Below, in pieces: positions 1 through 58,458 of a DNA stretch of 58,458 bases. Numbering within the stretch: the first letter of the stretch is position 1; each line of letters opens with the position of its first letter. The stretch lies in the NCBI GenBank assembly GCA_945860095.1, contig CAMAPP010000003.1, forward strand, positions 1 through 58,458, given 5' to 3'. Under the pieces are notes generated by a model. That model searched no databases and had not been told where the DNA came from. It worked only from the letters and a program-made list of their open reading frames with translations. The position numbers and the translations under genes were made by a program. This stretch comes from Rhizobium sp. Q54 (lineage in GTDB: Bacteria > Pseudomonadota > Alphaproteobacteria > CADEGL01).

Positions 1-212
1 CCTGGGTCACGTCGTCCATCCGACGACGGCCTCGATGGCCTGTCCGAGATTGCGTAGGGTCGGATCGACCTGATCGCGCGCCGGGTCGGTTTCGATGCTG
101 CCATCGGGCCGGATCGGCACTTGCGCGGTGTAGAACACCCCGTCCGCCATGGTCGCCCATTTTCGAGCGGCGCTTTCAGCGCCGGAAGGCCGGTCTTGAT
201 CGCGCGCTTCAT
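1..212 (-). pseudogene. RidA/YjgF-family protein, frameshifted; runs off the window edge
   Basis: Three frames join to MKRAIKTGLPALKAPLE / WATMADGVFYTAQVPIRPDGSIETD...LRNLGQAIEAVV / MDDVTQ, a RidA-like sequence. The ATGs at 212, 150 and 19 are mutually out of frame. Confidence 0.7.
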
Positions 213-238
213 GATCGTCCACCCCGCGTCTTGACCGC

Positions 239-1393
239 TCAGTTCTCGCACGCCCACGCGATGAGCTTGCGCTGGAACTCGATGCCGGAAGCAATTTGAT
301 CGAGGGCGATGAATTCGTCGGGCTTGTGCGCTTCGAGGATGCGGCCGGGGCCGCAGAGCACGGTCGGAATTCCAGCCTCTTGAAACTGCCCGCCCTCGGT
401 GCCGAAGGATACGACCGTGGTCGAATTGGCGCCGGTCAGACGTCGGCATAGCTCCTCGGCGGGCGAACCGGGTTCGGGCACGAGCGCCGGCACGCGGAAC
501 AGCGATTCGGTCGCCACCCCGGTCGCGGGATCGACCGCGTGCATGCGCGGCAGAACGTGGCTATCGATGTGCTGCGTGATGCGCGCCTCGATCGCCTCGC
601 GCGAATCGCCCGGATGCAGGCGGATGTCCCAATGGAAGCGGCACTGGCGGGCGATGATGTTGATCGCGGTGCCGCCCTCGATGACGCCCACCGAAAGCGT
701 GGAATGGGGCGGATTGAACTCGCTGCCGGGTTTGGGATTGCGCGCCTGCTCGTCGTGCAGCCGGTTGATGAAATGGATGATCTCGGCGGCGTTCTGCACC
801 GCGCTCACGCCCTTGTTGGTCGCGCTCGAATGGGCCTCGAGCCCCGTGACCGTGGTGCGATAGCCGAACGAGCCCTTGTGCGCGTTGACCACCTTCATCT
901 CGGTCGGCTCGCCGATCACGACCATGGCGGGGCGCGGCAGGGATTTGCCGATCTCGTCGATCATCAGCGGCGCGCCCGCGCAGCCGACTTCCTCGTCGAA
1001 CGACATGGCGAGATGGATGGGGCGCTTGAGCTTGGCCATTTGCATCTCGGGCACGAGCGCGAGCGCTATGGCGAGGAAGGTTTTCATGTCCGCGGTGCCG
1101 CGCCCGAACAGCTTGCCGTCGCGCTCGGTGACCACGAACGGATCGGTGGTCCAAGGCTGGCCGTCCACCGGCACGACGTCGGTGTGCCCCGACAGGCAGA
1201 TGCCGCCCGGCGCCTCGGGGCCGATGGTCGCGAACAGGTTGGCCTTGGTGCGTTCGGGGTTGTGCACTTGATGCGACTTCACGCCCAGCCCGTCGAGATA
1301 ATCGGCGACCCAGTCGATCAGGTTGAGGTTCGATTTCGATGAGGTGGTGTCGAACGAGACGAGGCGGTCGATCATCTCGCGGGGCGTGGCCAT
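239..1393 (-). CDS. argE: Acetylornithine deacetylase (M20 family)
   Basis: LSGHTDVVP, GRGTADMK, FDEEVGC, VIGEPT and AHKPDE motifs; GGAGG RBS. Confidence 0.92.
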   Translation of the reverse strand: MATPREMIDRLVSFDTTSSKSNLNLIDWVADYLDGLGVKSHQVHNPERTKANLFATIGPEAPGGICLSGHTDVVPVDGQPWTTDPFVVTERDGKLFGRGTADMKTFLAIALALVPEMQMAKLKRPIHLAMSFDEEVGCAGAPLMIDEIGKSLPRPAMVVIGEPTEMKVVNAHKGSFGYRTTVTGLEAHSSATNKGVSAVQNAAEIIHFINRLHDEQARNPKPGSEFNPPHSTLSVGVIEGGTAINIIARQCRFHWDIRLHPGDSREAIEARITQHIDSHVLPRMHAVDPATGVATESLFRVPALVPEPGSPAEELCRRLTGANSTTVVSFGTEGGQFQEAGIPTVLCGPGRILEAHKPDEFIALDQIASGIEFQRKLIAWACEN

Positions 1394-1421
1394 TTCATCC
1401 TCCGAGGAGAGATCGAGAAAA

Positions 1422-2078
1422 TCAGACGTTGGGAAGCGGCGCGGACGAGGGATTGCCGATCATCGACAGAAATTCGCGCCGCGTGGCGGGATCGCTGCGG
1501 AACGAGCCGAGCATGCGGCTGGTCACGAGCGCGGCGCCCGGCTTGCGCACACCGCGCGTCGTCATGCACTGGTGCGCCGCCTCGACGACGACGCCGACGC
1601 CTTCGGGTTCCAGAACGTCGAAGATCGTGTTGGCGATCTGCGCGGTCAGTTTTTCCTGGATCTGCAGACGGCTGGCGAAGGCTTCGACCAGGCGGGCGAG
1701 CTTGCTGATGCCGACCACGCGCCGGCGCGGCAAATAGCCGACGTGAACCTTGCCGATGATCGGCACCATGTGGTGTTCGCAATGCGAGGCAAAGCGGATG
1801 TCGCGCAGGACGATCATCTCGTCGTAGCCTTCGGTCTCCTCGAAGGTGCGCGACAACAGCTCGACCGCGTCCACGTCGTAGCCCGAGTAGAATTCCTCGT
1901 ACGATCGCACGACGCGCTTGGGCGTATCGCGCAAACCCTCGCGTTCGGGATCGTCGCCCGCCCAGCGGATAAGGGTGCGCACCGCCGCCTCGGCTTCCGC
2001 GCGCGAGGGCTTCACGATCGCGGGGCTTGGGGGAAATCCCGCGTTCAGTTTCGCTGGCGTCTTTTTGTCCATTGCCAC
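1422..2078 (-). CDS. folE: GTP cyclohydrolase I
   Basis: [29 protein letters not shown] and HQCMTTRGV motifs. Start is GTG 2078 or ATG 2072. Confidence 0.96.
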
Positions 2079-2102
2079 GCGCTCCGCTCGATTCGGCGCC
2101 GT

Positions 2103-2525
2103 TCAGTGCAAATTGACGTTCTGGTCCGGGCTGTCAAGCGAGAAGGTCGGAATGGCGATGTCGAAGCGCCGGCCGTCCGGACCTTCCATCTCGTAACTGC
2201 CGCCCATGATGCCCGACGGCGTCGAAAGCGGCGTGCCGCTCGTGTATTCGAAGGCCTCGCCGGGCTTGAGCGTGGGCTGCTCGCCGACCACGCCCGCGCC
2301 GCGCACCTCTTGGGTGCGCCCCAGCGAATCGACGATGCGCCAGTGGCGGTTCACGAGTTGCACCGTGTCCGCGCCGTTGTTCTCAATGCGCACCTGATAG
2401 GCCCAGACATAATGGCTCTGATCGGGCTCGGACTGGTCGTTCAAATAGATCGGCTTCACCGTCACGCGGATATCGCGCGTGATGGCTTCGTAGGCATCGA
2501 TTTCCGGGTTGCGTCGGCTCGGCAT
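2103..2525 (-). CDS. apaG: ApaG (Co2+/Mg2+ efflux-associated) protein
   Basis: QLVNRHWRIVD, EVRGAGVVGEQP and FEYTSGTPL motifs. Confidence 0.95.
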   Translation of the reverse strand: MPSRRNPEIDAYEAITRDIRVTVKPIYLNDQSEPDQSHYVWAYQVRIENNGADTVQLVNRHWRIVDSLGRTQEVRGAGVVGEQPTLKPGEAFEYTSGTPLSTPSGIMGGSYEMEGPDGRRFDIAIPTFSLDSPDQNVNLH

Positions 2526-2705
2526 GGTGAATTGCGCTGATTGTACGGATTGTGAGGGAGGATTGTACGGTGCTGTCGTCGCAATTGCCCGGACGGCAGC
2601 TCCGCCCGCTGGGAATAATGCCAGGAGCGACTGCCGCGCCCAACCGACCGTGTTGTGTAGCCTTGGCCCGGCGCTCTGTCCAGGACCCCAGAATAGGCGG
2701 AGAAA

Positions 2706-3920
2706 CTACGCCTTCTTAAGGGCTTGGTCCAAATCGGCGGCGATATCGGCAGGGTCTTCGAGGCCGACCGACAGGCGCACCAAGCCCTCGGCGATGCCGA
2801 GGCGCGCGCGCTCCTCGGGCGGCAAGCGTTGATGGGTCGTGGTCGCGGGATGGGTGATGAGGCTTTTCGCGTCGCCGAGATTGTTCGAAATATCGATCAT
2901 CGCAAGGGCGTTGAGCGCGCGGTACGCGGCCGGCTTTCCGCCCTCAATCTCGAAGGCGACGACGCTGCCACCCGCCGTCATTTGCGTCTGGGCGAGTGCG
3001 CGCTGGGGATGGCTGGGCAGACCCGGATAGAGCACGCGCGCGACGCCTTTCCGGGTCCCGAGGAATTCGGCGATTTCGCGCGCGTTCTCGCAATGGCGTT
3101 GGACGCGGAGGTCGAGGGTTTCGAGCGATTTGACCATGAGCCAGGCGTTGAACGGGCTCATCGCCGGGCCGGTGTGGCGCAGGAAATCGCGGAGCTTTTT
3201 CTCGGCGAATTCGAGGCTCGAGAGCACGACGCCGCCGAGCGCGCGGCCCTGGCCGTCGATGTGCTTGGTCGTCGAATAGACGACGACATCGGCGCCGAAT
3301 TCCATCGGGCGCTGCAGGATGGGGGTCGCAAAGACATTGTCCACGACGACGCACGCGCCGGCCGCGTGGGCAAGCTCGGCGACCGCGCGCATATCGATGA
3401 TTTCGAGCGTCGGATTGGACGGGGTTTCGAAGAACACGGCCTGTGCGGGGCGCTTCAAGGCCGCGCGCCATTGGTCGAGATCGGTGCCGTCTACGAAGAC
3501 CGTTTCGATGCCGTAGCGCGGCAGGAGCTCGGACACGATGTATTGGCAGGAGCCGAACAGCGCGCGCGCCGAGACGACGCGGTCGCCCGATTTGAGCTGG
3601 CACAGCAACGCAGCGAACACGGCGGCCATGCCGCTCGCGGTTGCCCGCGCGGCCCCCGCGCCCTCGAGCAGACGCATGCGCTCCTCGAACATGCCGACCG
3701 TCGGATTGGCGTAGCGCGAATAGACAAAGCGCTGCTTTTCGCCCTTGAAGGCGGCCTCGGCCTCCTCGGCGCTGGCGTAGCGATAGCCCGAGGTCATGAA
3801 CAGGGCCTCGGAGGTTTCGTCGAAGGCGCTGCGCTGCAAGCCGCCGCGCACCAGGCGCGTGCGCATCCGCCAGGACTCGGGGCCCTTGCCCGTCTTGCCT
3901 CCAGTGTCGGAATCGGCCAT
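2706..3920 (-). CDS. metZ: O-succinylhomoserine sulfhydrylase
   Basis: YSRYANPT, YSTTKHIDGQGR (PLP Lys) and SNNLGDAKSL motifs; SAM riboswitch upstream. Confidence 0.93.
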   Translation of the reverse strand: MADSDTGGKTGKGPESWRMRTRLVRGGLQRSAFDETSEALFMTSGYRYASAEEAEAAFKGEKQRFVYSRYANPTVGMFEERMRLLEGAGAARATASGMAAVFAALLCQLKSGDRVVSARALFGSCQYIVSELLPRYGIETVFVDGTDLDQWRAALKRPAQAVFFETPSNPTLEIIDMRAVAELAHAAGACVVVDNVFATPILQRPMEFGADVVVYSTTKHIDGQGRALGGVVLSSLEFAEKKLRDFLRHTGPAMSPFNAWLMVKSLETLDLRVQRHCENAREIAEFLGTRKGVARVLYPGLPSHPQRALAQTQMTAGGSVVAFEIEGGKPAAYRALNALAMIDISNNLGDAKSLITHPATTTHQRLPPEERARLGIAEGLVRLSVGLEDPADIAADLDQALKKA

Positions 3921-3959
3921 CGCGCCTCTCCTCCGCCGCCCGCGCGGGACGCGGGCAAG

Positions 3960-3985
3960 AAAAAACCCCGGCCGGATGGGGCCGA
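3960..3985 (-). terminator. Putative intrinsic terminator in the metZ leader (riboswitch expression platform)
   Basis: Minus-strand UCGGCCCC-AUCCGGCC-GGGG-UUUUUU lies between the aptamer and the GGAGGAGAGG RBS. Confidence 0.55.
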
Positions 3986-3998
3986 GGCGGCGAGCGCT

Positions 3999-4062
3999 CC
4001 GACCCCTTTAGCGAGATTGTTTTACGTGGCCGCAAGCCGGTCGGGCCAAATCACCACGTCGT
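3999..4062 (-). ncRNA. SAM-II (SAM-alpha) riboswitch
   Basis: Minus strand CGTGGTGATTTGGCCCGACCGGCTTGCGGCCACGTAAAACAATCTCGCTAAAGGGG matches the SAM-II pattern (GUGAUUU...GCUAAA pseudoknot); upstream of metZ. Confidence 0.9.
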
Positions 4063-4248
4063 GCGGTCAGAAATAGGCCCGTGCGCGCCAGGCTGTCAAG
4101 ACGGGGACGCGAAGTCGGGAGCGGGACGAAAATGGCGGGGGCTTCGGCGGGTCCCATGTGCCATCGGATCCGGCGGCGCTCCGAACTCCATGGCCCAAAC
4201 CCGTTCCGAGGGCGGCGAACGATATCTCACCGATTTTTCCGGGCTGAC

Positions 4249-5256
4249 CTATTTTGTTTTGGGCAAAATACCTTCACTGGATGTGCGCTCGAGCGCTGGT
4301 CCCGGGCTGCAGGACGCGCCGCCGAGCACGCAAAAGCGCGCGCAATGGGGGTGGTTGAGCGCCACTTGCCGTGCGGCCTCGGCAAGCGTTCGGCCGAGTT
4401 CGAACCGTTCGTCATAGGGCAGCAAGGTGCAGGCGACGACCGCGGGCCGGTCCTCGCCCTTGCGCTTGACGATCATGCGCGAGCGCGCGCACATCACGTC
4501 CTCGGGCGATTTTCCGAGAATGTCCCAGCACGCTTCGGTGATCTCGGGCACGTCCCGGCCCGCATCCATCTCGGGAAACAGGACGAGTTCGGTCGGGTCG
4601 TGGGCGTCGATGGGTGCCGCCAGTTCCTCGAAAAGCCGCGCAAAGCCGCGCCGCAAGCCGCCCTCGTCCTCGGGCCAGCAGGTGCGCGCGGCCACGTGCA
4701 CGCTAAAGCCCTCGCGCGCGAGCCAGCGCAATCCCGCGATGGCCGGCGTCCAGCTGCGCGCGCCGCGCAAGGCCTCGTGGCCTTCGGCGGTGTAGTGGTC
4801 GAGCGAGACGCGAAAGGTCAGGCGCGCCCGCGCCGCGCGGTCCATGGCCGCCAGACGTTCGGCGCGGCGCATCATGGGGCGCATGGCATTGGTCAGGACG
4901 AGCACCCGGAAGGCGCGCGCGAGCGCCTCGTCCAGCATCTCGGGGAACTCGGGATTGAGGAACGGCTCGCCGCCGGTGAAGCCGATTTCGTGCGTGGGCA
5001 GGCCCTGCTCGGCGATTTCGTCGAGAAATCCCCGGACCTCGGCGGCGGTCATGTAGGCGAGGCGGTCGTTGCGCGGGCTCGATTCGATGTAGCAGCCCGT
5101 ACACGCGATATTGCAGAGCGTGCCGGTATTGATCCAGAGCGTCTCGAGCGCCGAGAGCGCGACGTGCGCGCGCGCCTCGCCCCTGGCCGTCCGCTGGGGA
5201 TCGCGGAACTTCGCGGGGTCGAGCGCCTTGGGCGCGGGCGGTGCTGTCAGGTTCAA
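4249..5256 (-). CDS. Radical SAM protein with Cys-rich C-terminus
   Basis: CNIACTGC cluster motif, FTGGEP motif and C-terminal HPHCARFCVLGGASC; TTG start. Confidence 0.88.
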   Translation of the reverse strand: MNLTAPPAPKALDPAKFRDPQRTARGEARAHVALSALETLWINTGTLCNIACTGCYIESSPRNDRLAYMTAAEVRGFLDEIAEQGLPTHEIGFTGGEPFLNPEFPEMLDEALARAFRVLVLTNAMRPMMRRAERLAAMDRAARARLTFRVSLDHYTAEGHEALRGARSWTPAIAGLRWLAREGFSVHVAARTCWPEDEGGLRRGFARLFEELAAPIDAHDPTELVLFPEMDAGRDVPEITEACWDILGKSPEDVMCARSRMIVKRKGEDRPAVVACTLLPYDERFELGRTLAEAARQVALNHPHCARFCVLGGASCSPGPALERTSSEGILPKTK

Positions 5257-5349
5257 ATTCGGCCCCAGCCATGGTCCATCGCCGCCATTAGACCGTGGCC
5301 CGGTTCGAGCGGCAATCGCGGCGCCGCCGACAGCGCTTCACGCTTTCGT

Positions 5350-5392
5350 GATCGGGCCGGTTTTCGCGATCGGCCCGGCTTTCGCGTTCGGA
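5350..5392. repeat. 18-bp degenerate tandem repeat (about 2.4 copies)
   Basis: GATCGGGCCGGTTTTCGC / GATCGGCCCGGCTTTCGC / GTTCGGA. Confidence 0.75.
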
Positions 5393-5429
5393 TCAAAACG
5401 GGGGCGTCGGGGCGGGGGCGCCGTTCCCC

Positions 5430-5458
5430 TGGCTGGCGCGCGCACGCCTGCCTATAAT
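5430..5458 (+). promoter_or_regulatory. Probable sigma70 promoter of tRNA-Gly
   Basis: Perfect TATAAT at 5453-5458, 10 nt before the tRNA; -35 region weak. Confidence 0.5.
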
Positions 5459-5468
5459 CGGGCCCAGC

Positions 5469-5542
5469 GCGGGTGTAGTTCAATGGTAGAACGGCAGCTT
5501 CCCAAGCTGCATACGAGGGTTCGATTCCCTTCACCCGCTCCA
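5469..5542 (+). tRNA. tRNA-Gly(CCC)
   Basis: 74-nt cloverleaf GCGGGTG...CACCCGCTCCA; anticodon arm GCAGC-TTCCCAA-GCTGC; GGTTCGATTCC T-arm; encoded CCA. Confidence 0.98.
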
Positions 5543-5666
5543 TGATCCATCCATCCTTCGCCGCCCCGGCCCCGCTCGCGGCGCGAAGCTGGCGGTACGT
5601 GCCGCCGCTTCGCTGCCGCGCGCCGATTCTTGGCGCCGCCCTGCGCCGTCCCGCGCGCCGATTTGC

Positions 5667-6092
5667 ATGACGGCGTGCCGCACGATTTTTCCCGCGCTGC
5701 TTCTCGGCCTCGCGCTCGCATCCTGCGCGCCCGCGCGAAGTTGCGCGCCGCCTTTTGCCCAGGCCACGTCCTTCGCGCTGTTCTTCGGGCGGTCCCTGCC
5801 TTCGGGCGGCGAGGTCACGGAGTCCGAGTGGCGCGGCTTTCTCGATTCGGAAGTCGCGCCGCGTTTTCCCGCGGGCTTCACGACCGTGCCCGCGCGCGGC
5901 GCATGGCGCGACGCGGCGTCGGGGCGCACGCTCGCCGAGCGCAGCGAGGTGTTGGAAATCGTCGTGCCGGGCGGCGAGGGGCAAGCGCGCGCCGCGCGCG
6001 CGGCGGTCGAGGATATCGCCGCGTCCTATCGTCGGCGTTTTGCCCAGGAATCGGTGCTGCGCACGGAACGGAGTGTTTGCGCCGCGTTCTGA
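5667..6092 (+). CDS. DUF3574-like lipoprotein
   Basis: Lipobox LASC; LFFGRS, EWRGFLDSEVAPRFPAGFT and FAQESVLR patterns. Confidence 0.75.
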   Translation: MTACRTIFPALLLGLALASCAPARSCAPPFAQATSFALFFGRSLPSGGEVTESEWRGFLDSEVAPRFPAGFTTVPARGAWRDAASGRTLAERSEVLEIVVPGGEGQARAARAAVEDIAASYRRRFAQESVLRTERSVCAAF

Positions 6093-6114
6093 GCGGCGGC
6101 CTTGGCGGCGCCTT

Positions 6115-7335
6115 CTAGGGAGCGGCCGCGCGCGCGGCCTCGGAGCTGCGCCGCACCTGGAAGGCGGTGAACACCCCCAGGATCTGCATCACCATGACGG
6201 CTAGGAAGATGTGATGGGGCAGGTGCATGTCCATCAATAGGCCGAAGATCATGGGGCCGATGAGCGCGCCGAGATCGAGGCCCGAATAGACAAAGCCAAA
6301 GACCTTGCCGGTCGAGCCGGGCGGCGTCGCGGCCTTGACCAGCATGTCGCGCGATGGCCCCGTCATGCCGACCGCCAGGCCCGCGCCCGCCATCAGCGCC
6401 GCCGCGGCGTAATAACCCGGCCCCGCGCTCGCCAAAAACACCATCAGCACGGCCGCCGTCACCAGTCCCGCCGCCGCCACCCAATGGTGCTTGGGCGTTT
6501 GGTCGGCGACGATGCCGCCGATCAACATGCCGCTCGCCGAGGCGACGAGATAGGCGCTGAGCGCGTTCGTCGCGGCCGGCAGGCTGACGCCGTAAATATC
6601 GATGAAGGCCGCGACCGAAAAACTCTGAAGCCCGATCCCCGCCGCCGCCGTGAAGATGAAATAGGCGAAGGCGATCATGATCGCGGGCATGGCCAGCAAT
6701 TCGCGGTAGCTGATCGTCGCCGCCTTGGCTTGGGCGTCGTGCGCGTGCGCGCTCCCCGCCACGTTCAGGATGGGCGATCGCCACACCATGACCGCGACCG
6801 CGAGGCCGGCGCACCCGGCGATCAGCAGCGCCGTGCGCCAATCGAAAACATAGGCCAGCGCGCCGACCACCGCGGGCGCCGCGGCATAGCCGAGCGTGCC
6901 GAGAAAGGCGTGCACGCTATAAACCCGCCCCAGCCGGTTGTGCGCGATCTTCGACGTCATGATCGAGAAATCGGCCGGGTGGAAGACGCTATTGCCCACG
7001 CCTGCGAGCGCCGCCAGGGGATAGATCATCCAAAGCTCGGAGGCGAGCGAGGCCAGGGCCGTCGAGCCCGCGAGCAAGGCGATGCCCGCCGCGAGCACGC
7101 CGCGCGCGCCGAGGCGGTCGACGACCATGCCGGCGAAGGCTTGGCAAATGCCCGAGGCGATGAAGAACACGGTCACGATCAGGCCAAGCTCGGTCCAATC
7201 GGCGCCGAACTCGGTTTTCATCAGCGGGAACAGAGGCGCGAACGCGATCTGGAAAAAATGGCTGGTGAAATGGGCGAGGCCGACGAGGCCGGCAACCGTG
7301 GCGTCGTGGCGGACCGAGGGGGCTATGGCGACCAT
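6115..7335 (-). CDS. MFS transporter (Fsr-like)
   Basis: About 12 hydrophobic segments; GMVVDRLG motif A; start set at MVAIAP because the upstream ORF extension is non-coding-like. Confidence 0.88.
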   Translation of the reverse strand: MVAIAPSVRHDATVAGLVGLAHFTSHFFQIAFAPLFPLMKTEFGADWTELGLIVTVFFIASGICQAFAGMVVDRLGARGVLAAGIALLAGSTALASLASELWMIYPLAALAGVGNSVFHPADFSIMTSKIAHNRLGRVYSVHAFLGTLGYAAAPAVVGALAYVFDWRTALLIAGCAGLAVAVMVWRSPILNVAGSAHAHDAQAKAATISYRELLAMPAIMIAFAYFIFTAAAGIGLQSFSVAAFIDIYGVSLPAATNALSAYLVASASGMLIGGIVADQTPKHHWVAAAGLVTAAVLMVFLASAGPGYYAAAALMAGAGLAVGMTGPSRDMLVKAATPPGSTGKVFGFVYSGLDLGALIGPMIFGLLMDMHLPHHIFLAVMVMQILGVFTAFQVRRSSEAARAAAP

Positions 7336-7452
7336 CGCGGCGGAAGCTAAGTCCCCATGGCATCGCGGGCAAGCGCTGCCTGGCGCATGGCCGACCTGCG
7401 GGCGTGCGTGCGGGCGGGGCGGGCGGGGCATCCCGTTAAGATCGACCCCCCA

Positions 7453-7486
7453 AGGCCCGGCATCGATAAAGGCCCGGCACCGATAA
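7453..7486. repeat. 17-bp tandem duplication in the divergent promoter region
   Basis: AGGCCCGGCATCGATAA / AGGCCCGGCACCGATAA. Confidence 0.85.
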
Positions 7487-7540
7487 AGGGCCGCGCGGAG
7501 CGCCATTGCGCGCCCGGCCGGGGTGTTTCTTTGTTTGAAG

Positions 7541-7559
7541 GAAATGGTATAATATTGCA
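7541..7559. promoter_or_regulatory. Zur box
   Basis: GAAATGGTATAATATTGCA gives 15/19 matches to the recalled palindromic Zur consensus GTAATGTTATAACATTACA; it overlaps a TATAAT and precedes a Zn ABC operon. Confidence 0.8.
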
Positions 7560-7624
7560 TATTCGGATCTCGCGCCTGGGCTGGGCGCTGGGAGGAACGA
7601 TCTTCCCCCAATAGGAAATTCTTG

Positions 7625-7981
7625 ATGTCGAGCGAAGCCAATCGCGGCGCCGGGCACGGTCCCTCTCCTGGTCCCTCTGGCCCTGGCCATCCGGTGGGCC
7701 CTGGCCATCCGGGTCATAGCCATCCGGGCCCTGGCCATCCGGGCCCTGGCCATCCGGGCCAAGGCCATCCGGGCCCTGGCCATCCGGGCCAAGGCCATCC
7801 GGACCATAGCCATTCGGCCCAGGGCGACGTCGCTCATAGCCATCCGGGCAATGACTGCCTTGGCGATAGGCAATCGAGCGGCACGGGGGTGATGGCTGCG
7901 GGCCTGGGGCGGCGCATGGCGATCGCGGGTCTTGCTGCCGCGCTCGTCTGGCTCGCCGTCGCCTGGGCCTTGGCGTCGTGA
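7625..7981 (+). CDS. His-rich repeat protein with C-terminal membrane helix, first gene of the Zn operon
   Basis: AGGA RBS; 14 His in GHPG[PQ] repeats; C-terminal RRMAIAGLAAALVWLAVAWALAS; stop lies 1 nt before the ATPase ATG. TTG 7622 is an alternative start. Confidence 0.75.
   Translation: MSSEANRGAGHGPSPGPSGPGHPVGPGHPGHSHPGPGHPGPGHPGQGHPGPGHPGQGHPDHSHSAQGDVAHSHPGNDCLGDRQSSGTGVMAAGLGRRMAIAGLAAALVWLAVAWALAS
7680..7850 (+). repeat. 15-bp coding tandem repeat GGCCATCCGGGCC(CT/AA)
   Basis: At least 7 near-perfect units plus degenerate CATAGCCAT units. Confidence 0.95.
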
Positions 7982-7982
7982 G

Positions 7983-8789
7983 ATGGCGGAGGGCTCGCCT
8001 GCGATGAAACCGTCCACCGTCCGTTTGCTTGCCGCACATCCGCCGGCCATGAAGTTACCCGTCATCCGCTTGCAGGACGTGACCGTCAGCCATGACCGCC
8101 GACCGGCGGTGCATCACCTGAGCGGTGCCTTCGAAGCGGGCTCCATGACCGCGATCGTCGGGCCCAATGGTGCCGGCAAGACGACTCTGCTGCGCGCGAT
8201 CATGGGCCTGCAATCGGCCGAGGGGAGCCTCGCGGTCGAGGGTGCACGGCGCGGCGATCTCGCCTACCTGCCCCAGCAATCCGAACTCGACCGGCAGTTT
8301 CCGCTGACGGTTTACGATCTCGTGCTGATGGGCCATTGGCCGCGCGCGGGCGCGTTCCGGTCGATCACGCGCCCCCAGCGCGCGAGCGCGTGCGAGGCCT
8401 TGTCGGCGGTGGGCCTTGAGGGCCTCGAGGATCGCCCGGTCGGCACGCTGTCGGCGGGGCAGTTGCAGCGCGCCATGTTCGCGCGCGTGCTGGTGCAGGA
8501 CGCGCGCGTGTTGTTGCTCGACGAGCCGTTCAACGCCATCGATATGCGCACCACCGCAAATCTGCTCGACATCGTCGTGCGCTGGCACCGGGAACGGCGC
8601 ACCGTCCTCTGCGTGCTGCACGATCTCGAACTCGTGCGCGCGCATTTCCCGCGCACCTTGCTGATCGCGTGCGAACCCGTCGCCTGGGGTCCGACCGCCG
8701 AGGCGCTGACGCCGGCCAATCTTTTGCGCGCACGCGCCATGGCCGAACGCTGGAGCGAAGACGGCGAACACCGCGCGAGGCGGGCGTGA
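7983..8789 (+). CDS. Zn/Mn ABC transporter ATPase (AztA/ZnuC-like)
   Basis: GPNGAGKT, LSAGQLQR and LLLDEP motifs; start could also be 8004 or 8049. Confidence 0.92.
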   Translation: MAEGSPAMKPSTVRLLAAHPPAMKLPVIRLQDVTVSHDRRPAVHHLSGAFEAGSMTAIVGPNGAGKTTLLRAIMGLQSAEGSLAVEGARRGDLAYLPQQSELDRQFPLTVYDLVLMGHWPRAGAFRSITRPQRASACEALSAVGLEGLEDRPVGTLSAGQLQRAMFARVLVQDARVLLLDEPFNAIDMRTTANLLDIVVRWHRERRTVLCVLHDLELVRAHFPRTLLIACEPVAWGPTAEALTPANLLRARAMAERWSEDGEHRARRA

Positions 8790-9655
8790 TTTACGATCTG
8801 CTGGCTGCGCCCTTCGCCGACTACACCTTCATGCGCCGCGCACTCGTCGCCTGTTTGGCGCTGGCGATCGGCTGCGGGCCCATCGGGGTGTTTCTGGTGT
8901 TGCGGCGCATGAGCCTCATGGGCGACGCGCTGGCGCACGCGGTGCTGCCCGGCGCCGCGATCGGCTTTGTCGTCGGCGGGCTGTCCCTGCCGGCATTGAG
9001 TCTCGGCGGATTTGCGGCCGGTTTGGCGGTCGCGCTGTTCGCGGGCTTGATCGCGCGCGTGACGCGCCTGCGCGAGGACGCGAGCCTCGCGGGCACCTAT
9101 CTGATCGCGCTGGCCGCGGGCGTGCTGATCGTCGTGTCGCAAGGCTCGTATGTCGATCTCGTCCATATTTTGTTCGGCACCATTCTCGCGGTCGATGACG
9201 GGGCGCTGCTGCTCGTCGCCGGGATTTCGACCGTCACCGTCTTCGGCCTCGCGGTGCTGTACCGGGCCTTGGTGATCGAGTGCTTCGATCCCGGCTTCCT
9301 GCGCGCGGTCGGCGCGTCTGGCTCGCTGGTCCATCTCGGGTTCCTGGTGCTCGCGGTACTGAACCTCGTCGCCGGGTTCCAGGCGCTCGGCACGCTGCTC
9401 TCGCTCGGCCTTCTGCTTCTGCCTGCCGCCGCAGCCATGTTCTGGGCGGTCGCGCTGCCGCGCCTCATTCTGCTCTCGGCGGCCTTCGGCGCGGTCGCGG
9501 GCTATGTCGGCCTGCTGGCGTCCTATCACGCGGATTTGCCCTCCGGCCCGGCGATCGTGCTGGCGGCGGGCGCCATCTATCTCGTATCGCTCGCGGCGGG
9601 GCGGCACGGTTCGCTGCGCGCGCGGTATATGCCGCGGCTCCATATGGCGTCGTGA
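8786..9655 (+). CDS. Zn/Mn ABC transporter permease (AztB/ZnuB-like)
   Basis: RRMSLMGDALAHAVLPG and DLPSGPAIV motifs; GTGA overlap with the ATPase stop. Confidence 0.92.
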   Translation: MIYDLLAAPFADYTFMRRALVACLALAIGCGPIGVFLVLRRMSLMGDALAHAVLPGAAIGFVVGGLSLPALSLGGFAAGLAVALFAGLIARVTRLREDASLAGTYLIALAAGVLIVVSQGSYVDLVHILFGTILAVDDGALLLVAGISTVTVFGLAVLYRALVIECFDPGFLRAVGASGSLVHLGFLVLAVLNLVAGFQALGTLLSLGLLLLPAAAAMFWAVALPRLILLSAAFGAVAGYVGLLASYHADLPSGPAIVLAAGAIYLVSLAAGRHGSLRARYMPRLHMAS

Positions 9656-10638
9656 GCACGCGCCGGAAGATTTTCTGGCGGCGCGCGGCCATGCTGTGCG
9701 CCGGGCTATGGGCGATGGGTGTTGCGCCCGCCCTGGCCCAAGCCCCCGCTTCGGCCCAAGCCCCCGTCTTGGGTCAAACAAAGCCCGTCTTGGATCAGAC
9801 AAAGGTCGTCGCCAGTTTCAGCGTGCTCGCCGACATGGTGCGCGCGGTCGGCGGCGACAAGGTCGCGGTCGCCGCCCTCGTCGGCCCCGATGCCGATGCC
9901 CATGTGTTTCAGCCCTCGCCCTCCCACGGCAAATTCGTGGCCGGCGCCGCGCTCGTTGTCGTCAACGGCCTCGGCTTCGAGGGCTGGCTCGACCGCCTGA
10001 TCAAGGCGTCCGGCTATCGCGGCGCGGTTCTGGTTGCGAGCGACGGCGTCGCCACCATCGCGGCTCCGCCCGGCCACGCGCACGGTCCGACGCGCGGCGC
10101 CAAGCCGCCGCCCGATCCCCATGCCTGGCAGGATTTGCGCAACGGCCAAATCTACGTGCGCAATATCGTGGCGGGTCTCATCAAGGCCGATCCGGCGAAC
10201 GCCGATCACTACCGCGCCAATGGCGAGAAATACTTCGCCGAACTCGCCGCGCTCGACCGCTGGGCGCACGAGGAATTGGACGCCATTCCCAAGGACAAGC
10301 GCAAGGTCATTTCCTCGCACGACGCCTTCGGTTATTTCGCCGCCGCTTATGGCGTCACCTTCCTTTCGCCCGTCGGCGTCTCGACCGAGAAGGAGCCTAC
10401 GCCCAAGGACGTGGCGCGGCTCATCGCCCAGATGAAACGCGAAGAGGTGAGGGCTGTGTTCGTCGAGAACATGACCGATCCCCGCCTCGTCGCCCAAATC
10501 GCGAAGGAAGCGGGCGGCGCCGTCGGCGGCACGTTGTATGCCGATGCCTTGTCGAAGCCGGATGGCCCGGCAGGCAGCTACGTGGCGATGTTCCGCCACA
10601 ATGTGGCGGCGGTGCGCGCGGCGATGGCGCGCAACTGA
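9652..10638 (+). CDS. Zn/Mn ABC substrate-binding protein (AztC/ZnuA-like)
   Basis: DAHVFQPSP, DPHAWQD and SHDAFGYF metal-ligand motifs; signal peptide; GTGA coupling. Confidence 0.92.
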   Translation: MSTRRKIFWRRAAMLCAGLWAMGVAPALAQAPASAQAPVLGQTKPVLDQTKVVASFSVLADMVRAVGGDKVAVAALVGPDADAHVFQPSPSHGKFVAGAALVVVNGLGFEGWLDRLIKASGYRGAVLVASDGVATIAAPPGHAHGPTRGAKPPPDPHAWQDLRNGQIYVRNIVAGLIKADPANADHYRANGEKYFAELAALDRWAHEELDAIPKDKRKVISSHDAFGYFAAAYGVTFLSPVGVSTEKEPTPKDVARLIAQMKREEVRAVFVENMTDPRLVAQIAKEAGGAVGGTLYADALSKPDGPAGSYVAMFRHNVAAVRAAMARN

Positions 10639-10639
10639 G

Positions 10640-11596
10640 CTAGAGACGCTTGCCCATCAACCGGCCGAGCTCGCCCACGATGCCACGCCGGAAGGCGAGC
10701 ACGCAGACGACGAAGATGACGCCCTGTGCGATCGTGAGCCACGAGCCGAGCTGCGCCAGATAGTTCTGCATGGCGATGATTACGACCGCGCCGACCACGG
10801 GTCCGAACACGGTGCCGAGGCCGCCGAGCAGCGTCATCAGCACAACCTCGCCCGACATGCTCCAATGCACGTCGGTCAGGGACGCGAGCTGCACCACGAG
10901 CGCCTTGGTCGCGCCCGCGAGGCCCGCCAGCGAGGACGAGAGGACGAAGGCAATCAGCTTGTAGCGGTCGACCGAATAGCCGAGCGAAATGGCGCGCGGC
11001 TCGTTCTCGCGGATCGCCTTCAGCACCTGGCCGAAGGGCGAATGGATGACGCGGTATATGAATAGGAACCCGCCGAGGAAGATCGCCAGCACGACGGCGT
11101 ACAATGTCGTCGTGTCCTTGAGATCGAGCACGCCGAACATGTTGCCGAGCGGCACGGCCTGGATGCCGTCCTCGCCGCCGGTGAAGGGCGCCTGCAGGCA
11201 GAAGAAATAGACCATCTGCGACAAGGCCAGCGTGATCATGGCGAAATAGATGCCCTGGCGGCGAATGGCGATGGCGCCGAACACGGCGCCAATGCCACCC
11301 GCGGCCGCCGTGCCCGCGAGGATGGCGAGTTCCGGGGGCAGGCCCCAGACCTTGGCGGCGTGCGCCGCGACATAGCTTGCCATGCCGAAGAACGCCGCGT
11401 GGCCGAAGCTCAGCAGGCCGACATAGCCGATCAGCAGATTGAAGGCGCAGGCGAACAGCGCAAAACACATCGCCTTCATCAGGAACACGGGATAGATCGC
11501 CGCGGGCGCGGCCGCGAGCGCCACGGCCATGATCGCGAAGACGATCGCTTGGGTACGGAAGCTCGTGTCCGAGCGCGTGACGGGCGGCGCGGCCAT
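10640..11596 (-). CDS. livM: Branched-chain-type ABC permease (LivM-like)
   Basis: GLLSFGHAAFFG, TGGEDG and SPFGQVLKAIRENE motifs. Confidence 0.88.
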   Translation of the reverse strand: MAAPPVTRSDTSFRTQAIVFAIMAVALAAAPAAIYPVFLMKAMCFALFACAFNLLIGYVGLLSFGHAAFFGMASYVAAHAAKVWGLPPELAILAGTAAAGGIGAVFGAIAIRRQGIYFAMITLALSQMVYFFCLQAPFTGGEDGIQAVPLGNMFGVLDLKDTTTLYAVVLAIFLGGFLFIYRVIHSPFGQVLKAIRENEPRAISLGYSVDRYKLIAFVLSSSLAGLAGATKALVVQLASLTDVHWSMSGEVVLMTLLGGLGTVFGPVVGAVVIIAMQNYLAQLGSWLTIAQGVIFVVCVLAFRRGIVGELGRLMGKRL

Positions 11597-11598
11597 CC

Positions 11599-12486
11599 TC
11601 AGCTCCTCCGCCCGAACAGGCCCTGCGGCCGCCACAGCAGCACCAACGCCAAGATGACGAAGATCACCGTCGCCGAAGCCTCGGGATAGAACACCTTGGT
11701 CAATCCCTCGATGAGTCCGAGCAGGAAGCCGGTCACGATCGAGCCCATGATCGAACCCATGCCGCCGATCACCACCACGGCGAAGACGACGATGATGAGG
11801 TTCGAGCCCATGAGGGGGCTCACCTGATAGATGGGTGCAGCGAGCACGCCCGCGAGCGCGGCAAGCCCCACGCCGAAGCCGTAGGTCAGCGTGATCATGC
11901 GCGGCACGTTGATGCCGAAAGCCTGGACCAGGGTCGGGTTCTCGGTCGCGGCTCGCAAATAGGCCCCGAGCTTGGTGCGCTCGATCACGTACCAAGTGGC
12001 AAGACAGACGAACAGCGAAAGCGCGATCACCCAGGCGCGGTAATTGGGCAGCACCATGAAGCCGAGATTGCGCGCCCCCGTCAGGCTGTCGGGAATGACG
12101 TAGGGCAGACCCGAGGCGCCGAATTCGTTGCGGAATACACCCTCGACGATGAGCGCGATGCCGAACGTCAAAAGCAGGCCGTACAGATGATCGAGCTTGT
12201 AGAGGCGCCGGAGCATGGTGCGCTCCAGCACGATGCCGAACGCGCCGACGACCACGGGGGCGATGAACAGCGCCGCCCAATAGCCAAGGCCGAAATGCTG
12301 GAGTGCCAGCCAGGCAACGAACGCGCCCATCATGTAGAGCGCGCCGTGGCAGAAATTGATGATGTTCAAGAGACCGAAAATGACCGTAAGGCCGAGGCTG
12401 AGCAGGGCGTAGAACGAGCCGTTGATGAGGCCGATCAGCAATTGACCGAACAAGGCCTGCGGCGGGATGCCGAGCAATTCGAACAT
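11599..12486 (-). CDS. livH: Branched-chain-type ABC permease (LivH-like)
   Basis: GLLNIINFCHG, TKLGAYLRA and VIGGMGS motifs. Confidence 0.88.
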   Translation of the reverse strand: MFELLGIPPQALFGQLLIGLINGSFYALLSLGLTVIFGLLNIINFCHGALYMMGAFVAWLALQHFGLGYWAALFIAPVVVGAFGIVLERTMLRRLYKLDHLYGLLLTFGIALIVEGVFRNEFGASGLPYVIPDSLTGARNLGFMVLPNYRAWVIALSLFVCLATWYVIERTKLGAYLRAATENPTLVQAFGINVPRMITLTYGFGVGLAALAGVLAAPIYQVSPLMGSNLIIVVFAVVVIGGMGSIMGSIVTGFLLGLIEGLTKVFYPEASATVIFVILALVLLWRPQGLFGRRS

Positions 12487-12520
12487 GGCGGTGGACGTGT
12501 CCTTGGCAAGCGCGGGCGCC

Positions 12521-12544
12521 GGGGCGGGCCGGAGGGCCCGCCCC
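12521..12544. terminator. Intercistronic 10-bp GC hairpin after the SBP gene (stabiliser or attenuator)
   Basis: GGGGCGGGCC-GGAG-GGCCCGCCCC perfect stem. Confidence 0.7.
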
Positions 12545-12552
12545 GATTCGCT

Positions 12553-13770
12553 TTAGCCCTTCTTGACGAGCGGGCAGTCGCCCTTGTCGATCGGACGGAA
12601 GGCTTCCGCCGCCGGTATCGTCGCGCGCAGCTTGTAATAATCCCAAGGCTTCTTCGATTCCTCGGGCTTCTTCACCTCGAACAGATACATGTCGTGGATC
12701 TTGCGGCCGTCGGCGCGGATCGTGCCCTTGCCGAACAGGCGGTCATCGGTCGGCGTCGCCTTCATCCTCTCGACGACGGCCTTGCCGTCGGCGTCGTTCT
12801 TCAACGCCTCGAGCGATTTGAGATAATGCGTGACCGCCGAATAGACGCCGGCATGGATCATGGTCGGATGGATACCCTTGTTCGCGGCCGAAAAGCGCGC
12901 CGCGAAGGCCCGGTTCGTGTCGTTGGCGTCCCAATACCAAGCCTCGGTGAAGATCAAGCCCTGTGCGGTCTTGAGGCCGAGGGAGTGCACGTCCGTGATG
13001 AACACGAGCAGGCCGGCGAGATTCTGCCCGCCCGCGACGATGCCGAACTCGGCCGCCTGCTTGATCGAATTGACCGTGTCGCCGCCCGCGTTCGCAAGGC
13101 CGATGATCTTGGCCTTGGACGCTTGGGCTTGCAGCAGGAAGGACGAAAAGTCGGAGCTGTTCAGCGGATGACGAACCTTGCCGAGCACCTTGCCGTTCAT
13201 TTCCTTGACGACGTTTTCGGTGTCCGCCTCGAGCTGATGGCCGAAGGCGTAATCGGCGGTCAGAAAGTACCAGGTATCGCCGCCGGTCCTGACGATGGCG
13301 CGGCCCGTGCCGTTCGCCAACGCCCAGGTGTCGTAGGTCCAATGCACGGTGTTCGCCGAGCATTTCGCGCCGGTCAGGGCCGAGCTTGCCGCGCCGGAGA
13401 CAAGGAACACCTTGTTCTTCTCGCGCGTGATTTCGGTCACGGCCAAGGCGACGCCCGAATTGGGCGTATCGACGATCACGTCCACCTTGTCCACGTCGTA
13501 CCACTGGCGCGCGATGGTCGAGCCGACATCCGCCTTGTTCTGGTGGTCGGCGTTGACGATCTCGACCTTCATGCCCTTGGCAGCGGCGCCGAAGTCCTCG
13601 ACCGCGAAACGCGCGGCGAGCACGGATCCCGCGCCCGAGAGGTCGGTGTAAAGGCTCGACATATCGGTCAACACGCCGATCTTGATCGTGCCGTCGGACC
13701 ACTGCGCGTGCGCGGGGCCCGCGGCGAGGGCGAGGATGGCGGCCAAGCCGAGGCTGCGTAGGGTTTTCAT
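12553..13770 (-). CDS. Liv-family ABC substrate-binding protein
   Basis: Signal peptide; ADHQNKADVG, FLTADYAFG and IRADGRKIHDMYLFEVKKP motifs. Confidence 0.9.
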   Translation of the reverse strand: MKTLRSLGLAAILALAAGPAHAQWSDGTIKIGVLTDMSSLYTDLSGAGSVLAARFAVEDFGAAAKGMKVEIVNADHQNKADVGSTIARQWYDVDKVDVIVDTPNSGVALAVTEITREKNKVFLVSGAASSALTGAKCSANTVHWTYDTWALANGTGRAIVRTGGDTWYFLTADYAFGHQLEADTENVVKEMNGKVLGKVRHPLNSSDFSSFLLQAQASKAKIIGLANAGGDTVNSIKQAAEFGIVAGGQNLAGLLVFITDVHSLGLKTAQGLIFTEAWYWDANDTNRAFAARFSAANKGIHPTMIHAGVYSAVTHYLKSLEALKNDADGKAVVERMKATPTDDRLFGKGTIRADGRKIHDMYLFEVKKPEESKKPWDYYKLRATIPAAEAFRPIDKGDCPLVKKG

Positions 13771-13848
13771 GCTGTCTTCTCCTTTTGCGTTACCGTCATC
13801 GATCGATGTCCTTGCGTACCTGTCGTAGGCGGCGCGATGCTGGGGCGT

Positions 13849-14625
13849 CTAGACACCCAGGTATTCGTGCAGCTTGTCCATGTTGCGTGCGAGTTCCGCG
13901 CTTTCGTAGCGATCGACCACGCGGCCGCGCTCCATGACGTAATGTCGGTCGGCGAGACTCGCCGCGAAACGGAAGTTCTGCTCGACCAAAAGAATGGTGA
14001 AGCCCTCCGCCTTGAGCCGCCGGATGGTGGCGCCGATTTGCTGGATGATCACGGGCGCCAAGCCCTCGGTCGGCTCGTCGAGCAGCAGAAGCCGCGCGCC
14101 GGTGCGCAGGATGCGCCCGATGGCGAGCATCTGCTGCTCGCCGCCCGACAGCTTGGTGCCTTGGCTTGAAAGCCGTTCCTTGAGATTGGGGAACAGGGTG
14201 AAGATCGTCTCGATCGACATTCCGCCCGCGCCGACCACCGGCGGCAAGATGAGATTCTCCTCGACGTTCAGCGAGGCGAAGATGCCGCGCTCCTCCGGGC
14301 AGAAGGCGAGGCCGAGGCGCGCGATGCGGTTGGACGGCAGGGCGATGGTTTGCGTCCCCTCGAAGGCGACCGAGCCCTGGCGTTGGCCGACGATGCCCAT
14401 GATCGATTTGAGCGTCGTCGTCTTGCCCGCGCCGTTGCGCCCCAAAAGCGTCACGACCTCGCCCCGGCGCACTTCGAAATCGACGCCGTGCAGGATATGG
14501 GATTCGCCGTACCAGGCCTCGAGGCCGGAAACGGCCAGCATGACCTTGCCCTTGGCCTCGGGCGCGATTTCGCGCGTCCGAGCCGGACCCGCGTCCACCT
14601 GTTCCCTGCGCGCCGGCTCAGCCAT
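13849..14625 (-). CDS. livF: ABC ATPase (LivF-like)
   Basis: GRNGAGKT and LSGGEQQMLAIGR motifs; ATG overlaps the livG stop. Confidence 0.9.
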   Translation of the reverse strand: MAEPARREQVDAGPARTREIAPEAKGKVMLAVSGLEAWYGESHILHGVDFEVRRGEVVTLLGRNGAGKTTTLKSIMGIVGQRQGSVAFEGTQTIALPSNRIARLGLAFCPEERGIFASLNVEENLILPPVVGAGGMSIETIFTLFPNLKERLSSQGTKLSGGEQQMLAIGRILRTGARLLLLDEPTEGLAPVIIQQIGATIRRLKAEGFTILLVEQNFRFAASLADRHYVMERGRVVDRYESAELARNMDKLHEYLGV

Positions 14626-15373
14626 GGCCGGTGCCCATATAGGCCTGAACAACGTCGGGATTCTTCGACACCGCGGCGTAATCGCCCTCGGTCAGAACCT
14701 CGCCGCGCGCGAGCACGGTGATCGTGTCCGAGAGATCCGCCACGACCGTTAGATTGTGTTCGACCATCAGCACGGTGCGATTGGCCGAGACCTTCCTGAT
14801 CAATTGCACGACACGGCCCACGTCCTCGTGCGCCATGCCGGCGGTGGGCTCGTCGAGCAGCATCATTTCCGGATCGACCGCCAGGGTCGTGGCGATCTCG
14901 AGGGCGCGCTTGCGGCCATACGGCAACTCCACCGCCGTCGTCTCGGCATATTCGAGCAGGCCGACCTGGTCGAGAAGTTCGCGGGCGCGCGCGTTCAAGG
15001 AATCGAGCGCGCGCTCCGAACGCCAGAAATCGAAGGAGCGGCCGCGCCGGCGCTGCAAGGCGAGACGCACGTTCTCGCGCAGCGTCAGGTGCGGGAAGAC
15101 CGCCGAGATTTGGAACGAACGCACCAGACCCAAGCGCGCCACCGCGGCGGGCGGAGTCCGAGTGATGTCGCGGCCATTGTAAAATATGCGCCCGCGGGTC
15201 GGTGCCAGAAATTTGGTCAGCATATTGAAGCATGTCGTCTTGCCCGCGCCATTGGGGCCGATGATGGCGTGGATCGAGCCGCGCCGGACCTTGAGCGAAA
15301 CCCCGTTCACGGCGACAAAGCCGCTGAACTCGCGGGTCAGGTCATCGGTCTCGATGATGTAATCGCTGGCCAT
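14618..15373 (-). CDS. livG: ABC ATPase (LivG-like)
   Basis: GPNGAGKT, LPYGRKRALE and LLDEPTAG motifs. Confidence 0.9.
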   Translation of the reverse strand: MASDYIIETDDLTREFSGFVAVNGVSLKVRRGSIHAIIGPNGAGKTTCFNMLTKFLAPTRGRIFYNGRDITRTPPAAVARLGLVRSFQISAVFPHLTLRENVRLALQRRRGRSFDFWRSERALDSLNARARELLDQVGLLEYAETTAVELPYGRKRALEIATTLAVDPEMMLLDEPTAGMAHEDVGRVVQLIRKVSANRTVLMVEHNLTVVADLSDTITVLARGEVLTEGDYAAVSKNPDVVQAYMGTGHG

Positions 15374-15586
15374 GGCACGCTATCGGGACGCGCCGGCGCG
15401 CGCGCGCGCGGCACGCGGACGCAACGAGGCCGATGCGAAGATTCCGCCAGGCACGTCTAACTCCCTGAATCGCCGTCATTATCCGGAATACCCGGTCGCG
15501 GCTTCGAGCCCCTGAGGATGCCCCAATACTTATCGTACGACAATATCGGCGCGCGGGGTATTTCAGGGGTCGCCCGAACCCTGTCC

Positions 15587-15672
15587 CCCGCGATTGGGCC
15601 TCCCGAGATTGCGCACCCGGGATTGGTCGGCCCGGATGTCCGCCCCAGCCTTCTTGCGATCCGGCTTGCGAT
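15587..15672. repeat. Degenerate 14/15-bp repeat plus 12-bp duplication
   Basis: CCCGCGATTGGGCCT / CCCGAGATTGCGCAC / CCGGGATTGGTCGG, then CTTGCGATCCGG x2. Confidence 0.6.
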
Positions 15673-15678
15673 CCGGGC

Positions 15679-16905
15679 CTACCGCGCCATGGCGATGATC
15701 TCGATTTCCGTCATCATCCCTTCCATCGCCAGGAACTTGACCGGCACTCCGGTCGAGGCGGGACCCGGCTCGGTGTAGCGGGCGGAGCGGATGCGCTGAT
15801 TGGCCACGATGGTGTCGGGGCCCGCCGCACCGACATAGAAGGCGTTGTTCTTCACCGCGTCGTCGAGGTTCAGGCCGAAGCCGTCCAGCACCGTCGCGAT
15901 ATTGTCCATGGCGATGACGGTCTGCTTCAACAGATCGCCCTTCTCGAGCACATTGCCCTTGGCATCGAGCGCGACCTGGCCGCCGACGAAAACCATGTCG
16001 GCGCATTTGAGGCCGTGCTTGTAGGGCAAGTGAATCGGCCAATCCCAATGGCCCTGCGGCCAGACATGCTGGCGCGGCAGGCTTTTCCCGTCCTCGCCCA
16101 GCATGGCGACGAGTTCCATGCGGATCATCTCGCCGTCGGGCAGCCAGGGCACGGGCAGGCCGGTCGCGACCGGACCCGGTTCCTTGAAAAACCGTGCGCG
16201 GACCTCGGCCGCCTTTTGCCAATCGGCCGTGGTGCCCTGGCCGACATACCAGATGTTGAACTTGACCGCGTCGTCGAGCGTCGCACCGAAAGGTGCGAGC
16301 ACCTTGGCGAGATTTTGCATCACCAACTCGCTCTGGCGGACGATATCGCCCGGATGCAGCACGCGGCCCACTTCGTCGCGCGCCGATTGGGCGCCGACAT
16401 GGATCATCTGCCCGCAGCGCACCGCATGGGCCAGATTGGGCGCGCCCGTCGGCTGATGGCGGGGCGGCTCCGAATGGGATTTCGCCAGAACCTTGCCGTC
16501 GGCGCCGCGCATCGCGACCGGCTCGATCTCGACCATCATGCCGGGATAGGCAAGCCACGGCAGCGGCACCGCCGTGATCGCCGGGCGCGCGCCGGGCGGC
16601 AGCTGCGCCGCGACGTGCGCGAGGAACGCCCGTTCGTCCACCGTGCCGTCATTGACGTAGAACGCGACCAGTTTCACCACATCGGCGTGATCGGCGTCGA
16701 AGCCCGACAACACCGTGCGGATGTGTTTCATCACGGTCGCGGTCTGGGTGTTCAGGTCGTACAGGTTCAAGCACTTGCCCTTGATGTCCTTGTCCACCTG
16801 GCCGCCGACATAGATCATCGGCCCGCAACGGCAGCCGTGCTTGAACGAAAGATGGATGAGCCAGTCCCAGTGGCCGGGCGGCCAGTAATGCGAGCGCTTG
16901 AGCAT
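15679..16905 (-). CDS. Protein of three tandem RidA/YjgF-like domains (408 aa)
   Basis: Three ~135-aa repeats, each with xGGQV/GAQS, L..FG....D.VK and EIE/MEL-VAM; domains 1 and 3 share WPxGHWDW. Confidence 0.85.
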
Positions 16906-17078
16906 GGAGTTCCCCCTGTTCGGTATCGCCGGATACCGCCGGCAAGACGGTAGAAAGAATCCCCCGTGTCCGCCAGTGCCCCGGCGCGCGACGCCCGGAC
17001 AAGCGCCTGCCTCCCGTGCGCGGCGCGACGCCTTGGTGCGCGCGCCTTGAAACAAGAGCGCCGATTGAGAGTTTCATC

Positions 17079-18200
17079 GTGACGGAAAGCGCCGATTGCG
17101 TGGTCATCGGCGCGGGCGTGGTCGGCCTGGCGATCGCACGCAGGCTCGCCCTGGCGGGGCGCGAGGTCCTTATTCTGGAGGCAGCCGAGAGCTTCGGCAC
17201 CGAGATCAGCTCGCGCAATTCCGAGGTCGTTCACGCCGGCATCTATTACGCCAAGGACAGCCTGAAGGCGCGGCTGTGCGTGACCGGACGGCGCGCGCTG
17301 TACGCGTTTTGCGTCGAACGCGGCATCGCGCACAAACGCACGGCGAAGCTCATCGTGGCGACCGAGGACGCCCAGCTTCCCGCGCTCGCGCGCCTGGCCG
17401 AAACCGCGGCGGCGAACGGCGTGGACGATCTGGTGCGCCTGTCTTCGGCCGAGGCCATGGCGCTGGAGCCGGAGCTGGCATGTGTCGCGGCGCTGCTGTC
17501 GCCCTCGACGGGCGTGATCGACGGCCATGGCTTGATGCTTGCCTTGCTTTCGGAGGCCGAGGGACGCGGCGCGACCTTCGCCGCGCATGCGCCCATTCTC
17601 GGCGGGCGAATCGGCAAGGGTTTTATCGAGCTCGAAATCGGCGGGCGGCACGCGATGGATCTCCGCGCGCGCACGGTCGTGAACGCGGCGGGCCTCGGCG
17701 CGAACGCGGTGGCGCACGGTCTTGCGGGCTTTCCCGCCGCGCGCGTGCCGAGGCTGTATTACGCCAAGGGCTGCTATTACACCTTGTCGGGGATGCGCCC
17801 GCCCTTCGCGCGGCTCATCTATCCCATGCCGGTCGATGCCTGGCTTGGCATCCACGTGACGGTCGATCTCGGCGGCCAGGTGCGCTTCGGGCCGGATATC
17901 GAATTCGTCGATAGCCTCGATTACGCCGTCGATCCGGCGCGGGCCGAGCCGTTTTATCGCGCCGTGCGCAGCTATTGGCCGGCCCTGCCCGACGGCGCCT
18001 TGCAGCCGGGCTATGCCGGAATCCGCCCGCGCCTCGTGCCCAAGGGCACGCCCGCGCCCGACTTCGTCATCGAAGGCCCGGCGGCGCATGGCGTCGCGGG
18101 TCTCGTCCATCTGTTCGGCATCGAATCGCCGGGTTTGACCTCGTCTCTCGCCATCGCCGACCACGTCGCGGCGCTATTGGGCGAGGGCCACCCGGCCTAG
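17079..18200 (+). CDS. FAD-dependent oxidoreductase, L-2-hydroxyglutarate oxidase (LhgO) family
   Basis: [28 protein letters not shown] and [14 protein letters not shown] motifs. Confidence 0.88.
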
Positions 18201-19285
18201 CGTTTGGGCGACAGGCGCGTGACGTGGCCCATCTTGCGCCCCGCCAGCATCTCGTCCTTGCCGTAAAGATGCAGATGCGCGCGCTTCTGTGCGGCGAGCT
18301 TGGGCCAGGCGAGCGCGTCCTCGCCGATCAGATTCGTCATCACCGCGTTGGAATGGCGCTCAGGCGAGCCGAGCGGCAAGCCCGCGACCGCGCGGACGTG
18401 TTGTTCGAACTGGCTGGTCGGGCACGCATCGATGGTCCAGTGCCCGGAATTGTGCGGGCGCGGCGCGAGCTCGTTGGCGAGCACGCGGCCTGCGCGATCG
18501 ACGAACATCTCGACGCACAGCACGCCGACGAGGCCGAGCGCGCGCGCGCAGCGCTCGGCGATGGCGATGGCGCGGCGCGCGACCGCGCGCGGGCAAGCGG
18601 CGGGCGCGGTCGTCGTGTCGAGAATGCCGTCCTTGTGGCGATTGCGCACCGGTACGTAGGACGCGTGCCGGCCGTCGAGCGCGCGCGCCGTGACGACGGA
18701 AATCTCGTAGGCGAAATCGATCTCGGCCTCGAGCACGCCCGCGCGTCCGCCTAGGCGCTCCCAGGCTTCGGCCGCGGCCATGCGCGCGCCGATGCGCACC
18801 TGGCCCTTGCCGTCATAGCCAAGGCGCGTGGTCTTGAGAATGGCAGGCCGCCCGATGCGTTCGAGCGCCTGGGCGAGCGCGCGCGCGGACCTCACGGCCC
18901 GGAACGGCGCCACGGGCACGCCGATGGAGCGAAAGAACGCCTTCTCGCGCAGCCGGTCCTGGCTCACGCGCAGCGCGCGCACGCCCGGGCGCACCGGCAC
19001 GCGCGCGGCGATCACGGCGAGGCTCTCGAACGGCACGTTCTCGAACTCGAAGGTGCAGACATCGATCGCGGCCGCGAAGCGCGCGAGCGCCGCCTTGTCG
19101 GTATAGGCCGCGATCGTCGCTTCGGCCGAAACCTGTTCGGCCGGGCCGCCGCGCTCGGGCACGAAGACGTGGCAGCGATAGCCCAAGCGCGCCGCCGCTA
19201 GCGCCGTCATGCGTCCGAGCTGCCCGCCGCCGAGTATGCCGATGACCGAACCGGGCGCGAGCGGCGCCTTGGTGGAGCGCGCCAT
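18197..19285 (-). CDS. purK: N5-CAIR synthase
   Basis: [33 protein letters not shown] and RKMGHV motifs. Confidence 0.96.
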
Positions 19286-19292
19286 GGGCGTG

Positions 19293-20015
19293 TCAGCGCG
19301 CGGCACGCCGGGGCTTGGCCCCGGATTTCGCGGCTCCGGATTTCGCGCCCCCGGATTTCCCGGCACCGGAATTTGCGCCACTGAATTTCGCGGCTCCGGA
19401 TTTTACGGCACCGGAATTTGCGCCACTGGATTTCGCGGCACCGGATTTTGCGCCACCGGATTTCGCGGCGGCCTTGCGCGCCACCTTGTACGATGGACGC
19501 TTTGCAACGGCGGAGGTTTGGCGCGCGCGCCAGCGCTCGAGCCGGGCGCGGACGCGATCATCCGCAAGCGACAATATGGCTGCGGCCAGTAGCGCGGCGT
19601 TGATCGCACCTGCCTTGCCGATGGCCAAGGTTCCCACGGGCACGCCGGCCGGCATTTGGGCGATCGACAGCAGGCTGTCCAAACCCTTGAGCGCGCGGCT
19701 TTCGACCGGCACGCCGAGAACGGGGAGCGAGGTCATGGCCGCCGCCATGCCGGGAAGATGGGCGGCGCCGCCCGCGCCGGCGATCACGACTTGCACGCCG
19801 CGCGCGCGTGCGCGGGCGGCGAATTCGTACAAGCGCCGGGGCGTGCGGTGGGCCGAAACGATCAGTGTCTCGTGCCGGATGCCGAGCGCCGCCAGGGTTT
19901 CGGCGGCGTGGCGCATGGTTTCCCAGTCGGACTGGCTGCCCATGATGATAGCCACGGGGATAATAGCCACGGGGCCGATGACGGCGACGGGACGGGCGGC
20001 GGGCCTCGTGGGCAT
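19293..20015 (-). CDS. purE: N5-CAIR mutase with C-terminal (KSGAA)n-like extension
   Basis: [24 protein letters not shown] and [10 protein letters not shown] motifs. Confidence 0.96.
19315..19465 (-). repeat. 15-bp coding tandem repeat AAATCCGGNG(C/G)CGCN, about 10 copies
   Basis: Encodes [25 protein letters not shown]... Confidence 0.95.
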
Positions 20016-20233
20016 GTCTTGGAACCGGGTGGCGGAAAGGGCGCGCATTGTCGGGACTTGTGCGCGGCGAAACAAGGGTTGCGGGACGGGCCGGTCTTGC
20101 CGGCGTTCCCTGCCCGCCATTCGGTCGGCGCTGGCTGGTTCCCCGGCCTTCGCGCGCGCGTTCATTCTGGGAACTACAATTAACGGTTGTGATACGAATT
20201 TATAGTACAACCCGATACCCTTGCATCCCTCCC

Positions 20234-22921
20234 ATGCTTCGCTCACGCGAGAATAAAGTCATGCGCAACGCCATCCAGCCGTCCCGCAGGCGCAGCCGCA
20301 ATTCGACGTATTTGTGGCTGGCGAGTTTCCAGTTCGTCACGGTGCTTTGCGCGGCCTATTTCGGCTATGCCCTGTTTTTCGCATTCGAGGATGCGGTGCG
20401 CCATACTCACCGGTTGACCGCAATGAACGCGAAATTGAACGGGATTCAGCGCGTGGCGTCCGAAGTTTCCGCGCCCGGAAACGACGTATTCCAGTCGAAC
20501 GACGTGCCTCGCGAACGCCTCCGCCTCAACCTCGCCGCCGAAACCCTTCACGCCTTGCTCGACGATATCGGCGTCCGCTTACGCGGATCCATGGATATTG
20601 GCGACGAGGCGGAAACTTTCGACATCCCATTGAATCGGGTGCGAGAAAATCTTGGCGCGATGATGGACGAATCGAACCGGGTGTTCGACGCCGTCGCCAA
20701 ACAGGACATAAAAACCGCCGGCCTTCACATGGCGATTCTCGATCGCAACCATAATGCGATCATTGGAGAAATCGCCCAAATTTCCGCCGAGTTGTTCCGC
20801 ATCCAAACGGTGATGTTCGATGGCGAACTGCAACTCGCCGCCGCGATCGAGCGCTATGGGAGCATGGCTGGGCTTGGCGCAATTGCATTGATTCTGGCGT
20901 TGTCCTTGCACGGCTTCAAACTATCGAGTTTGGCGGAGCGGGCGGAACGCAGGCTTGCATTGCAAGTCCAAGAACTCGAACGCGCGCGCGGCGCGGCCGA
21001 GGAAGCCAACCGGGTGAAATCCGCCTTCCTCGCGGTCATGAGCCACGAAATCCGCACCCCGCTCAACGCCATGCTCGGCGTCGCGGGGCTGATGTCCGAC
21101 ACACGACTCGACGGCGAACAGCGCCGCTACGTCGAAACCATGCGATCCTCCGGCGAGGCCTTGCTCGCCCTCATCAACGACATCCTCGATCTGTCCAAGC
21201 TCGAGGCCGGACGAATCGAATTGGAGATACTGGAGTTCGATCCGGCCGAATTGGTCGAGGGCGTATTCGATATTCTGGCGCCGCGGGCCGGCGCCAAGAA
21301 TATCGCGTTCGGCCTCGTGCTCGGGCGCGATTTGCCGGGGACGGTCGAAGGCGATCCCGGCCGGCTGCGGCAAATCCTGCTCAATCTTGTCGGCAACGCG
21401 ATCAAGTTCACCGCAACCGGCGGCGTCACGCTCGAAGTCCGGCGGCGGGACGATTCGGACGGCGCGGCCAGGATTGGCGGGGCCGAGTTGCGCTTCGACG
21501 TTTCCGACACCGGCATCGGCATCGCGCTTGAAGACCAGCCGCGTCTGTTCGAGCGGTTCTCGCAAGGCGATCCCTCCATCGGCCGGAAATTCGGCGGCAC
21601 GGGTCTTGGCCTCGCGATCTCGCGCGAGCTCGTAAACATGATGGGCGGGACCATCTCGGTGCGGAGCGCACCGGGCGCCGGCAGCACGTTCGAGATCGAA
21701 TTGCCATTGGCCCTGCCGAACGCGCGAAGCGCCCGGCAGGACGGCGATCTCAAGGACCCGGACGGCGATTTCACGGGATTGTGCGTTCTCGTCGCCGATC
21801 CATCGGAGGTGTCGCGCCGGGCCATCGCGCGGCAGATCGCGGAATGGGGCGCCGACCCCGTTTGCGCGGCGGACGCGCCGGGCCTGCTTGCCGCGCTCGA
21901 CGGCGCGGCGAAGCCGCAAATCGCGCTTATCGACGCTTCGTTTCTCGATCCGGCGGACGAGAGCCTTCGCCTTTCGATTCGGCGCGCGACCGCCGGTCGC
22001 GATATCCGGTTCGTCGTCATGGGCAGCCATTTCCGCCCCGAGCTGTCCGCCGAGTCGGATTGGCTGATGAAGCCGTGCTTGCCCTCGGCGATTCGGCGGG
22101 CCCTGCGGGAAACGCCCGGCGTATCGGCGCTCGCGATTCGCGGGGTGCCGGTGCCCGAGCTCGCCGCCGTGCCGAGCCTGCGCATACTTTTGGCCGAGGA
22201 CAATCCGGTCAACCAGATGGTCGCGCTGGGAATTCTCAGAAAGGATGGCCACCGGGTCGATGTCGCGGCCAATGGCATCGAGGCCTTGGCCGCGGCGCGG
22301 GTGCGCGATTACGACGTCGTTCTCATGGACGTGCGCATGCCGGAAATGGACGGCCTGGAGGCCACGCGCGAGATTCGCGCCTTGCCCGGCGGGCGTGGCC
22401 GCGTGCCGATCGTCGCCTTGACGGCCAGCGCCATGCGGGGGGACCGCGAGCGCTTCCTCGACGCCGGCATGGACGATTACCTGGCCAAACCCATCGATCG
22501 CGCGAAGCTGGCCGCCGCCTTGCGCCGCATCGGACGCGCATCCGAGGCGGAGGCGGACACGCCGGGCGCCTTCGATGAGACATTGATCGGCGAATTCGTC
22601 GATGCGATCGGCGTCGGCGCCTTCGCCGAACTCGCGGCCAGCCAGCGCCAGGACGCGCGCGCGCGCATGGCACGCGTGGTCGAAGCCGCCGCCGCGCGCG
22701 ACGGCGCCGGGCTCGAACGCGAGAGCCACGATCTCAAAAGCACCTTCGCGACCTTCGGGGCGCTGGGCGTGCGCGATCTCGCGCGCGACATCGAGGAGCA
22801 CGCGGTCAAGGGCGACGTGGCGCGCGCGGTCGCGCTCGTGCCCGCGCTGGAAAAAGAAGTCGCGTCAAGCCTCGATTGGCTCGACATGCGCGTCGCCGAG
22901 CTGGTCCGGCGCGCGGCCTAA
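20234..22921 (+). CDS. Hybrid sensor kinase: 2 TM sensor, HisKA, HATPase, two REC domains and HPt
   Basis: [43 protein letters not shown] and SHDLKS motifs. Start is 20234 or 20261. Confidence 0.93.
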
Positions 22922-23144
22922 AGCGGTATGTGGGTAAGCGGAATCGAGCGAGTCGATCTTCACCAAGCTCAAGGCCAGGCCGAAGTTCGGTCGCGGCGCG
23001 AACCGTGGAACACTCTCTGGGCGCCATCCGCTCCACCCTCGATGCCTTCTCTGCCCTCGATGCCTTCTCTGTCGCCGAATGCGCCAATTATTTCGAAAAT
23101 GCCGGTTATGTCCGACCCAGTCGCACGGCTCTTAAACCGCTCTA
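22919..23144 (+). mobile_element. IS630-derived miniature element or transposase remnant
   Basis: TA-AAGCGGT...ACCGCTC-TA (7-bp imperfect TIR with TA duplication); the interior translates to IER/FTKLKA/VAARTVE/LDAFS.AECANYFENAGY, like IS630 transposase C-termini. Confidence 0.75.
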
Positions 23145-23170
23145 GGGGTCTCGACGGGCCGAGCGGGGCT

Positions 23171-23199
23171 TTGGCGCTCGACCGCGTCAATGGTAGAAT
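23171..23199 (+). promoter_or_regulatory. Sigma70 promoter of zur
   Basis: TTGGCG-N17-TAGAAT ends 8 nt before the ATG. Confidence 0.65.
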
Positions 23200-23207
23200 T
23201 TCGCGCC

Positions 23208-23717
23208 ATGGCGAATTCGCTCCCGACCGCGTCCCGGCCGCGCACTCCGCCTGCGGGGCACGACCATGAACATTGCATCGCCGATGCTCTCGCCAAGGCC
23301 GAGACGATCTGCGAGCGGCACGGCGCGCGCCTCACGCCCATGCGCCGACGGGTTCTGGAATTGGTCTGGCAAAGCCATCGGCCGGTGGGCGCCTACGATC
23401 TGCTCGACCTTCTCAATGCCCGCGGAAGGCGCCACGCACCCATCGCGGTCTATCGCGCGCTCGATTTTCTGATCGAGCGGGGCCTGGTGCATCGCTTGGC
23501 GTCGCGCAACGCCTTCATCGGCTGTTCGCATCCGGCCGAGCCGCACACCGCGCAATTCCTCATCTGCGAGCGCTGCCACGCCGTGACCGAACTCGAGGAT
23601 AAGGCGATCGCCGGCGCCATTCGGGCCGGCGCCAGCCATCTCGGCTTTACGCTTGCGGCTCACGTCGTGGAGGCGCAGGGCGTGTGCGCGACTTGCCGGG
23701 GGCAGGTTTTGCCCTAG
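23208..23717 (+). CDS. zur: Fur-family regulator, Zur type
   Basis: HDHEHC, RLTPMRRRVL, VYRALDFL and two CxxC motifs (CERC, CATC). Confidence 0.85.
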   Translation: MANSLPTASRPRTPPAGHDHEHCIADALAKAETICERHGARLTPMRRRVLELVWQSHRPVGAYDLLDLLNARGRRHAPIAVYRALDFLIERGLVHRLASRNAFIGCSHPAEPHTAQFLICERCHAVTELEDKAIAGAIRAGASHLGFTLAAHVVEAQGVCATCRGQVLP

Positions 23718-24660
23718 GCCCCGTGCCGCCGGCCGGCTTTGTCTTGGGCGCGGCACCGAGCGCGGCGCGCGCGCTGGCCTCGTTGAGCTTCTGCCACGGG
23801 AAATAAAGGTCGAGCCAGTGCGAAAGGCGACCTACGGCCATGATCGCCTCGTCGAGCACCGCCGCGCGGTCGTCCTCGCCGACCAGCGCGTCGGCGAACA
23901 GCGACAAGGTGCGCGCCGTTTCGTGCAAACCCAATAGGCCGTCGAGCTGGGCGGCGGCGCCCCGGATCAGCATGGCCGCGGTTCTGGCCTCGGCGTCCGA
24001 GCCGGTCTCGCGCACCAGCCACAGATTTTCGTGCAATTTGCGCAGCTCCGATTCGGCGAAGAAGATCGGCCCGAGCGGCAGCATCACGCCCTCGCGCGCG
24101 CGCAGGCGCTCGAATTCGCGCGGCATGCCCGACCAGGCGCGCCGACGCGCCGACCGCGCGGCCTGTAGCGAACGCCCCGCGTCCGCGTCCGCGGTTTGCG
24201 CCACCTCGCCGGGCAGAATTGGAGCGGCTTGGGCGGCGCGCGCGAGCTCCGCGCGCCATGCGCCGGAGCCTGCGCGCAATTCGGCCCACACGGTGCGCCA
24301 GCCATGGTCCTTTTGTACGATCTTACCGATGCGCGCGAGGCCGTCGAGGCCCGCGCTCACCTGACCGAGAATGGTGACGCTCGCGGTTTCGTCCTGGAGC
24401 GGCCCGAACATGATCTCGAGGAATTGGCGCTTGGGGTAATAGATGAACGCGCCGGGACCCACGCCTTGGATGTCGCGCGCCGATTCGAGCGGCATGACGA
24501 ACGGCGCCGGCCAAAGGATTTGATCGCCGGCGATTTTCGCGCAGTGCAGATCGACCCGCGCGGGCAGGCTATCGACCAGGGCTTGGGCGGTACGCGGCGC
24601 GGCGGCGATGTCGAGCGCGATTTCCACCCGCACGCCCTCGGCCGAAAGAATCAATGCCAT
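23647..24660 (-). CDS. Uncharacterised cyclophilin-like + helical-bundle protein, McbB/cucumopine-synthase-like (337 aa)
   Basis: HCAKIAGDQIL, LEIMFGPLQDE, RRAWSGMPREF and SHWLDLYFPWQ resemble recalled McbB segments. The ORF is certain; the family call is recall-based. Confidence 0.6.
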   Translation of the reverse strand: MALILSAEGVRVEIALDIAAAPRTAQALVDSLPARVDLHCAKIAGDQILWPAPFVMPLESARDIQGVGPGAFIYYPKRQFLEIMFGPLQDETASVTILGQVSAGLDGLARIGKIVQKDHGWRTVWAELRAGSGAWRAELARAAQAAPILPGEVAQTADADAGRSLQAARSARRRAWSGMPREFERLRAREGVMLPLGPIFFAESELRKLHENLWLVRETGSDAEARTAAMLIRGAAAQLDGLLGLHETARTLSLFADALVGEDDRAAVLDEAIMAVGRLSHWLDLYFPWQKLNEASARAALGAAPKTKPAGGTGPRAKPAPGKSRTRPAPPRREPQA

Positions 24661-24667
24661 CTTGTCC

Positions 24668-24736
24668 GTCTCCCGCGCGTCTCGCCGTTCCGGCGAGCAT
24701 GTCTCCCGCGCGTCTCGCCGTTCCGGCGAGCATGTC
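24668..24736. repeat. Perfect 33-bp tandem duplication containing a hairpin
   Basis: GTCTCCCGCGCGTCTCGCCGTTCCGGCGAGCAT x2; CTCGCC-GTTCC-GGCGAG stem. Confidence 0.95.
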
Positions 24737-24840
24737 ACCCGCCGCGCACCCCGGGCAAGTACGGTGGCGCGGATCGCGCGAATCGGCTATGCCTGCCATT
24801 GTCCGTTAAGGGCGATTCCACCGATTCCGGGAGATTATTC

Positions 24841-25371
24841 GTGCCCGATAGCGCGCAGCAAATAGACTGGCCCAGCCAGATCTTCGACGTCCTCAAGGAA
24901 TACGACGTGCGCCAGGTCGCGCACGTCCCCGATGCCGGCCATGCGCGGCTGATCAAGATGTGCGAGGCGGATCCCGCCATGCGCACGGTCACGCTCACCA
25001 CCGAGGAAGAGGGCGTGGCCATGCTCGCGGGCGCCTATTTGGGCGGCCAGCGCGGTTGTCTGTTGATGCAGTCGAGCGGTGCCGGAAACACGATCAATGC
25101 CTTGTCCCTGGTCAAGACCTGCCGGATTCCGTTCCTGACCGTCATCACGATGCGCGGCGAGTGGGGCGAGTTCAATCCTTGGCAGGTGCCGATGGGCCTG
25201 GGCACGCGCGCAGCCCTCGAGGCGATGGGCATCGCGGTGCACGACGCGACCGAGCCGGGCGCGGTGCGCGATGCGGTCGAGGCGGCGGCGAAGCTCGCCT
25301 TTCACTCCTTTCAACAATGCGCGGTGACGATTTCCCAGCGCGTGCTCGGCGCCAAGGCGTTCAAGGACTAG
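24841..25371 (+). CDS. TPP-dependent decarboxylase alpha subunit (ComD/phosphonopyruvate decarboxylase-like)
   Basis: VPDAGH, TTEEEGVA, LLMQSSGAGN and MRGEWGEFNPWQVPMG motifs; GTG start. Confidence 0.85.
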   Translation: MPDSAQQIDWPSQIFDVLKEYDVRQVAHVPDAGHARLIKMCEADPAMRTVTLTTEEEGVAMLAGAYLGGQRGCLLMQSSGAGNTINALSLVKTCRIPFLTVITMRGEWGEFNPWQVPMGLGTRAALEAMGIAVHDATEPGAVRDAVEAAAKLAFHSFQQCAVTISQRVLGAKAFKD

Positions 25372-25375
25372 AACC

Positions 25376-25960
25376 ATGCAACAACTCGAACGCCGCGCCA
25401 CGGTGCGCACGCTGCTTTCCAATCGCGGCGACATGCTGTGCGTGACCGGCCTCGGCGGCACGTGCTGGGACGTGGCGGCGGCGGGCGACAGCAAGATGAA
25501 TTTCTATCTCTGGGGTGCCATGGGTTGTGCTGCCATGGTGGGGCTGGGCTTGGCTCTCGCCCAACCGGATCGCCGCGTGCTGGTGGTGACGGGCGATGGC
25601 GAGGCGCTCATGGGACTCGGCGCGTTCGCGACCATAGCCGTGCAACGCCCGAAAAATCTGGCGATCGCGGTCGTCGATAACGAGCATTTCGGCGAAACCG
25701 GCATGCAGCCCACCCATACCGGCTCGGGCGTCGATCTTGCACGCGTGGCCGAAGCCGCGGGCTTCGCCGCGACCACCGTGGCGCGGGACGATGCGGGGCT
25801 GGCCAGGGCGACGGCCATGCTGCGCGAGGCGCCGGGGCCGGTGCTCGCCGTGCTCAAGGTCGATACGGCGAAGCAGCCGCTCGTCATGCCGCCACGCGAC
25901 GGCGCCTATCTCAAGGATCGCTTCCGCGAGGCGCTGCTCGGCAAGGCGGCGATCGACTGA
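25376..25960 (+). CDS. TPP-dependent decarboxylase beta subunit (ComE-like)
   Basis: NFYLWGAMG and GDGEALM...DNEHFGETG TPP-binding motif. Confidence 0.87.
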   Translation: MQQLERRATVRTLLSNRGDMLCVTGLGGTCWDVAAAGDSKMNFYLWGAMGCAAMVGLGLALAQPDRRVLVVTGDGEALMGLGAFATIAVQRPKNLAIAVVDNEHFGETGMQPTHTGSGVDLARVAEAAGFAATTVARDDAGLARATAMLREAPGPVLAVLKVDTAKQPLVMPPRDGAYLKDRFREALLGKAAID

Positions 25961-25976
25961 TGTTCGGGTTGGCGCG

Positions 25977-26918
25977 ATGCGCGCGGCGCTTGGGCACCCG
26001 CTAGCCGAGTATCTCGACATCGCGGGCGAATTGCGCGCGGCCTTGCGCGCGGGCGATCCGGTGGTGGCGCTCGAGTCCTCCGTCATCGCGGCGGGCCTGC
26101 CGCGCCCGCACAATCTTGCCGCCGCGCGCACCTGCGAGGCGGCGGTGCGCGCCGAAGGGGCGGTGCCCGCGACCATCGCCGTTCTCGGCGGCCGGATCAG
26201 AATTGGGCTCGCGCCCGCCGAACTCGAAAACCTCGCCGCGCGCGACGATGTCGAAAAGGCCAGCCGCCGCGATCTGGCCCATCTGCTCGCGAGGGGGCGC
26301 GACGGCGCGACCACGGTCGCGGGCACGCTGGTGTGCGCGCGCTTGGCTGGAATCGCGATCTTCGCCACGGGCGGCATCGGCGGGGTGCATCGCGGTTGGC
26401 GGGATACTCTCGACATTTCGGCCGATCTCGAGGAATTGCCGCGCGCCAATCTCGCGGTGGTGTGCGCGGGCGCGAAATCCATTCTCGATTTGCCGGCAAC
26501 CCTCGAATATCTCGAGACCCGCGGCGTGCCGGTCATCGGTTACGGCACGGACGAGTTTCCGGCCTTTCATGCCAGGCGCAGCGGATTGCGCCTCGACCGG
26601 CGCGTGGACCGGCCCGAGGACGCGGCGCGGGTCATGCTCGCCCAGCGTCGCCTTGGCCTCGACGGCGCGGTGGTGTTCGCGGTGCCGTGCCCCGCATCGG
26701 CGGCGATGGACGAAGCCGTGCTCGACGGCCATGTGCGCGCGGCCGTTTGCGCGGCGACGGCCGCGGGCGTGCGCGGCCAGGCTCTTACGCCCTATCTGCT
26801 TGCGCGCATCGCCGAGGCGAGCGGCGGCGCCTCGCTCGCGGCCAATCTCGCGCTGCTCGAAAACAACGCACGGACGGCGGCGCGCATCGCCCAAGCCTAT
26901 TCGCGTCTCAAGATCTGA
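25977..26918 (+). CDS. psuG: Pseudouridine-5'-phosphate glycosidase (PsuG/IndA family)
   Basis: VVALESS, FATGGIGGVHRG, DISADL and CAGAKSILD motifs. Confidence 0.92.
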   Translation: MRAALGHPLAEYLDIAGELRAALRAGDPVVALESSVIAAGLPRPHNLAAARTCEAAVRAEGAVPATIAVLGGRIRIGLAPAELENLAARDDVEKASRRDLAHLLARGRDGATTVAGTLVCARLAGIAIFATGGIGGVHRGWRDTLDISADLEELPRANLAVVCAGAKSILDLPATLEYLETRGVPVIGYGTDEFPAFHARRSGLRLDRRVDRPEDAARVMLAQRRLGLDGAVVFAVPCPASAAMDEAVLDGHVRAAVCAATAAGVRGQALTPYLLARIAEASGGASLAANLALLENNARTAARIAQAYSRLKI

Positions 26919-27031
26919 ATCGATGGCGGCTCGCGCAAGGCGGCGCGCGCACCGCGTCACCGTATTGTCACTGTCGGCGGTCTAGGATTTCGCCCGCCAT
27001 TCATCCCATCCCAGGACCAAGAGGGTCGAAC

Positions 27032-28969
27032 ATGTTCGATGACAAGCCCGCGCCCGGCGCCGGGCGCACGATGGCGGAGATTCTCGCCGCTCGCCTGTCG
27101 CGCCGCGACGTCTTGGCCGGCGTGGCAAGTGCCGCCGCGCTGGCGGCGATGGGTCCGGCACGCGAGCTTGGGGCCGCGACGACCGGCGGGTTGACGTTCA
27201 AGGAAATCGCGCACGGCGCGGACGAGACCGTCCATGTGCCCGAAGGCTATCGCTCGGACGTGCTCATGCGCTGGGGCGATCCGGTTCTGGGCGACGCGCC
27301 CGCCTTCGAGCCGCGCGCCCTCACCGCCGCGGCCCAGGCCAAGCAGTTCGGCTACAACAACGATTTCCTCGCCTTCATGCCGCTGCCTTTGGGCTCGGCG
27401 AATTCCACGCACGGGCTTTTGGTGGTCAATCACGAGTACACCGTGCCGCAGCTCATGTTTGCCGGGTTGCAGGGCGGGGAATGGGACTATCAGGCCCGCC
27501 AGACCAAGGCGCAGGTCGATGTCGAGCTCGAGGCGCACGGTCTCTCCGTCATCGAGATAAAAAAGTCCAAGGGCCAATGGCGCGCGCTGCCGGGCGGCAC
27601 ATACGCGCGACGCATCTCCATGACGACCGAGATCGCGGTCTCGGGTCCGGCGGCGGGCCACGCACGGCTCAAGACCTCGGCGGATCCTTCCGCGCGGCGC
27701 GTCTTGGGGACGCTCAACAATTGCGCGGGCGGCGTCACGCCCTGGGGCACGATTCTCACGGCCGAGGAAAATTTCGACATGTATTTCGCCGGCAAGGCCG
27801 CGAGCGAGGCCGACCGGAAGCGCCTCGATCGTTACGGCTTCGGCGGCAAGCAGCGCTACGCCTTCGCCAATCACCACGCCCGCTTCGATTTGTCCAAGGA
27901 GCCGAACGAAGCCAACCGCTTCGGCTGGATGGTCGAGTTCGACCCCTACGATCCGAAATCGGTGCCCGTCAAGCGCACGGCGCTCGGCCGCTTCAAGCAC
28001 GAGGGCGCGGGCGTGACGCTCGCCCCCGATGGCCGTGCGGTGCTCTATATGGGCGACGACCAGCAATTCCAATATCTGTACCGCTTCGTCACGGCGAAAC
28101 CCTACGATCCCAAGAACCGCGCGGCGAACCGAGACTTGCTCGATTCTGGCACGTTGTCGGTCGCGCGCTTCGAAGACAACGGCGTGCTGCAATGGTTGCC
28201 GCTGGTTTGGGGCCAGGGGCCGCTCACGGCGGCGAACGGCTTCGAGAGCGAGGCCGATATTCTCATCGATACCCGGCACGCGGCGACGCTCGTGGGTGCT
28301 ACGCCCATGGACCGGCCCGAGGACGTGGACGTGAACCCGGTCAATGGCCGGATCTATGCCATCTTCACGAGCAATTCCAACCGCAAGATCGAACACGAGA
28401 ATGCCGCACGCAGGCCCGACCCGGCCAATCCGCGCGGCCCCAATCCATTCGGTCACATACTCGAATTGATGGCGCCGGGCGGTCCCACGAGCGCCGAGCA
28501 CGCGGCGCCCGCCTTCCGTTGGGACATCTTCATCCTCGCGGGCGATCCGCGCGTGGCGGACGTGGGCGCGCGCTATCACCCCCAGGTCTCGGCGAATGGC
28601 TGGTTCGGCGCGCCCGACAATTGCGCCTTCGATCCAAGGGGCCGCATCTGGATCGCAACCGACCAGGGGAACAATTGGACTCGCACCGGGACGGGCGACG
28701 GCATTTGGGCGTGCGAGGTCCAGGGCGCGGAGCGCGCGCTGACGAAGTTCTTCGCGCGCATGCCCCTCGGCGCCGAATGTTGCGGGCCGTGTTTCACGCC
28801 CGACGGCAAGACCCTGTTCGTCGCCGTGCAGCACCCGGCGGCGGACGGCGTGGGCTTGCTCGACTTCGAAAACCCCGTGACGCGCTGGCCCGATTTCAAG
28901 GCCGATATGCCGGTTCGGCCTTCGGTCATCGCCGTGACCAAGAAGGACGGCGGTCTTATCGGCGATTAG
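27032..28969 (+). CDS. phoX: PhoX-family alkaline phosphatase, Tat-exported
   Basis: SRRDVL Tat motif; FGYNND, NNCAGGVTPWG, GRFKHEG, MDRPED, PDNCAF and AVQHP motifs. Confidence 0.92.
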   Translation: MFDDKPAPGAGRTMAEILAARLSRRDVLAGVASAAALAAMGPARELGAATTGGLTFKEIAHGADETVHVPEGYRSDVLMRWGDPVLGDAPAFEPRALTAAAQAKQFGYNNDFLAFMPLPLGSANSTHGLLVVNHEYTVPQLMFAGLQGGEWDYQARQTKAQVDVELEAHGLSVIEIKKSKGQWRALPGGTYARRISMTTEIAVSGPAAGHARLKTSADPSARRVLGTLNNCAGGVTPWGTILTAEENFDMYFAGKAASEADRKRLDRYGFGGKQRYAFANHHARFDLSKEPNEANRFGWMVEFDPYDPKSVPVKRTALGRFKHEGAGVTLAPDGRAVLYMGDDQQFQYLYRFVTAKPYDPKNRAANRDLLDSGTLSVARFEDNGVLQWLPLVWGQGPLTAANGFESEADILIDTRHAATLVGATPMDRPEDVDVNPVNGRIYAIFTSNSNRKIEHENAARRPDPANPRGPNPFGHILELMAPGGPTSAEHAAPAFRWDIFILAGDPRVADVGARYHPQVSANGWFGAPDNCAFDPRGRIWIATDQGNNWTRTGTGDGIWACEVQGAERALTKFFARMPLGAECCGPCFTPDGKTLFVAVQHPAADGVGLLDFENPVTRWPDFKADMPVRPSVIAVTKKDGGLIGD

Positions 28970-28981
28970 ACGCGTCCCGCC

Positions 28982-30046
28982 TCAGGGGGCCGTGCGCAAA
29001 ATATGCGCGGCCCGCAGGACCGCCGTCAGCAGCACGAGCGCGCCCGCCTGGTGCAGGGTACCGAGCGCGAGCGGCACCGCATATACCAAGGTCGCGATGC
29101 CGAGCGCCGCCTGGGCGAGCGCGGCAAGCGCGACCAGAAATCCCGCCCGCCGCTCCGCTTGCGCGCGCGCACGCCGCGCGCGGACCCAAAAACACAGCGC
29201 CGCCGCGACCACCGCCATGGCCAGAAAGCGATGGTTGAACTGCACGGCGGTGACGTTCTCGAACGCGTTGCGCCAGGCGGGCGAGAGTTCCCAATAGCCA
29301 TTGGGCAATAGCTGCCCGTCCATGAGCGGGAAGGTGTTGTAAATCAGACCGGCGTCGAGCCCGGCGACGAAGGCGCCCGCGATGATGGCGAGGAACACGA
29401 GGGCGCCAAGCGCGTCGGCGCCGCGCGCGAGGCCGCGCGCTGCGCCGCGCGGCCGCGCGATGCCCCAGGCCGTCCACAGAATCGCCGCATAGATCGCAAC
29501 CGCAAGGCCGAGATGGCCCGCCAGGCGATAGGCGCTGACGTCCGGCCGGTCCACGAGGCCGCTTTGCACCATGTACCAGCCGAGCGCGCCTTGCAGGCCG
29601 CCGAGCAAAAAAATCGCGATCAGGCGCCCGCGCAAGGGCGAGGCGAGACGCCCCGCGAGCCAAAAACCGAGGAAGGGCACGAGAAAGACGAGGCCGATGA
29701 GCCGCCCCCAAAGGCGGTGGAGATATTCCATCCAATAGATCGCCCGGAAGTCCTCGAGCGTCATATTGGGATTGATCTTTTGGTACTCGGGGTACTGGCG
29801 GTAGCGCGCGAAGGCCGCCCGCCAATCGTCGCCGTCGAGCGGCGGAATGGTGCCCAGCAAGGGCTGCCATTCGACGATCGATAGCCCGGAATCGGTCAGG
29901 CGCGTGACACCGCCCAAAATCACCATGGCGAACACCATGGCCGCGCATGCATATAGCCACGCGACAACGGCGCCCTGGCGGGCCGGCGGTTGATTTGCCG
30001 GGCGCGCGCCACCATCTTTTTTCCAAGCTTCAGGAAAGGCGGTCAT
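28982..30046 (-). CDS. ctaA: Heme A synthase (COX15/CtaA)
   Basis: [40 protein letters not shown] and QFNHR motifs; no other in-frame ATG/GTG/TTG before TM1. Confidence 0.93.
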
Positions 30047-30845
30047 GGACGATCTCGATCATTTGGAAAGCCAGTCCATCTATATCTTCCGCGAGGCCTA
30101 CGGCAAGATCGAGAAACTCGGCATGCTGTGGTCCATTGGCAAGGATTCGAACGCCATGCTGTGGCTCGCCCGCAAGGCGTTCTTCGGCCATGTGCCGTTC
30201 CCCTGCATCCACATCGACACCAGCTTCAAATTACCGGAAATGATCGCCTTCCGCGACCGCGTGTCGCGCGATTGGGGAGTCGAGCTGATCGTCGGGCAAA
30301 ACAAGGCGGCGCTGGACGCGGGCATGAACCACGAGAAGGGCCGGGTGGTGTGCTGCACGGCGCTCAAGACCGACGGCCTCAAGGCGGTGATCGAGCAGCA
30401 CAAGTTCCAGGGCATATTCGCCGGCATCCGGCGCGACGAGGAAGGCACGCGCGCCAAGGAGCGCGTGTTCAGTCCGCGCGGCCTTGCCGCCGAATGGGAT
30501 TACCGCGATCAGCCGCCCGAGTTCTGGGACCAGTTCAAAACCGAATTCCCGCCAGGAACCCACGTGCGCATCCATCCCCTGCTGCATTGGACGGAACTCG
30601 ATATCTGGCGCTACATCCGGCGCGAGGGCATTCCGGTCGTCGATTTGTATTTTTCCAAGGGCGGACGGCGGTACCGTTCGCTGGGTTGCGCGCCGTGCAC
30701 GGGCTCGGTCGCAAGCACGGCCTCGACCCTCGACGAGATCATCGCCGAACTCGAGAGCACCAAGATTTCCGAACGCAGCGGCCGCGCCCAGGACAAGGAG
30801 GCCGAGGACGCCTTCGAGCGCTTGCGCGTCGGCGGCTATATGTGA
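30045..30845 (+). CDS. cysD: Sulfate adenylyltransferase subunit 2
   Basis: [18 protein letters not shown] and [11 protein letters not shown] motifs; AGGAAAGG RBS. Confidence 0.88.
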
Positions 30846-30850
30846 CCGGC

Positions 30851-31258
30851 TCAGCGCGCAAAGCGCGCCCTCGCGCCGCGTTCGATCGCCGCCGCCGCGA
30901 GGCTATCGAGTGCAAAGCGCAGGCGCAGCAATTCGAGGATGCGCGCTTCCTCTTTCGACGACTTGCCGTCCACCAGCGCGATCTCCCAGCCCAGCGCATA
31001 GGCGGTTTCGCGCAGCCTTGGCGGCGTGGCCCGGGCGACGGAATTTAGCGCGGCTTCGAGCCCGCCCTTGCCGTTCACGATGACGGCGCAGCGTTTGGCC
31101 GAGGCCACCAGGGTCTTGCGGTCGAAATGGCGAAACGCCGGAAGATGGGCGGTCAAATCGCCGATGCGCCGCAGCTCGGCGTTCGTGATATCGCGGTCGG
31201 AACCGGCCACGAGAATCATGGCGTGGACGAGCGCATCGTGCACGGCCGTCATGTTCAT
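30851..31258 (-). CDS. TerB-like (tellurite resistance family) protein
   Basis: MILVAGSDRDITNAEL, LRETAYAL and AAIERGARAR patterns. Confidence 0.8.
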   Translation of the reverse strand: MNMTAVHDALVHAMILVAGSDRDITNAELRRIGDLTAHLPAFRHFDRKTLVASAKRCAVIVNGKGGLEAALNSVARATPPRLRETAYALGWEIALVDGKSSKEEARILELLRLRFALDSLAAAAIERGARARFAR

Positions 31259-31332
31259 GTTCCTTGATCGAGGGGGAAACAAAGATTCGGCGGCGCCTTG
31301 GCCGCGCGCGAGTATGTCTAGGCCAAGCTCGG

Positions 31333-34146
31333 CTACGCAAGCCGGCTTTCGAGGAAGGCACGCACCGCCTTGAGCGTTTCCGCCAGGCCCATCCGGCGCA
31401 CCGCGACGCCGTCAGGGAAGGCGCCGAGCAGGCGCGAGGGCAGGGCCGAATCGAGCATGACGAAGACCCCGCGGTCGTCCGCGCGTCGCAGCAAGCGGCC
31501 ATAACCCTGTTTCAGGCGTAGCCGCGCCACGAGATCGTCGTAGGCCCGGCCGAGGAACGCGGCCTTGCGTGCGCGATGCAGGATATCGGGGCGCGGCCAA
31601 GGCACCCGGTCGCAGACGATGAGGCGCAGCGCCCGGCCTGGCACGTCGATGCCGTCGCGCACCGCATCGGTGCCGAGTAGGCACGCGTCCTCCTCGGCGC
31701 GGAAGATGTCGATCAGCGTCGTCGTATCCCAGGCATCGACGTGCTGGGCGTAAAGCGCGAGACCGGCCGCCTCGAGCGGCGCGGCGATGCGCTGATGCAC
31801 GCCGCGCAGCCGCGCGATGGCGGTGAACAGGCCGAGCGCGCCGCCGCCCGCGGCGATAAACAATTCGCGGTAAGCCGCCGCGACCTGCTCGATCTCGGTC
31901 TTGCGCACATCGGTGACGATGAACACGGCGGTGTCGCGCGCGTAATCGAAGGGCGAGGGCACGGCCGCGCGCATCGCCGGCGCCAGCAGATGGCGCGCAC
32001 CGGTGCGCGTCTCGGCGGAGGCCCAATCCGCTTCCTCGTCCCCGGTGCGGTCGCGCAAGGTCGCCGAGGTGATGACCAGGCCATGCGCCTTCGACGCCAC
32101 GTGCTCGACGAACGGCACGGTGGGGTCGATCCAGTGGCGGAACATGCCGATATCGATCTCGCGCCCCTCGGCGCGGTCGAGGCCGAACCAATCGACGAAT
32201 ACGGCCGGCGCGCTCGGCATTGCGCCGCCGTCCTCGTCCTCCCCGTGCTCGGGCGACGGCTCGGCCGCGTTGCGCAGCGTCGCCAACATGTTCTGCCACG
32301 CGGCCAGTTCCGAGCGGCCGCGCCGCTTGAGGCCGCGCGCGATGGCCTCGATGCGCTGGCGCGAGGCGCTGTCGAGATCGTCGGCCTCGTCGTCGAGTTT
32401 GCTTTCCAAGCGCCGCGCCAGGGCGAGCAAGGGGACCGCCAGCCGCGCGAGCGCGGCCTCGAGCTTCGCCGCCGCGCCCAGCACGCCGGCGATGGCGGGC
32501 GCGGTTTCGGTTTCGAGGCCGTAGGGGCCGTGCGGCTCGGGCGCGCGGGCATAGATCTGCTGGCGCACGAGGATGAGAAAATCCTCCGCCGGGCCCTGCG
32601 GCTGGCCCGCGGCCAGGCGTTGCGCCCAGGATTCTCCCGGCAGCGCCCGCGCGGCGGCTTCCGCGTGGCCGAGCGCCTCCTCGGCTTCCCCGTCGCCGAA
32701 GGCAAGCTCGCCCACGCGCCGGCGCAGCCCGCGCGCGCGGCTGCGCCGGCCTTCCGCGCCAAGCACCCAGCGCCGCAACTCCGCCATTTCCAGGCCCGAG
32801 AGATGGGCCGAGAACGCCGAATCGGCGGCGTCGAAGACGTGATGGCCCTCGTCGAAGACGTAGCGCGGCGGCACGAAGGCGTCGTCGAGTCCGCCGAGCG
32901 CGGCCTGCACCATCACCAGCGCGTGATTGGCGATCACGATGTCGGCGCGCTTGGCGCCGCGCACGCTCTTCTCGATGAAGCAACGATGGTAATGCGGGCA
33001 AGCGGAATAGATGCATTCCCCGCGCCGGTCGGCGAGTTCGAGCGTGCGCCCGCGCCCGGCGAGGTCGGGCAGCCAACTCGGAAAATCGCCGCCCACCATG
33101 TCGCCGTCCCGGCTCGCCCCCGCCCAGCGCGCCATGAGGCCAAGCGCCACAAGATCGCGCCGCCGCCCGCCGGCGGCGGCAACGGTCTCCTCGAGATTGA
33201 GCAGGCACAGATAGTTTTCCCGCCCCTTGCGCACGACGACGCGCCGGGCCTTCTCGGCCGGATTCGACACCAGCTTGTCGAGTTCGTCGTCCACCTGATG
33301 CTGGAGATTGCGGGTATAGGTGCTGATCCAGACCGCGGCGCCGTTCTTCTCGGCCCACAGACTCGCGGGCGCCAGATAGCCGAGGGTCTTTCCCACCCCC
33401 GTGCCGGCCTCGGCCAGCACCACATGCGGCATGCCTGGGGACGCGCGCGGCGCGAACGCGGCCGCGACGGCGGAGGCATAATCGGCCTGCTGCGGACGGT
33501 CCTCGGCTCCTTGTCCCACGATCTCGGCCAGCCTGCGGCGCGCCTCGATGGGCTCGACCGGCAGGTTCGAGGGCGCGCTCTCGGGCGCGTGTTCGGCCCA
33601 TTCCGGCAATCGGGTCCAGACCGCGATCGCCCGCTTGTCCGCGTGCAATTCCGGCAGCGCCGCAAGAACCCGACTCGCCCAGGGCCAGCCGCCCTCCGCC
33701 ATGGCGGCGGCGATGCCTCGGGCCTCCGCCGCTTCGTCCTCGAAACCGACGAGCTCGTCGAGCAAGGCGCGCGCGGCCTCGGCGAGCACGTTGGCGTCCT
33801 CGGCGAGTTCGCGCGGCCGGGCCAAGCCCATGGCCGTCGCCAAGCCGCGCGGCGTCGGCAGCACAAAGCGTGCCGGGCGCACGAAGGCGAACAATTCGAG
33901 GACGTCGAGTGCTGGGAAGGGCGAGCCGCCGAGGCGCCTCGCCAGGGCGGGCAAATGGCAGACCAGCGGCGCGGGGCCGATTCGGGCGCGCCGCGCGGCC
34001 TCGGCGTGGGGCAGCGGGATATTCTCGCCGGCCTGGCGCCACAGCGCGCCGCGCACGCCCGCGACCAATACCGGAGGATCGGGCGTCGTGCGCGCCGCGC
34101 CGAGATCGTCGAGCGTCGCGTGGGCGTCGTCGAGATTGTCGATCAT
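31333..34146 (-). CDS. DinG-family ATP-dependent DNA helicase
   Basis: [30 protein letters not shown] and [10 protein letters not shown] motifs. Confidence 0.92.
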
Positions 34147-34312
34147 GGCGGAAGTTTTAGGTCGATGGCGTCCGACCCTTCCCGTTCGCTGCGCCCATGG
34201 CGGTGTCGCGGTCCGTGTTGGCGTGGCGCGCACGCGCGCCGCTCGCGCGCGACTCGGATTGACGCGGCGCGCGACGGACCCTAGCTTCGGCGCGCACCCC
34301 GAAGAAATTGCA

Positions 34313-35902
34313 ATGGAACCGATGACGAGTCTGCGCGAACTGGCGGAGAAGAGCAACGCTTGGCCCTTTCAGGAGGCACGCAAGGTCGTCCAGCGCTTGG
34401 GCGGCAAGGTGCCGGCGAAGGGCTACGCCCTGTTCCAGACGGGCTACGGGCCGTCCGGCCTGCCGCATATCGGCACCTTCGGCGAGGTCGCGCGCACGAC
34501 CATGGTGCGCAACGCCTTCGCTCTGCTCTCGGACGCACCCTCGCGGCTCTACGCCTTCTCCGACGACATGGATGGCCTGCGCCGCGTGCCCGACAACGTG
34601 CCGAACCGCGAGATGATGACCGCTCATCTCGGCCGCGCGCTGACCTCGGTGCCCGATCCCTTCGGCACTCACGAAAGTTTCGGCCACCACAACAACGCAC
34701 GCCTGCGCGCCTTTCTCGACCGCTTTGGCTTCGAATACGAATTCAAGAGCGCAACCGAGTGCTACAAGTCGGGCGCTTTCGACCAGACCCTGCTGCGCGT
34801 GCTCAAGGCTTACGACCGGGTGATGGCGATCATGCTGCCGTCCTTGGGCGAGGAGCGCCAGCGTACCTACAGTCCGTTCCTGCCCGTCTCGCCCAAGACC
34901 GGCCGGGTGTTGCAGGTGCCCATCGAGCGCCACGACGAGGCGGCGGGCACGGTGATGTTCCGCGACGAGGACGGCACGCCGACCGAGCTGCCGGTCACGG
35001 GCGGGCATTGCAAGCTGCAATGGAAAGTCGATTGGGCGATGCGTTGGGTTGCCTTCGACGTCGATTACGAGATGGCGGGAAAGGATCTCATTGATTCGGT
35101 GCGTCTGTCGGGAGAAATCGCCAAGGCGCTCGGCGCGAAGCCGCCCGAGAACGTGATCGCCGAATTGTTCCTCGACGAGAACGGCGAGAAGATCTCCAAG
35201 TCCAAGGGCAATGGCCTCGCAATCGAGGAATGGCTGGCCTATGCGCCGCGCGAAAGCGTGTCGCATTTCATGTTCCAGCAGCCCAAGCGCGCCAAGCGAT
35301 TGTATTTCGACGTGATCCCGCGCCAGGTCGACGAATATCTCGGCGCGCTGGAGAAATTCCAGACGCAGGAGCCGGCCGCGCAGATCGACAATCCCGTCTG
35401 GCACATCCACAACGGACGCCCGCCTAGTGAGAAATTCCCCGTGGGTTTCGGCCTGCTGCTCAATCTCGCCTCCGTGTGCAACACCGAGGACACGGCGGTG
35501 CTGTGGGGCTTCGTCGAGCGCTATGCACCCGGCGCCAATGCCAAGACCCACCCCTTCCTCGACGCCATGATCGGATTCGCGCTCGCCTATTACCGTGACT
35601 TCGTGAAGCCATCGAAACACTACCGCCAACCGAACGAGGCCGAGAGAGAGGCGCTCGAAGACCTCGCCGCCGCGCTCGCCAATTTGCCGCGCGGCGCGGA
35701 CGCCGAGGCGATCCAGAATGAAATCTATGCGGTCGGCAAGCGCCATCCCTTCGCCGATCTGCGCGCCTGGTTCCAGGCGCTTTACGAAATCCTGCTCGGC
35801 CAAAGCCAGGGGCCGCGCCTGGGCTCGTTCTTCGCGCTCTACGGCCTCGACGAGACTGACGTGCTCATCCGCAAGGCGCTGGCGGGCGAGGCATTGGCCT
35901 AG
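34313..35902 (+). CDS. lysS: Lysine--tRNA ligase, class I
   Basis: [11 protein letters not shown] and KISKSKGN motifs; C-terminal GPRLGSF. Confidence 0.96.
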
Positions 35903-35949
35903 GACGGCGCAGGCCCTAGCCTTTCCCGCGCAATCCGCCGGAGGGGACC

Positions 35950-37122
35950 ATGGCCGAGGAAGCGCGTCTCGAACTGCCGTTTGGCGCCGGGGAATATCGC
36001 GCGCGCGTCGAGGGTGCGCGCGCCGAGATGGCGCGACGCGGCATCGATCTGTTGCTGCTGACGGTGCCGGAGAGCACGTTCTATCTCACGGGTTTCGAGA
36101 CCGGCACGGTGTTTGCGTTCCTGGTGCTGGCCTTGCCGCAAAAGGGCGAGGCGATGTGGGTCGTACGCAAGACCGAACTCAGCAATGTCCGCGCGCTTGC
36201 CCGCCAATCCTTGGTGACGGACGCGCGCGGGGCGGATGATGCGGAAGACCCCATCCTCGCGCTTGCCGATGTCGTGCGCGCCATGGGTTTCGCGAACGCC
36301 GCCATCGGCATCGAATGCCGGGGATTCTTCTTTACGATCGACCATTATGCGCAATTGCAAAAGGCCCTGCCGCACGCCGAATGGCGCGACGGGTCGGCTG
36401 TCATCGAGGGCTTGCGCGCGATCAAGAGCGCGGCGGAGCTCGCGTATATGCGCAAGGCCGGGGCCATCACCTCGGCCGCGATGCGCGAGGCGATCTTCGC
36501 CTTGAAACCCGGCATGCGCGACCATGAGCTCGCGAGCAATCTGTTCGCCGCCGCCTTGCGTCACGGCAGCGAGCCCATGTCCTTGGGGCCGTTCGTCACC
36601 ACGGGCGCGCGCACCTTCCTCGCGCACAGTTCCTGGACTGGCCGCGCCATCGCACCCGGGGAGGTCGTGAATACCGAAATGGCCTGCGTCGCGGCGCGCT
36701 ACAACGCGCCCATCTTTCGCGTCTCGTCCATCGGCGAGCCGCCGGCGGAAATCGCGCGCATGCACGACGCCTCGCGCGCGGCGCTCGATGCGGGCCTGGC
36801 GAAGATCGGCCCGGGCATGACCTCGGGCGAGGCCGACCGGGTGGTGCGCGCGGCAATCGCGGCGCGCGGCTACGGCGAACTGTTCGTCGTGCGCGCGGCC
36901 TACGGCATCGGCTTGGGATTTCCGCCGCGCTGGTCGGAATCCAACGTCATGGCGATTCGTGCCAACGATCCCCGGATTCTCCAGCCCGGCATGTGTTTTC
37001 ACCTTGTGCCCGCGCTCTACAAGCAGGGCGTGGGCGCGGTGTGCGCCAGTATGCCGATCGAGATTACCGCGAACGGCTGCGCGCCTCTCGCGACCATCGA
37101 GCCCGAGCTGTTCCGCGTTTAG
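35950..37122 (+). CDS. M24/creatinase-like hydrolase, DoeA/EutD-like
   Basis: FYLTGF, YNAPIFRV, YGIGLGFPPRWSE and PGMCFHLVP motifs. Confidence 0.8.
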   Translation: MAEEARLELPFGAGEYRARVEGARAEMARRGIDLLLLTVPESTFYLTGFETGTVFAFLVLALPQKGEAMWVVRKTELSNVRALARQSLVTDARGADDAEDPILALADVVRAMGFANAAIGIECRGFFFTIDHYAQLQKALPHAEWRDGSAVIEGLRAIKSAAELAYMRKAGAITSAAMREAIFALKPGMRDHELASNLFAAALRHGSEPMSLGPFVTTGARTFLAHSSWTGRAIAPGEVVNTEMACVAARYNAPIFRVSSIGEPPAEIARMHDASRAALDAGLAKIGPGMTSGEADRVVRAAIAARGYGELFVVRAAYGIGLGFPPRWSESNVMAIRANDPRILQPGMCFHLVPALYKQGVGAVCASMPIEITANGCAPLATIEPELFRV

Positions 37123-37129
37123 CGCGAGT

Positions 37130-37147
37130 CGCCCCGGCGCCGGGGCG
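37130..37147. terminator. Perfect 18-bp palindrome between convergent genes
   Basis: CGCCCCGGCGCCGGGGCG. Confidence 0.6.
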
Positions 37148-37150
37148 CGG

Positions 37151-37999
37151 CTATTTCCGCGTCTGGGCCTTCGACCACTCGAAGTACAACTCGCGCGCGC
37201 GCAGGGTGATGGGTCCGGGCTGAAAATGACAATCCTCGATGCGTGTCGCGGGCACGACCTTGTCGAGATTGCCGGTCGAGAACACCTCGTCGGCCGCCAG
37301 CACGTCCTCCATGGTCATGGAGCGTTCCTCGACCGCGACACCGTCCTCGCGCAAGAGCCCCATCACGCGTCGGCGAGTGATGCCGTTGAGGAAGGTGCGG
37401 TTGTGGACCGGCGTGTGGACGGCGCCGTCCTTGACCACGAACAGATTGGCCGTCGCGAATTCCGCCACATGGCTGTTGGGGTCGAGCATGATCGCGGTCT
37501 CGAAGCCCTTGGCATTGGCCTCGCGGATGGCGCGCGCGGCATTGGGATAGAGGCAGGCGGCCTTGGCTTCGGTGGGGGCCATGTCGGGCGCGGGGCGTCG
37601 CCAGCGCGAGAGACACGCGCTGAACCCGGTCGGTGCCTTCATCGGCCGGTCGAGCCATACGAGGGTGAAGCGCGTGGTTTCCGGGTCGAGCACGACGAAG
37701 CCGCCCTCGGCGTAAAACATCGGCCGGATATACAACTCGGCGTCGCGCGGGAAGCGCTCGATGCCCTGCCACACGAGATCGTAGATCTCGCGCGCGGTCA
37801 GCATCGGCTTCAAGCCCATCACATGGGCCGAGATCAGCAGGCGCTCGCAATGCCGGTCGAGATCGGGCGAGGTGCCGCGGAAGGATCGCATGCCCTCGAA
37901 TACCGCCGTCGCCATCCAGATCGACTGCGTGATCGGACCGATGACCTTGTGGTTGTCGTCCTGATACCAGGTGCCGTCGATATAGCCGAGTGTCTGCAT
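37151..37999 (-). CDS. PLP class IV aminotransferase (IlvE/DAT-like)
   Basis: VFEGMR, HCERL, AKAACLYPN, EFATAN and FLNGITR motifs. Confidence 0.88.
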   Translation of the reverse strand: MQTLGYIDGTWYQDDNHKVIGPITQSIWMATAVFEGMRSFRGTSPDLDRHCERLLISAHVMGLKPMLTAREIYDLVWQGIERFPRDAELYIRPMFYAEGGFVVLDPETTRFTLVWLDRPMKAPTGFSACLSRWRRPAPDMAPTEAKAACLYPNAARAIREANAKGFETAIMLDPNSHVAEFATANLFVVKDGAVHTPVHNRTFLNGITRRRVMGLLREDGVAVEERSMTMEDVLAADEVFSTGNLDKVVPATRIEDCHFQPGPITLRARELYFEWSKAQTRK

Positions 38000-38104
38000 T
38001 GCGCCCTCTTGCGCACATGGGGAACCGCTGGGGAAACCGCCTGGGCAGTCTATCATGGCGCTCGAGAAGGGCGAGGCGCACGACCGCGCCACAATATCGT
38101 CGCC

Positions 38105-38179
38105 GGCCCGTATCGGCCCGGCCCATATCGGCATGGCCCATATCGGCATGGCCCATATCGGCATGGCCCATATCGACGT
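38105..38179. repeat. 15-bp tandem repeat GGCCCATATCGGCAT x5 (three perfect)
   Basis: Units start at 38105, 38120, 38135, 38150 and 38165. Confidence 0.95.
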
Positions 38180-38341
38180 GGACGAACCGCTTGCGCCCAT
38201 TGTCTAGTGCTTGAAGTCTGGCGCGCGGCCAAGACGAATCGGACGGCGCCGGTTGTGGCCGGGCTCGATATGCCGCGCCGTCGCGCGCTTAAGGCTAGGA
38301 ATGGCTAGGGGAACGGGCGAGATGTTCGGCGGGGTTGGCGC

Positions 38342-39427
38342 ATGAGCGATGTGTGGTCGGCGGGAACGGCTTTTCTGCGCGCGTTGCCACCCGAACTGGC
38401 GCATCGCATTTCGATTCTCGCGCTCAGGTGCCGCGTGGCGCCGCGCCAAATCGCGCCGGACGATCCGATCCTGGCGCAACGGCTTTGGAATCGCGACATC
38501 GCAAATCCGATCGGTCTGGCCGCCGGATACGACAAGGGCGCGCAAGCGCCGCGCGAGGCCTTGGCGCTCGGCTTCGGCCTGGTCGAGATCGGCACGGTCA
38601 CGCCCGAGCCCCAACCCGGCAATCCGCGCCCGCGCATTTTCCGTTTGCACGAGGATCGCGCGCTCATCAACCGTCTGGGGTTCAATTCCGAAGGCGTGGG
38701 CGTGGTCGGGGCGCGTCTGGCGCGCCTGCGCGCGGCTGGCGGGAAGTTCAGGGGCCCGATCGGCGTCAATCTCGGCAAAAACAAGGACAGCCCGGACGCG
38801 GCGGCCGATTACGCGCGCGGCGCGCGCGCGCTCGGCCAACACGCGGACTATGTCGTGATCAACGTGTCGTCACCGAATACCCCGGGACTGCGCGAACTCC
38901 AACGCCGCGCGGCTCTCGGCGATCTCGTCGCCCAGGTGCGCGCGGCCATGGCGCCGGCGCGCGCGCCCTTGCTCGTGAAGGTCGCGCCCGATCTGTCCGC
39001 GAGCGAGCGCGAGGACATTGCGTCGGTCGTGCTCGATGGGCGGGTGGATGGGCTGATTATCGGCAATAGCACCTTGTCGCGGCCGACGGACCTGGTGAGT
39101 GCTTATCGGGGTGAGGTCGGCGGGCTGTCGGGCCGGCCGCTTTTCGCGCTTTCGACCGCCGTGCTCGGCGATTTCCATCGCCTGACCCAAGGGCGCATCC
39201 CGCTCATCGGCTGCGGCGGCGTGGCGAGCGGCAGGGACGCCTATGCCAAGATTCGGGCCGGCGCGTCGCTCGTCCAGCTTTATACCGCACTGGTTTACGA
39301 GGGTCCGGGACTCATCGGCCGCATCAAGGCCGAACTCGCGGCGCTTCTGCGCCGCGACGGCTTTGCCTCGGTGGCGGGGGCCGTCGGCGCCGCTCGGCCG
39401 CCGCCGCCGGCGGGCCGGGCGAATTAA
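38342..39427 (+). CDS. pyrD: Quinone-dependent dihydroorotate dehydrogenase
   Basis: GLAAGYDK, INRLGFNSEG, INVSSPNTPGLR and GGLSGRP motifs. Confidence 0.96.
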   Translation: MSDVWSAGTAFLRALPPELAHRISILALRCRVAPRQIAPDDPILAQRLWNRDIANPIGLAAGYDKGAQAPREALALGFGLVEIGTVTPEPQPGNPRPRIFRLHEDRALINRLGFNSEGVGVVGARLARLRAAGGKFRGPIGVNLGKNKDSPDAAADYARGARALGQHADYVVINVSSPNTPGLRELQRRAALGDLVAQVRAAMAPARAPLLVKVAPDLSASEREDIASVVLDGRVDGLIIGNSTLSRPTDLVSAYRGEVGGLSGRPLFALSTAVLGDFHRLTQGRIPLIGCGGVASGRDAYAKIRAGASLVQLYTALVYEGPGLIGRIKAELAALLRRDGFASVAGAVGAARPPPPAGRAN

Positions 39428-39438
39428 CCATGTTTCAA
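39424..39438 (+). promoter_or_regulatory. CtrA-like binding site upstream of the TipF-like gene
   Basis: TTAA-CCATGTT-TCAA: TTAA-N7-TTAA with 1 mismatch, and it contains TTAACCAT. Confidence 0.55.
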
Positions 39439-39520
39439 GGGCTTGGCCCGAGACTTGGGGCCATACGCGCGGGTGCGCCCTTGCCCCGTCGCGCCTCGGT
39501 CACGAGCGCTCAACGCCGCC

Positions 39521-40789
39521 ATGTCGCCACTGTTCCATGCCGCCATTGCCTTCGGCGCGATTGTGCTGGCGGGATTTGCCGCTTTCGGCGTGCCGGCATT
39601 GTTCGCCGACGCGGATAGGGGACTTGCGCGCCTCGCAGGCGCCCTCGTCTTGCTGACCGGCGCCGTGGTTCACGAATTCGTGGCCCGGCGCCTTGAACGC
39701 CGCGCGCTGGTGCGCGAACTCGACGGCCATCGCACCCAGCAGTCCAAGGTGCTTGGCGAACTGGCGCGCTCGCGCGCCGAACTCCACCAGTTGCACGACG
39801 CGCTCGAAGCGGCGCTGCGCAAGCGGACGAGCGGCGCGGCGCGCGAATTCGAGCAGGTCATACGCGAGGTCGGCGTATTGCGCCGCCTGGTCGATGAAAT
39901 CGCTGCCTCGCCCACTCCCCTTGCATTCCAAGGGCCCCTTGCATCCCGTGGCCAAGCGAGTCCCAAAACGAACGGCCAGGCGAACGGTCATGAAGCTGGA
40001 CCCGCGAATGGCCATGACGGCGAGGCGCGCATCGAGGGTCCGGTCGCCGAAGATCTCGGCGACGAGGAAATCCTCGAAGCGGTGCGCGAGGGTATCGCGG
40101 CCGATCGCGTCGATTTGTTCCTCCAGCCGATCGTCAGCCTGCCCCAGCGCCGCCGGCGCTATTTCGAGTGTTATTCGCGCATTCGCACCGCCTACGGCGC
40201 GACGCTGTTGCCGGGCCGGTATCTGGGCATCGCCGAGCGCGCCGGCCTCATCTCGGCTATCGACAATCTCTTGCTGCTGCGCTGCGTCCAGCTCGTCCGC
40301 AAGAGCCAGCAGCGCCGTTTCGATGTCGGCTTCTTCATCCATATTTCGCCCCGCACGTTCGGGGACGCAAAATTTTTGGACGAATTCGTCGACTTCATGC
40401 TCGAGAACCGCGATTTGAGCCGGCATTTGTTTTTCGAATTCGCCGAGGCCGATGCGCGCGCGCGCGACGACGGGGTGGCGGCGGCCCTTGCGCGGCTGGG
40501 GCGCGCGGGTTTCCGCTTCTCGATCGACCAGGTCTCCGGCATTGACTGCGATGCGCGTGCGCTCAGGGCCATGCATGTCGGGTTCGTGAAGATCGACGCC
40601 GCCACGGCCCTGGGCGGCGGCGCGATCGCCAATTTCGCCGATTTCAAGGCCGCGCTCGAGCTCGCGGGCATCGAGGTCATCGTCGAGAAAATCGAGAGCG
40701 AGCCCGTGCTGCTCGAGCTTCTCGATCACCACATCGATTTCGGCCAGGGCTTCCTGTTCGGCGAGCCGCGGCTGTCGCGCGACACCTAA
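39521..40789 (+). CDS. TipF-like membrane-anchored degenerate EAL protein
   Basis: Two N-terminal TM segments, coiled coil, LFLQPIVSLPQRR, ECY in place of EAL, and DFGQGFLFGEP. Confidence 0.75.
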   Translation: MSPLFHAAIAFGAIVLAGFAAFGVPALFADADRGLARLAGALVLLTGAVVHEFVARRLERRALVRELDGHRTQQSKVLGELARSRAELHQLHDALEAALRKRTSGAAREFEQVIREVGVLRRLVDEIAASPTPLAFQGPLASRGQASPKTNGQANGHEAGPANGHDGEARIEGPVAEDLGDEEILEAVREGIAADRVDLFLQPIVSLPQRRRRYFECYSRIRTAYGATLLPGRYLGIAERAGLISAIDNLLLLRCVQLVRKSQQRRFDVGFFIHISPRTFGDAKFLDEFVDFMLENRDLSRHLFFEFAEADARARDDGVAAALARLGRAGFRFSIDQVSGIDCDARALRAMHVGFVKIDAATALGGGAIANFADFKAALELAGIEVIVEKIESEPVLLELLDHHIDFGQGFLFGEPRLSRDT

Positions 40790-40790
40790 G

Positions 40791-41050
40791 GGCGCGCGAC
40801 GCCCAAGTCGGCGCGCAACGCCCCGGTCGGCGCGCAACGCCCCAGTCGGCGCACAACGCCTCAGTCGGCGCACGACGCCCCAGTGGACGCGCGACGCCAA
40901 AACGCCCCCGCGCTCGCCGCCCGCACCTGCGCGCACGATCTGGCGTGCAACGCCCCAGTCGGCGCGCAACGCCCCAGTCGGCGCGCAACGCCAAGACGCC
41001 CTCACGTTCTCCGCCCGCCGCCCGCACCTGCGCTCACGATCTGGCGCGCG
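40791..41050. repeat. Higher-order array of 19-bp units with a longer unit repeated twice
   Basis: GGCGCGCAACGCCCCAGTC-type units (5 + partial, then 2 + partial), each block ending in CGCCCGCACCTGCGC(G/T)CACGATCT. Confidence 0.92.
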
Positions 41051-41076
41051 GCGCGCTCGCGTGGCAAAACCGACCG

Positions 41077-41958
41077 ATGAATCCCCCCCCACTTCGGATC
41101 TTTTCCCGCGTGTCCGAGATGGCGCCGCTTTACGACGGCTACGTGCTCGATCTGTGGGGTGTGATCCATGACGGCATCGCGCCCTATCCCGGCGCGGTCG
41201 ATTGCCTCGAACGCCTGAAGGCGCGCGGCGCGCGGGTCGTCTTGTTGTCGAACGCGCCGCGCCGCGCGGGGGCGGTGGTTCAAGCGATGGCGCGCATGGG
41301 CATCGCGGCCGCGCTGTACGATGCGGCGATCTCCTCGGGCGAGGCGGCGTGGCAGGCGCTCAAGGCGCGCGACGACCCGTCTCATAAGGCCCTTGGTCGG
41401 CGCTGCTTCCACATGGGGCCCGAACGCGACCGGGGCATGCTCGACGGCCTCGACCTCGTGCGGGTCGAGGCACCCAAGGACGCCGAGTTCGTGCTCAACA
41501 CCGGCGTCGACATGGATTACGAAACGGTCGCCGACCATGATTGGGCCTTGGTCGAGGGCGCGGGGGCGGGCGTGCCGATGCTGTGCGCCAATCCCGATCT
41601 CGAGGTCCTGCGCGGCGGCAGGCGCGTGGTTTGCGCGGGACTGCTCGCGCGCCGCTACGAGGAATTAGGCGGGCGCGTGCTCTATCACGGCAAGCCCCAC
41701 GCCGCGATCTATGCCCGGTGCCTTGCCCATTTTGGCGATATGGCGAGGGCGCGCGTCGTGGCGATCGGCGATTCCCTGCGCACCGATATCGCCGGCGCGC
41801 TCGCGGCTGGGCTTGATTCGGTGTTGGTCACCGGCGGCATCCATGCCGAGGAACTCGGGCTCGATCCAGGTGCTGCGCCCGATCCGGGGCGTCTCGGCGC
41901 GCTGTGCGCCGCCGCGGGGTGGGTGCCGAACGCAGTCTTGCCGGCCTTTCGCTGGTAG
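41077..41958 (+). CDS. HAD subfamily IIA hydrolase (TIGR01459-like)
   Basis: LDLWGVIHDG, LSNAPRR, CANPD, GKPH and IGDSLRTDI motifs. Confidence 0.9.
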   Translation: MNPPPLRIFSRVSEMAPLYDGYVLDLWGVIHDGIAPYPGAVDCLERLKARGARVVLLSNAPRRAGAVVQAMARMGIAAALYDAAISSGEAAWQALKARDDPSHKALGRRCFHMGPERDRGMLDGLDLVRVEAPKDAEFVLNTGVDMDYETVADHDWALVEGAGAGVPMLCANPDLEVLRGGRRVVCAGLLARRYEELGGRVLYHGKPHAAIYARCLAHFGDMARARVVAIGDSLRTDIAGALAAGLDSVLVTGGIHAEELGLDPGAAPDPGRLGALCAAAGWVPNAVLPAFRW

Positions 41959-41976
41959 CCGATCCGCTCCTCGCAG

Positions 41977-41998
41977 TTATTTACTAAATAGTCTATAA
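41977..41998. promoter_or_regulatory. Putative TetR operator 1, overlapping a TATAAT
   Basis: TTATTTACTAAATAGTCTATAA. Confidence 0.6.
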
Positions 41999-42040
41999 TT
42001 GCCCCTCTTGCTGATTCTCATTGCTTCGTGGGGGGTATAT

Positions 42041-42592
42041 TTGGGCCGACCGCGTTCGTTCGATGACGATGCCGTGCTGGATAAGGCCCTCCTGGTCTTC
42101 TGGGCCCAGGGCTTCGATGCGACATCGATCGAGGATCTCGAGACCGCCACGGGGCTGCGGCGCGCTTCGCTCTACGGCGCGTTCGGCGACAAGCAAGCCA
42201 TGTTTCGCGCCTGTCTGGCGCGCTATGCGCGCGCGGTGGCGCGGCCGTGGCTCGCGGCGTTGCCCGCAGGCGGCGGGGGAGGGTCGGTCACGTCATTTCT
42301 CGATTCCTTGGTGACCGCGATCGCCGCCGATCCGGCGCGGCGGGGCTGCTTCATGGTCAATACCGCGGCGGATGGCCAAGCGGGCGAAGAGGTCGCAACC
42401 CATCTTACGCGTTTTCGCGACGGCTTCGCTTCGGCCTTGGCGGGCGATGCCCGGCTTGGCGCGGACGAGGTGCGCGGGCGGGCCCAGCTCGCTCTCGCGA
42501 CCATGCTCGGCCTTCTGGTCCTCGGCCGCGCGGGCGAGAAGCGGGAAGCCTTGGCCCTGGCCGTCAGGGCGCTCGGCGAGAGCTGGGATTGA
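42041..42592 (+). CDS. TetR/AcrR-family regulator
   Basis: GRPRSFD, FWAQGFDATS, LYGAFGDK and GCFMVN motifs; TTG start. Confidence 0.9.
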   Translation: MGRPRSFDDDAVLDKALLVFWAQGFDATSIEDLETATGLRRASLYGAFGDKQAMFRACLARYARAVARPWLAALPAGGGGGSVTSFLDSLVTAIAADPARRGCFMVNTAADGQAGEEVATHLTRFRDGFASALAGDARLGADEVRGRAQLALATMLGLLVLGRAGEKREALALAVRALGESWD

Positions 42593-42605
42593 GCGGGCGG
42601 CATAA

Positions 42606-42701
42606 TTATTTACTAATCAAACAAATATAACCCTCGCCGACACCGTGCCCTTCGCTCGATTTGGTCTAGTTGGTTTGAATTATTAACTAATTGATAAATA
42701 A
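42606..42701. promoter_or_regulatory. Putative TetR operators 2 and 3 upstream of scpA
   Basis: TTATTTACTAATCAAACAAATA (42606-42627) and TTATTAACTAATTGATAAATAA (42680-42701). Confidence 0.6.
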
Positions 42702-42740
42702 TTGTTGCCAAAAGATTTACCCGGAGGCGGGTCTGGCCCC

Positions 42741-42910
42741 GAGTAGGACCCGGAGTAGGACCTCGCCCCGAGTAGGACCTCAAGTGAGAGGCCTCGCCGT
42801 TCGCCCTTACGCCATCGCCGGGCGGAAATCGGCCAGTCGGAAATCGCCGGGCGGAAATAGGCCGGGCGGAAATCGGCCAGTCGGAAATCGACCGGGCGGA
42901 AATCGGCTTT
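42741..42910. repeat. GAGTAGGACC x3 and a 14/15-bp CGGAAATCGGCCAGT-type array x6
   Basis: GAGTAGGACC at 42741, 42753 and 42770; array units at 42823, 42838, 42852, 42867, 42882 and 42897. Confidence 0.9.
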
Positions 42911-43040
42911 GCCGGCCGGATTGGCTGAAATCGTGCCCTCCGGAGCGAAAACCGGGCCGGGCGCGTGGACGGCCCATGAGCCGGGTCGATATACTCGCCC
43001 ATTCTTCAAAGAGGCCACATTCTCCAAAAAGGCCAATGGC

Positions 43041-45191
<2,151 letters not shown>

Positions 45192-45195
45192 CACC

Positions 45196-48100
45196 ATGGC
45201 CAAGGCGGCAAGCAGGGCGGGGGCCAAGGCGGCAAACAGGGCGGGGGATATCGCGCTCACGATCGGCATCGCCCTCTCCCTGGGTTGGATCGCGATCGTC
45301 GCGCTTTACGTCGAATACGCCATCGGCTGGGATTCGCTGCTCACCCTGCTCCCGAGCGAGCTTGCGACCATCCTCGCCGGCGGCGCCACGCCCCTCGCGT
45401 TCCTGTGGCTGTTCATCGCCTATCTTCAGCGCGGCCGCGACGTCGAGCATGCCGCGCGCGTCATCGAGCAACAGTTCAGTCGTCTGGTCTTTCCCTCCAG
45501 AGAGGCCGAGGAACACCACGCGTCCGCCGCCCAATCGCTTGCCCTTCAGGCCGACCGGCTGGCCTCCGTGTCGGACATGGCTGCGGTCAAGGTCGCGGAA
45601 GCGACCGAGGTCCTCCGGCGCACGGCGGACGATCTCCTCGCCGCTTCGGAAAAGGCCGCGAGCGGCGCCACCCGATCCTCGTCCGCCCTCGAGACGCCGC
45701 TCGCGGCGATGAAGCAACTGGTCGAGACCATCGAGGCGCGCGGCGCGGTGGCGGGGCAGCGCCTGACCGAGCAAGCCCGCCAGATCAAGGAGTCCTCCGA
45801 GCGCGGCGCGGCCGAGGCCGAGGCCGCCGCCGATCGCCTTTCGCGCGAGACCGCGCGCCTGGGCGAGGTCGCCGATCGCTTGAACGAGGATGCCCTCCGC
45901 GCGGCGCGGGAACTCGAGGGCCACGCAAGCGCGCTCGCCGCCGAAGCTTCGCGCGCGAGCGGGGAACTGAAGGCGATCGAGGACGAGGCCGCGAAGCGCT
46001 TGCGCGGTGTCGCGGGCGCGCTCGACGAGGTGGAGCGGCGCGTGATGGGTCTCGATGAGACCTTCGCCGGCCACTCGACCAAGCTCGGCGCCGCCGTCGC
46101 GCAGGCGGGGGAGAAAGCCGAGGCGCTCGACCAAGTGCTCGCCCGCCAGGCCGGGACGTTGAAACAGGGGCTCGAGCGCGCGGGCGTGCTGTCTGCGGAC
46201 ATGCAGCGCGCGCTCGAACAACAGACCCGCGCGCTCGATTCGCTGTCGGAGCGCCTGAGCGTTCAAACCCAGTCCATGGAAGAGAGCCTCACGCGGCAGG
46301 TCGCGGCCCTCGGCACGGCCGGCGAACACGGCGCGGCGCAGGCGGCGGCCATCCGCACCCAGCTTCGCCAGCAGGCCGACGAACTCATGACCGCGGCGGC
46401 GCGCGCCTCCGAGCGGGCGAGCTCGCTCGGCTCCGAATTGCGCCAGCGCACCGAGGCCCTGGCCGCCGCGGCCGAGCACGTGGGGCAGCGCGCAACCATG
46501 ATCGAGGTCGCGCTCGGCGAGCGCGCGGCCATATTGCGGAGCGCAACCGACGACGCCGTGGGTCAAGTGCGCGCGACCGAACTGGCGTTTTCCGACCATC
46601 TCGAGCGCCTCGGCGAGGCCACCAAGCGCGCCGGCGTTCAGACCGCGGAAATCGAGAATACCTTGCGCGAGCAAGCGAGCGCGCTTGCGGTCTCGGCCGA
46701 CCATGCGGGCGCGCGCACGCACGCCGTGCAGGAGGCCCTGCAGCAGCAGTCCGCGTCGCTGCGCTCGGTCGTCGACGCCGCGGCCGAGCAGGCCGAGGAC
46801 ATCGGCCGCTATCTCGGCCAGCAGGGCCGCGATGTGGCGCGTGCCTCGGTCGAGGCGGCCCAGCAGGCGCGCCAGGCCGGCGAGACGTTGCGCGGCCAGA
46901 TGACCGAGGTGATCGAATCGTCGAACCGCGCCGAAGCCAAGGCGCGCGCGGTGGCCGAGACCTTGGCGCGGCAGGTCGTGGCCCTGTCGAACGCGGCGGC
47001 GAACGCCGCCGACCGGGCGGCCACGGTCGAAGCCACGCTGGCGCGAGAAAGCGAGGCGCTCGACCAAGCGACGGGTGCCGCCGAAGCGCGTCTGTTGGGC
47101 ATGGCGAAGGCGCTTGGCGAACAGGCGGCCGCCTTGTCGAAGGCCTCGGTCGAGGCCGCCCAATCCGCCGAGGCGGCGCGCGGGGCGCTGGCCGAGGAGA
47201 CCGGATTGCTCGCCCAAAGCACGACGGATTTGGGCGCGGCCGTCAAGGCGCTGGAGACGCTGTCGCGCGATCACGCGGCGGCGGTGGGCACGGCCACCGA
47301 ACGCGGCCTCGAAGGCGCGCGCGCGGCCGGCGACAACTTGTCGCGCGAAGCGCGCGCCATGGCCGAGGGCATGGCGGAACGTGCGCGCGCGATCGCTCTG
47401 TCCATCGAACAAGCCGCGCGCTCCCAGATCGCCGCCTTCGCCGACGCGTCCGCGGGCGCCGCCGCGAACGTGCGTGGCACCCAATCCCAACTCGAGGACC
47501 AGGCGCGCGCCGTGCAGACGGCCATCGAGACGGCGACGCGGGTGCAATCCGCCGTCTTGGAAGCGGCTTCGCGCGCCGCGCTGGCCGGCACCGACGACAT
47601 GATCGCCAAGCTCGGTCCCCGGGTGGACGGCGTCGCGCAGGCCTTCGCCGACCGGGTGCGGGCGCTTGTCCAAGGCATCGAAGGCGCCGTGCGCTTGCAT
47701 GTCGATGCCCTCGACGGCGCCACCGCGATTTCGGCCGAGCGAACGCGTGCGGCGCAGGACGCGGTCGGCGAACAGGTTCGCGGCGCGCTGGCGGCGATCG
47801 AGCAAAGTTTCCGCCTCCACATCGATACCGTTTCCGAGGCCACGCGCGGCGCGGGCGAGCGCACCGCCGTCTTCGGCGAGGCGCTGGCGGGCGAGGTGCG
47901 GGCGGTCGAACAAGGCTTCGCCGAACATTCGCGCGCCCTCGCGCACGCGCTCGAGGAACAGGTTCGCGCCCAGAGCCGCGCGATCAACGAAGCGGCCGAT
48001 TCGGCGGTCGCGCGCGCCCAAGCCATGCGCGAGGCGCTCGCCCTTCAAGCGCGCGCCCTCGACGAGGCGGTGCAGCGCCAGGTACGCGATGTATCCACCG

Positions 48101-49341
48101 TTTCCGACCGCACCGTCTCGCAATCCGATCAGATGCGCGCCGCCCTTCAGCGCGACATGGAACTTCTCGCACAGACAGCGGACAACGCCGCGGCAAAAAC
48201 CCAGCAATTGGGCCAGGGTTTCCAGGCGCGCGCGGACGAACTCGACGCCGCCGCCGACCGCGCCGAGGCGCGCCTGAATGCGGTCGGCGAGGCGTTCCGC
48301 CAGCATGCGGGCGAACTCGGTGCCGCCTCCGAGCGCGCCGCGGCTCAAGCCGGCGGCATCGGCCAGGTGCTGCGCCAGGAGGCGCGCGTTCTGGGCACCG
48401 CGACCGACCAGGCGGGCGAGCAGATGCGCCTCATCGGCGATTCGTTCCGCGCCCAGTCGGACCTATTGAACCAAACCAGCGCCCAGGCGGCCGAACAGAT
48501 CAAGCAGACGGGCACCGCGTTCCGCCGTCAGGCCGAGGCGCTGACGGCGTCGTCGGAGGCGGCCGAATCGCGCCTCGGCGTGCTTCGCCTCGCCTTTCGC
48601 CAGCAGGCCGAGGATTTGGCGGCTTCGTGCGACCGGGCAGCGCAGCAGATGCGCGAAATCGGCGTTTCCCTGCTCGACCGCGCCAAGCGCCTGGCGGACA
48701 CCTCGGGCGACGCGGCGGCACGCGTCGGCCAGGTGACCGAAGCGCTGCAATCGCAGGCCCACGGTTTCAACACCGCGCTCGAGCAGGCCGCCGTGACCGC
48801 CGAGCGCGTCTCGAGCGTATTCCGCACCCAGGCCGAGGCGTTGACGATCGCCTCGTCGGATGCGAGCCGGCGGGCCGAACAGGTGATCGAGGCCGAGCGC
48901 GACGCCGTGCGGCGGAGCTTCCTGCGCACGGCCAATCTCATTCTTCAGGATTTGAATTCGCTCGGCGTCGATTTGAACCGCGTGCTCGGCCGCCCCGTGA
49001 CCGAAATCGAGATGAAGCGCTTCCTCAAGGGCGAGCGCGGCATCTTCGTGCGCAGCCTGATCGATGCGGGCGAACGCGACATCGCGCAAAAGATCCGGCG
49101 GCGCTACGAGGAAGACGGCGCCTTCCGGGGCCATGTCGGAAAATACCTGACCCAGTTCGACACGCTGCTGGCGCAGGCCAATGCGACCGATCCCGAAAAC
49201 CTGCTGAGCGCCACGATCCTCACCGCCGATGTGGGCAAGGTTTACATGCTGCTGTCGCGCGCCATCGGCCGGACGCAACCCGATCTCGAGCGTGCGACCA
49301 TGGTCGAACCCTCGCCCAAGGGCGCAGAGCGCCTGCGATAG
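45196..49341 (+). CDS. Large membrane-anchored helical-repeat protein, TipN/GPR(RgsE)-like (1381 aa)
   Basis: Two N-terminal TM segments, about 1150 aa of Ala/Glu/Arg apolipoprotein-like repeats, and C-terminal FRGHVGKYLTQFDTLL...ADVGKVYMLLSRAIGR. Confidence 0.7.
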   Translation: MAKAASRAGAKAANRAGDIALTIGIALSLGWIAIVALYVEYAIGWDSLLTLLPSELATILAGGATPLAFLWLFIAYLQRGRDVEHAARVIEQQFSRLVFPSREAEEHHASAAQSLALQADRLASVSDMAAVKVAEATEVLRRTADDLLAASEKAASGATRSSSALETPLAAMKQLVETIEARGAVAGQRLTEQARQIKESSERGAAEAEAAADRLSRETARLGEVADRLNEDALRAARELEGHASALAAEASRASGELKAIEDEAAKRLRGVAGALDEVERRVMGLDETFAGHSTKLGAAVAQAGEKAEALDQVLARQAGTLKQGLERAGVLSADMQRALEQQTRALDSLSERLSVQTQSMEESLTRQVAALGTAGEHGAAQAAAIRTQLRQQADELMTAAARASERASSLGSELRQRTEALAAAAEHVGQRATMIEVALGERAAILRSATDDAVGQVRATELAFSDHLERLGEATKRAGVQTAEIENTLREQASALAVSADHAGARTHAVQEALQQQSASLRSVVDAAAEQAEDIGRYLGQQGRDVARASVEAAQQARQAGETLRGQMTEVIESSNRAEAKARAVAETLARQVVALSNAAANAADRAATVEATLARESEALDQATGAAEARLLGMAKALGEQAAALSKASVEAAQSAEAARGALAEETGLLAQSTTDLGAAVKALETLSRDHAAAVGTATERGLEGARAAGDNLSREARAMAEGMAERARAIALSIEQAARSQIAAFADASAGAAANVRGTQSQLEDQARAVQTAIETATRVQSAVLEAASRAALAGTDDMIAKLGPRVDGVAQAFADRVRALVQGIEGAVRLHVDALDGATAISAERTRAAQDAVGEQVRGALAAIEQSFRLHIDTVSEATRGAGERTAVFGEALAGEVRAVEQGFAEHSRALAHALEEQVRAQSRAINEAADSAVARAQAMREALALQARALDEAVQRQVRDVSTVSDRTVSQSDQMRAALQRDMELLAQTADNAAAKTQQLGQGFQARADELDAAADRAEARLNAVGEAFRQHAGELGAASERAAAQAGGIGQVLRQEARVLGTATDQAGEQMRLIGDSFRAQSDLLNQTSAQAAEQIKQTGTAFRRQAEALTASSEAAESRLGVLRLAFRQQAEDLAASCDRAAQQMREIGVSLLDRAKRLADTSGDAAARVGQVTEALQSQAHGFNTALEQAAVTAERVSSVFRTQAEALTIASSDASRRAEQVIEAERDAVRRSFLRTANLILQDLNSLGVDLNRVLGRPVTEIEMKRFLKGERGIFVRSLIDAGERDIAQKIRRRYEEDGAFRGHVGKYLTQFDTLLAQANATDPENLLSATILTADVGKVYMLLSRAIGRTQPDLERATMVEPSPKGAERLR

Positions 49342-49350
49342 GCGGCGACG

Positions 49351-51276
49351 ATGAAACAGCACGCCTCCTTGCCCGACGATTCGGCGGCCCCGCCCGCGCC
49401 GCGCGCCGAACGCGAAGGCGGCCAGCGCCAGGCGCTGCGCGCACTCTTGCCCCATCTGTGGCCCAAGGGTTCGGTCGAGCTCAAGGCGCGCATCGTCGTG
49501 GCAGTCACTTGCCTCGTGCTCGCCAAGCTCGCGACCGTCTATGTCCCCCTGGTGTACAAGGGCGCGGTCGATGCCTTGACGCAGCCGGGCGGGCCGGCTT
49601 CGGCCGTGGTGCCCATGCTGGTCGTGCCGCTCGCGTTGCTCTTCGCCTACGGCCTTCTGCGCGTGACCTCGACCGCCTTCGGCGAATTGCGCGACGCGAT
49701 TTTCGCCAAGGTCGGCCAGCGGGCCGCGCGGCGAGTTGCGCTCGAGGTCTTCCGCCACCTGCACACCTTGGCCTTGGCGTTCCATCTCGACCGGCGCACG
49801 GGCGGGCTGTCGCGCGCCCTCGATCGGGGCACGAAGGGGGTGGAAACCCTCTTGTCCTTCCTGCTGTTCAACATCGTTCCGATGCTGGTCGAGATTCCGC
49901 TGGTCTGCGCGATTTTGTGGGCGCTTTACGACTGGCGCTTCGCGGCGGTTACCTTCCTCACCATCGGCGGCTACATCGTTTACACCTTGGCCGTGACCGA
50001 GTGGCGCATGAAGCACCGCCGGGCCATGAACGAAATGGACAACGAGGCGAACACCAAGATCGTCGACAGCCTGCTCAACTACGAAACGGTCAAGTATTTC
50101 GGCAACGAGGTCCACGAGGAACGCCGGCTCGATGCGGCGCTGTCGCGCTACGAGCGCGCGGCCGTGCTCACGCGCACCAGCCTTTCGGCCTTGAATCTGG
50201 GGCAGGCGACGATCATCGCCGTCGGCGTCACCTTCATCATGCTGATGGCGGCCCAGGGCGTGGTCGAAGGCGCCATGACGGTCGGGGATTTCGTGCTGGT
50301 GAACGCCTATCTGGTGCAACTCTACCTACCGCTCAATTTCCTCGGCGTGGCCTATCGCGAGATCAAGCAATCCCTGACCGATCTCGAGGTCCTGGCCGGA
50401 CTCAAGTCCTTGCGCGCGACGGTCGCGGACGCGCCCGGCGCGCCCGCGCTCGAGGTCGCGGGCGGGGAAATCGTCTTCGACCGCGTGACCTTCGGCTACG
50501 ACGAACGCCGGCCCATCCTCGACGGGGTGAATTTCACGGTTCCCGCCGGGCGCAAGCTCGCCATCGTGGGCGCGAGCGGCGCCGGAAAATCGACGGTCGG
50601 CCGGTTGTTGTTCCGCTTCTACGACGCGACCTCGGGTGCCATTCGCATCGATGGCCAGGACGTGCGCGCCCTCACCCAGGAATCGGTGCGCGCGGCCATC
50701 GGCGTCGTGCCGCAGGACACCGTGCTGTTCAACGACACGATCCATTACAACATCGCCTATGGCCGGCCCGATGCGTCGGCCGCGGAGATCGAGCAGGCGG
50801 CGCGCCTGGCGCGCATTCACGACTTCATCCTGGATTTGCCGGACGGCTATCGCACGCGCGTGGGCGAACGCGGCTTGAAGCTTTCGGGTGGCGAGAAGCA
50901 GCGGGTGGCGATCGCGCGCACGATTCTCAAGAATCCGCCCATCCTGCTGTTCGACGAGGCGACGTCCTCGCTCGATTCCGCGACCGAACGCGACATCCAG
51001 GAAAGCCTCAAGGCCATATCCTCCGATCGCACGACGATCGTGATCGCCCACCGGCTGTCCACGGTGGTCGATGCCGACGAGATCATCGTCATCGAGGACG
51101 GGCGGGTGGCCGAACGCGGCCGGCATGGCCCCTTGCTTCAGCAGGGCGGGCGCTACGCCGAGCTGTGGCGGCGCCAGCAAGAATCGACGCCCGAAACAGA
51201 CGCGCGAGACGCGAACGCGCCAAATCCGGAGCCGCCAAATCCGGCTAGGGCGCTGGCGGTCGAGCCGGCGCGATGA
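49351..51276 (+). CDS. ATM1/HMT1-type ABCB transporter
   Basis: FHLDRRTGGL, DSLLNYETVKYF, GASGAGKS, VGERGLKLSGGEKQR and FDEATSSLD motifs. Confidence 0.93.
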   Translation: MKQHASLPDDSAAPPAPRAEREGGQRQALRALLPHLWPKGSVELKARIVVAVTCLVLAKLATVYVPLVYKGAVDALTQPGGPASAVVPMLVVPLALLFAYGLLRVTSTAFGELRDAIFAKVGQRAARRVALEVFRHLHTLALAFHLDRRTGGLSRALDRGTKGVETLLSFLLFNIVPMLVEIPLVCAILWALYDWRFAAVTFLTIGGYIVYTLAVTEWRMKHRRAMNEMDNEANTKIVDSLLNYETVKYFGNEVHEERRLDAALSRYERAAVLTRTSLSALNLGQATIIAVGVTFIMLMAAQGVVEGAMTVGDFVLVNAYLVQLYLPLNFLGVAYREIKQSLTDLEVLAGLKSLRATVADAPGAPALEVAGGEIVFDRVTFGYDERRPILDGVNFTVPAGRKLAIVGASGAGKSTVGRLLFRFYDATSGAIRIDGQDVRALTQESVRAAIGVVPQDTVLFNDTIHYNIAYGRPDASAAEIEQAARLARIHDFILDLPDGYRTRVGERGLKLSGGEKQRVAIARTILKNPPILLFDEATSSLDSATERDIQESLKAISSDRTTIVIAHRLSTVVDADEIIVIEDGRVAERGRHGPLLQQGGRYAELWRRQQESTPETDARDANAPNPEPPNPARALAVEPAR

Positions 51277-51377
51277 TGCGCTCCGGCGCTGGGCGCGGTT
51301 TTGCGGCGCTGGTAGTCTCGGCCCATGATGGCTTGGTTCGCTAGCATGGCGTTCGGCGTTTTGCGCTTCCCGCTGCC

Positions 51378-52373
51378 ATGACCCGGCGGCCGAGCGGCCC
51401 GGCCCTGTCCGATGGCGTGGCGGCGGGCGATCGCCGGGCGCTTGCGCGCGCCATCACGCTCGTCGAATCGACGCGTGCCGATCATCGCGCCTTGGCCGAG
51501 GCGCTGCTCGCTCGCCTCATGGCGCGCACGGGACGCGCGCGGCGCATCGGTATCACGGGCGTGCCGGGGGTCGGGAAAAGCACCTTCATCGAGGCGTTCG
51601 GCCGGCACGCGATCGCGCGCGGCCACAAGGTCGCCGTGCTGGCCGTCGATCCATCCTCGCGGCGCGGCGGCGGCTCGATTCTCGGCGACAAGACGCGCAT
51701 GGAATTGCTCGCGCGCGAGCCCTCCGCTTTCATCCGCCCGTCGCCCGCGAGCGGCACGCTCGGCGGCGTCGCGCGGCGCACGCGCGAGGCCGGCCTCTTG
51801 TGCGAGGCGGCGGGTTTCGACGTCGTTATCGTCGAGACCGTCGGGGTCGGCCAGTCGGAAACCGCGGTCGCGGACATGGTCGATTTGTTCCTCTTGCTGT
51901 TGCAGCCGGGCGGGGGCGACGAATTGCAGGGCTTGAAGCGGGGCATCGTCGAGTTGGCCGATCTTCTGGTCGTGACCAAGGCGGACGGCGATTTCGTGCG
52001 CGCCGCCGGGCGCACCCTTGCCGATTTCAAAAAGGCGCTGACCTTGCTTCGGCCCGAATCGCCGCATTGGACGCCGCGCGTTCTTGCGTGCTCGGCCCTG
52101 ACGGGGGAGGGCATCGACGAAGTTTGGGCCGCGGTCGAGGACCATCGCGCGGCGATGGATAAGGCGGGCGGGCTCGCGCCGCGCCGCGCCGAGCAGGCGA
52201 GGCGCTGGCTGTGGAGCGAGATTTCCGACAGCTTGGTCGAGCGTCTGCGCGCCCACCCCGACGTCAAGGCGCGCCTGGCCGCGCTGGAAAAGGACGTGGC
52301 CGCCGGGCGGACCGCGCCGGGTGCGGCGGCGGGGGAATTGCTGCTTGCATTCCAAAAGGGCAAGCGAGGCTAG
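51378..52373 (+). CDS. meaB: Methylmalonyl-CoA mutase-associated GTPase
   Basis: [25 protein letters not shown] and [10 protein letters not shown] motifs. Confidence 0.95.
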
Positions 52374-52460
52374 GTTCGGGCGGAAGACGGCGCGCGCGGC
52401 CCTTCTTGACGCCTTGGCGCGCCTGGCCTAGAAACCGCGCCTCACGACCGACCGCCCACG

Positions 52461-52557
52461 ACCAATATCTTCGGGGGGCCAATGCCCTGGGGCGCCGTCG
52501 CCTTAAGGCAATATCTCCTTAAGGTACCATCGCCTTGGGGGGCAATGCCTCGGGCGC
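52461..52557. repeat. Degenerate ~16-bp repeat, about 6 units, upstream of rpmB
   Basis: GCCAATGCCCTGGGGC / GCCGTCGCCTTAAGGC / AATATCTCCTTAAGGT / ACCATCGCCTTGGGGG / GCAATGCCTCGGGCGC. Confidence 0.55.
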
Positions 52558-52605
52558 GGCCGGTCGCGCGAATAGCTAGAAGCGGATTGCCAGAAGGAGA
52601 GCGCC

Positions 52606-52896
52606 ATGGCGCGTCGTTGCGCGATCACCGGCAAGGGTGTGCAGATGGGCAATAATGTCAGCCACGCGAACAATCGCACGCGGCGTTCCTTCCGTCCCAA
52701 TCTTCAGATCGCCTCGTTCCTGTCCGAGGCCTTGGGCGACACGGTGCGCCTGCGGCTTTCGACCAATGCGATCCGCACCATCGAGCATGCGGGCGGCTTC
52801 GATGCCTTTCTGCTGAAGACGGCCCCCGCCAAGCTGCCGGCGACGCTGCGCCGCATCCGCCAGCGCCTCGATAAGGCGCGCGCCAAGGCGGCCTAG
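52606..52896 (+). CDS. rpmB: 50S ribosomal protein L28
   Basis: [23 protein letters not shown] and FRPNLQ motifs. Confidence 0.97.
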
Positions 52897-52912
52897 TATC
52901 GGCCTCGCTTTG

Positions 52913-52933
52913 GGGACGGATTTCGCCCGTCCC
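52913..52933. terminator. Hairpin between convergent rpmB and phytase-like genes
   Basis: GGGACGG-ATTTCGC-CCGTCCC. Confidence 0.55.
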
Positions 52934-52951
52934 GGCTCCGGTTCCGGCCCG

Positions 52952-53959
52952 TCAGTCCGGAATGGCAAACAGCATCAGAATGGTCGACTGGACCGATAGA
53001 AAATTATCGTCCGAGATCAGATAGACGAGCGTCTCGCGCTCGCCCCGGCGCACGGCCAAGCCCTCGAAATTGTCGATCATCATGGGCGCTTCCAGCTCCG
53101 CGAGCGCCTCGCCGCGCAAGGTGGCGCCGGGCGCGATCTCGGCCTTGGGAACGCGCCGCAGACGCGCGCCGAAGCCCCCGATCATGTGGAACTTCCGTTC
53201 CAGCACCAGGACATCGCCGTTCGGCAGGGCTTTGGCGTCCGTCGGCCGGTAGGAGCCATGGACGGCGAAATACAAGCGCTGCCACAGCGTGCCGTCGCCG
53301 AGCCAGCCGATCAGGCGGTCGGGCGCATCGAACAGACCCTCGGAGATGGTCAGGAAGCGGCCATCCTCGAGTTCGGCGAAGGTTTCGAGGCCTTCATTGC
53401 TGGGCGCTTGGGCAAGGTCGGGCGGCGGGGCGAAGGCGCGGGGGGGCTTGGCGAAGGGTTGCTCGCTCGCCGGATAGCTCCAGATCCGATGGCGGCGCTC
53501 GAAGGTGACGATGGCGCTACCGTCGCGGCGAACGGTCAAGCTCTCCGCGTCGCGCTCGCTCGCGGCCTCGGACAGAGCCTTGCCGTCGAGCGTCGGCAAT
53601 CGCCCCATGCGCCCCTCGGTCAGCGCCGCGAGCCAGAAGCGCCGGTCGTAATGCAGCCGCGCCGCCAGCCAGTCGCCGTGATCGCTCACCGCCAGCAGGG
53701 CTTCGCCGTTCGCCGAGACGTGGAGCGCCGAAAATCCGCCGAACCGGCGATCGGCGCTGGTCAGCGACAGGGCGCCGCGAAAGACAAGCCCGCCCACGGA
53801 TACGCGCGGCATGTCGCCCCTTTCGAGCGGCACGGCGGTATAGTTCACGACAACCTGGTCCTCGGCCGCCGCGTGGCGCGCGCCCGGGCCGGTTGCCAGC
53901 AGCGCCGCGCCCGCAAGCGCGGCCAGCATCGTGCGGAATGCGCGCGCGATTTTCTGCAT
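52952..53959 (-). CDS. Esterase-like activity of phytase family protein
   Basis: Signal peptide; FGGFSAL, DAESL, NEGLE, DNFEGL and SDDNF motifs. Confidence 0.85.
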   Translation of the reverse strand: MQKIARAFRTMLAALAGAALLATGPGARHAAAEDQVVVNYTAVPLERGDMPRVSVGGLVFRGALSLTSADRRFGGFSALHVSANGEALLAVSDHGDWLAARLHYDRRFWLAALTEGRMGRLPTLDGKALSEAASERDAESLTVRRDGSAIVTFERRHRIWSYPASEQPFAKPPRAFAPPPDLAQAPSNEGLETFAELEDGRFLTISEGLFDAPDRLIGWLGDGTLWQRLYFAVHGSYRPTDAKALPNGDVLVLERKFHMIGGFGARLRRVPKAEIAPGATLRGEALAELEAPMMIDNFEGLAVRRGERETLVYLISDDNFLSVQSTILMLFAIPD

Positions 53960-54007
53960 GGCTGCGGAGTCTAGCAGATGCGCTCGCGCCCGAGCGGCGG
54001 CGGAACG

Positions 54008-54151
54008 TCACGGTTCGTGCGTCAGATATTTTGGGTCTTGCAAATGAAGCTGGTCGTCGGGACGAGAATTGGCCTCTCTCTCAGCCAATACCGCTGCGTG
54101 TCGCAAAACTTCCAGCCGGGCCCTATGCGCGGCGAGAAGGCGCGCGTTCAT
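54008..54151 (-). CDS. Small ORF, possibly a degenerate DUF465/YdcH-like protein
   Basis: RLEVLRHAAVLAEREANSRPDDQ resembles the DUF465 pattern but lacks the basic LKxxKLxxKD end. Confidence 0.3.
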   Translation of the reverse strand: MNARLLAAHRARLEVLRHAAVLAEREANSRPDDQLHLQDPKYLTHEP

Positions 54152-54235
54152 TTCATGCGTGCCGTAGCACAAATCGTCGAGCCATTTGGGGGTAGATATT
54201 GGCATCGCACAGGGGCAGCACCATGAGAAAATATA

Positions 54236-54250
54236 ACAACTTAAAGTTGT
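54236..54250. promoter_or_regulatory. AT-rich inverted repeat (possible operator)
   Basis: ACAACT-TAA-AGTTGT within an AT island. Confidence 0.4.
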
Positions 54251-54323
54251 ATTTTGAATTTAGACCCATGTCCAGCCCGGATGGGGCTCGGCGCGGAAAA
54301 TCTTCGTCGGACGGGGCGAGGCG

Positions 54324-56198
54324 TTAGCGCGCGGCGCGCCGTGGGCGCGCGGGGGCGGGCTGGTCTTCTTCGTCCTCGTCGAACAATGCGGCAAGCTGAT
54401 CCATGACCGCGCCGCCCAGCTGCTCGGCATCGGTGATCGTGATGGCGCGGCGGTAATAGCGCGTGACGTCGTGGCCGATGCCGATGGCGATGAGATTTAC
54501 GTCCGAGCGCGCTTCGATCCAGCGGATGACCTCGCGCAGGTGCCGCTCGAGGTAATTGCCCGGATTGACCGAGAGCGTCGAGTCGTCGACCGGCGCGCCG
54601 TCGGAAATGACCATCAGGATCTTGCGCTGTTCGGAGCGGCCGACCAGGCGGCCGTGTGCCCACAGCACGGCCTCGCCGTCGATGTTTTCCTTGAGAATGC
54701 CCTCGCGCAGCATGAGCGCGAGATTCTTGCGCGACCGGCGCCAGGGGGCATCGGCGCTTTTGTAAATGATGTGACGCAGATCGTTGAGCCGTCCGGGATT
54801 GGACTTCTTGCCGTCGGCCAGCCAGCGTTCGCGCGCCTGCCCGCCTTTCCAGGCGCGCGTGGTGAAGCCGAGGATTTCAACCTTGACCGCGCAGCGCTCG
54901 AGCGTGCGCGCCAGGATATCGGCGCACATGGCGGCGACCGTGATCGGGCGCCCGCGCATCGAACCCGAATTGTCGATCAGCAGCGACACCACGGTGTCGC
55001 GGAACCTCATTTCCTTTTCGCGTTTGTAGGTCAGCGCGAACGTAGGCTGAACGATCACGCGCGCCAGACGCGCCGCGTCCAGCATGCCTTCCTCGAGGTC
55101 GAATTCCCACGCGCGCTGTTGCTTGGCCATGAGGCGGCGCTGCAAGCGATTGGCCAGGCGCGAGATCACGCCCTGCAGGCTGGCCAATTGCTGGTCGAGA
55201 TGCACGCGTAGGCGTGCCAGCTCCTGCGCGTCGCACAGTTGGTCGGCCTCAACGGTCTCGTCGAATTCCTCGGTGTAGGGCTTGTACGGCGGCTCGCCCG
55301 GCGCGTTGCGCATCGACTGTTCGGGCCGGTAGGGCCGGCCCGGGCGCGCGGGCTCGTCGTCGCCCCCGCCCGGCATGAGTTCGGCGTCGGCATCTTCCTC
55401 GGCGCCCGATTCGCCCTCGGTGCCGTCCTCGGATTGGGCGTCCTGCTGGTCGCCGGACTGGTCGTCGCTGGTGCCCGAGCTTTCGCTGTCGGAGGCTTCG
55501 GAGTCCGCGTCGGCTTCGGCATCCTCGGCGTCCTGGGCGTCGATTTCGCTGTCCGTGCCGTCGCTTTCTTCCTCGCCGAGTTCCAAGTCGCGGATGATCC
55601 GGCGCGCGACATCGGCATAACGCGCCTGGTTCTCCATGTTCGCGGCCAGCGTGGTCATGTCTTGGCCCGCGCGCACCTCGAGTTCGCCGCGCCACAAATT
55701 GACCATGGCGCGGGCGGAGGCGGGCGGGCTCTCGCCGGTCATCGCCTCGCGCGCGAGCAGGCGCACGACCTCGGCCAGCGGCGCGTCCTCGCGCTCGTGC
55801 ACGCGCGCAAAACCCGCGCGCTTGCACCGCTCCTCGAGCGCCACGGCAAGGTTCTGCGCGCAGCCCGACATGCGCTTTGCGCCGAGGGCCTCGCAACGCG
55901 TCTGTTCGAGCGCCTCGTAGATCGCGCGGCCGATCGGGCCGCCGGGCCGCCGCCGGGCATAAAGCACCGGGTTGTGATGGCGGATGCGCAGCGCGATCGC
56001 GTCGGCCTCGCCGCGCACATGGCTGCGCTCTTCCAGGGCAAGCTCGCGCGAGGGCAGGGGAAGGCTGATCTCGGTGCCCTTGAGGCCGCTTTCCTCGGCG
56101 CCGAACTCGACGCTCAACTCGGCCTTGCGCGCGATCGCGCGCACGGTCGCGCCCGTCGTCCGGCGAAAGCGCTCGAACCTGTCTTCGGCAGCCGCCAC
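54324..56198 (-). CDS. cobT: Cobaltochelatase subunit CobT (vWA domain)
   Basis: Acidic linker; [21 protein letters not shown] and ISDGAPVDD motifs. Confidence 0.95.
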
Positions 56199-56208
56199 CG
56201 CGATTCCT

Positions 56209-57213
56209 CTAGGTCAGCGTCGCGCGTCCGGCCGCTTCGGGCAATTCGGTGCCGAAGCAACGCTGATAGTACTCCGCGACCGTGGCGCGCTCGACCTCGT
56301 CGCATTTGTTGACGAAGGTGACGCGGAAGGCGAACGCGATGTCGTGGAAGATATCGGTGTTCTGTGCCCAGGTGATGACCGTGCGGGGCGACATGACGGT
56401 GGACAAGTCGCCGTTGACGAAGCCGGCGCGCGTCAAGTCCGCGAGCGCGACCATTGCCTTGACCGTTTCGCGGCCCTGCGGCGTGTCGTAGCTCGGCACC
56501 TTGGCCAGAACGATCTTGCATTCCGCGTCGTGGGCCAGGTAGTTGAGCGTGGCGACGATGTTCCAGCGGTCCATCTGACCCTGGTTGATCTGTTGCGTGC
56601 CGTGATAGAGCCCCGTCGTGTCGCCCAGGCCCACCGTGTTCGAGGTCGAGAACAGGCGGAAATAGGGGTGGGGTCGGATCACCCGGTTCTGATCGAGCAG
56701 GGTGAATTTGCTCTCGAGCTCGAGCACGCGCTGGATGACGAACATCACGTCCGGCCGGCCGGCGTCGTATTCGTCGAAGCAGATCGCGCACGGCCGCTGT
56801 AGGGCCCAGGGCAGGATGCCCTCGCGGAACTCGGTCACCTGCTTGCCGTCCCTGAGGACGATCGCGTCGCGGCCGATGAGATCGATGCGGCTGATGTGGC
56901 TATCCAGATTGACCCGGATGCAGGGCCAGTTGAGGCGCGCCGCGACCTGCTCGACATGGGTCGATTTGCCGGTGCCGTGATAGCCCTGGATCATGACGCG
57001 CCGGTTGTGCGCGAAGCCCGCCAGAATGGCGAGCGTCGTGTCGCGGTCGAAGCGATAGGCGTCGTCGATGTCGGGGACGTACTCGTTATGCTTGCTGAAG
57101 CTCGGCACTTCCATGTCGATGTCGATGCCGAAGCTCTGGCGCACCGAGACGGTCATATCGGGCTTGTCGAGAAAAACAGCTTGGCCGTTGTCGTGCATCG
57201 CGTGGGCGGTCAT
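56209..57213 (-). CDS. cobS: Cobaltochelatase subunit CobS (AAA+)
   Basis: [21 protein letters not shown] and GQMDRW motifs. Confidence 0.96.
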
Positions 57214-57252
57214 GGCTGGATTGTCCGATTGTCCGGAGAGGGGAACGGTCGG

Positions 57253-57813
57253 CTAAGGTAGTGCGGCGGCCTTCAGAGTGGAATAGGCCTGATTGATTTC
57301 CTTGAGCCTTTCTTCGGCCGCGCGGTCGCCGCCATTGGCGTCGGGATGGTGGCGCTTTACCAGGGCCTTATAGCGGAGTTTTACCCTAGCCAGGGTCACC
57401 GGCGGCTCGACCTCCAAAAGCGCGAGGGCGTGCTCCTCGCTCGCCGAGAACCGCCGCCGGCGCGGCTCGGTCTCGACCGCCTCCTCCGCGCCCGCGAAAC
57501 GGAAGCTGTCATGGCCCTCGCCGACTTGCCAGGGCGACCGCCCGCCGAGCGGCCAGGTCGGCCGCTCCCACACCGTGTCGCGGCGGATTTGGGACTCGAT
57601 TTCGTCGATCGACATGCCCGCGAAATAGTCCCAGGTGAGATTGTATTGGCGGACATGGTCGAGGCAGAACATGTAATAATTGTTCAGGTCGGCTTTTGCG
57701 CGCGGGGCGCGGTAGATGCCTTCGGCCACGCAGCCGGGCGCATCGCAATGCTTGGGCTGCTCGTCCGAACCGAAGAGCCTCTGCCGCCAGCTTTTGCCGT
57801 TCCCGCGCGCCAT
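57253..57813 (-). CDS. J-domain protein with N-terminal Cys cluster
   Basis: CDAPGC and FCLDHV; KRHHPDANGG HPD motif. Confidence 0.92.
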   Translation of the reverse strand: MARGNGKSWRQRLFGSDEQPKHCDAPGCVAEGIYRAPRAKADLNNYYMFCLDHVRQYNLTWDYFAGMSIDEIESQIRRDTVWERPTWPLGGRSPWQVGEGHDSFRFAGAEEAVETEPRRRRFSASEEHALALLEVEPPVTLARVKLRYKALVKRHHPDANGGDRAAEERLKEINQAYSTLKAAALP

Positions 57814-57878
57814 GCGACCAAGTATGTCCGCCTCGGCCTCGGCGTGGCAAGATTTGCGAGCCTTAAGGAGCGAAAGCC

Positions 57879-58151
57879 ATGACCGTCGCCCAAACCATGC
57901 GACGCAAGCTCGAAGCCGAGTTTGCGCCGCTCGAGCTTACGATCACCGACGAATCGCACCGCCATGCCGGCCATGCGGGCGCGCGCGCGGGCGGTGAAAG
58001 CCATTTTCATGTCGCTATGGTGGCCCCGGTTTTTGCCGGCCTTGGCCGCGTCGAGCGCCAGCGGCGTGTGCATGCGGCGCTGGCCGAGGAACTCGCGGGC
58101 CCCGTCCATGCCCTGGCCTTGGCCCTGCGCGCGCCCGGTGAAGGGCAATAA
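57879..58151 (+). CDS. bolA: BolA-family protein
   Basis: DESHRHAGH, ESHFHV and RVERQRRV motifs. Confidence 0.93.
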   Translation: MTVAQTMRRKLEAEFAPLELTITDESHRHAGHAGARAGGESHFHVAMVAPVFAGLGRVERQRRVHAALAEELAGPVHALALALRAPGEGQ

Positions 58152-58291
58152 ACCTAAACCCTGGCGCCAGATGGGAATTAGACACAGCCGGAAAAGGGAT
58201 AGCCGTCGCAAAAATACAATTATAGGTAGTAATTAATATTGCTGTACACGCAAAAATGTTCCATCTTCCACCCTCCAGCGGAGGGGGCGTC

Positions 58292-58458
58292 ATGACGAGC
58301 GCTTTGGTTTCGCGAAATATCACCGTTTCGGGCCGGCGCACCAGCATGCGCCTCGAGCCGGCCATGTGGGACGCGCTCGAGGATATCTGCCGGCGCGAGC
58401 GTTGCCGGCTGGCCGAGCTTTGCTCGGCCGTGGATTCGCACCGCGGCGCGTCGTCGCT
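58292..58458 (+). CDS. Ribbon-helix-helix (RHH_4-type) protein, 3' truncated by the window
   Basis: MTSALVSRNITVSGRRTSMRLEPAMWDALEDICRRE; GGAGG RBS; missing from the supplied ORF track. Confidence 0.85.
   Translation, partial: MTSALVSRNITVSGRRTSMRLEPAMWDALEDICRRERCRLAELCSAVDSHRGASS

Follow-up and report, generated by a model that had tools for sequence, protein, structure and literature searches.

Short tandem duplications are present in marked excess in the genome studied here (G000), and this excess is real, genome-wide, lineage-specific and ongoing. Across the 3.07 Mb of the assembly, TRF detected 815 arrays (266/Mb), whereas sequence simulated from it with an order-5 Markov model gave 27 arrays/Mb. 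Exact duplications with periods of 12–19 bp number 222 genome-wide (72/Mb), against a total of two in the simulation (one each of periods 12 and 15). The sister species (G001) contains 25–26 of these per Mb, and a control set of ten other, GC-matched alphaproteobacteria (61–69% GC) contains five in 1.05 Mb (~5/Mb), corresponding to densities of ~15 times (G000) and ~5 times (G001) that of the controls. G000 is a 184-contig MAG of an uncultured alphaproteobacterium with 66% GC; of its 82 contigs that are 15 kb or longer, 75 carry more than 100 arrays/Mb. Most arrays are imperfect, with a median between-copy identity of 88%, and 88 are perfect.

In the window, the whole stretch of 58,458 nucleotides that was analysed, TRF recovered 16 of the 17 loci at which the earlier note had described short tandem duplications; the atm1 repeat, with 1.7 copies, is present below the TRF threshold (Table 1). 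Our own gene calls place all window arrays in spacers or at protein termini, in agreement with the note, and its commonest period of 15 bp holds both here and genome-wide (157 of the 815 arrays). The purE and atm1 tails do have a 14-mer in common, AAATCCGGAGCCGC, read as KSGAA in purE and as PNPEP in atm1. The proposed shared ATC(C)GG core amounts to no more than a modest, ~2-fold compositional enrichment: of the 328 intergenic units, 45 contain ATCGG where 19.7 would be expected, GGCCC is enriched to a similar degree, and no dispersed repeat family was found in G000, where the unit is specific to each locus. The note's caveat about base composition was borne out.

Table 1. Tandem duplications and arrays of the window.
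Positions	Strand	Feature	Basis and remarks
5342–5391	.	18-bp x2.8 intergenic array, unit GCTTTCGCGATCGGCCCG	TRF; spacer 5257–6114 by gene calls
7452–7493	.	17-bp x2.5 intergenic array	TRF; divergent spacer 7336–8048
7679–7849	.	15-bp x ~11 intergenic array, 45-bp higher-order period	TRF
9763–9804	+	21-bp x2.0 in-frame duplication, ZnuA/AztC N-terminal leader (VLGQTKP/VLDQTKV)	TRF, translation
15587–15626	.	14-bp x2.8 intergenic array	TRF; no TRF array at G001 counterpart
15653–15676	.	exact 12-bp x2 intergenic duplication, zero junction microhomology, left flank ending CCTT	TRF
19317–19469	-	15-bp x10.2 array encoding PurE C-terminal tail (AAKSG)n	TRF, translation
19944–19974	-	15-bp x2.1 in-frame duplication, PurE N-terminus	TRF, translation
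23036–23071	.	exact 18-bp x2 intergenic duplication without microhomology	TRF; G000-specific
24668–24742	.	33-bp x2.3 intergenic duplication, strain-polymorphic	TRF
38018–38045	.	11–13-bp x2.3 intergenic duplication	TRF; one copy in related MAG L129
38105–38175	.	15-bp x4.7 intergenic array, strain-level VNTR	TRF
40791–41046	.	19-bp x10.7 array, 94-bp higher-order repeat (x2)	TRF
42737–42781	.	overlapping duplications, 12-bp x2.2 and 17-bp x1.9	TRF
42817–42907	.	15-bp x6.1 intergenic array (GCCGGGCGGAAATCG), 44-bp higher-order period	TRF
43000–43035	.	18-bp x2.0 duplication, directly upstream of methylmalonyl-CoA mutase gene	TRF
45198–45247	+	24-bp x2.1 in-frame duplication, N-terminus of 1381-aa protein (AKAASRAG/AKAANRAG)	TRF, translation
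51220–51244	+	15-mer x1.7, C-terminal tail of Atm1-type ABC exporter (PNPEPPNP)	below TRF threshold, present
52498–52536	.	16-bp x2.4 intergenic array upstream of rpmB (L28)	TRF

Base-for-base identical arrays recur in assemblies made independently from five ENA samples and from two Logan runs; the purE tail array, for example, is found in L117, which is 100% identical to G000 across 11.3 kb with the purE arrays included, and in L122 (99.99% identity). The alignment of G000 with conspecific assemblies from other samples covers 94,374 bp and contains 134 SNPs; all five of its indels longer than 1 bp are whole-unit changes within arrays. Since the arrays recur in independent conspecific assemblies and differ in length by whole units, also between assemblies of 99.2–100% identity, the process behind them is real, specific to this lineage and ongoing, as the earlier note had proposed. 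The 33-bp unit at 24668 is present once in L116, flanked by the imperfect 9-bp direct repeat GTC[T/A]CCCGC, and twice in L117–L119. The array at 38105 is one unit shorter in L053, one unit longer in L054 and single-copy in the ~90% identical related MAG L129; ~82 bp of the array at 40791 are missing in L053, and the array at 7679 is 30 bp (two units) shorter in L121.

Comparison with the sister species shows the derived state of many of these loci. No arrays or duplications occur at the G001 places matching 9763, 15587/15653, 23036 and 24668; the spacer corresponding to 23036 contains a different 19-bp x2 duplication, and a 1.7-kb monooxygenase gene adjoins the point matching 5342–5391. G001 has ~2 copies of the 7679 unit and, at the position of the purE tail, a 12-bp x3 array (GCAAATCGCCGG). 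When the two genomes are compared, indels of 9 bp or longer cluster at 12–19 bp, and in most of them it is G000 that has the additional sequence. The two species share 85% ANI, yet differ ~3-fold in duplication density.

Unit lengths in spacers form a single peak at 13–19 bp with a mode of 15 bp (intergenic TRF periods of 13, 14, 15, 16, 17, 18 and 19 bp: 15, 40, 76, 50, 46, 51 and 17 arrays), and exact duplications with periods of 10–11 bp are at chance level. Spacers carry ~1 array/kb regardless of orientation (tandem 0.94, divergent 0.95, and convergent 1.25 per kb). Approximately 85% of the periods in coding arrays are divisible by three, but those in intergenic arrays are not multiples of three. 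This, together with the similar density in all spacer orientations, identifies the process as one acting at the DNA level, upholding another claim of the note.

In-frame arrays are present in 289 of the 2,765 called genes and are most frequent in the two terminal deciles of the gene (53 arrays in the first and 50 in the last, compared to 16–33 in each of the middle eight), with G, A, P, K, D, and S over-represented among the encoded residues. Duplications thus give ordinary proteins low-complexity tails, as anticipated from the window. In PurE, the AIRC domain extends to residue 178 of 251 and is followed by the tail (AAKSG)x10; in AztC, the Pfam ZnuA domain begins at residue 52, and the G001 ortholog lacks the duplication in the leader.

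G000 encodes MutS, MutL, PolA with its 5'-nuclease, RecJ, ExoVII, RNase HI, and RNase HII, and PolA is full length with a 5'-nuclease region closely matching that of its relatives. None of the repair and Okazaki-maturation genes tested has been lost, so such a loss is not the cause. The three generators suggested in the earlier note are not supported: weak repair in view of the presence of every repair gene tested, end-joining in view of the absence of Ku and ATP-dependent ligase in both G000 and the sister species, and a templated nucleotide-adding enzyme in view of the failure to find a reverse transcriptase in G000, where TopIB is also absent. One duplication had been placed inside a decayed IS, but Pfam scans of 20 reading frames from array-bearing spacers and the 3' end of the window gave no transposase or IS remnant.

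Plain slippage needs pairing to start. Among the isolated exact duplications (n = 86), 28% have at least 3 bp of junction microhomology, 28% have flanks matching at six or more of eight bases (3% in the null), and 45% have zero junction microhomology. The last value exceeds the 25–30% without microhomology among bacterial variable tandem duplications (bioRxiv 10.64898/2026.02.28.708716); by our own estimate, the difference could be accounted for if 3–4-bp arms have eroded in arrays that are older and homogenised. A weak boundary bias, found post hoc, comprises T at -1 (32%), TT at -2/-1 (12% vs. ~3% expected), and C at +1 (46%), and CCTT precedes 6 of 114 boundaries against ~0.4 expected, likewise a post hoc count; no strand asymmetry of this bias against GC skew was found.

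We consider it probable that the arrays stem from replication-linked tandem duplication and slippage, with events that are either unusually frequent or unusually rarely removed. A single DNA-level mutational process would act across the whole genome of a genus-level lineage, doubling a local segment of ~12–19 bp (mode 15) head to tail while DNA is being replicated or resynthesised in repair, in some events via short flanking direct repeats (microhomology-mediated tandem duplication, MTD) and in others without recognisable microhomology. Once two copies are present, ordinary slipped-strand misalignment may add or remove whole units, which would yield strain-variable arrays of up to ~13 copies. 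Selection would then act as a filter: every unit length may survive in spacers, at ~1 array per kb, and only frame-preserving events in tolerant places, mostly termini and linkers, would persist in genes, where they would leave Ala/Gly/Pro/Lys/Ser-rich tails. Raised formation and reduced loss in the lineage are both compatible with the data. Several observations sit less easily with this explanation, namely the frequency of zero-microhomology junctions, the bell-shaped spectrum without a 10–11-bp excess, which is unlike a simple distance-decay slippage model, the weak post hoc boundary bias, and the fact that no genetic cause was found among the genes tested.

The unimodal spectrum, the blunt junctions, and the T, TT, and C enrichment, including CCTT, would better suit a dedicated, microhomology-independent process that measures length and duplicates arbitrary DNA in quanta of 15 ± 2.5 bp, perhaps anchored beside T-rich sites, for example by two nicks ~1.5 helical turns apart or by a nick and a fixed-length repair patch whose strand-displaced copy is kept. 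We regard this as quite unlikely: with Ku, ATP-dependent ligase, reverse transcriptase, and TopIB all absent, blunt joining would be without a known agent, the boundary bias is weak, post hoc and without strand asymmetry, and ~28% of the events clearly use microhomology. Moreover, the few exact duplications of the control genomes are also 14–18 bp long, so that the "ruler" may be a general property, with this lineage standing out by its rate alone. That control genomes contain this size class at low density, that none of the tested repair and replication genes is missing, and that many arrays are old and diverged would also fit an ordinary duplication rate combined with slow removal, through weaker deletion bias or weaker purifying selection in a small effective population. 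This is possible but unlikely, given that the five unit-indel polymorphisms found beside 134 SNPs in the 94-kb alignment point to fast turnover with losses included, that 88 arrays are perfect, that the sister species already differs ~3-fold, and that coding density is an ordinary 87%, which argues against a general build-up of junk DNA.

That the arrays are selected functional elements, such as regulator binding-site arrays, iteron-like sites, spacing devices, or adaptive disordered tails, appears very improbable. The purE tail and 7679 spacer arrays are kept at orthologous places in both species and the units are enriched in GGCCC and ATCGG, but the purE arrays of the two species have different periods (12 vs. 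15 bp), most arrays are missing from the sister species, the unit differs at every locus without a dispersed family, promoter-free convergent spacers are equally dense, and copy number varies between near-identical strains. An artefact of assembly, or chance arising from the 66% GC composition, is barely credible and largely refuted: although the genome is a 184-contig MAG, independent assemblies carry identical arrays, contig ends are not enriched (25 arrays vs. 19.5 expected), and the Markov simulation and GC-matched relatives are 4–15 times poorer in arrays or duplications.

The phenomenon belongs to a known kind of genome instability, met here in a new lineage. To our knowledge, a density of ~1 array per kb of spacer has not been reported, nor has a 15-bp mode. 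Ehrlichia ruminantium reportedly carries tandem repeats across its genome whose copy number is actively variable, and Portiera of whiteflies is said to show lineage-specific repeat proliferation with replication and repair genes missing. As described for these, a single lineage in a repeat-poor group carries many short, mostly intergenic, strain-variable repeats; both are reportedly reduced genomes of obligate intracellular bacteria, in contrast to the 3.07-Mb MAG with its complete set of tested repair genes. In yeast rad27 and E. coli polA 5'-nuclease mutants, flap-endonuclease defects cause a duplication mutator phenotype with short tandem duplications as seen here, which in the mutants are flanked by direct repeats and tied to Okazaki-fragment maturation; in G000, PolA is full length with a matching 5'-nuclease, and both RNases H are present.

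In MTD, the initial duplication later grows into a tandem repeat (bioRxiv 10.64898/2026.02.28.708716; PNAS 2026, PMC13167724), and the flap-endonuclease phenotype has been linked to it (bioRxiv 10.64898/2026.02.28.708716). As in MTD, single-copy local segments double head to tail and later expand, selection depletes events from coding DNA, the one-copy 33-bp form has an imperfect flanking repeat, and arms of 3 bp or more are present in over a quarter of the isolated events; the density relative to related genomes, the peak at 15 bp, and the larger armless fraction differ. The pervasive tandem repeats of the Borg extrachromosomal elements of Methanoperedens are likewise genome-specific, locally derived, and fast-evolving, with their own unit at each locus, lengths divisible by three in ORFs but not between them, newly created disordered protein regions, and copy numbers variable within populations (PLoS Biol 2023, PMC9879509). 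Borg repeats are nearly all perfect, A-rich, and extrachromosomal (PMC9879509), whereas those described here lie on a bacterial chromosome of 66% GC, are mostly imperfect, and show no A bias but the weak GGCCC/ATCGG enrichment. Finally, the arrays resemble the bacterial minisatellite or VNTR loci used for MLVA typing, e.g. in Xanthomonas, which have 10–30-bp units and strain-variable copy number in GC-rich genomes and are treated as scattered marker loci (PMC10174486).

The tandem duplications described in an earlier note, which was made from the sequence of the window alone, are real and extend to the whole genome of Rhizobium sp. Q54. In this metagenome-assembled genome (MAG; 3.07 Mb, 184 contigs, 66% GC), of which the window forms contig C3, Tandem Repeats Finder (TRF, score of at least 50) identified 815 non-overlapping arrays, equivalent to 266 per Mb, compared with 27 per Mb when the genome was simulated with an order-5 Markov model. 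More than 100 arrays per Mb were present in 75 of the 82 contigs of at least 15 kb. Within the window, TRF recovered all the arrays that had been noted except the one in atm1, where a 15-mer is repeated 1.7 times (51220–51244). According to a purpose-written codon-usage gene caller (2,765 genes, 87% coding in the Q54 genome), the arrays of the window are confined to spacers or protein termini. Genome-wide, the 415 intergenic arrays amount to 1.04 per kb of spacer and occupy 6.4% of all spacer DNA, and the 322 coding arrays amount to 0.12 per kb. In an apparent case of local clustering, the 448-bp spacer at 42593–43040 contains four distinct duplications or arrays (12 bp x2.2, 17 bp x1.9, 15 bp x6.1, and 18 bp x2.0). 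Seven contigs (C2 (71.8 kb), C21, C27, C30, C35, C66, and C67) contain fewer than 100 arrays per Mb, against a median of 234 per Mb. Six of them have a GC content of 63.6%–65.4%, below the 66.1% of the genome, and C67 is at 66.1%; strong conservation, recent acquisition, or mis-binning could each account for this.

In spacers, the TRF periods form a single peak (13 bp, n = 15; 14 bp, n = 40; 15 bp, n = 76; 16 bp, n = 50; 17 bp, n = 46; 18 bp, n = 51; 19 bp, n = 17). Periods that are multiples of three make up ~85% of the coding arrays, mainly 15 bp (n = 74), 18 bp (n = 50), 21 bp (n = 64), 24 bp (n = 28), and 12 bp (n = 23), versus 43% of the intergenic ones, a reading-frame filter limited to coding DNA as expected of slippage-type minisatellites and VNTRs formed by microhomology-mediated tandem duplication (MTD). 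Because the TRF score threshold censors two-copy repeats shorter than 13 bp, exact duplications with at least two full copies were also counted for each period. Those of 10 and 11 bp occur at chance level (11 observed vs. 12 simulated, and 7 vs. 3, respectively), and those of 12 to 19 bp number 30, 12, 26, 65, 22, 19, 40, and 8, against a simulated total of 2 (one each at periods 12 and 15). These counts indicate that neither the 15-bp mode nor the lower bound near 12 bp is a threshold artefact. The literature searched contained no specific description of a 15-bp peak in bacteria.

The units identified by TRF differ at every locus and are head-to-tail local copies, as slippage-type minisatellites and MTD-VNTRs require. 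Compared with random spacer windows of matched length, the intergenic units more often contain GGCCC (62 vs. 23.5 expected; 19% of units, 2.6-fold), ATCGG (45 vs. 19.7; 14% of units, 2.3-fold), and CCCGA (41 vs. 18.3), and they share 8–10-mers 1.5–1.8 times as often as null windows do. The ATC(C)GG core had originally been reported with the caveat that it could partly reflect base composition, and it is indeed either a mild sequence preference or a compositional effect. A dispersed repeat family (REP, MITE, or iteron) was rejected as the source of the core, since no such element was found and the enrichment is 2.3- to 2.6-fold. The longest word to recur, CGATCGGCCCG, has 22 copies in the whole genome, five of which lie within arrays, and no 12-mer is frequent in the spacers of this genome beyond GC-rich low-complexity words (CG/GC-type and one poly-C/poly-G run). 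As had been observed, the 14-mer AAATCCGGAGCCGC occurs in the arrays of both purE and atm1, and the two genes read it in different frames.

The suspected lineage specificity was corroborated by comparison with related genomes. Exact 12–19-bp duplications occur at 72 per Mb in the Q54 genome, at 25–26 per Mb in the only other species of the genus (hereafter the sister species; ANI ~85%), and at ~5 per Mb in ten other alphaproteobacteria (61%–69% GC, six from the same family), for which samples of 30–280 kb per relative rather than whole genomes yielded five such duplications in 1.05 Mb. Similarly, TRF arrays of period 13–18 reach 149 per Mb in the Q54 genome, 77 per Mb in the sister species, which also has a 15-bp mode, and ~21–27 per Mb in the control organisms sampled at 130 kb or more. 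The few exact duplications of the control genomes are likewise 14–18 bp long, so that the rate, not the size, may be special to the Q54 genome.

Contig C111 of the sister species is syntenic with window positions 3–33494 at 88%–90% identity, but has no counterpart of the arrays or duplications at 9763, 15587/15653, 23036, and 24668. The 7679 array has ~11 copies in the Q54 genome vs. ~2 in the sister species, and the purE tail array consists of ten 15-bp units vs. three 12-bp units (GCAAATCGCCGG). In the 23036 spacer, the sister species has an independent duplication of its own (19 bp x2). In addition, a related MAG with ~90% identity is single-copy at the 38105 locus and lacks the duplication at 38018. 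Independent assemblies of the same species were located in five ENA samples and two Logan runs via exact-protein look-ups, for which the product of 8049–8789, whose called start codon is probably wrong, gave no match. Over 94,374 aligned bases, these conspecific assemblies (99.2%–100% identical) differ from the Q54 genome by 134 SNPs, one 1-bp indel, and five longer indels, all five of which are whole-unit array changes. Two of them concern the 38105 array, which differs by −15 bp in the assembly L053 and by +15 bp in L054; L053 also lacks ~82 bp of the 40791 array. In L121, the array at 7679 is short by 30 bp, and L116 has a single copy of the 33-bp unit from 24668 where the others have two. 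Such copy-number differences between near-identical assemblies confirm that the process is ongoing. The remaining arrays are base-for-base alike in the independent assemblies (e.g. L117 is 100% identical over 11.3 kb comprising both purE arrays, 23036, and 24668), and this reproducibility rules out an assembly artefact.

In-frame arrays are found in 289 of the 2,765 called genes (10.5%), with 53 arrays in the first and 50 in the last decile of gene length and 16–33 in each of the eight between. The segments that these arrays encode show an excess of Gly, Ala, Pro, Lys, Asp, and Ser, with a deficit of Cys and aromatic residues. The proposed seeding of protein tails is borne out. PurE comprises 251 aa in the Q54 genome vs. 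mostly ~170–240 aa for the open frames of relatives. The 1381-aa protein with a repeat in its first residues is encoded at 45196–49341, between the genes for methylmalonyl-CoA mutase and the Atm1-type exporter; it has a predicted membrane-like N-terminus and no Pfam match at E ≤0.001.

Array-encoded protein segments in the window
Protein segment	Position	Repeat
PurE C-terminal tail	19317–19469	(AAKSG) ~ten times, 15-bp x10 array
PurE N-terminus		in-frame duplication
ZnuA/AztC leader		VLGQTKP/VLDQTKV
1381-aa protein, first residues		AKAASRAG/AKAANRAG
Atm1-type exporter tail		PNPEPPNP

While the process envisaged in the earlier note is therefore real, lineage-specific, ongoing, and a source of protein tails, the three mechanisms named there (slippage with weak repair, end-joining, and a templated nucleotide-adding enzyme) found no support in the gene inventory. 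This inventory was based on Pfam and NCBIfam profile searches of the Q54 genome, the sister species, and eleven relatives, and judges domain content, not point changes in activity. A mismatch-repair-deficient mutator is contradicted by mutS (954-aa open frame on contig C15) and mutL (653-aa open frame on C10), both present and stop-free. A rad27-like flap-endonuclease or Okazaki-maturation defect also appears unlikely from domain content, as the 973-aa PolA frame contains the 5′-nuclease domain (PF02739, 3.7e-58), a close match to that of relatives by eye rather than by formal alignment, and both RNase HI and RNase HII are encoded. Deficiency in the single-stranded DNA exonucleases RecJ and ExoVII destabilises tandem repeats in E. 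coli, and was rejected here because recJ (2.3e-156, C25) and xseA, encoding the ExoVII large subunit (2.4e-98, C177), are both present. The sister species has no recJ match, although all other genomes searched do, probably due to a gap in its assembly (96% complete, 190 contigs). Fill-in duplication during non-homologous end-joining is opposed by the absence of Ku (PF02735) and ATP-dependent ligase (PF01068) matches from the Q54 genome and the sister species, in searches that matched positive controls and two relatives. The same two genomes encode no reverse transcriptase (PF00078; matched in three relatives) that could template insertions via a retron, DGR, or group II intron, and no TopIB (PF01028; matched in Deinococcus and in one further genome), which was considered because of CCTT motifs at duplication boundaries. 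With MAGs that are ~96% complete, these absences are strong but not absolute, each carrying a small risk. Judged by domain content, no gene loss among the tested genes explains the repeat burst. Relative to the sister species, the N-terminus of the Q54 PolA (C60) has eight extra residues (PRRVDLPA-like) immediately before the conserved RHVYLVDGSGY start of the 5′-nuclease domain, possibly another small insertion from the same duplication process.

The arrays and their junctions offer further clues. Tandem spacers contain 0.94 arrays per kb, divergent ones 0.95, and convergent ones 1.25; with convergent spacers as array-rich as divergent ones, an origin in promoters or transcription bubbles was rejected and transcription initiation is not involved. 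The density pattern looks like neutral mutational input filtered by selection. Nucleation by hairpins was also rejected, as pre-duplication sequences in spacers have a barely higher folding potential than random spacer (−0.334 vs. −0.304 kcal/nt, p = 0.018), and those in genes show no increase. Of the 86 isolated exact two-copy duplications, 45% have no junction microhomology, 26% have 1–2 bp, and 28% have 3 bp or more, and the flanks match at six or more of eight bases in 28% vs. 3% for a positional null. The one-copy form of the 33-bp polymorphism is flanked by GTC[T/A]CCCGC direct repeats, a classic precursor. For variable tandem duplications in bacteria, 25%–30% without microhomology arms and about half with arms of more than 3 bp have been reported (bioRxiv 10.64898/2026.02.28.708716), which indicates that the Q54 genome is shifted towards arm-less events. 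By our own estimate, this shift could mostly be explained by erosion of 3–4-bp arms in old arrays kept homogeneous by unit turnover, and we do not take it to prove that another mechanism is at work. At the boundaries of 57 integral-copy duplications, T precedes in 32% and TT in 12% (~3% expected), C follows in 46%, and CCTT precedes 6 of 114 boundaries, a weak bias found post hoc. An origin of this bias at lagging-strand or primase sites was rejected, as the bias followed neither GC skew nor gene orientation (16/33; low power). Two unrelated loci, 15653–15676 and C7:8703–8726, are both exact 12-bp x2 duplications with similar units and right flanks (..GCGATCCGG followed by GCCTACCGCGCC and ..GTGCGCCGG followed by GCCTACGGCGCA), which may point to a sequence context that recurs or to a small paralogous element.

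Replication-linked tandem duplication combined with slippage, operating at an unusually high net rate, would best explain these features; we consider this reading reasonably probable, with the cause of the high rate not found. It is rather unlikely that the genus instead possesses an undescribed, microhomology-independent duplication process that measures out ~15 ± 2.5 bp (about 1.5 turns of the helix, or the size of a short repair patch), which may start next to T-rich sites and would act without Ku, LigD, or reverse transcriptase. In that case, an error mode not seen before would have arisen in a replication or repair protein of normal domain content, and the lineage would offer a natural setting in which to study what sets the birth rate of bacterial minisatellites.

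Genome evolution poses the question of why some lineages fill with tandem repeats when their close relatives stay poor in them. Lineage-specific proliferation is found in Ehrlichia ruminantium and Portiera. Most cases examined to date come from symbionts with reduced genomes or from extrachromosomal elements, whose repeats can be attributed to missing repair genes or exotic polymerases. Borg elements are another known case (PMC9879509). The Q54 genome shares local units, the frame filter, disordered protein insertions, and population copy-number variation with such proliferations, which places it among known kinds of case, and its pattern matches the general pathway from MTD to repeats (bioRxiv 10.64898/2026.02.28.708716). 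Worth following up are the intact tested repair genes, the peaked 12–19-bp spectrum, and the many arm-less junctions of this genome. As a 3.07-Mb alphaproteobacterial MAG with 66% GC, found in metagenomes only and with every tested repair and Okazaki-maturation gene present, it provides a contrast to the cases studied so far. Since the sister species is intermediate and the other genera of the family are repeat-poor, the cause should be tractable by comparative genomics. Protein evolution is seen in progress, with about one gene in ten containing an in-frame repeat and a housekeeping enzyme, PurE, having gained a 50-residue tail whose period differs between the sister species. The arrays are also ready for use as strain markers for an uncultured group and are a known hazard in short-read assembly.

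Finally, a decayed insertion sequence proposed earlier for the window was not recovered, as Pfam searches of 20 frames from the array-holding spacers and the 3′ end of the window gave no IS or transposase remnant. The spacer at 5257–6114, where a decayed gene may have been seen, adjoins the site of a flavin monooxygenase gene in the sister species. There, C111:28673–30365 holds an extra 1.7 kb relative to window positions 5361–5449, encoding a ~500–600-aa flavin (Baeyer-Villiger-type) monooxygenase, and this junction in the Q54 genome is a spacer with an 18-bp array and no such gene. The gene was thus either lost in the Q54 lineage or gained in the sister species.

Follow-up and report, generated by a model that had tools for sequence, protein, structure and literature searches.

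In a freshwater alphaproteobacterium, a gene with similarity to the Pictet-Spenglerase McbB lies divergently from two genes resembling comD and comE, which are followed closely by psuG. An earlier note on this DNA suggested that all four could belong to a cryptic pathway whose product would be a beta-carboline or an opine-like molecule carrying a sulfonate or phosphonate, possibly C-ribosylated by PsuG acting as a C-glycoside synthase, or to a matching catabolic route; it allowed that the linkage might be coincidental. Here we ask which of these genes are likely to act together, and in what chemistry.

Layout of the locus

The window, that is, the whole stretch of 58,458 nt that was analysed, contains the genes in the arrangement described earlier, with a 180-bp divergent gap and 16 nt between comE and psuG:

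23208–23717, plus strand: Fur-family regulator, probably Zur (PF01475)
23647–24660, minus strand: McbB-fold gene, 337 aa (DUF3830 plus helical bundle)
24661–24840, no strand: divergent intergenic region between the McbB-like and comD-like genes, 180 bp
24841–25371, plus strand: putative ComD-like alpha subunit of a split TPP-dependent 2-oxo acid decarboxylase, 176 aa (TPP_enzyme_N)
25376–25960, plus strand: ComE-like beta subunit, 194 aa (TPP_enzyme_C)
25977–26918, plus strand: PsuG, pseudouridine-5'-phosphate glycosidase, 313 aa (Indigoidine_A/PsuG)
27032–28969, plus strand: PhoX alkaline phosphatase, part of a comDE-psuG-(lhr)-phoX-ctaA block

On metagenome contigs nearly identical to this one, gene calls made independently gave the same four products. 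The sequence of the locus occurs in DNA metagenomes only. Translation of the McbB-like gene starts at the ATG at 24660, which is preceded by GGGAG; the GTG at 24738 listed by the ORF finder was rejected as an over-extension into a repeat. The 180-bp gap carries a 33-nt tandem duplication (24668–24742, 2.3 copies, TRF score 143) within which lie a hairpin of 6 bp and the McbB-like gene's SD, and two related loci (L001 and L009) have one copy fewer. Upstream of comD, the motif GAATCGG(G/C)TA is conserved in the clade (L009–L015). No regulatory site or operator shared by the McbB-like gene and comD was found in the gap. On the other side, the Fur-family gene and the McbB-like gene converge, with an overlap of 71 bp; in relatives the former leads zur-znuC-znuB (FUR-ABC_tran-ABC-3 in L170), and clusters 22, 4 and 26 from this Fur/znu side adjoin the McbB-like gene in L010–L015.

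When about 45 ORFs from all parts of the window were scanned with Pfam, with small ORFs covered in part, only housekeeping functions came up: folE, apaG, a metZ-like gene, zur, znuCB, a LIV transporter, purEK, phoX, ctaA, PAPS reductase, pyrD, lysS, mutase/meaB and cobST. As the earlier note had stated, psuK (PfkB kinase), the PEP mutase gene pepM and genes for sulfolactate or coenzyme M metabolism were absent from these ORFs; sulfoacetaldehyde genes were absent as well.

The three enzymes

The McbB-like protein consists of an N-terminal cyclophilin-like barrel (DUF3830-like), a C-terminal helical bundle (Cucumopine_C-like) and a disordered, Pro/Lys/Arg-rich tail of about 40 aa. DUF3830 and Cucumopine_C together make up the cucumopine and mikimopine synthases, but the window protein stays under both Pfam thresholds, with 21.6 bits for DUF3830 (cut-off 26) and no match to Cucumopine_C; weak matches to the two domains occur in 20 and 5, respectively, of 20 family members. 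A sequence search with the protein did not detect McbB, to which it is 18% identical (18–24% to characterised Pictet-Spenglerases). The label ‘McbB-like’ given in the earlier note is thus out of reach of the Pfam threshold, and it was confirmed by the structure match. The AlphaFold (AF2) model (pLDDT 90.4) has as its top Foldseek match McbB, the marinacarboline Pictet-Spenglerase of Marinactinospora thermotolerans (3X27; E 2.6e-10, TM 0.68/0.73), over the full length (323 columns) and with the same two domains in the same order. The barrel of the kitasetaline enzyme KslB/AsKslB (9NS6, 9K0A), in which the domain order is permuted, also superposes on the model (Foldseek; rmsd 1.7 Å, about 137 columns).

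The putative catalytic glutamate, E91, is invariant in 20 homologues and aligns with E274 of KslB; E274 is essential and has E97 as its equivalent in McbB, and through this alignment E91 can be tied to E97, which lies on the equivalent strand (PMC12012969). In contrast, the 2-oxoglutarate-binding Arg256 and Lys264 of KslB are replaced by Ile73 and Phe80, with other charged residues nearby that do not vary within the family (R78, Q79 and E82). Judged by the model, the gene at 23647–24660 on the minus strand encodes a genuine enzyme of the McbB/cucumopine-synthase fold with Glu91 as its predicted general base, and Pictet-Spengler activity is the predicted function of its subfamily.

In the ComD-like and ComE-like proteins, PF02776 (34 bits in ComD) and PF02775 fall on adjacent genes, as in a split alpha/beta TPP enzyme. 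The same domain content is found in ComDE and Ppd, which are the nearest NCBIfam and PDB relatives, but the pair scores far under the equivalog cut-offs: 118.2 bits for ComD against TIGR03845 (cut-off 147.95) and 133.7 bits for ComE against TIGR03846 (cut-off 221.5), both sulfopyruvate decarboxylase models, and 65.9 and 114.2 bits against the phosphonopyruvate decarboxylase model TIGR03297 (cut-off 312.5). The best PDB match of the ComE-like protein is a putative phosphonopyruvate decarboxylase beta subunit (9iz3_B, E 8.6e-15). Its GDG...DNE TPP/Mg motif is invariant, and its clade comprises at least 8,000 clusters with E < 1e-20. The comD-like gene is directly upstream of the comE-like gene at every one of about 80 loci, and the homologues often adjoin aldehyde dehydrogenase genes in diverse, catabolic surroundings. 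On sequence grounds, the pair is a member of a very large uncharacterised clade and not an orthologue of sulfopyruvate or phosphonopyruvate decarboxylase. Because these scores are under the cut-offs and the window has no coenzyme M, sulfolactate or pepM context, the sulfonate or phosphonate product suggested earlier is left without support.

PsuG matches Indigoidine_A over its full length (396 bits, Pfam). It is much closer to PsuG/YeiN of Escherichia coli (4GIJ; E 4.4e-87, 295 bits) than to AlnA (E 8.8e-59, 202 bits), and retains the Schiff-base lysine (K166, mutated in 4GIM) as well as the ALES, SRRDL and SADL motifs. PsuG homologues such as AlnA run synthetically, but the kept catalytic residues and a housekeeping context, unlike the biosynthetic one of the AlnA and SdmA C-glycoside synthases, speak against C-ribosylation. 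Although psuK is not adjacent, such adjacency is common for psuG rather than obligatory. The protein is, as far as its sequence tells, an orthodox pseudouridine-5'-phosphate glycosidase.

The surroundings of psuG point the same way. The comDE-psuG-(lhr)-phoX-ctaA block is also present in a sister clade that has no McbB-like gene, where the upstream genes differ (groESL or SDR/AKR/DHDPS), and in relatives psuG overlaps lhr inside this housekeeping block. The psuG gene was found at none of 45 more distant ComDE-like loci, which lack the block too, and is absent from 68 other McbB-like loci. The link between psuG and comDE is one of synteny by descent, and psuG probably stands outside any pathway involving the other three genes, contrary to the membership proposed for it.

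TPP-enzyme linkage across the McbB-like family

Our principal new finding comes from the neighbours of the McbB-like family as a whole, counted at the 52 genome loci whose flanks reach 4 kb or more on both sides. At 43 of them the McbB-like gene shares an operon with the E1 alpha and beta genes of an acetoin-dehydrogenase-type TPP enzyme (AcoA/AcoB-like), at 5 it lies beside a ComDE-like pair, and at the remaining 4 neither type is present. A two-subunit TPP enzyme thus adjoins the gene at 48 of 52 well-flanked loci (92%), so the linkage recurs, and with two unrelated TPP types. The earlier note had named a complete lack of co-occurrence between homologues and TPP enzymes as an outcome that would count against its proposal, and this count contradicts such a lack. 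The recurring partner, however, is the Aco-type E1 and not ComDE, which is found in one clade.

The Aco-type operons are of the acoA-acoB-acoC-SDR kind, and their AcoC-like protein scores 344 bits, above the equivalog cut-off of 307 bits for acetoin dehydrogenase E2. The McbB-like and aco genes share a strand in 51 of 53 Aco-linked loci; in 12, among them the outgroups nearest to the window clade, the McbB-like gene is 18–78 bp upstream of acoA. A distant relative has the operon E1alpha-E1beta-lipoyl protein-FAD_binding_4-[McbB-like]. No McbB-fold gene is known from classical aco operons, and a literature search found no paper on one. Neighbours in the wider family comprise transporters, GntR, oxidases and RidA, with RidA, ProC-like, OCD-like and FAD amine oxidase genes frequent. 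These surroundings look catabolic rather than biosynthetic, unlike the secondary-metabolite cluster of the actinobacterial McbB, and no McbA/McbC-type partner accompanies the McbB-like gene. The family is small, uncharacterised and mostly alphaproteobacterial, with Ancylobacter and Mesorhizobium comanense among its cultured carriers, and its hallmark is an operonic link to a heterodimeric TPP enzyme.

At the window locus, the ComDE-like pair stands in place of the aco genes, and the SDR, RidA, oxidases, transporter and GntR of the Aco-type operons are absent. The McbB-like gene and comD are adjacent and divergent in all nine members of the window clade (59–100% identity), with the family-invariant residues intact in each. 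In the ComDE tree, all genomes with an McbB-like gene group together in one clade, so that the linkage to ComDE reflects one evolutionary event, in that clade only. At about 45 ComDE-like loci of greater distance, no McbB-like neighbour was found. As the zur/znu flank of the McbB-like gene is as conserved as the comDE flank, the adjacency may be mere inherited synteny.

Competing readings of the locus

Our best explanation, which may well be right but is offered tentatively, is that the locus holds two probably coupled enzymes, the McbB-fold protein and the ComDE-like pair, together with an unrelated housekeeping psuG. The folds, residues, gene order and family-wide TPP linkage are observed, whereas the coupling of the two in the window lineage, its substrates and its direction are inferred. 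Heterodimeric TPP enzymes of the partner kinds cleave a C–C bond beside a carbonyl and release an aldehyde. The ComDE-like enzyme would turn a 2-oxo acid into an aldehyde, consistent with its TPP motifs and the aldehyde dehydrogenase genes beside its homologues. The McbB-fold enzyme would link this carbonyl product to an amine or amino acid as an iminium and then close the ring in a Pictet-Spengler-type reaction, yielding a cyclic imino acid. The opposite direction, as part of a degradation pathway, is just as conceivable, given the catabolic-looking operons of the wider family. The Aco-type E1 alpha/beta would be the partner in most members and a divergently encoded ComDE-like enzyme in the window lineage, while psuG, moving with comDE in the conserved block, would have no part in the chemistry of the McbB-fold enzyme. 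Against this account stand the single origin of the link, the sister-clade block and the roughly 45 distant ComDE-like loci that lack the McbB-like gene, the equally conserved zur/znu flank, the missing Aco-operon members, the failure to find a shared site in the gap and the lack of conservation of Arg256 and Lys264 of KslB. What survives of the joint pathway proposed earlier is a plausible two-enzyme module of TPP enzyme and McbB-fold enzyme; its three-part form is unsupported. The full four-gene route, with a C-ribosylated sulfonate or phosphonate product, is very improbable: the tight comE-psuG spacing, the missing psuK and the synthetic activity of AlnA favour it, but it conflicts with the orthodox residues and E. 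coli-like score of PsuG, the housekeeping position of psuG and its absence from the other loci, and the sub-cut-off decarboxylase scores in a window with neither pepM nor a sulfolactate gene.

A serious, if doubtful, alternative is coincidence, in which an orphan McbB-fold gene, either a remnant of a catabolic operon of the Aco type or moved out of one, was inserted a single time between zur/znu and an existing comDE-psuG-lhr-phoX-ctaA block and has been inherited since, with McbB-like, ComDE-like and PsuG proteins serving separate processes. One event in one clade, the different genes upstream of comDE-psuG in the sister clade, the conservation of both flanks, the housekeeping content of the entire window and the size and very diverse contexts of the ComDE-like family all fit this. 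Yet the chance of insertion right next to one of a genome's few two-subunit TPP enzymes would be of the order of 1%, in a family of which 92% is TPP-linked. Moreover, the McbB-like gene, separated from the Aco genes that usually accompany it, is still intact and keeps every family invariant at about 40% sequence divergence. We consider it unlikely that the McbB-fold protein is no Pictet-Spenglerase and instead accompanies aldehyde-releasing TPP enzymes, trapping or processing a reactive aldehyde or enamine, or carrying out another reaction of cyclic imino acids, an accessory or damage-control role for which AcoX, an unexplained member of classical aco operons, would be a parallel. Such a role would suit a family linked to two unrelated TPP types with nothing in common but the reaction they carry out (giving an aldehyde together with activated acyl or CO2), the frequent nearby genes for RidA, ProC-like, OCD-like and FAD amine oxidase proteins, whose substrates are imines or cyclic imino acids, the low identity to characterised Pictet-Spenglerases and the unkept substrate-binding residues of KslB. 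The retention of the full two-domain McbB architecture with its catalytic glutamate argues against it, as do the many charged residues that never vary in the family and point to a specific pocket for a small molecule.

Extended from the locus to the family, the preferred reading of a coupled TPP enzyme and McbB-fold enzyme becomes a broader proposal, which we regard as possible and advance with reserve: the McbB-fold family would be a dedicated partner of aldehyde-releasing TPP enzymes, a ComDE-like enzyme would have displaced the Aco-type E1 non-orthologously in the window lineage, and the module would make or break Pictet-Spengler-type cyclic imino acids. If so, this McbB-fold/TPP module would serve primary or catabolic metabolism rather than secondary-metabolite clusters.

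Gene order and fold of the McbB-like protein

The McbB-like gene lies in a housekeeping segment of the chromosome: Pfam searches of about 45 ORFs across the whole window identified folE, apaG, znuCB, a LIV transporter, purEK, zur and phoX, together with ctaA, pyrD, lysS, methylmalonyl-CoA mutase/meaB and cobST. The G+C content of 65–73% makes ORF lists noisy; the gene map is based on frames read directly and on independent gene calls on near-identical metagenome contigs. The mapped coordinates agree exactly with the gene spacing given in the earlier note:

23208–23717, + strand: Fur-family gene (zur-like); frame reading and independent gene calls
23647–24660, − strand: 337-aa protein without Pfam annotation (McbB-like); frame reading and independent gene calls
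180 bp: intergenic gap between the McbB-like gene and the TPP_enzyme_N gene
24841–25371, + strand: TPP_enzyme_N protein (ComD-like)
25376–25960, + strand: TPP_enzyme_C protein (ComE-like)
16 nt: gap between the TPP_enzyme_C gene and psuG
25977–26918, + strand: Indigoidine_A/PsuG
Downstream of psuG: PhoX, CtaA and a PAPS-reductase-family protein

The zur-like gene runs convergently into the McbB-like gene, and the 71 bp that they share (23647–23717) encode a C-terminal tail of the McbB-like protein, which is rich in Pro, Lys and Arg, is modelled with low confidence and recurs in the closest homologues only (P0002 and P0003). Elsewhere in the window, a 1381-aa ORF (45196–49338) between methylmalonyl-CoA mutase and an ABC exporter has a GC3 of 0.86 and a strong coding signal, with no Pfam match. 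The annotated N terminus of a class IV aminotransferase ORF (38100–38200) reads IWAMP four times, pointing to a 15-nt tandem repeat located at the true start or 5′ of it. In a search for RNA data, the window sequence occurred in freshwater or lake DNA metagenomes only, and the closest genome records are uncultured Alphaproteobacteria.

Sequence evidence alone for the McbB-like label is marginal. In Pfam, DUF3830 matched below threshold (21.6 bits; cut-off 26), no NCBIfam model covered the protein, and phmmer against the PDB found KslB at E = 0.009 with its two domains in swapped order. Across PDB searches with the single protein or a family profile, KslB was only a marginal match (E = 0.009–0.24) and McbB was not detected; the family profile returned only small cyclophilin-like proteins and, weakly, the helical domain of KslB. 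Because these matches were marginal, the fold was settled by structure prediction, and the structural statements here refer to AlphaFold2 models rather than to determined structures. The top Foldseek match in the PDB for a model built from 20 homologues (pLDDT 90.4, pTM 0.85) was McbB (3X27), in an alignment spanning the entire chain (E = 2.6e-10, TM 0.68/0.73, 323 columns), followed by the KslB barrel domain (rmsd 1.7 Å).

Work on KslB identified Glu274 as an essential residue, the counterpart of Glu97 in McbB, and matched the KslB C-terminal domain to the N-terminal domain of McbB (PMC12012969). In the window protein, the residue aligned with KslB Glu274 is Glu91, its equivalence to the McbB residue being by transitivity via KslB, and it is invariant in the family, as are H39, C40, K42, E59, R78, Q79, E82 and Q89. 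By contrast, Arg256 and Lys264, which bind 2-oxoglutarate in KslB, are not conserved in the window protein. We place the protein in the McbB/cucumopine-synthase superfamily because its predicted fold and putative catalytic residue agree, in keeping with the earlier reading of the gene as McbB-like.

The family is small, with 242 members at E ≤ 1e-3 among 1.84 billion representatives, split and permuted forms included. It also occurs as separate barrel (~130 aa) and helical-bundle (~150 aa) proteins (homologues P0181–P0305), and P0207 is a permuted fusion of the two. One distant member carries both Pfam DUF3830 and Cucumopine_C, and Cucumopine_C is matched weakly by 5 of the 20 aligned members.

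TPP-dependent partners of the McbB-like family

Searching one genome per species yielded 75 loci that encode McbB-like homologues, the neighbours of which were analysed with a home-made ORF caller and tblastn. By tblastn, ComDE and PsuG are neighbours of the McbB-like gene in seven loci, the closest ones (59–93% identity), and are absent from the other 68. Neighbour clustering of these other loci revealed a conserved operon with TPP-dependent E1 alpha and beta genes (acoA-like and acoB-like) and an acoC-like gene, the lipoyl plus alpha/beta-hydrolase product of which scores 344 bits on the acetoin dehydrogenase E2 equivalog (cut-off 307 bits). Besides the McbB-like gene, the operon has genes for an SDR, RidA, FAD amine oxidases, a GntR regulator, an OCD-family enzyme and an Asp/Glu-racemase-family protein, for a Cys/His-rich 174-aa protein with no Pfam or NCBIfam match and for an amino-acid ABC transporter; a ProC-like reductase is often present too. 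Alphaproteobacterial examples of this Aco-type operon lie in the compared loci L016–L083 (for example, L037, 5972–11897). Our literature searches found no paper on the McbB-like family or on Aco-type operons with a McbB-fold gene, and nothing relevant on DUF3830 or on clusters of aco, OCD and RidA; such an operon is apparently undescribed.

The window has a RidA gene of its own at 15682–18197, encoding three RidA (Ribonuc_L-PSP) domains in a single chain of ~408 aa. It adjoins a DAO-family FAD oxidoreductase and a LIV-type ABC transporter (11.6–15.4 kb), an arrangement kept in the 93%-identical MAG locus L009. We rejected this region (11.6–18.2 kb) as a counterpart of the RidA and oxidase genes of the Aco-type cluster, with ~26% identity or no match.

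The earlier note had named, among the observations that would refute its reading, that homologues never co-occur with TPP enzymes; they clearly do. Where a locus had 4 kb or more of sequence on each side (52 loci), tblastn, independently of the ORF caller, detected an E1 pair in 43, a ComDE-like pair in 5 and neither in 4. The McbB-like family is TPP-linked almost without exception, and the partner in the window lineage is of a different, non-homologous type from E1 alpha/beta. Of 53 Aco-linked loci, 51 have the genes on one strand, and the McbB-like gene lies 18–78 bp upstream of the acoA-like gene in 12 loci, the closest outgroups of the window clade included; a much more distant relative (locus L172, 7001–7879) is found in an operon of E1alpha, E1beta, free lipoyl protein, FAD_binding_4 and McbB-like genes. 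Acetoin dehydrogenase E1 yields acetaldehyde and an acetyl-lipoyl group, and 2-oxo acid decarboxylases yield an aldehyde and CO2. On this established chemistry both types of partner would release an aldehyde; McbB-type enzymes take aldehydes and 2-oxo acids as co-substrates.

The ComDE-like pair and PsuG

Both subunits of the window pair have TPP domains and motifs. Among named enzymes they are closest to sulfopyruvate and phosphonopyruvate decarboxylases, with scores far below the NCBIfam equivalog cut-offs, for which reason we rejected the label sulfopyruvate decarboxylase; the best PDB match is a putative phosphonopyruvate decarboxylase beta subunit (E = 8.6e-15). The clade comprises at least 8,000 clusters (90% identity) at E < 1e-20, many of them ~65% identical, in diverse and mostly catabolic contexts that include Rieske oxygenases, amidases, ABC/TRAP transporters and enoyl-CoA hydratases, with aldehyde dehydrogenases as repeated neighbours. 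Neighbour clustering of 80 metagenomic loci gave no single conserved partner. A fair description from sequence is a putative aldehyde-forming 2-oxo acid decarboxylase. Pfam searches of the ~45 ORFs detected no PfkB kinase, PEP mutase, sulfolactate or coenzyme M genes, as the earlier note had observed of psuK, pepM and the sulfolactate and coenzyme M genes. These absences and the sub-cut-off TPP scores lend no support to its suggestion of a sulfonate- or phosphonate-bearing product.

The C-ribosylation by PsuG that it had envisaged fares no better: window PsuG matches E. coli PsuG at E = 4.4e-87 and resembles the C-glycoside synthase AlnA distinctly less (E = 8.8e-59). It keeps the Lys mutated in the K166A structure 4GIM and other conserved motifs; NCBIfam had no model for it. 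RNA turnover yields 5′-monophosphates directly, so a lone psuG is not anomalous, and in our view the enzyme is a normal PsiMP glycosidase whose gene belongs to a mixed housekeeping operon.

Origin of the adjacency and the case for coupling

Linkage of comDE to psuG does not recur beyond close relatives, as psuG lay beside none of ~45 metagenomic ComDE-like loci with enough downstream sequence (80 loci in total, 55–67% identity), and none of the 80 had an adjacent McbB-like gene. All closer ComE relatives (69–71% identity) share a block of comD-comE-psuG-(histidine kinase)-lhr-...-DUF6134-phoX-ctaA, the upstream genes of which vary: McbB-like and zur-znuCB (L170), groESL (L169) or SDR/AKR/DHDPS (L086 and L171). 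In these four relatives an Lhr-type helicase gene lies 3′ of psuG, often overlapping it, and is followed by a metallophosphoesterase-like gene, DUF6134, phoX and ctaA; the lhr segment is lost or moved in the window, so that psuG abuts phoX, and znuCB has likewise moved, to 7.9–9.7 kb.

In the ComD+ComE tree, McbB-containing genomes form one clade and McbB-less genomes its sister; the adjacency of ComDE and the McbB-like gene is therefore one evolutionary event, and comDE-psuG is older than, or independent of, it. This single origin, with conservation of both the zur/znu flank and the comDE side of the McbB-like gene, means that the adjacency could be inherited synteny. Against coincidence, the chance of landing beside one of the few TPP genes in a genome should be small, and, across the family, a TPP partner is a very strong prior expectation. 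The McbB-like gene has also stayed intact, with all family invariants, through ~40% divergence and without its usual Aco partners. For these reasons we consider functional coupling of the McbB-fold enzyme to the ComDE-like decarboxylase somewhat more likely than coincidence. Such a module would either build or degrade a cyclic imino acid. Judging by the transporters, regulators, oxidases and RidA of the wider family, a role in catabolism or detoxification is a better fit than one in secondary metabolism; here as throughout, substrates and reaction direction are what we infer.

To our knowledge, few bacterial Pictet-Spenglerases have been described, namely McbB, KslB and the synthases of cucumopine and mikimopine, and all of these belong to pathways for secondary metabolites or opines. 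The McbB-like family is a known kind of enzyme in a new genomic setting, of which the window is a modest instance. If the family is active, its strict linkage to TPP-dependent C–C-cleaving enzymes would give the fold a new physiological setting, name the likely source of the carbonyl co-substrate and offer new biocatalysts. Cultured carriers, among them Ancylobacter, Mesorhizobium comanense, Pararhizobium polonicum and Brucella gallinifaecis, make it directly testable. For annotation, a 'hypothetical protein' becomes a McbB/cucumopine-synthase-fold protein, PsuG is ordinary and the TPP pair is not a sulfopyruvate decarboxylase.

No signal above background emerged when the 180-bp gap was scanned for promoters and terminators, and its alignment across the clade revealed short conserved motifs only, with no clear shared operator. 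A Zur/zinc link for the McbB-like gene was set aside; the gap has no visible AT-rich Zur-box-like palindrome. The McbB-like and comD-like genes each seem to have their own promoter-like elements. Directly upstream of the McbB-like start codon is a 33-nt tandem duplication (24668–24742; 2.3 copies, 97% match), each unit of which holds a 6-bp hairpin (CTCGCC...GGCGAG) and an SD-like GGGAGAC. Its copy number is polymorphic, with one fewer in both the near-identical contig L001 and L009.
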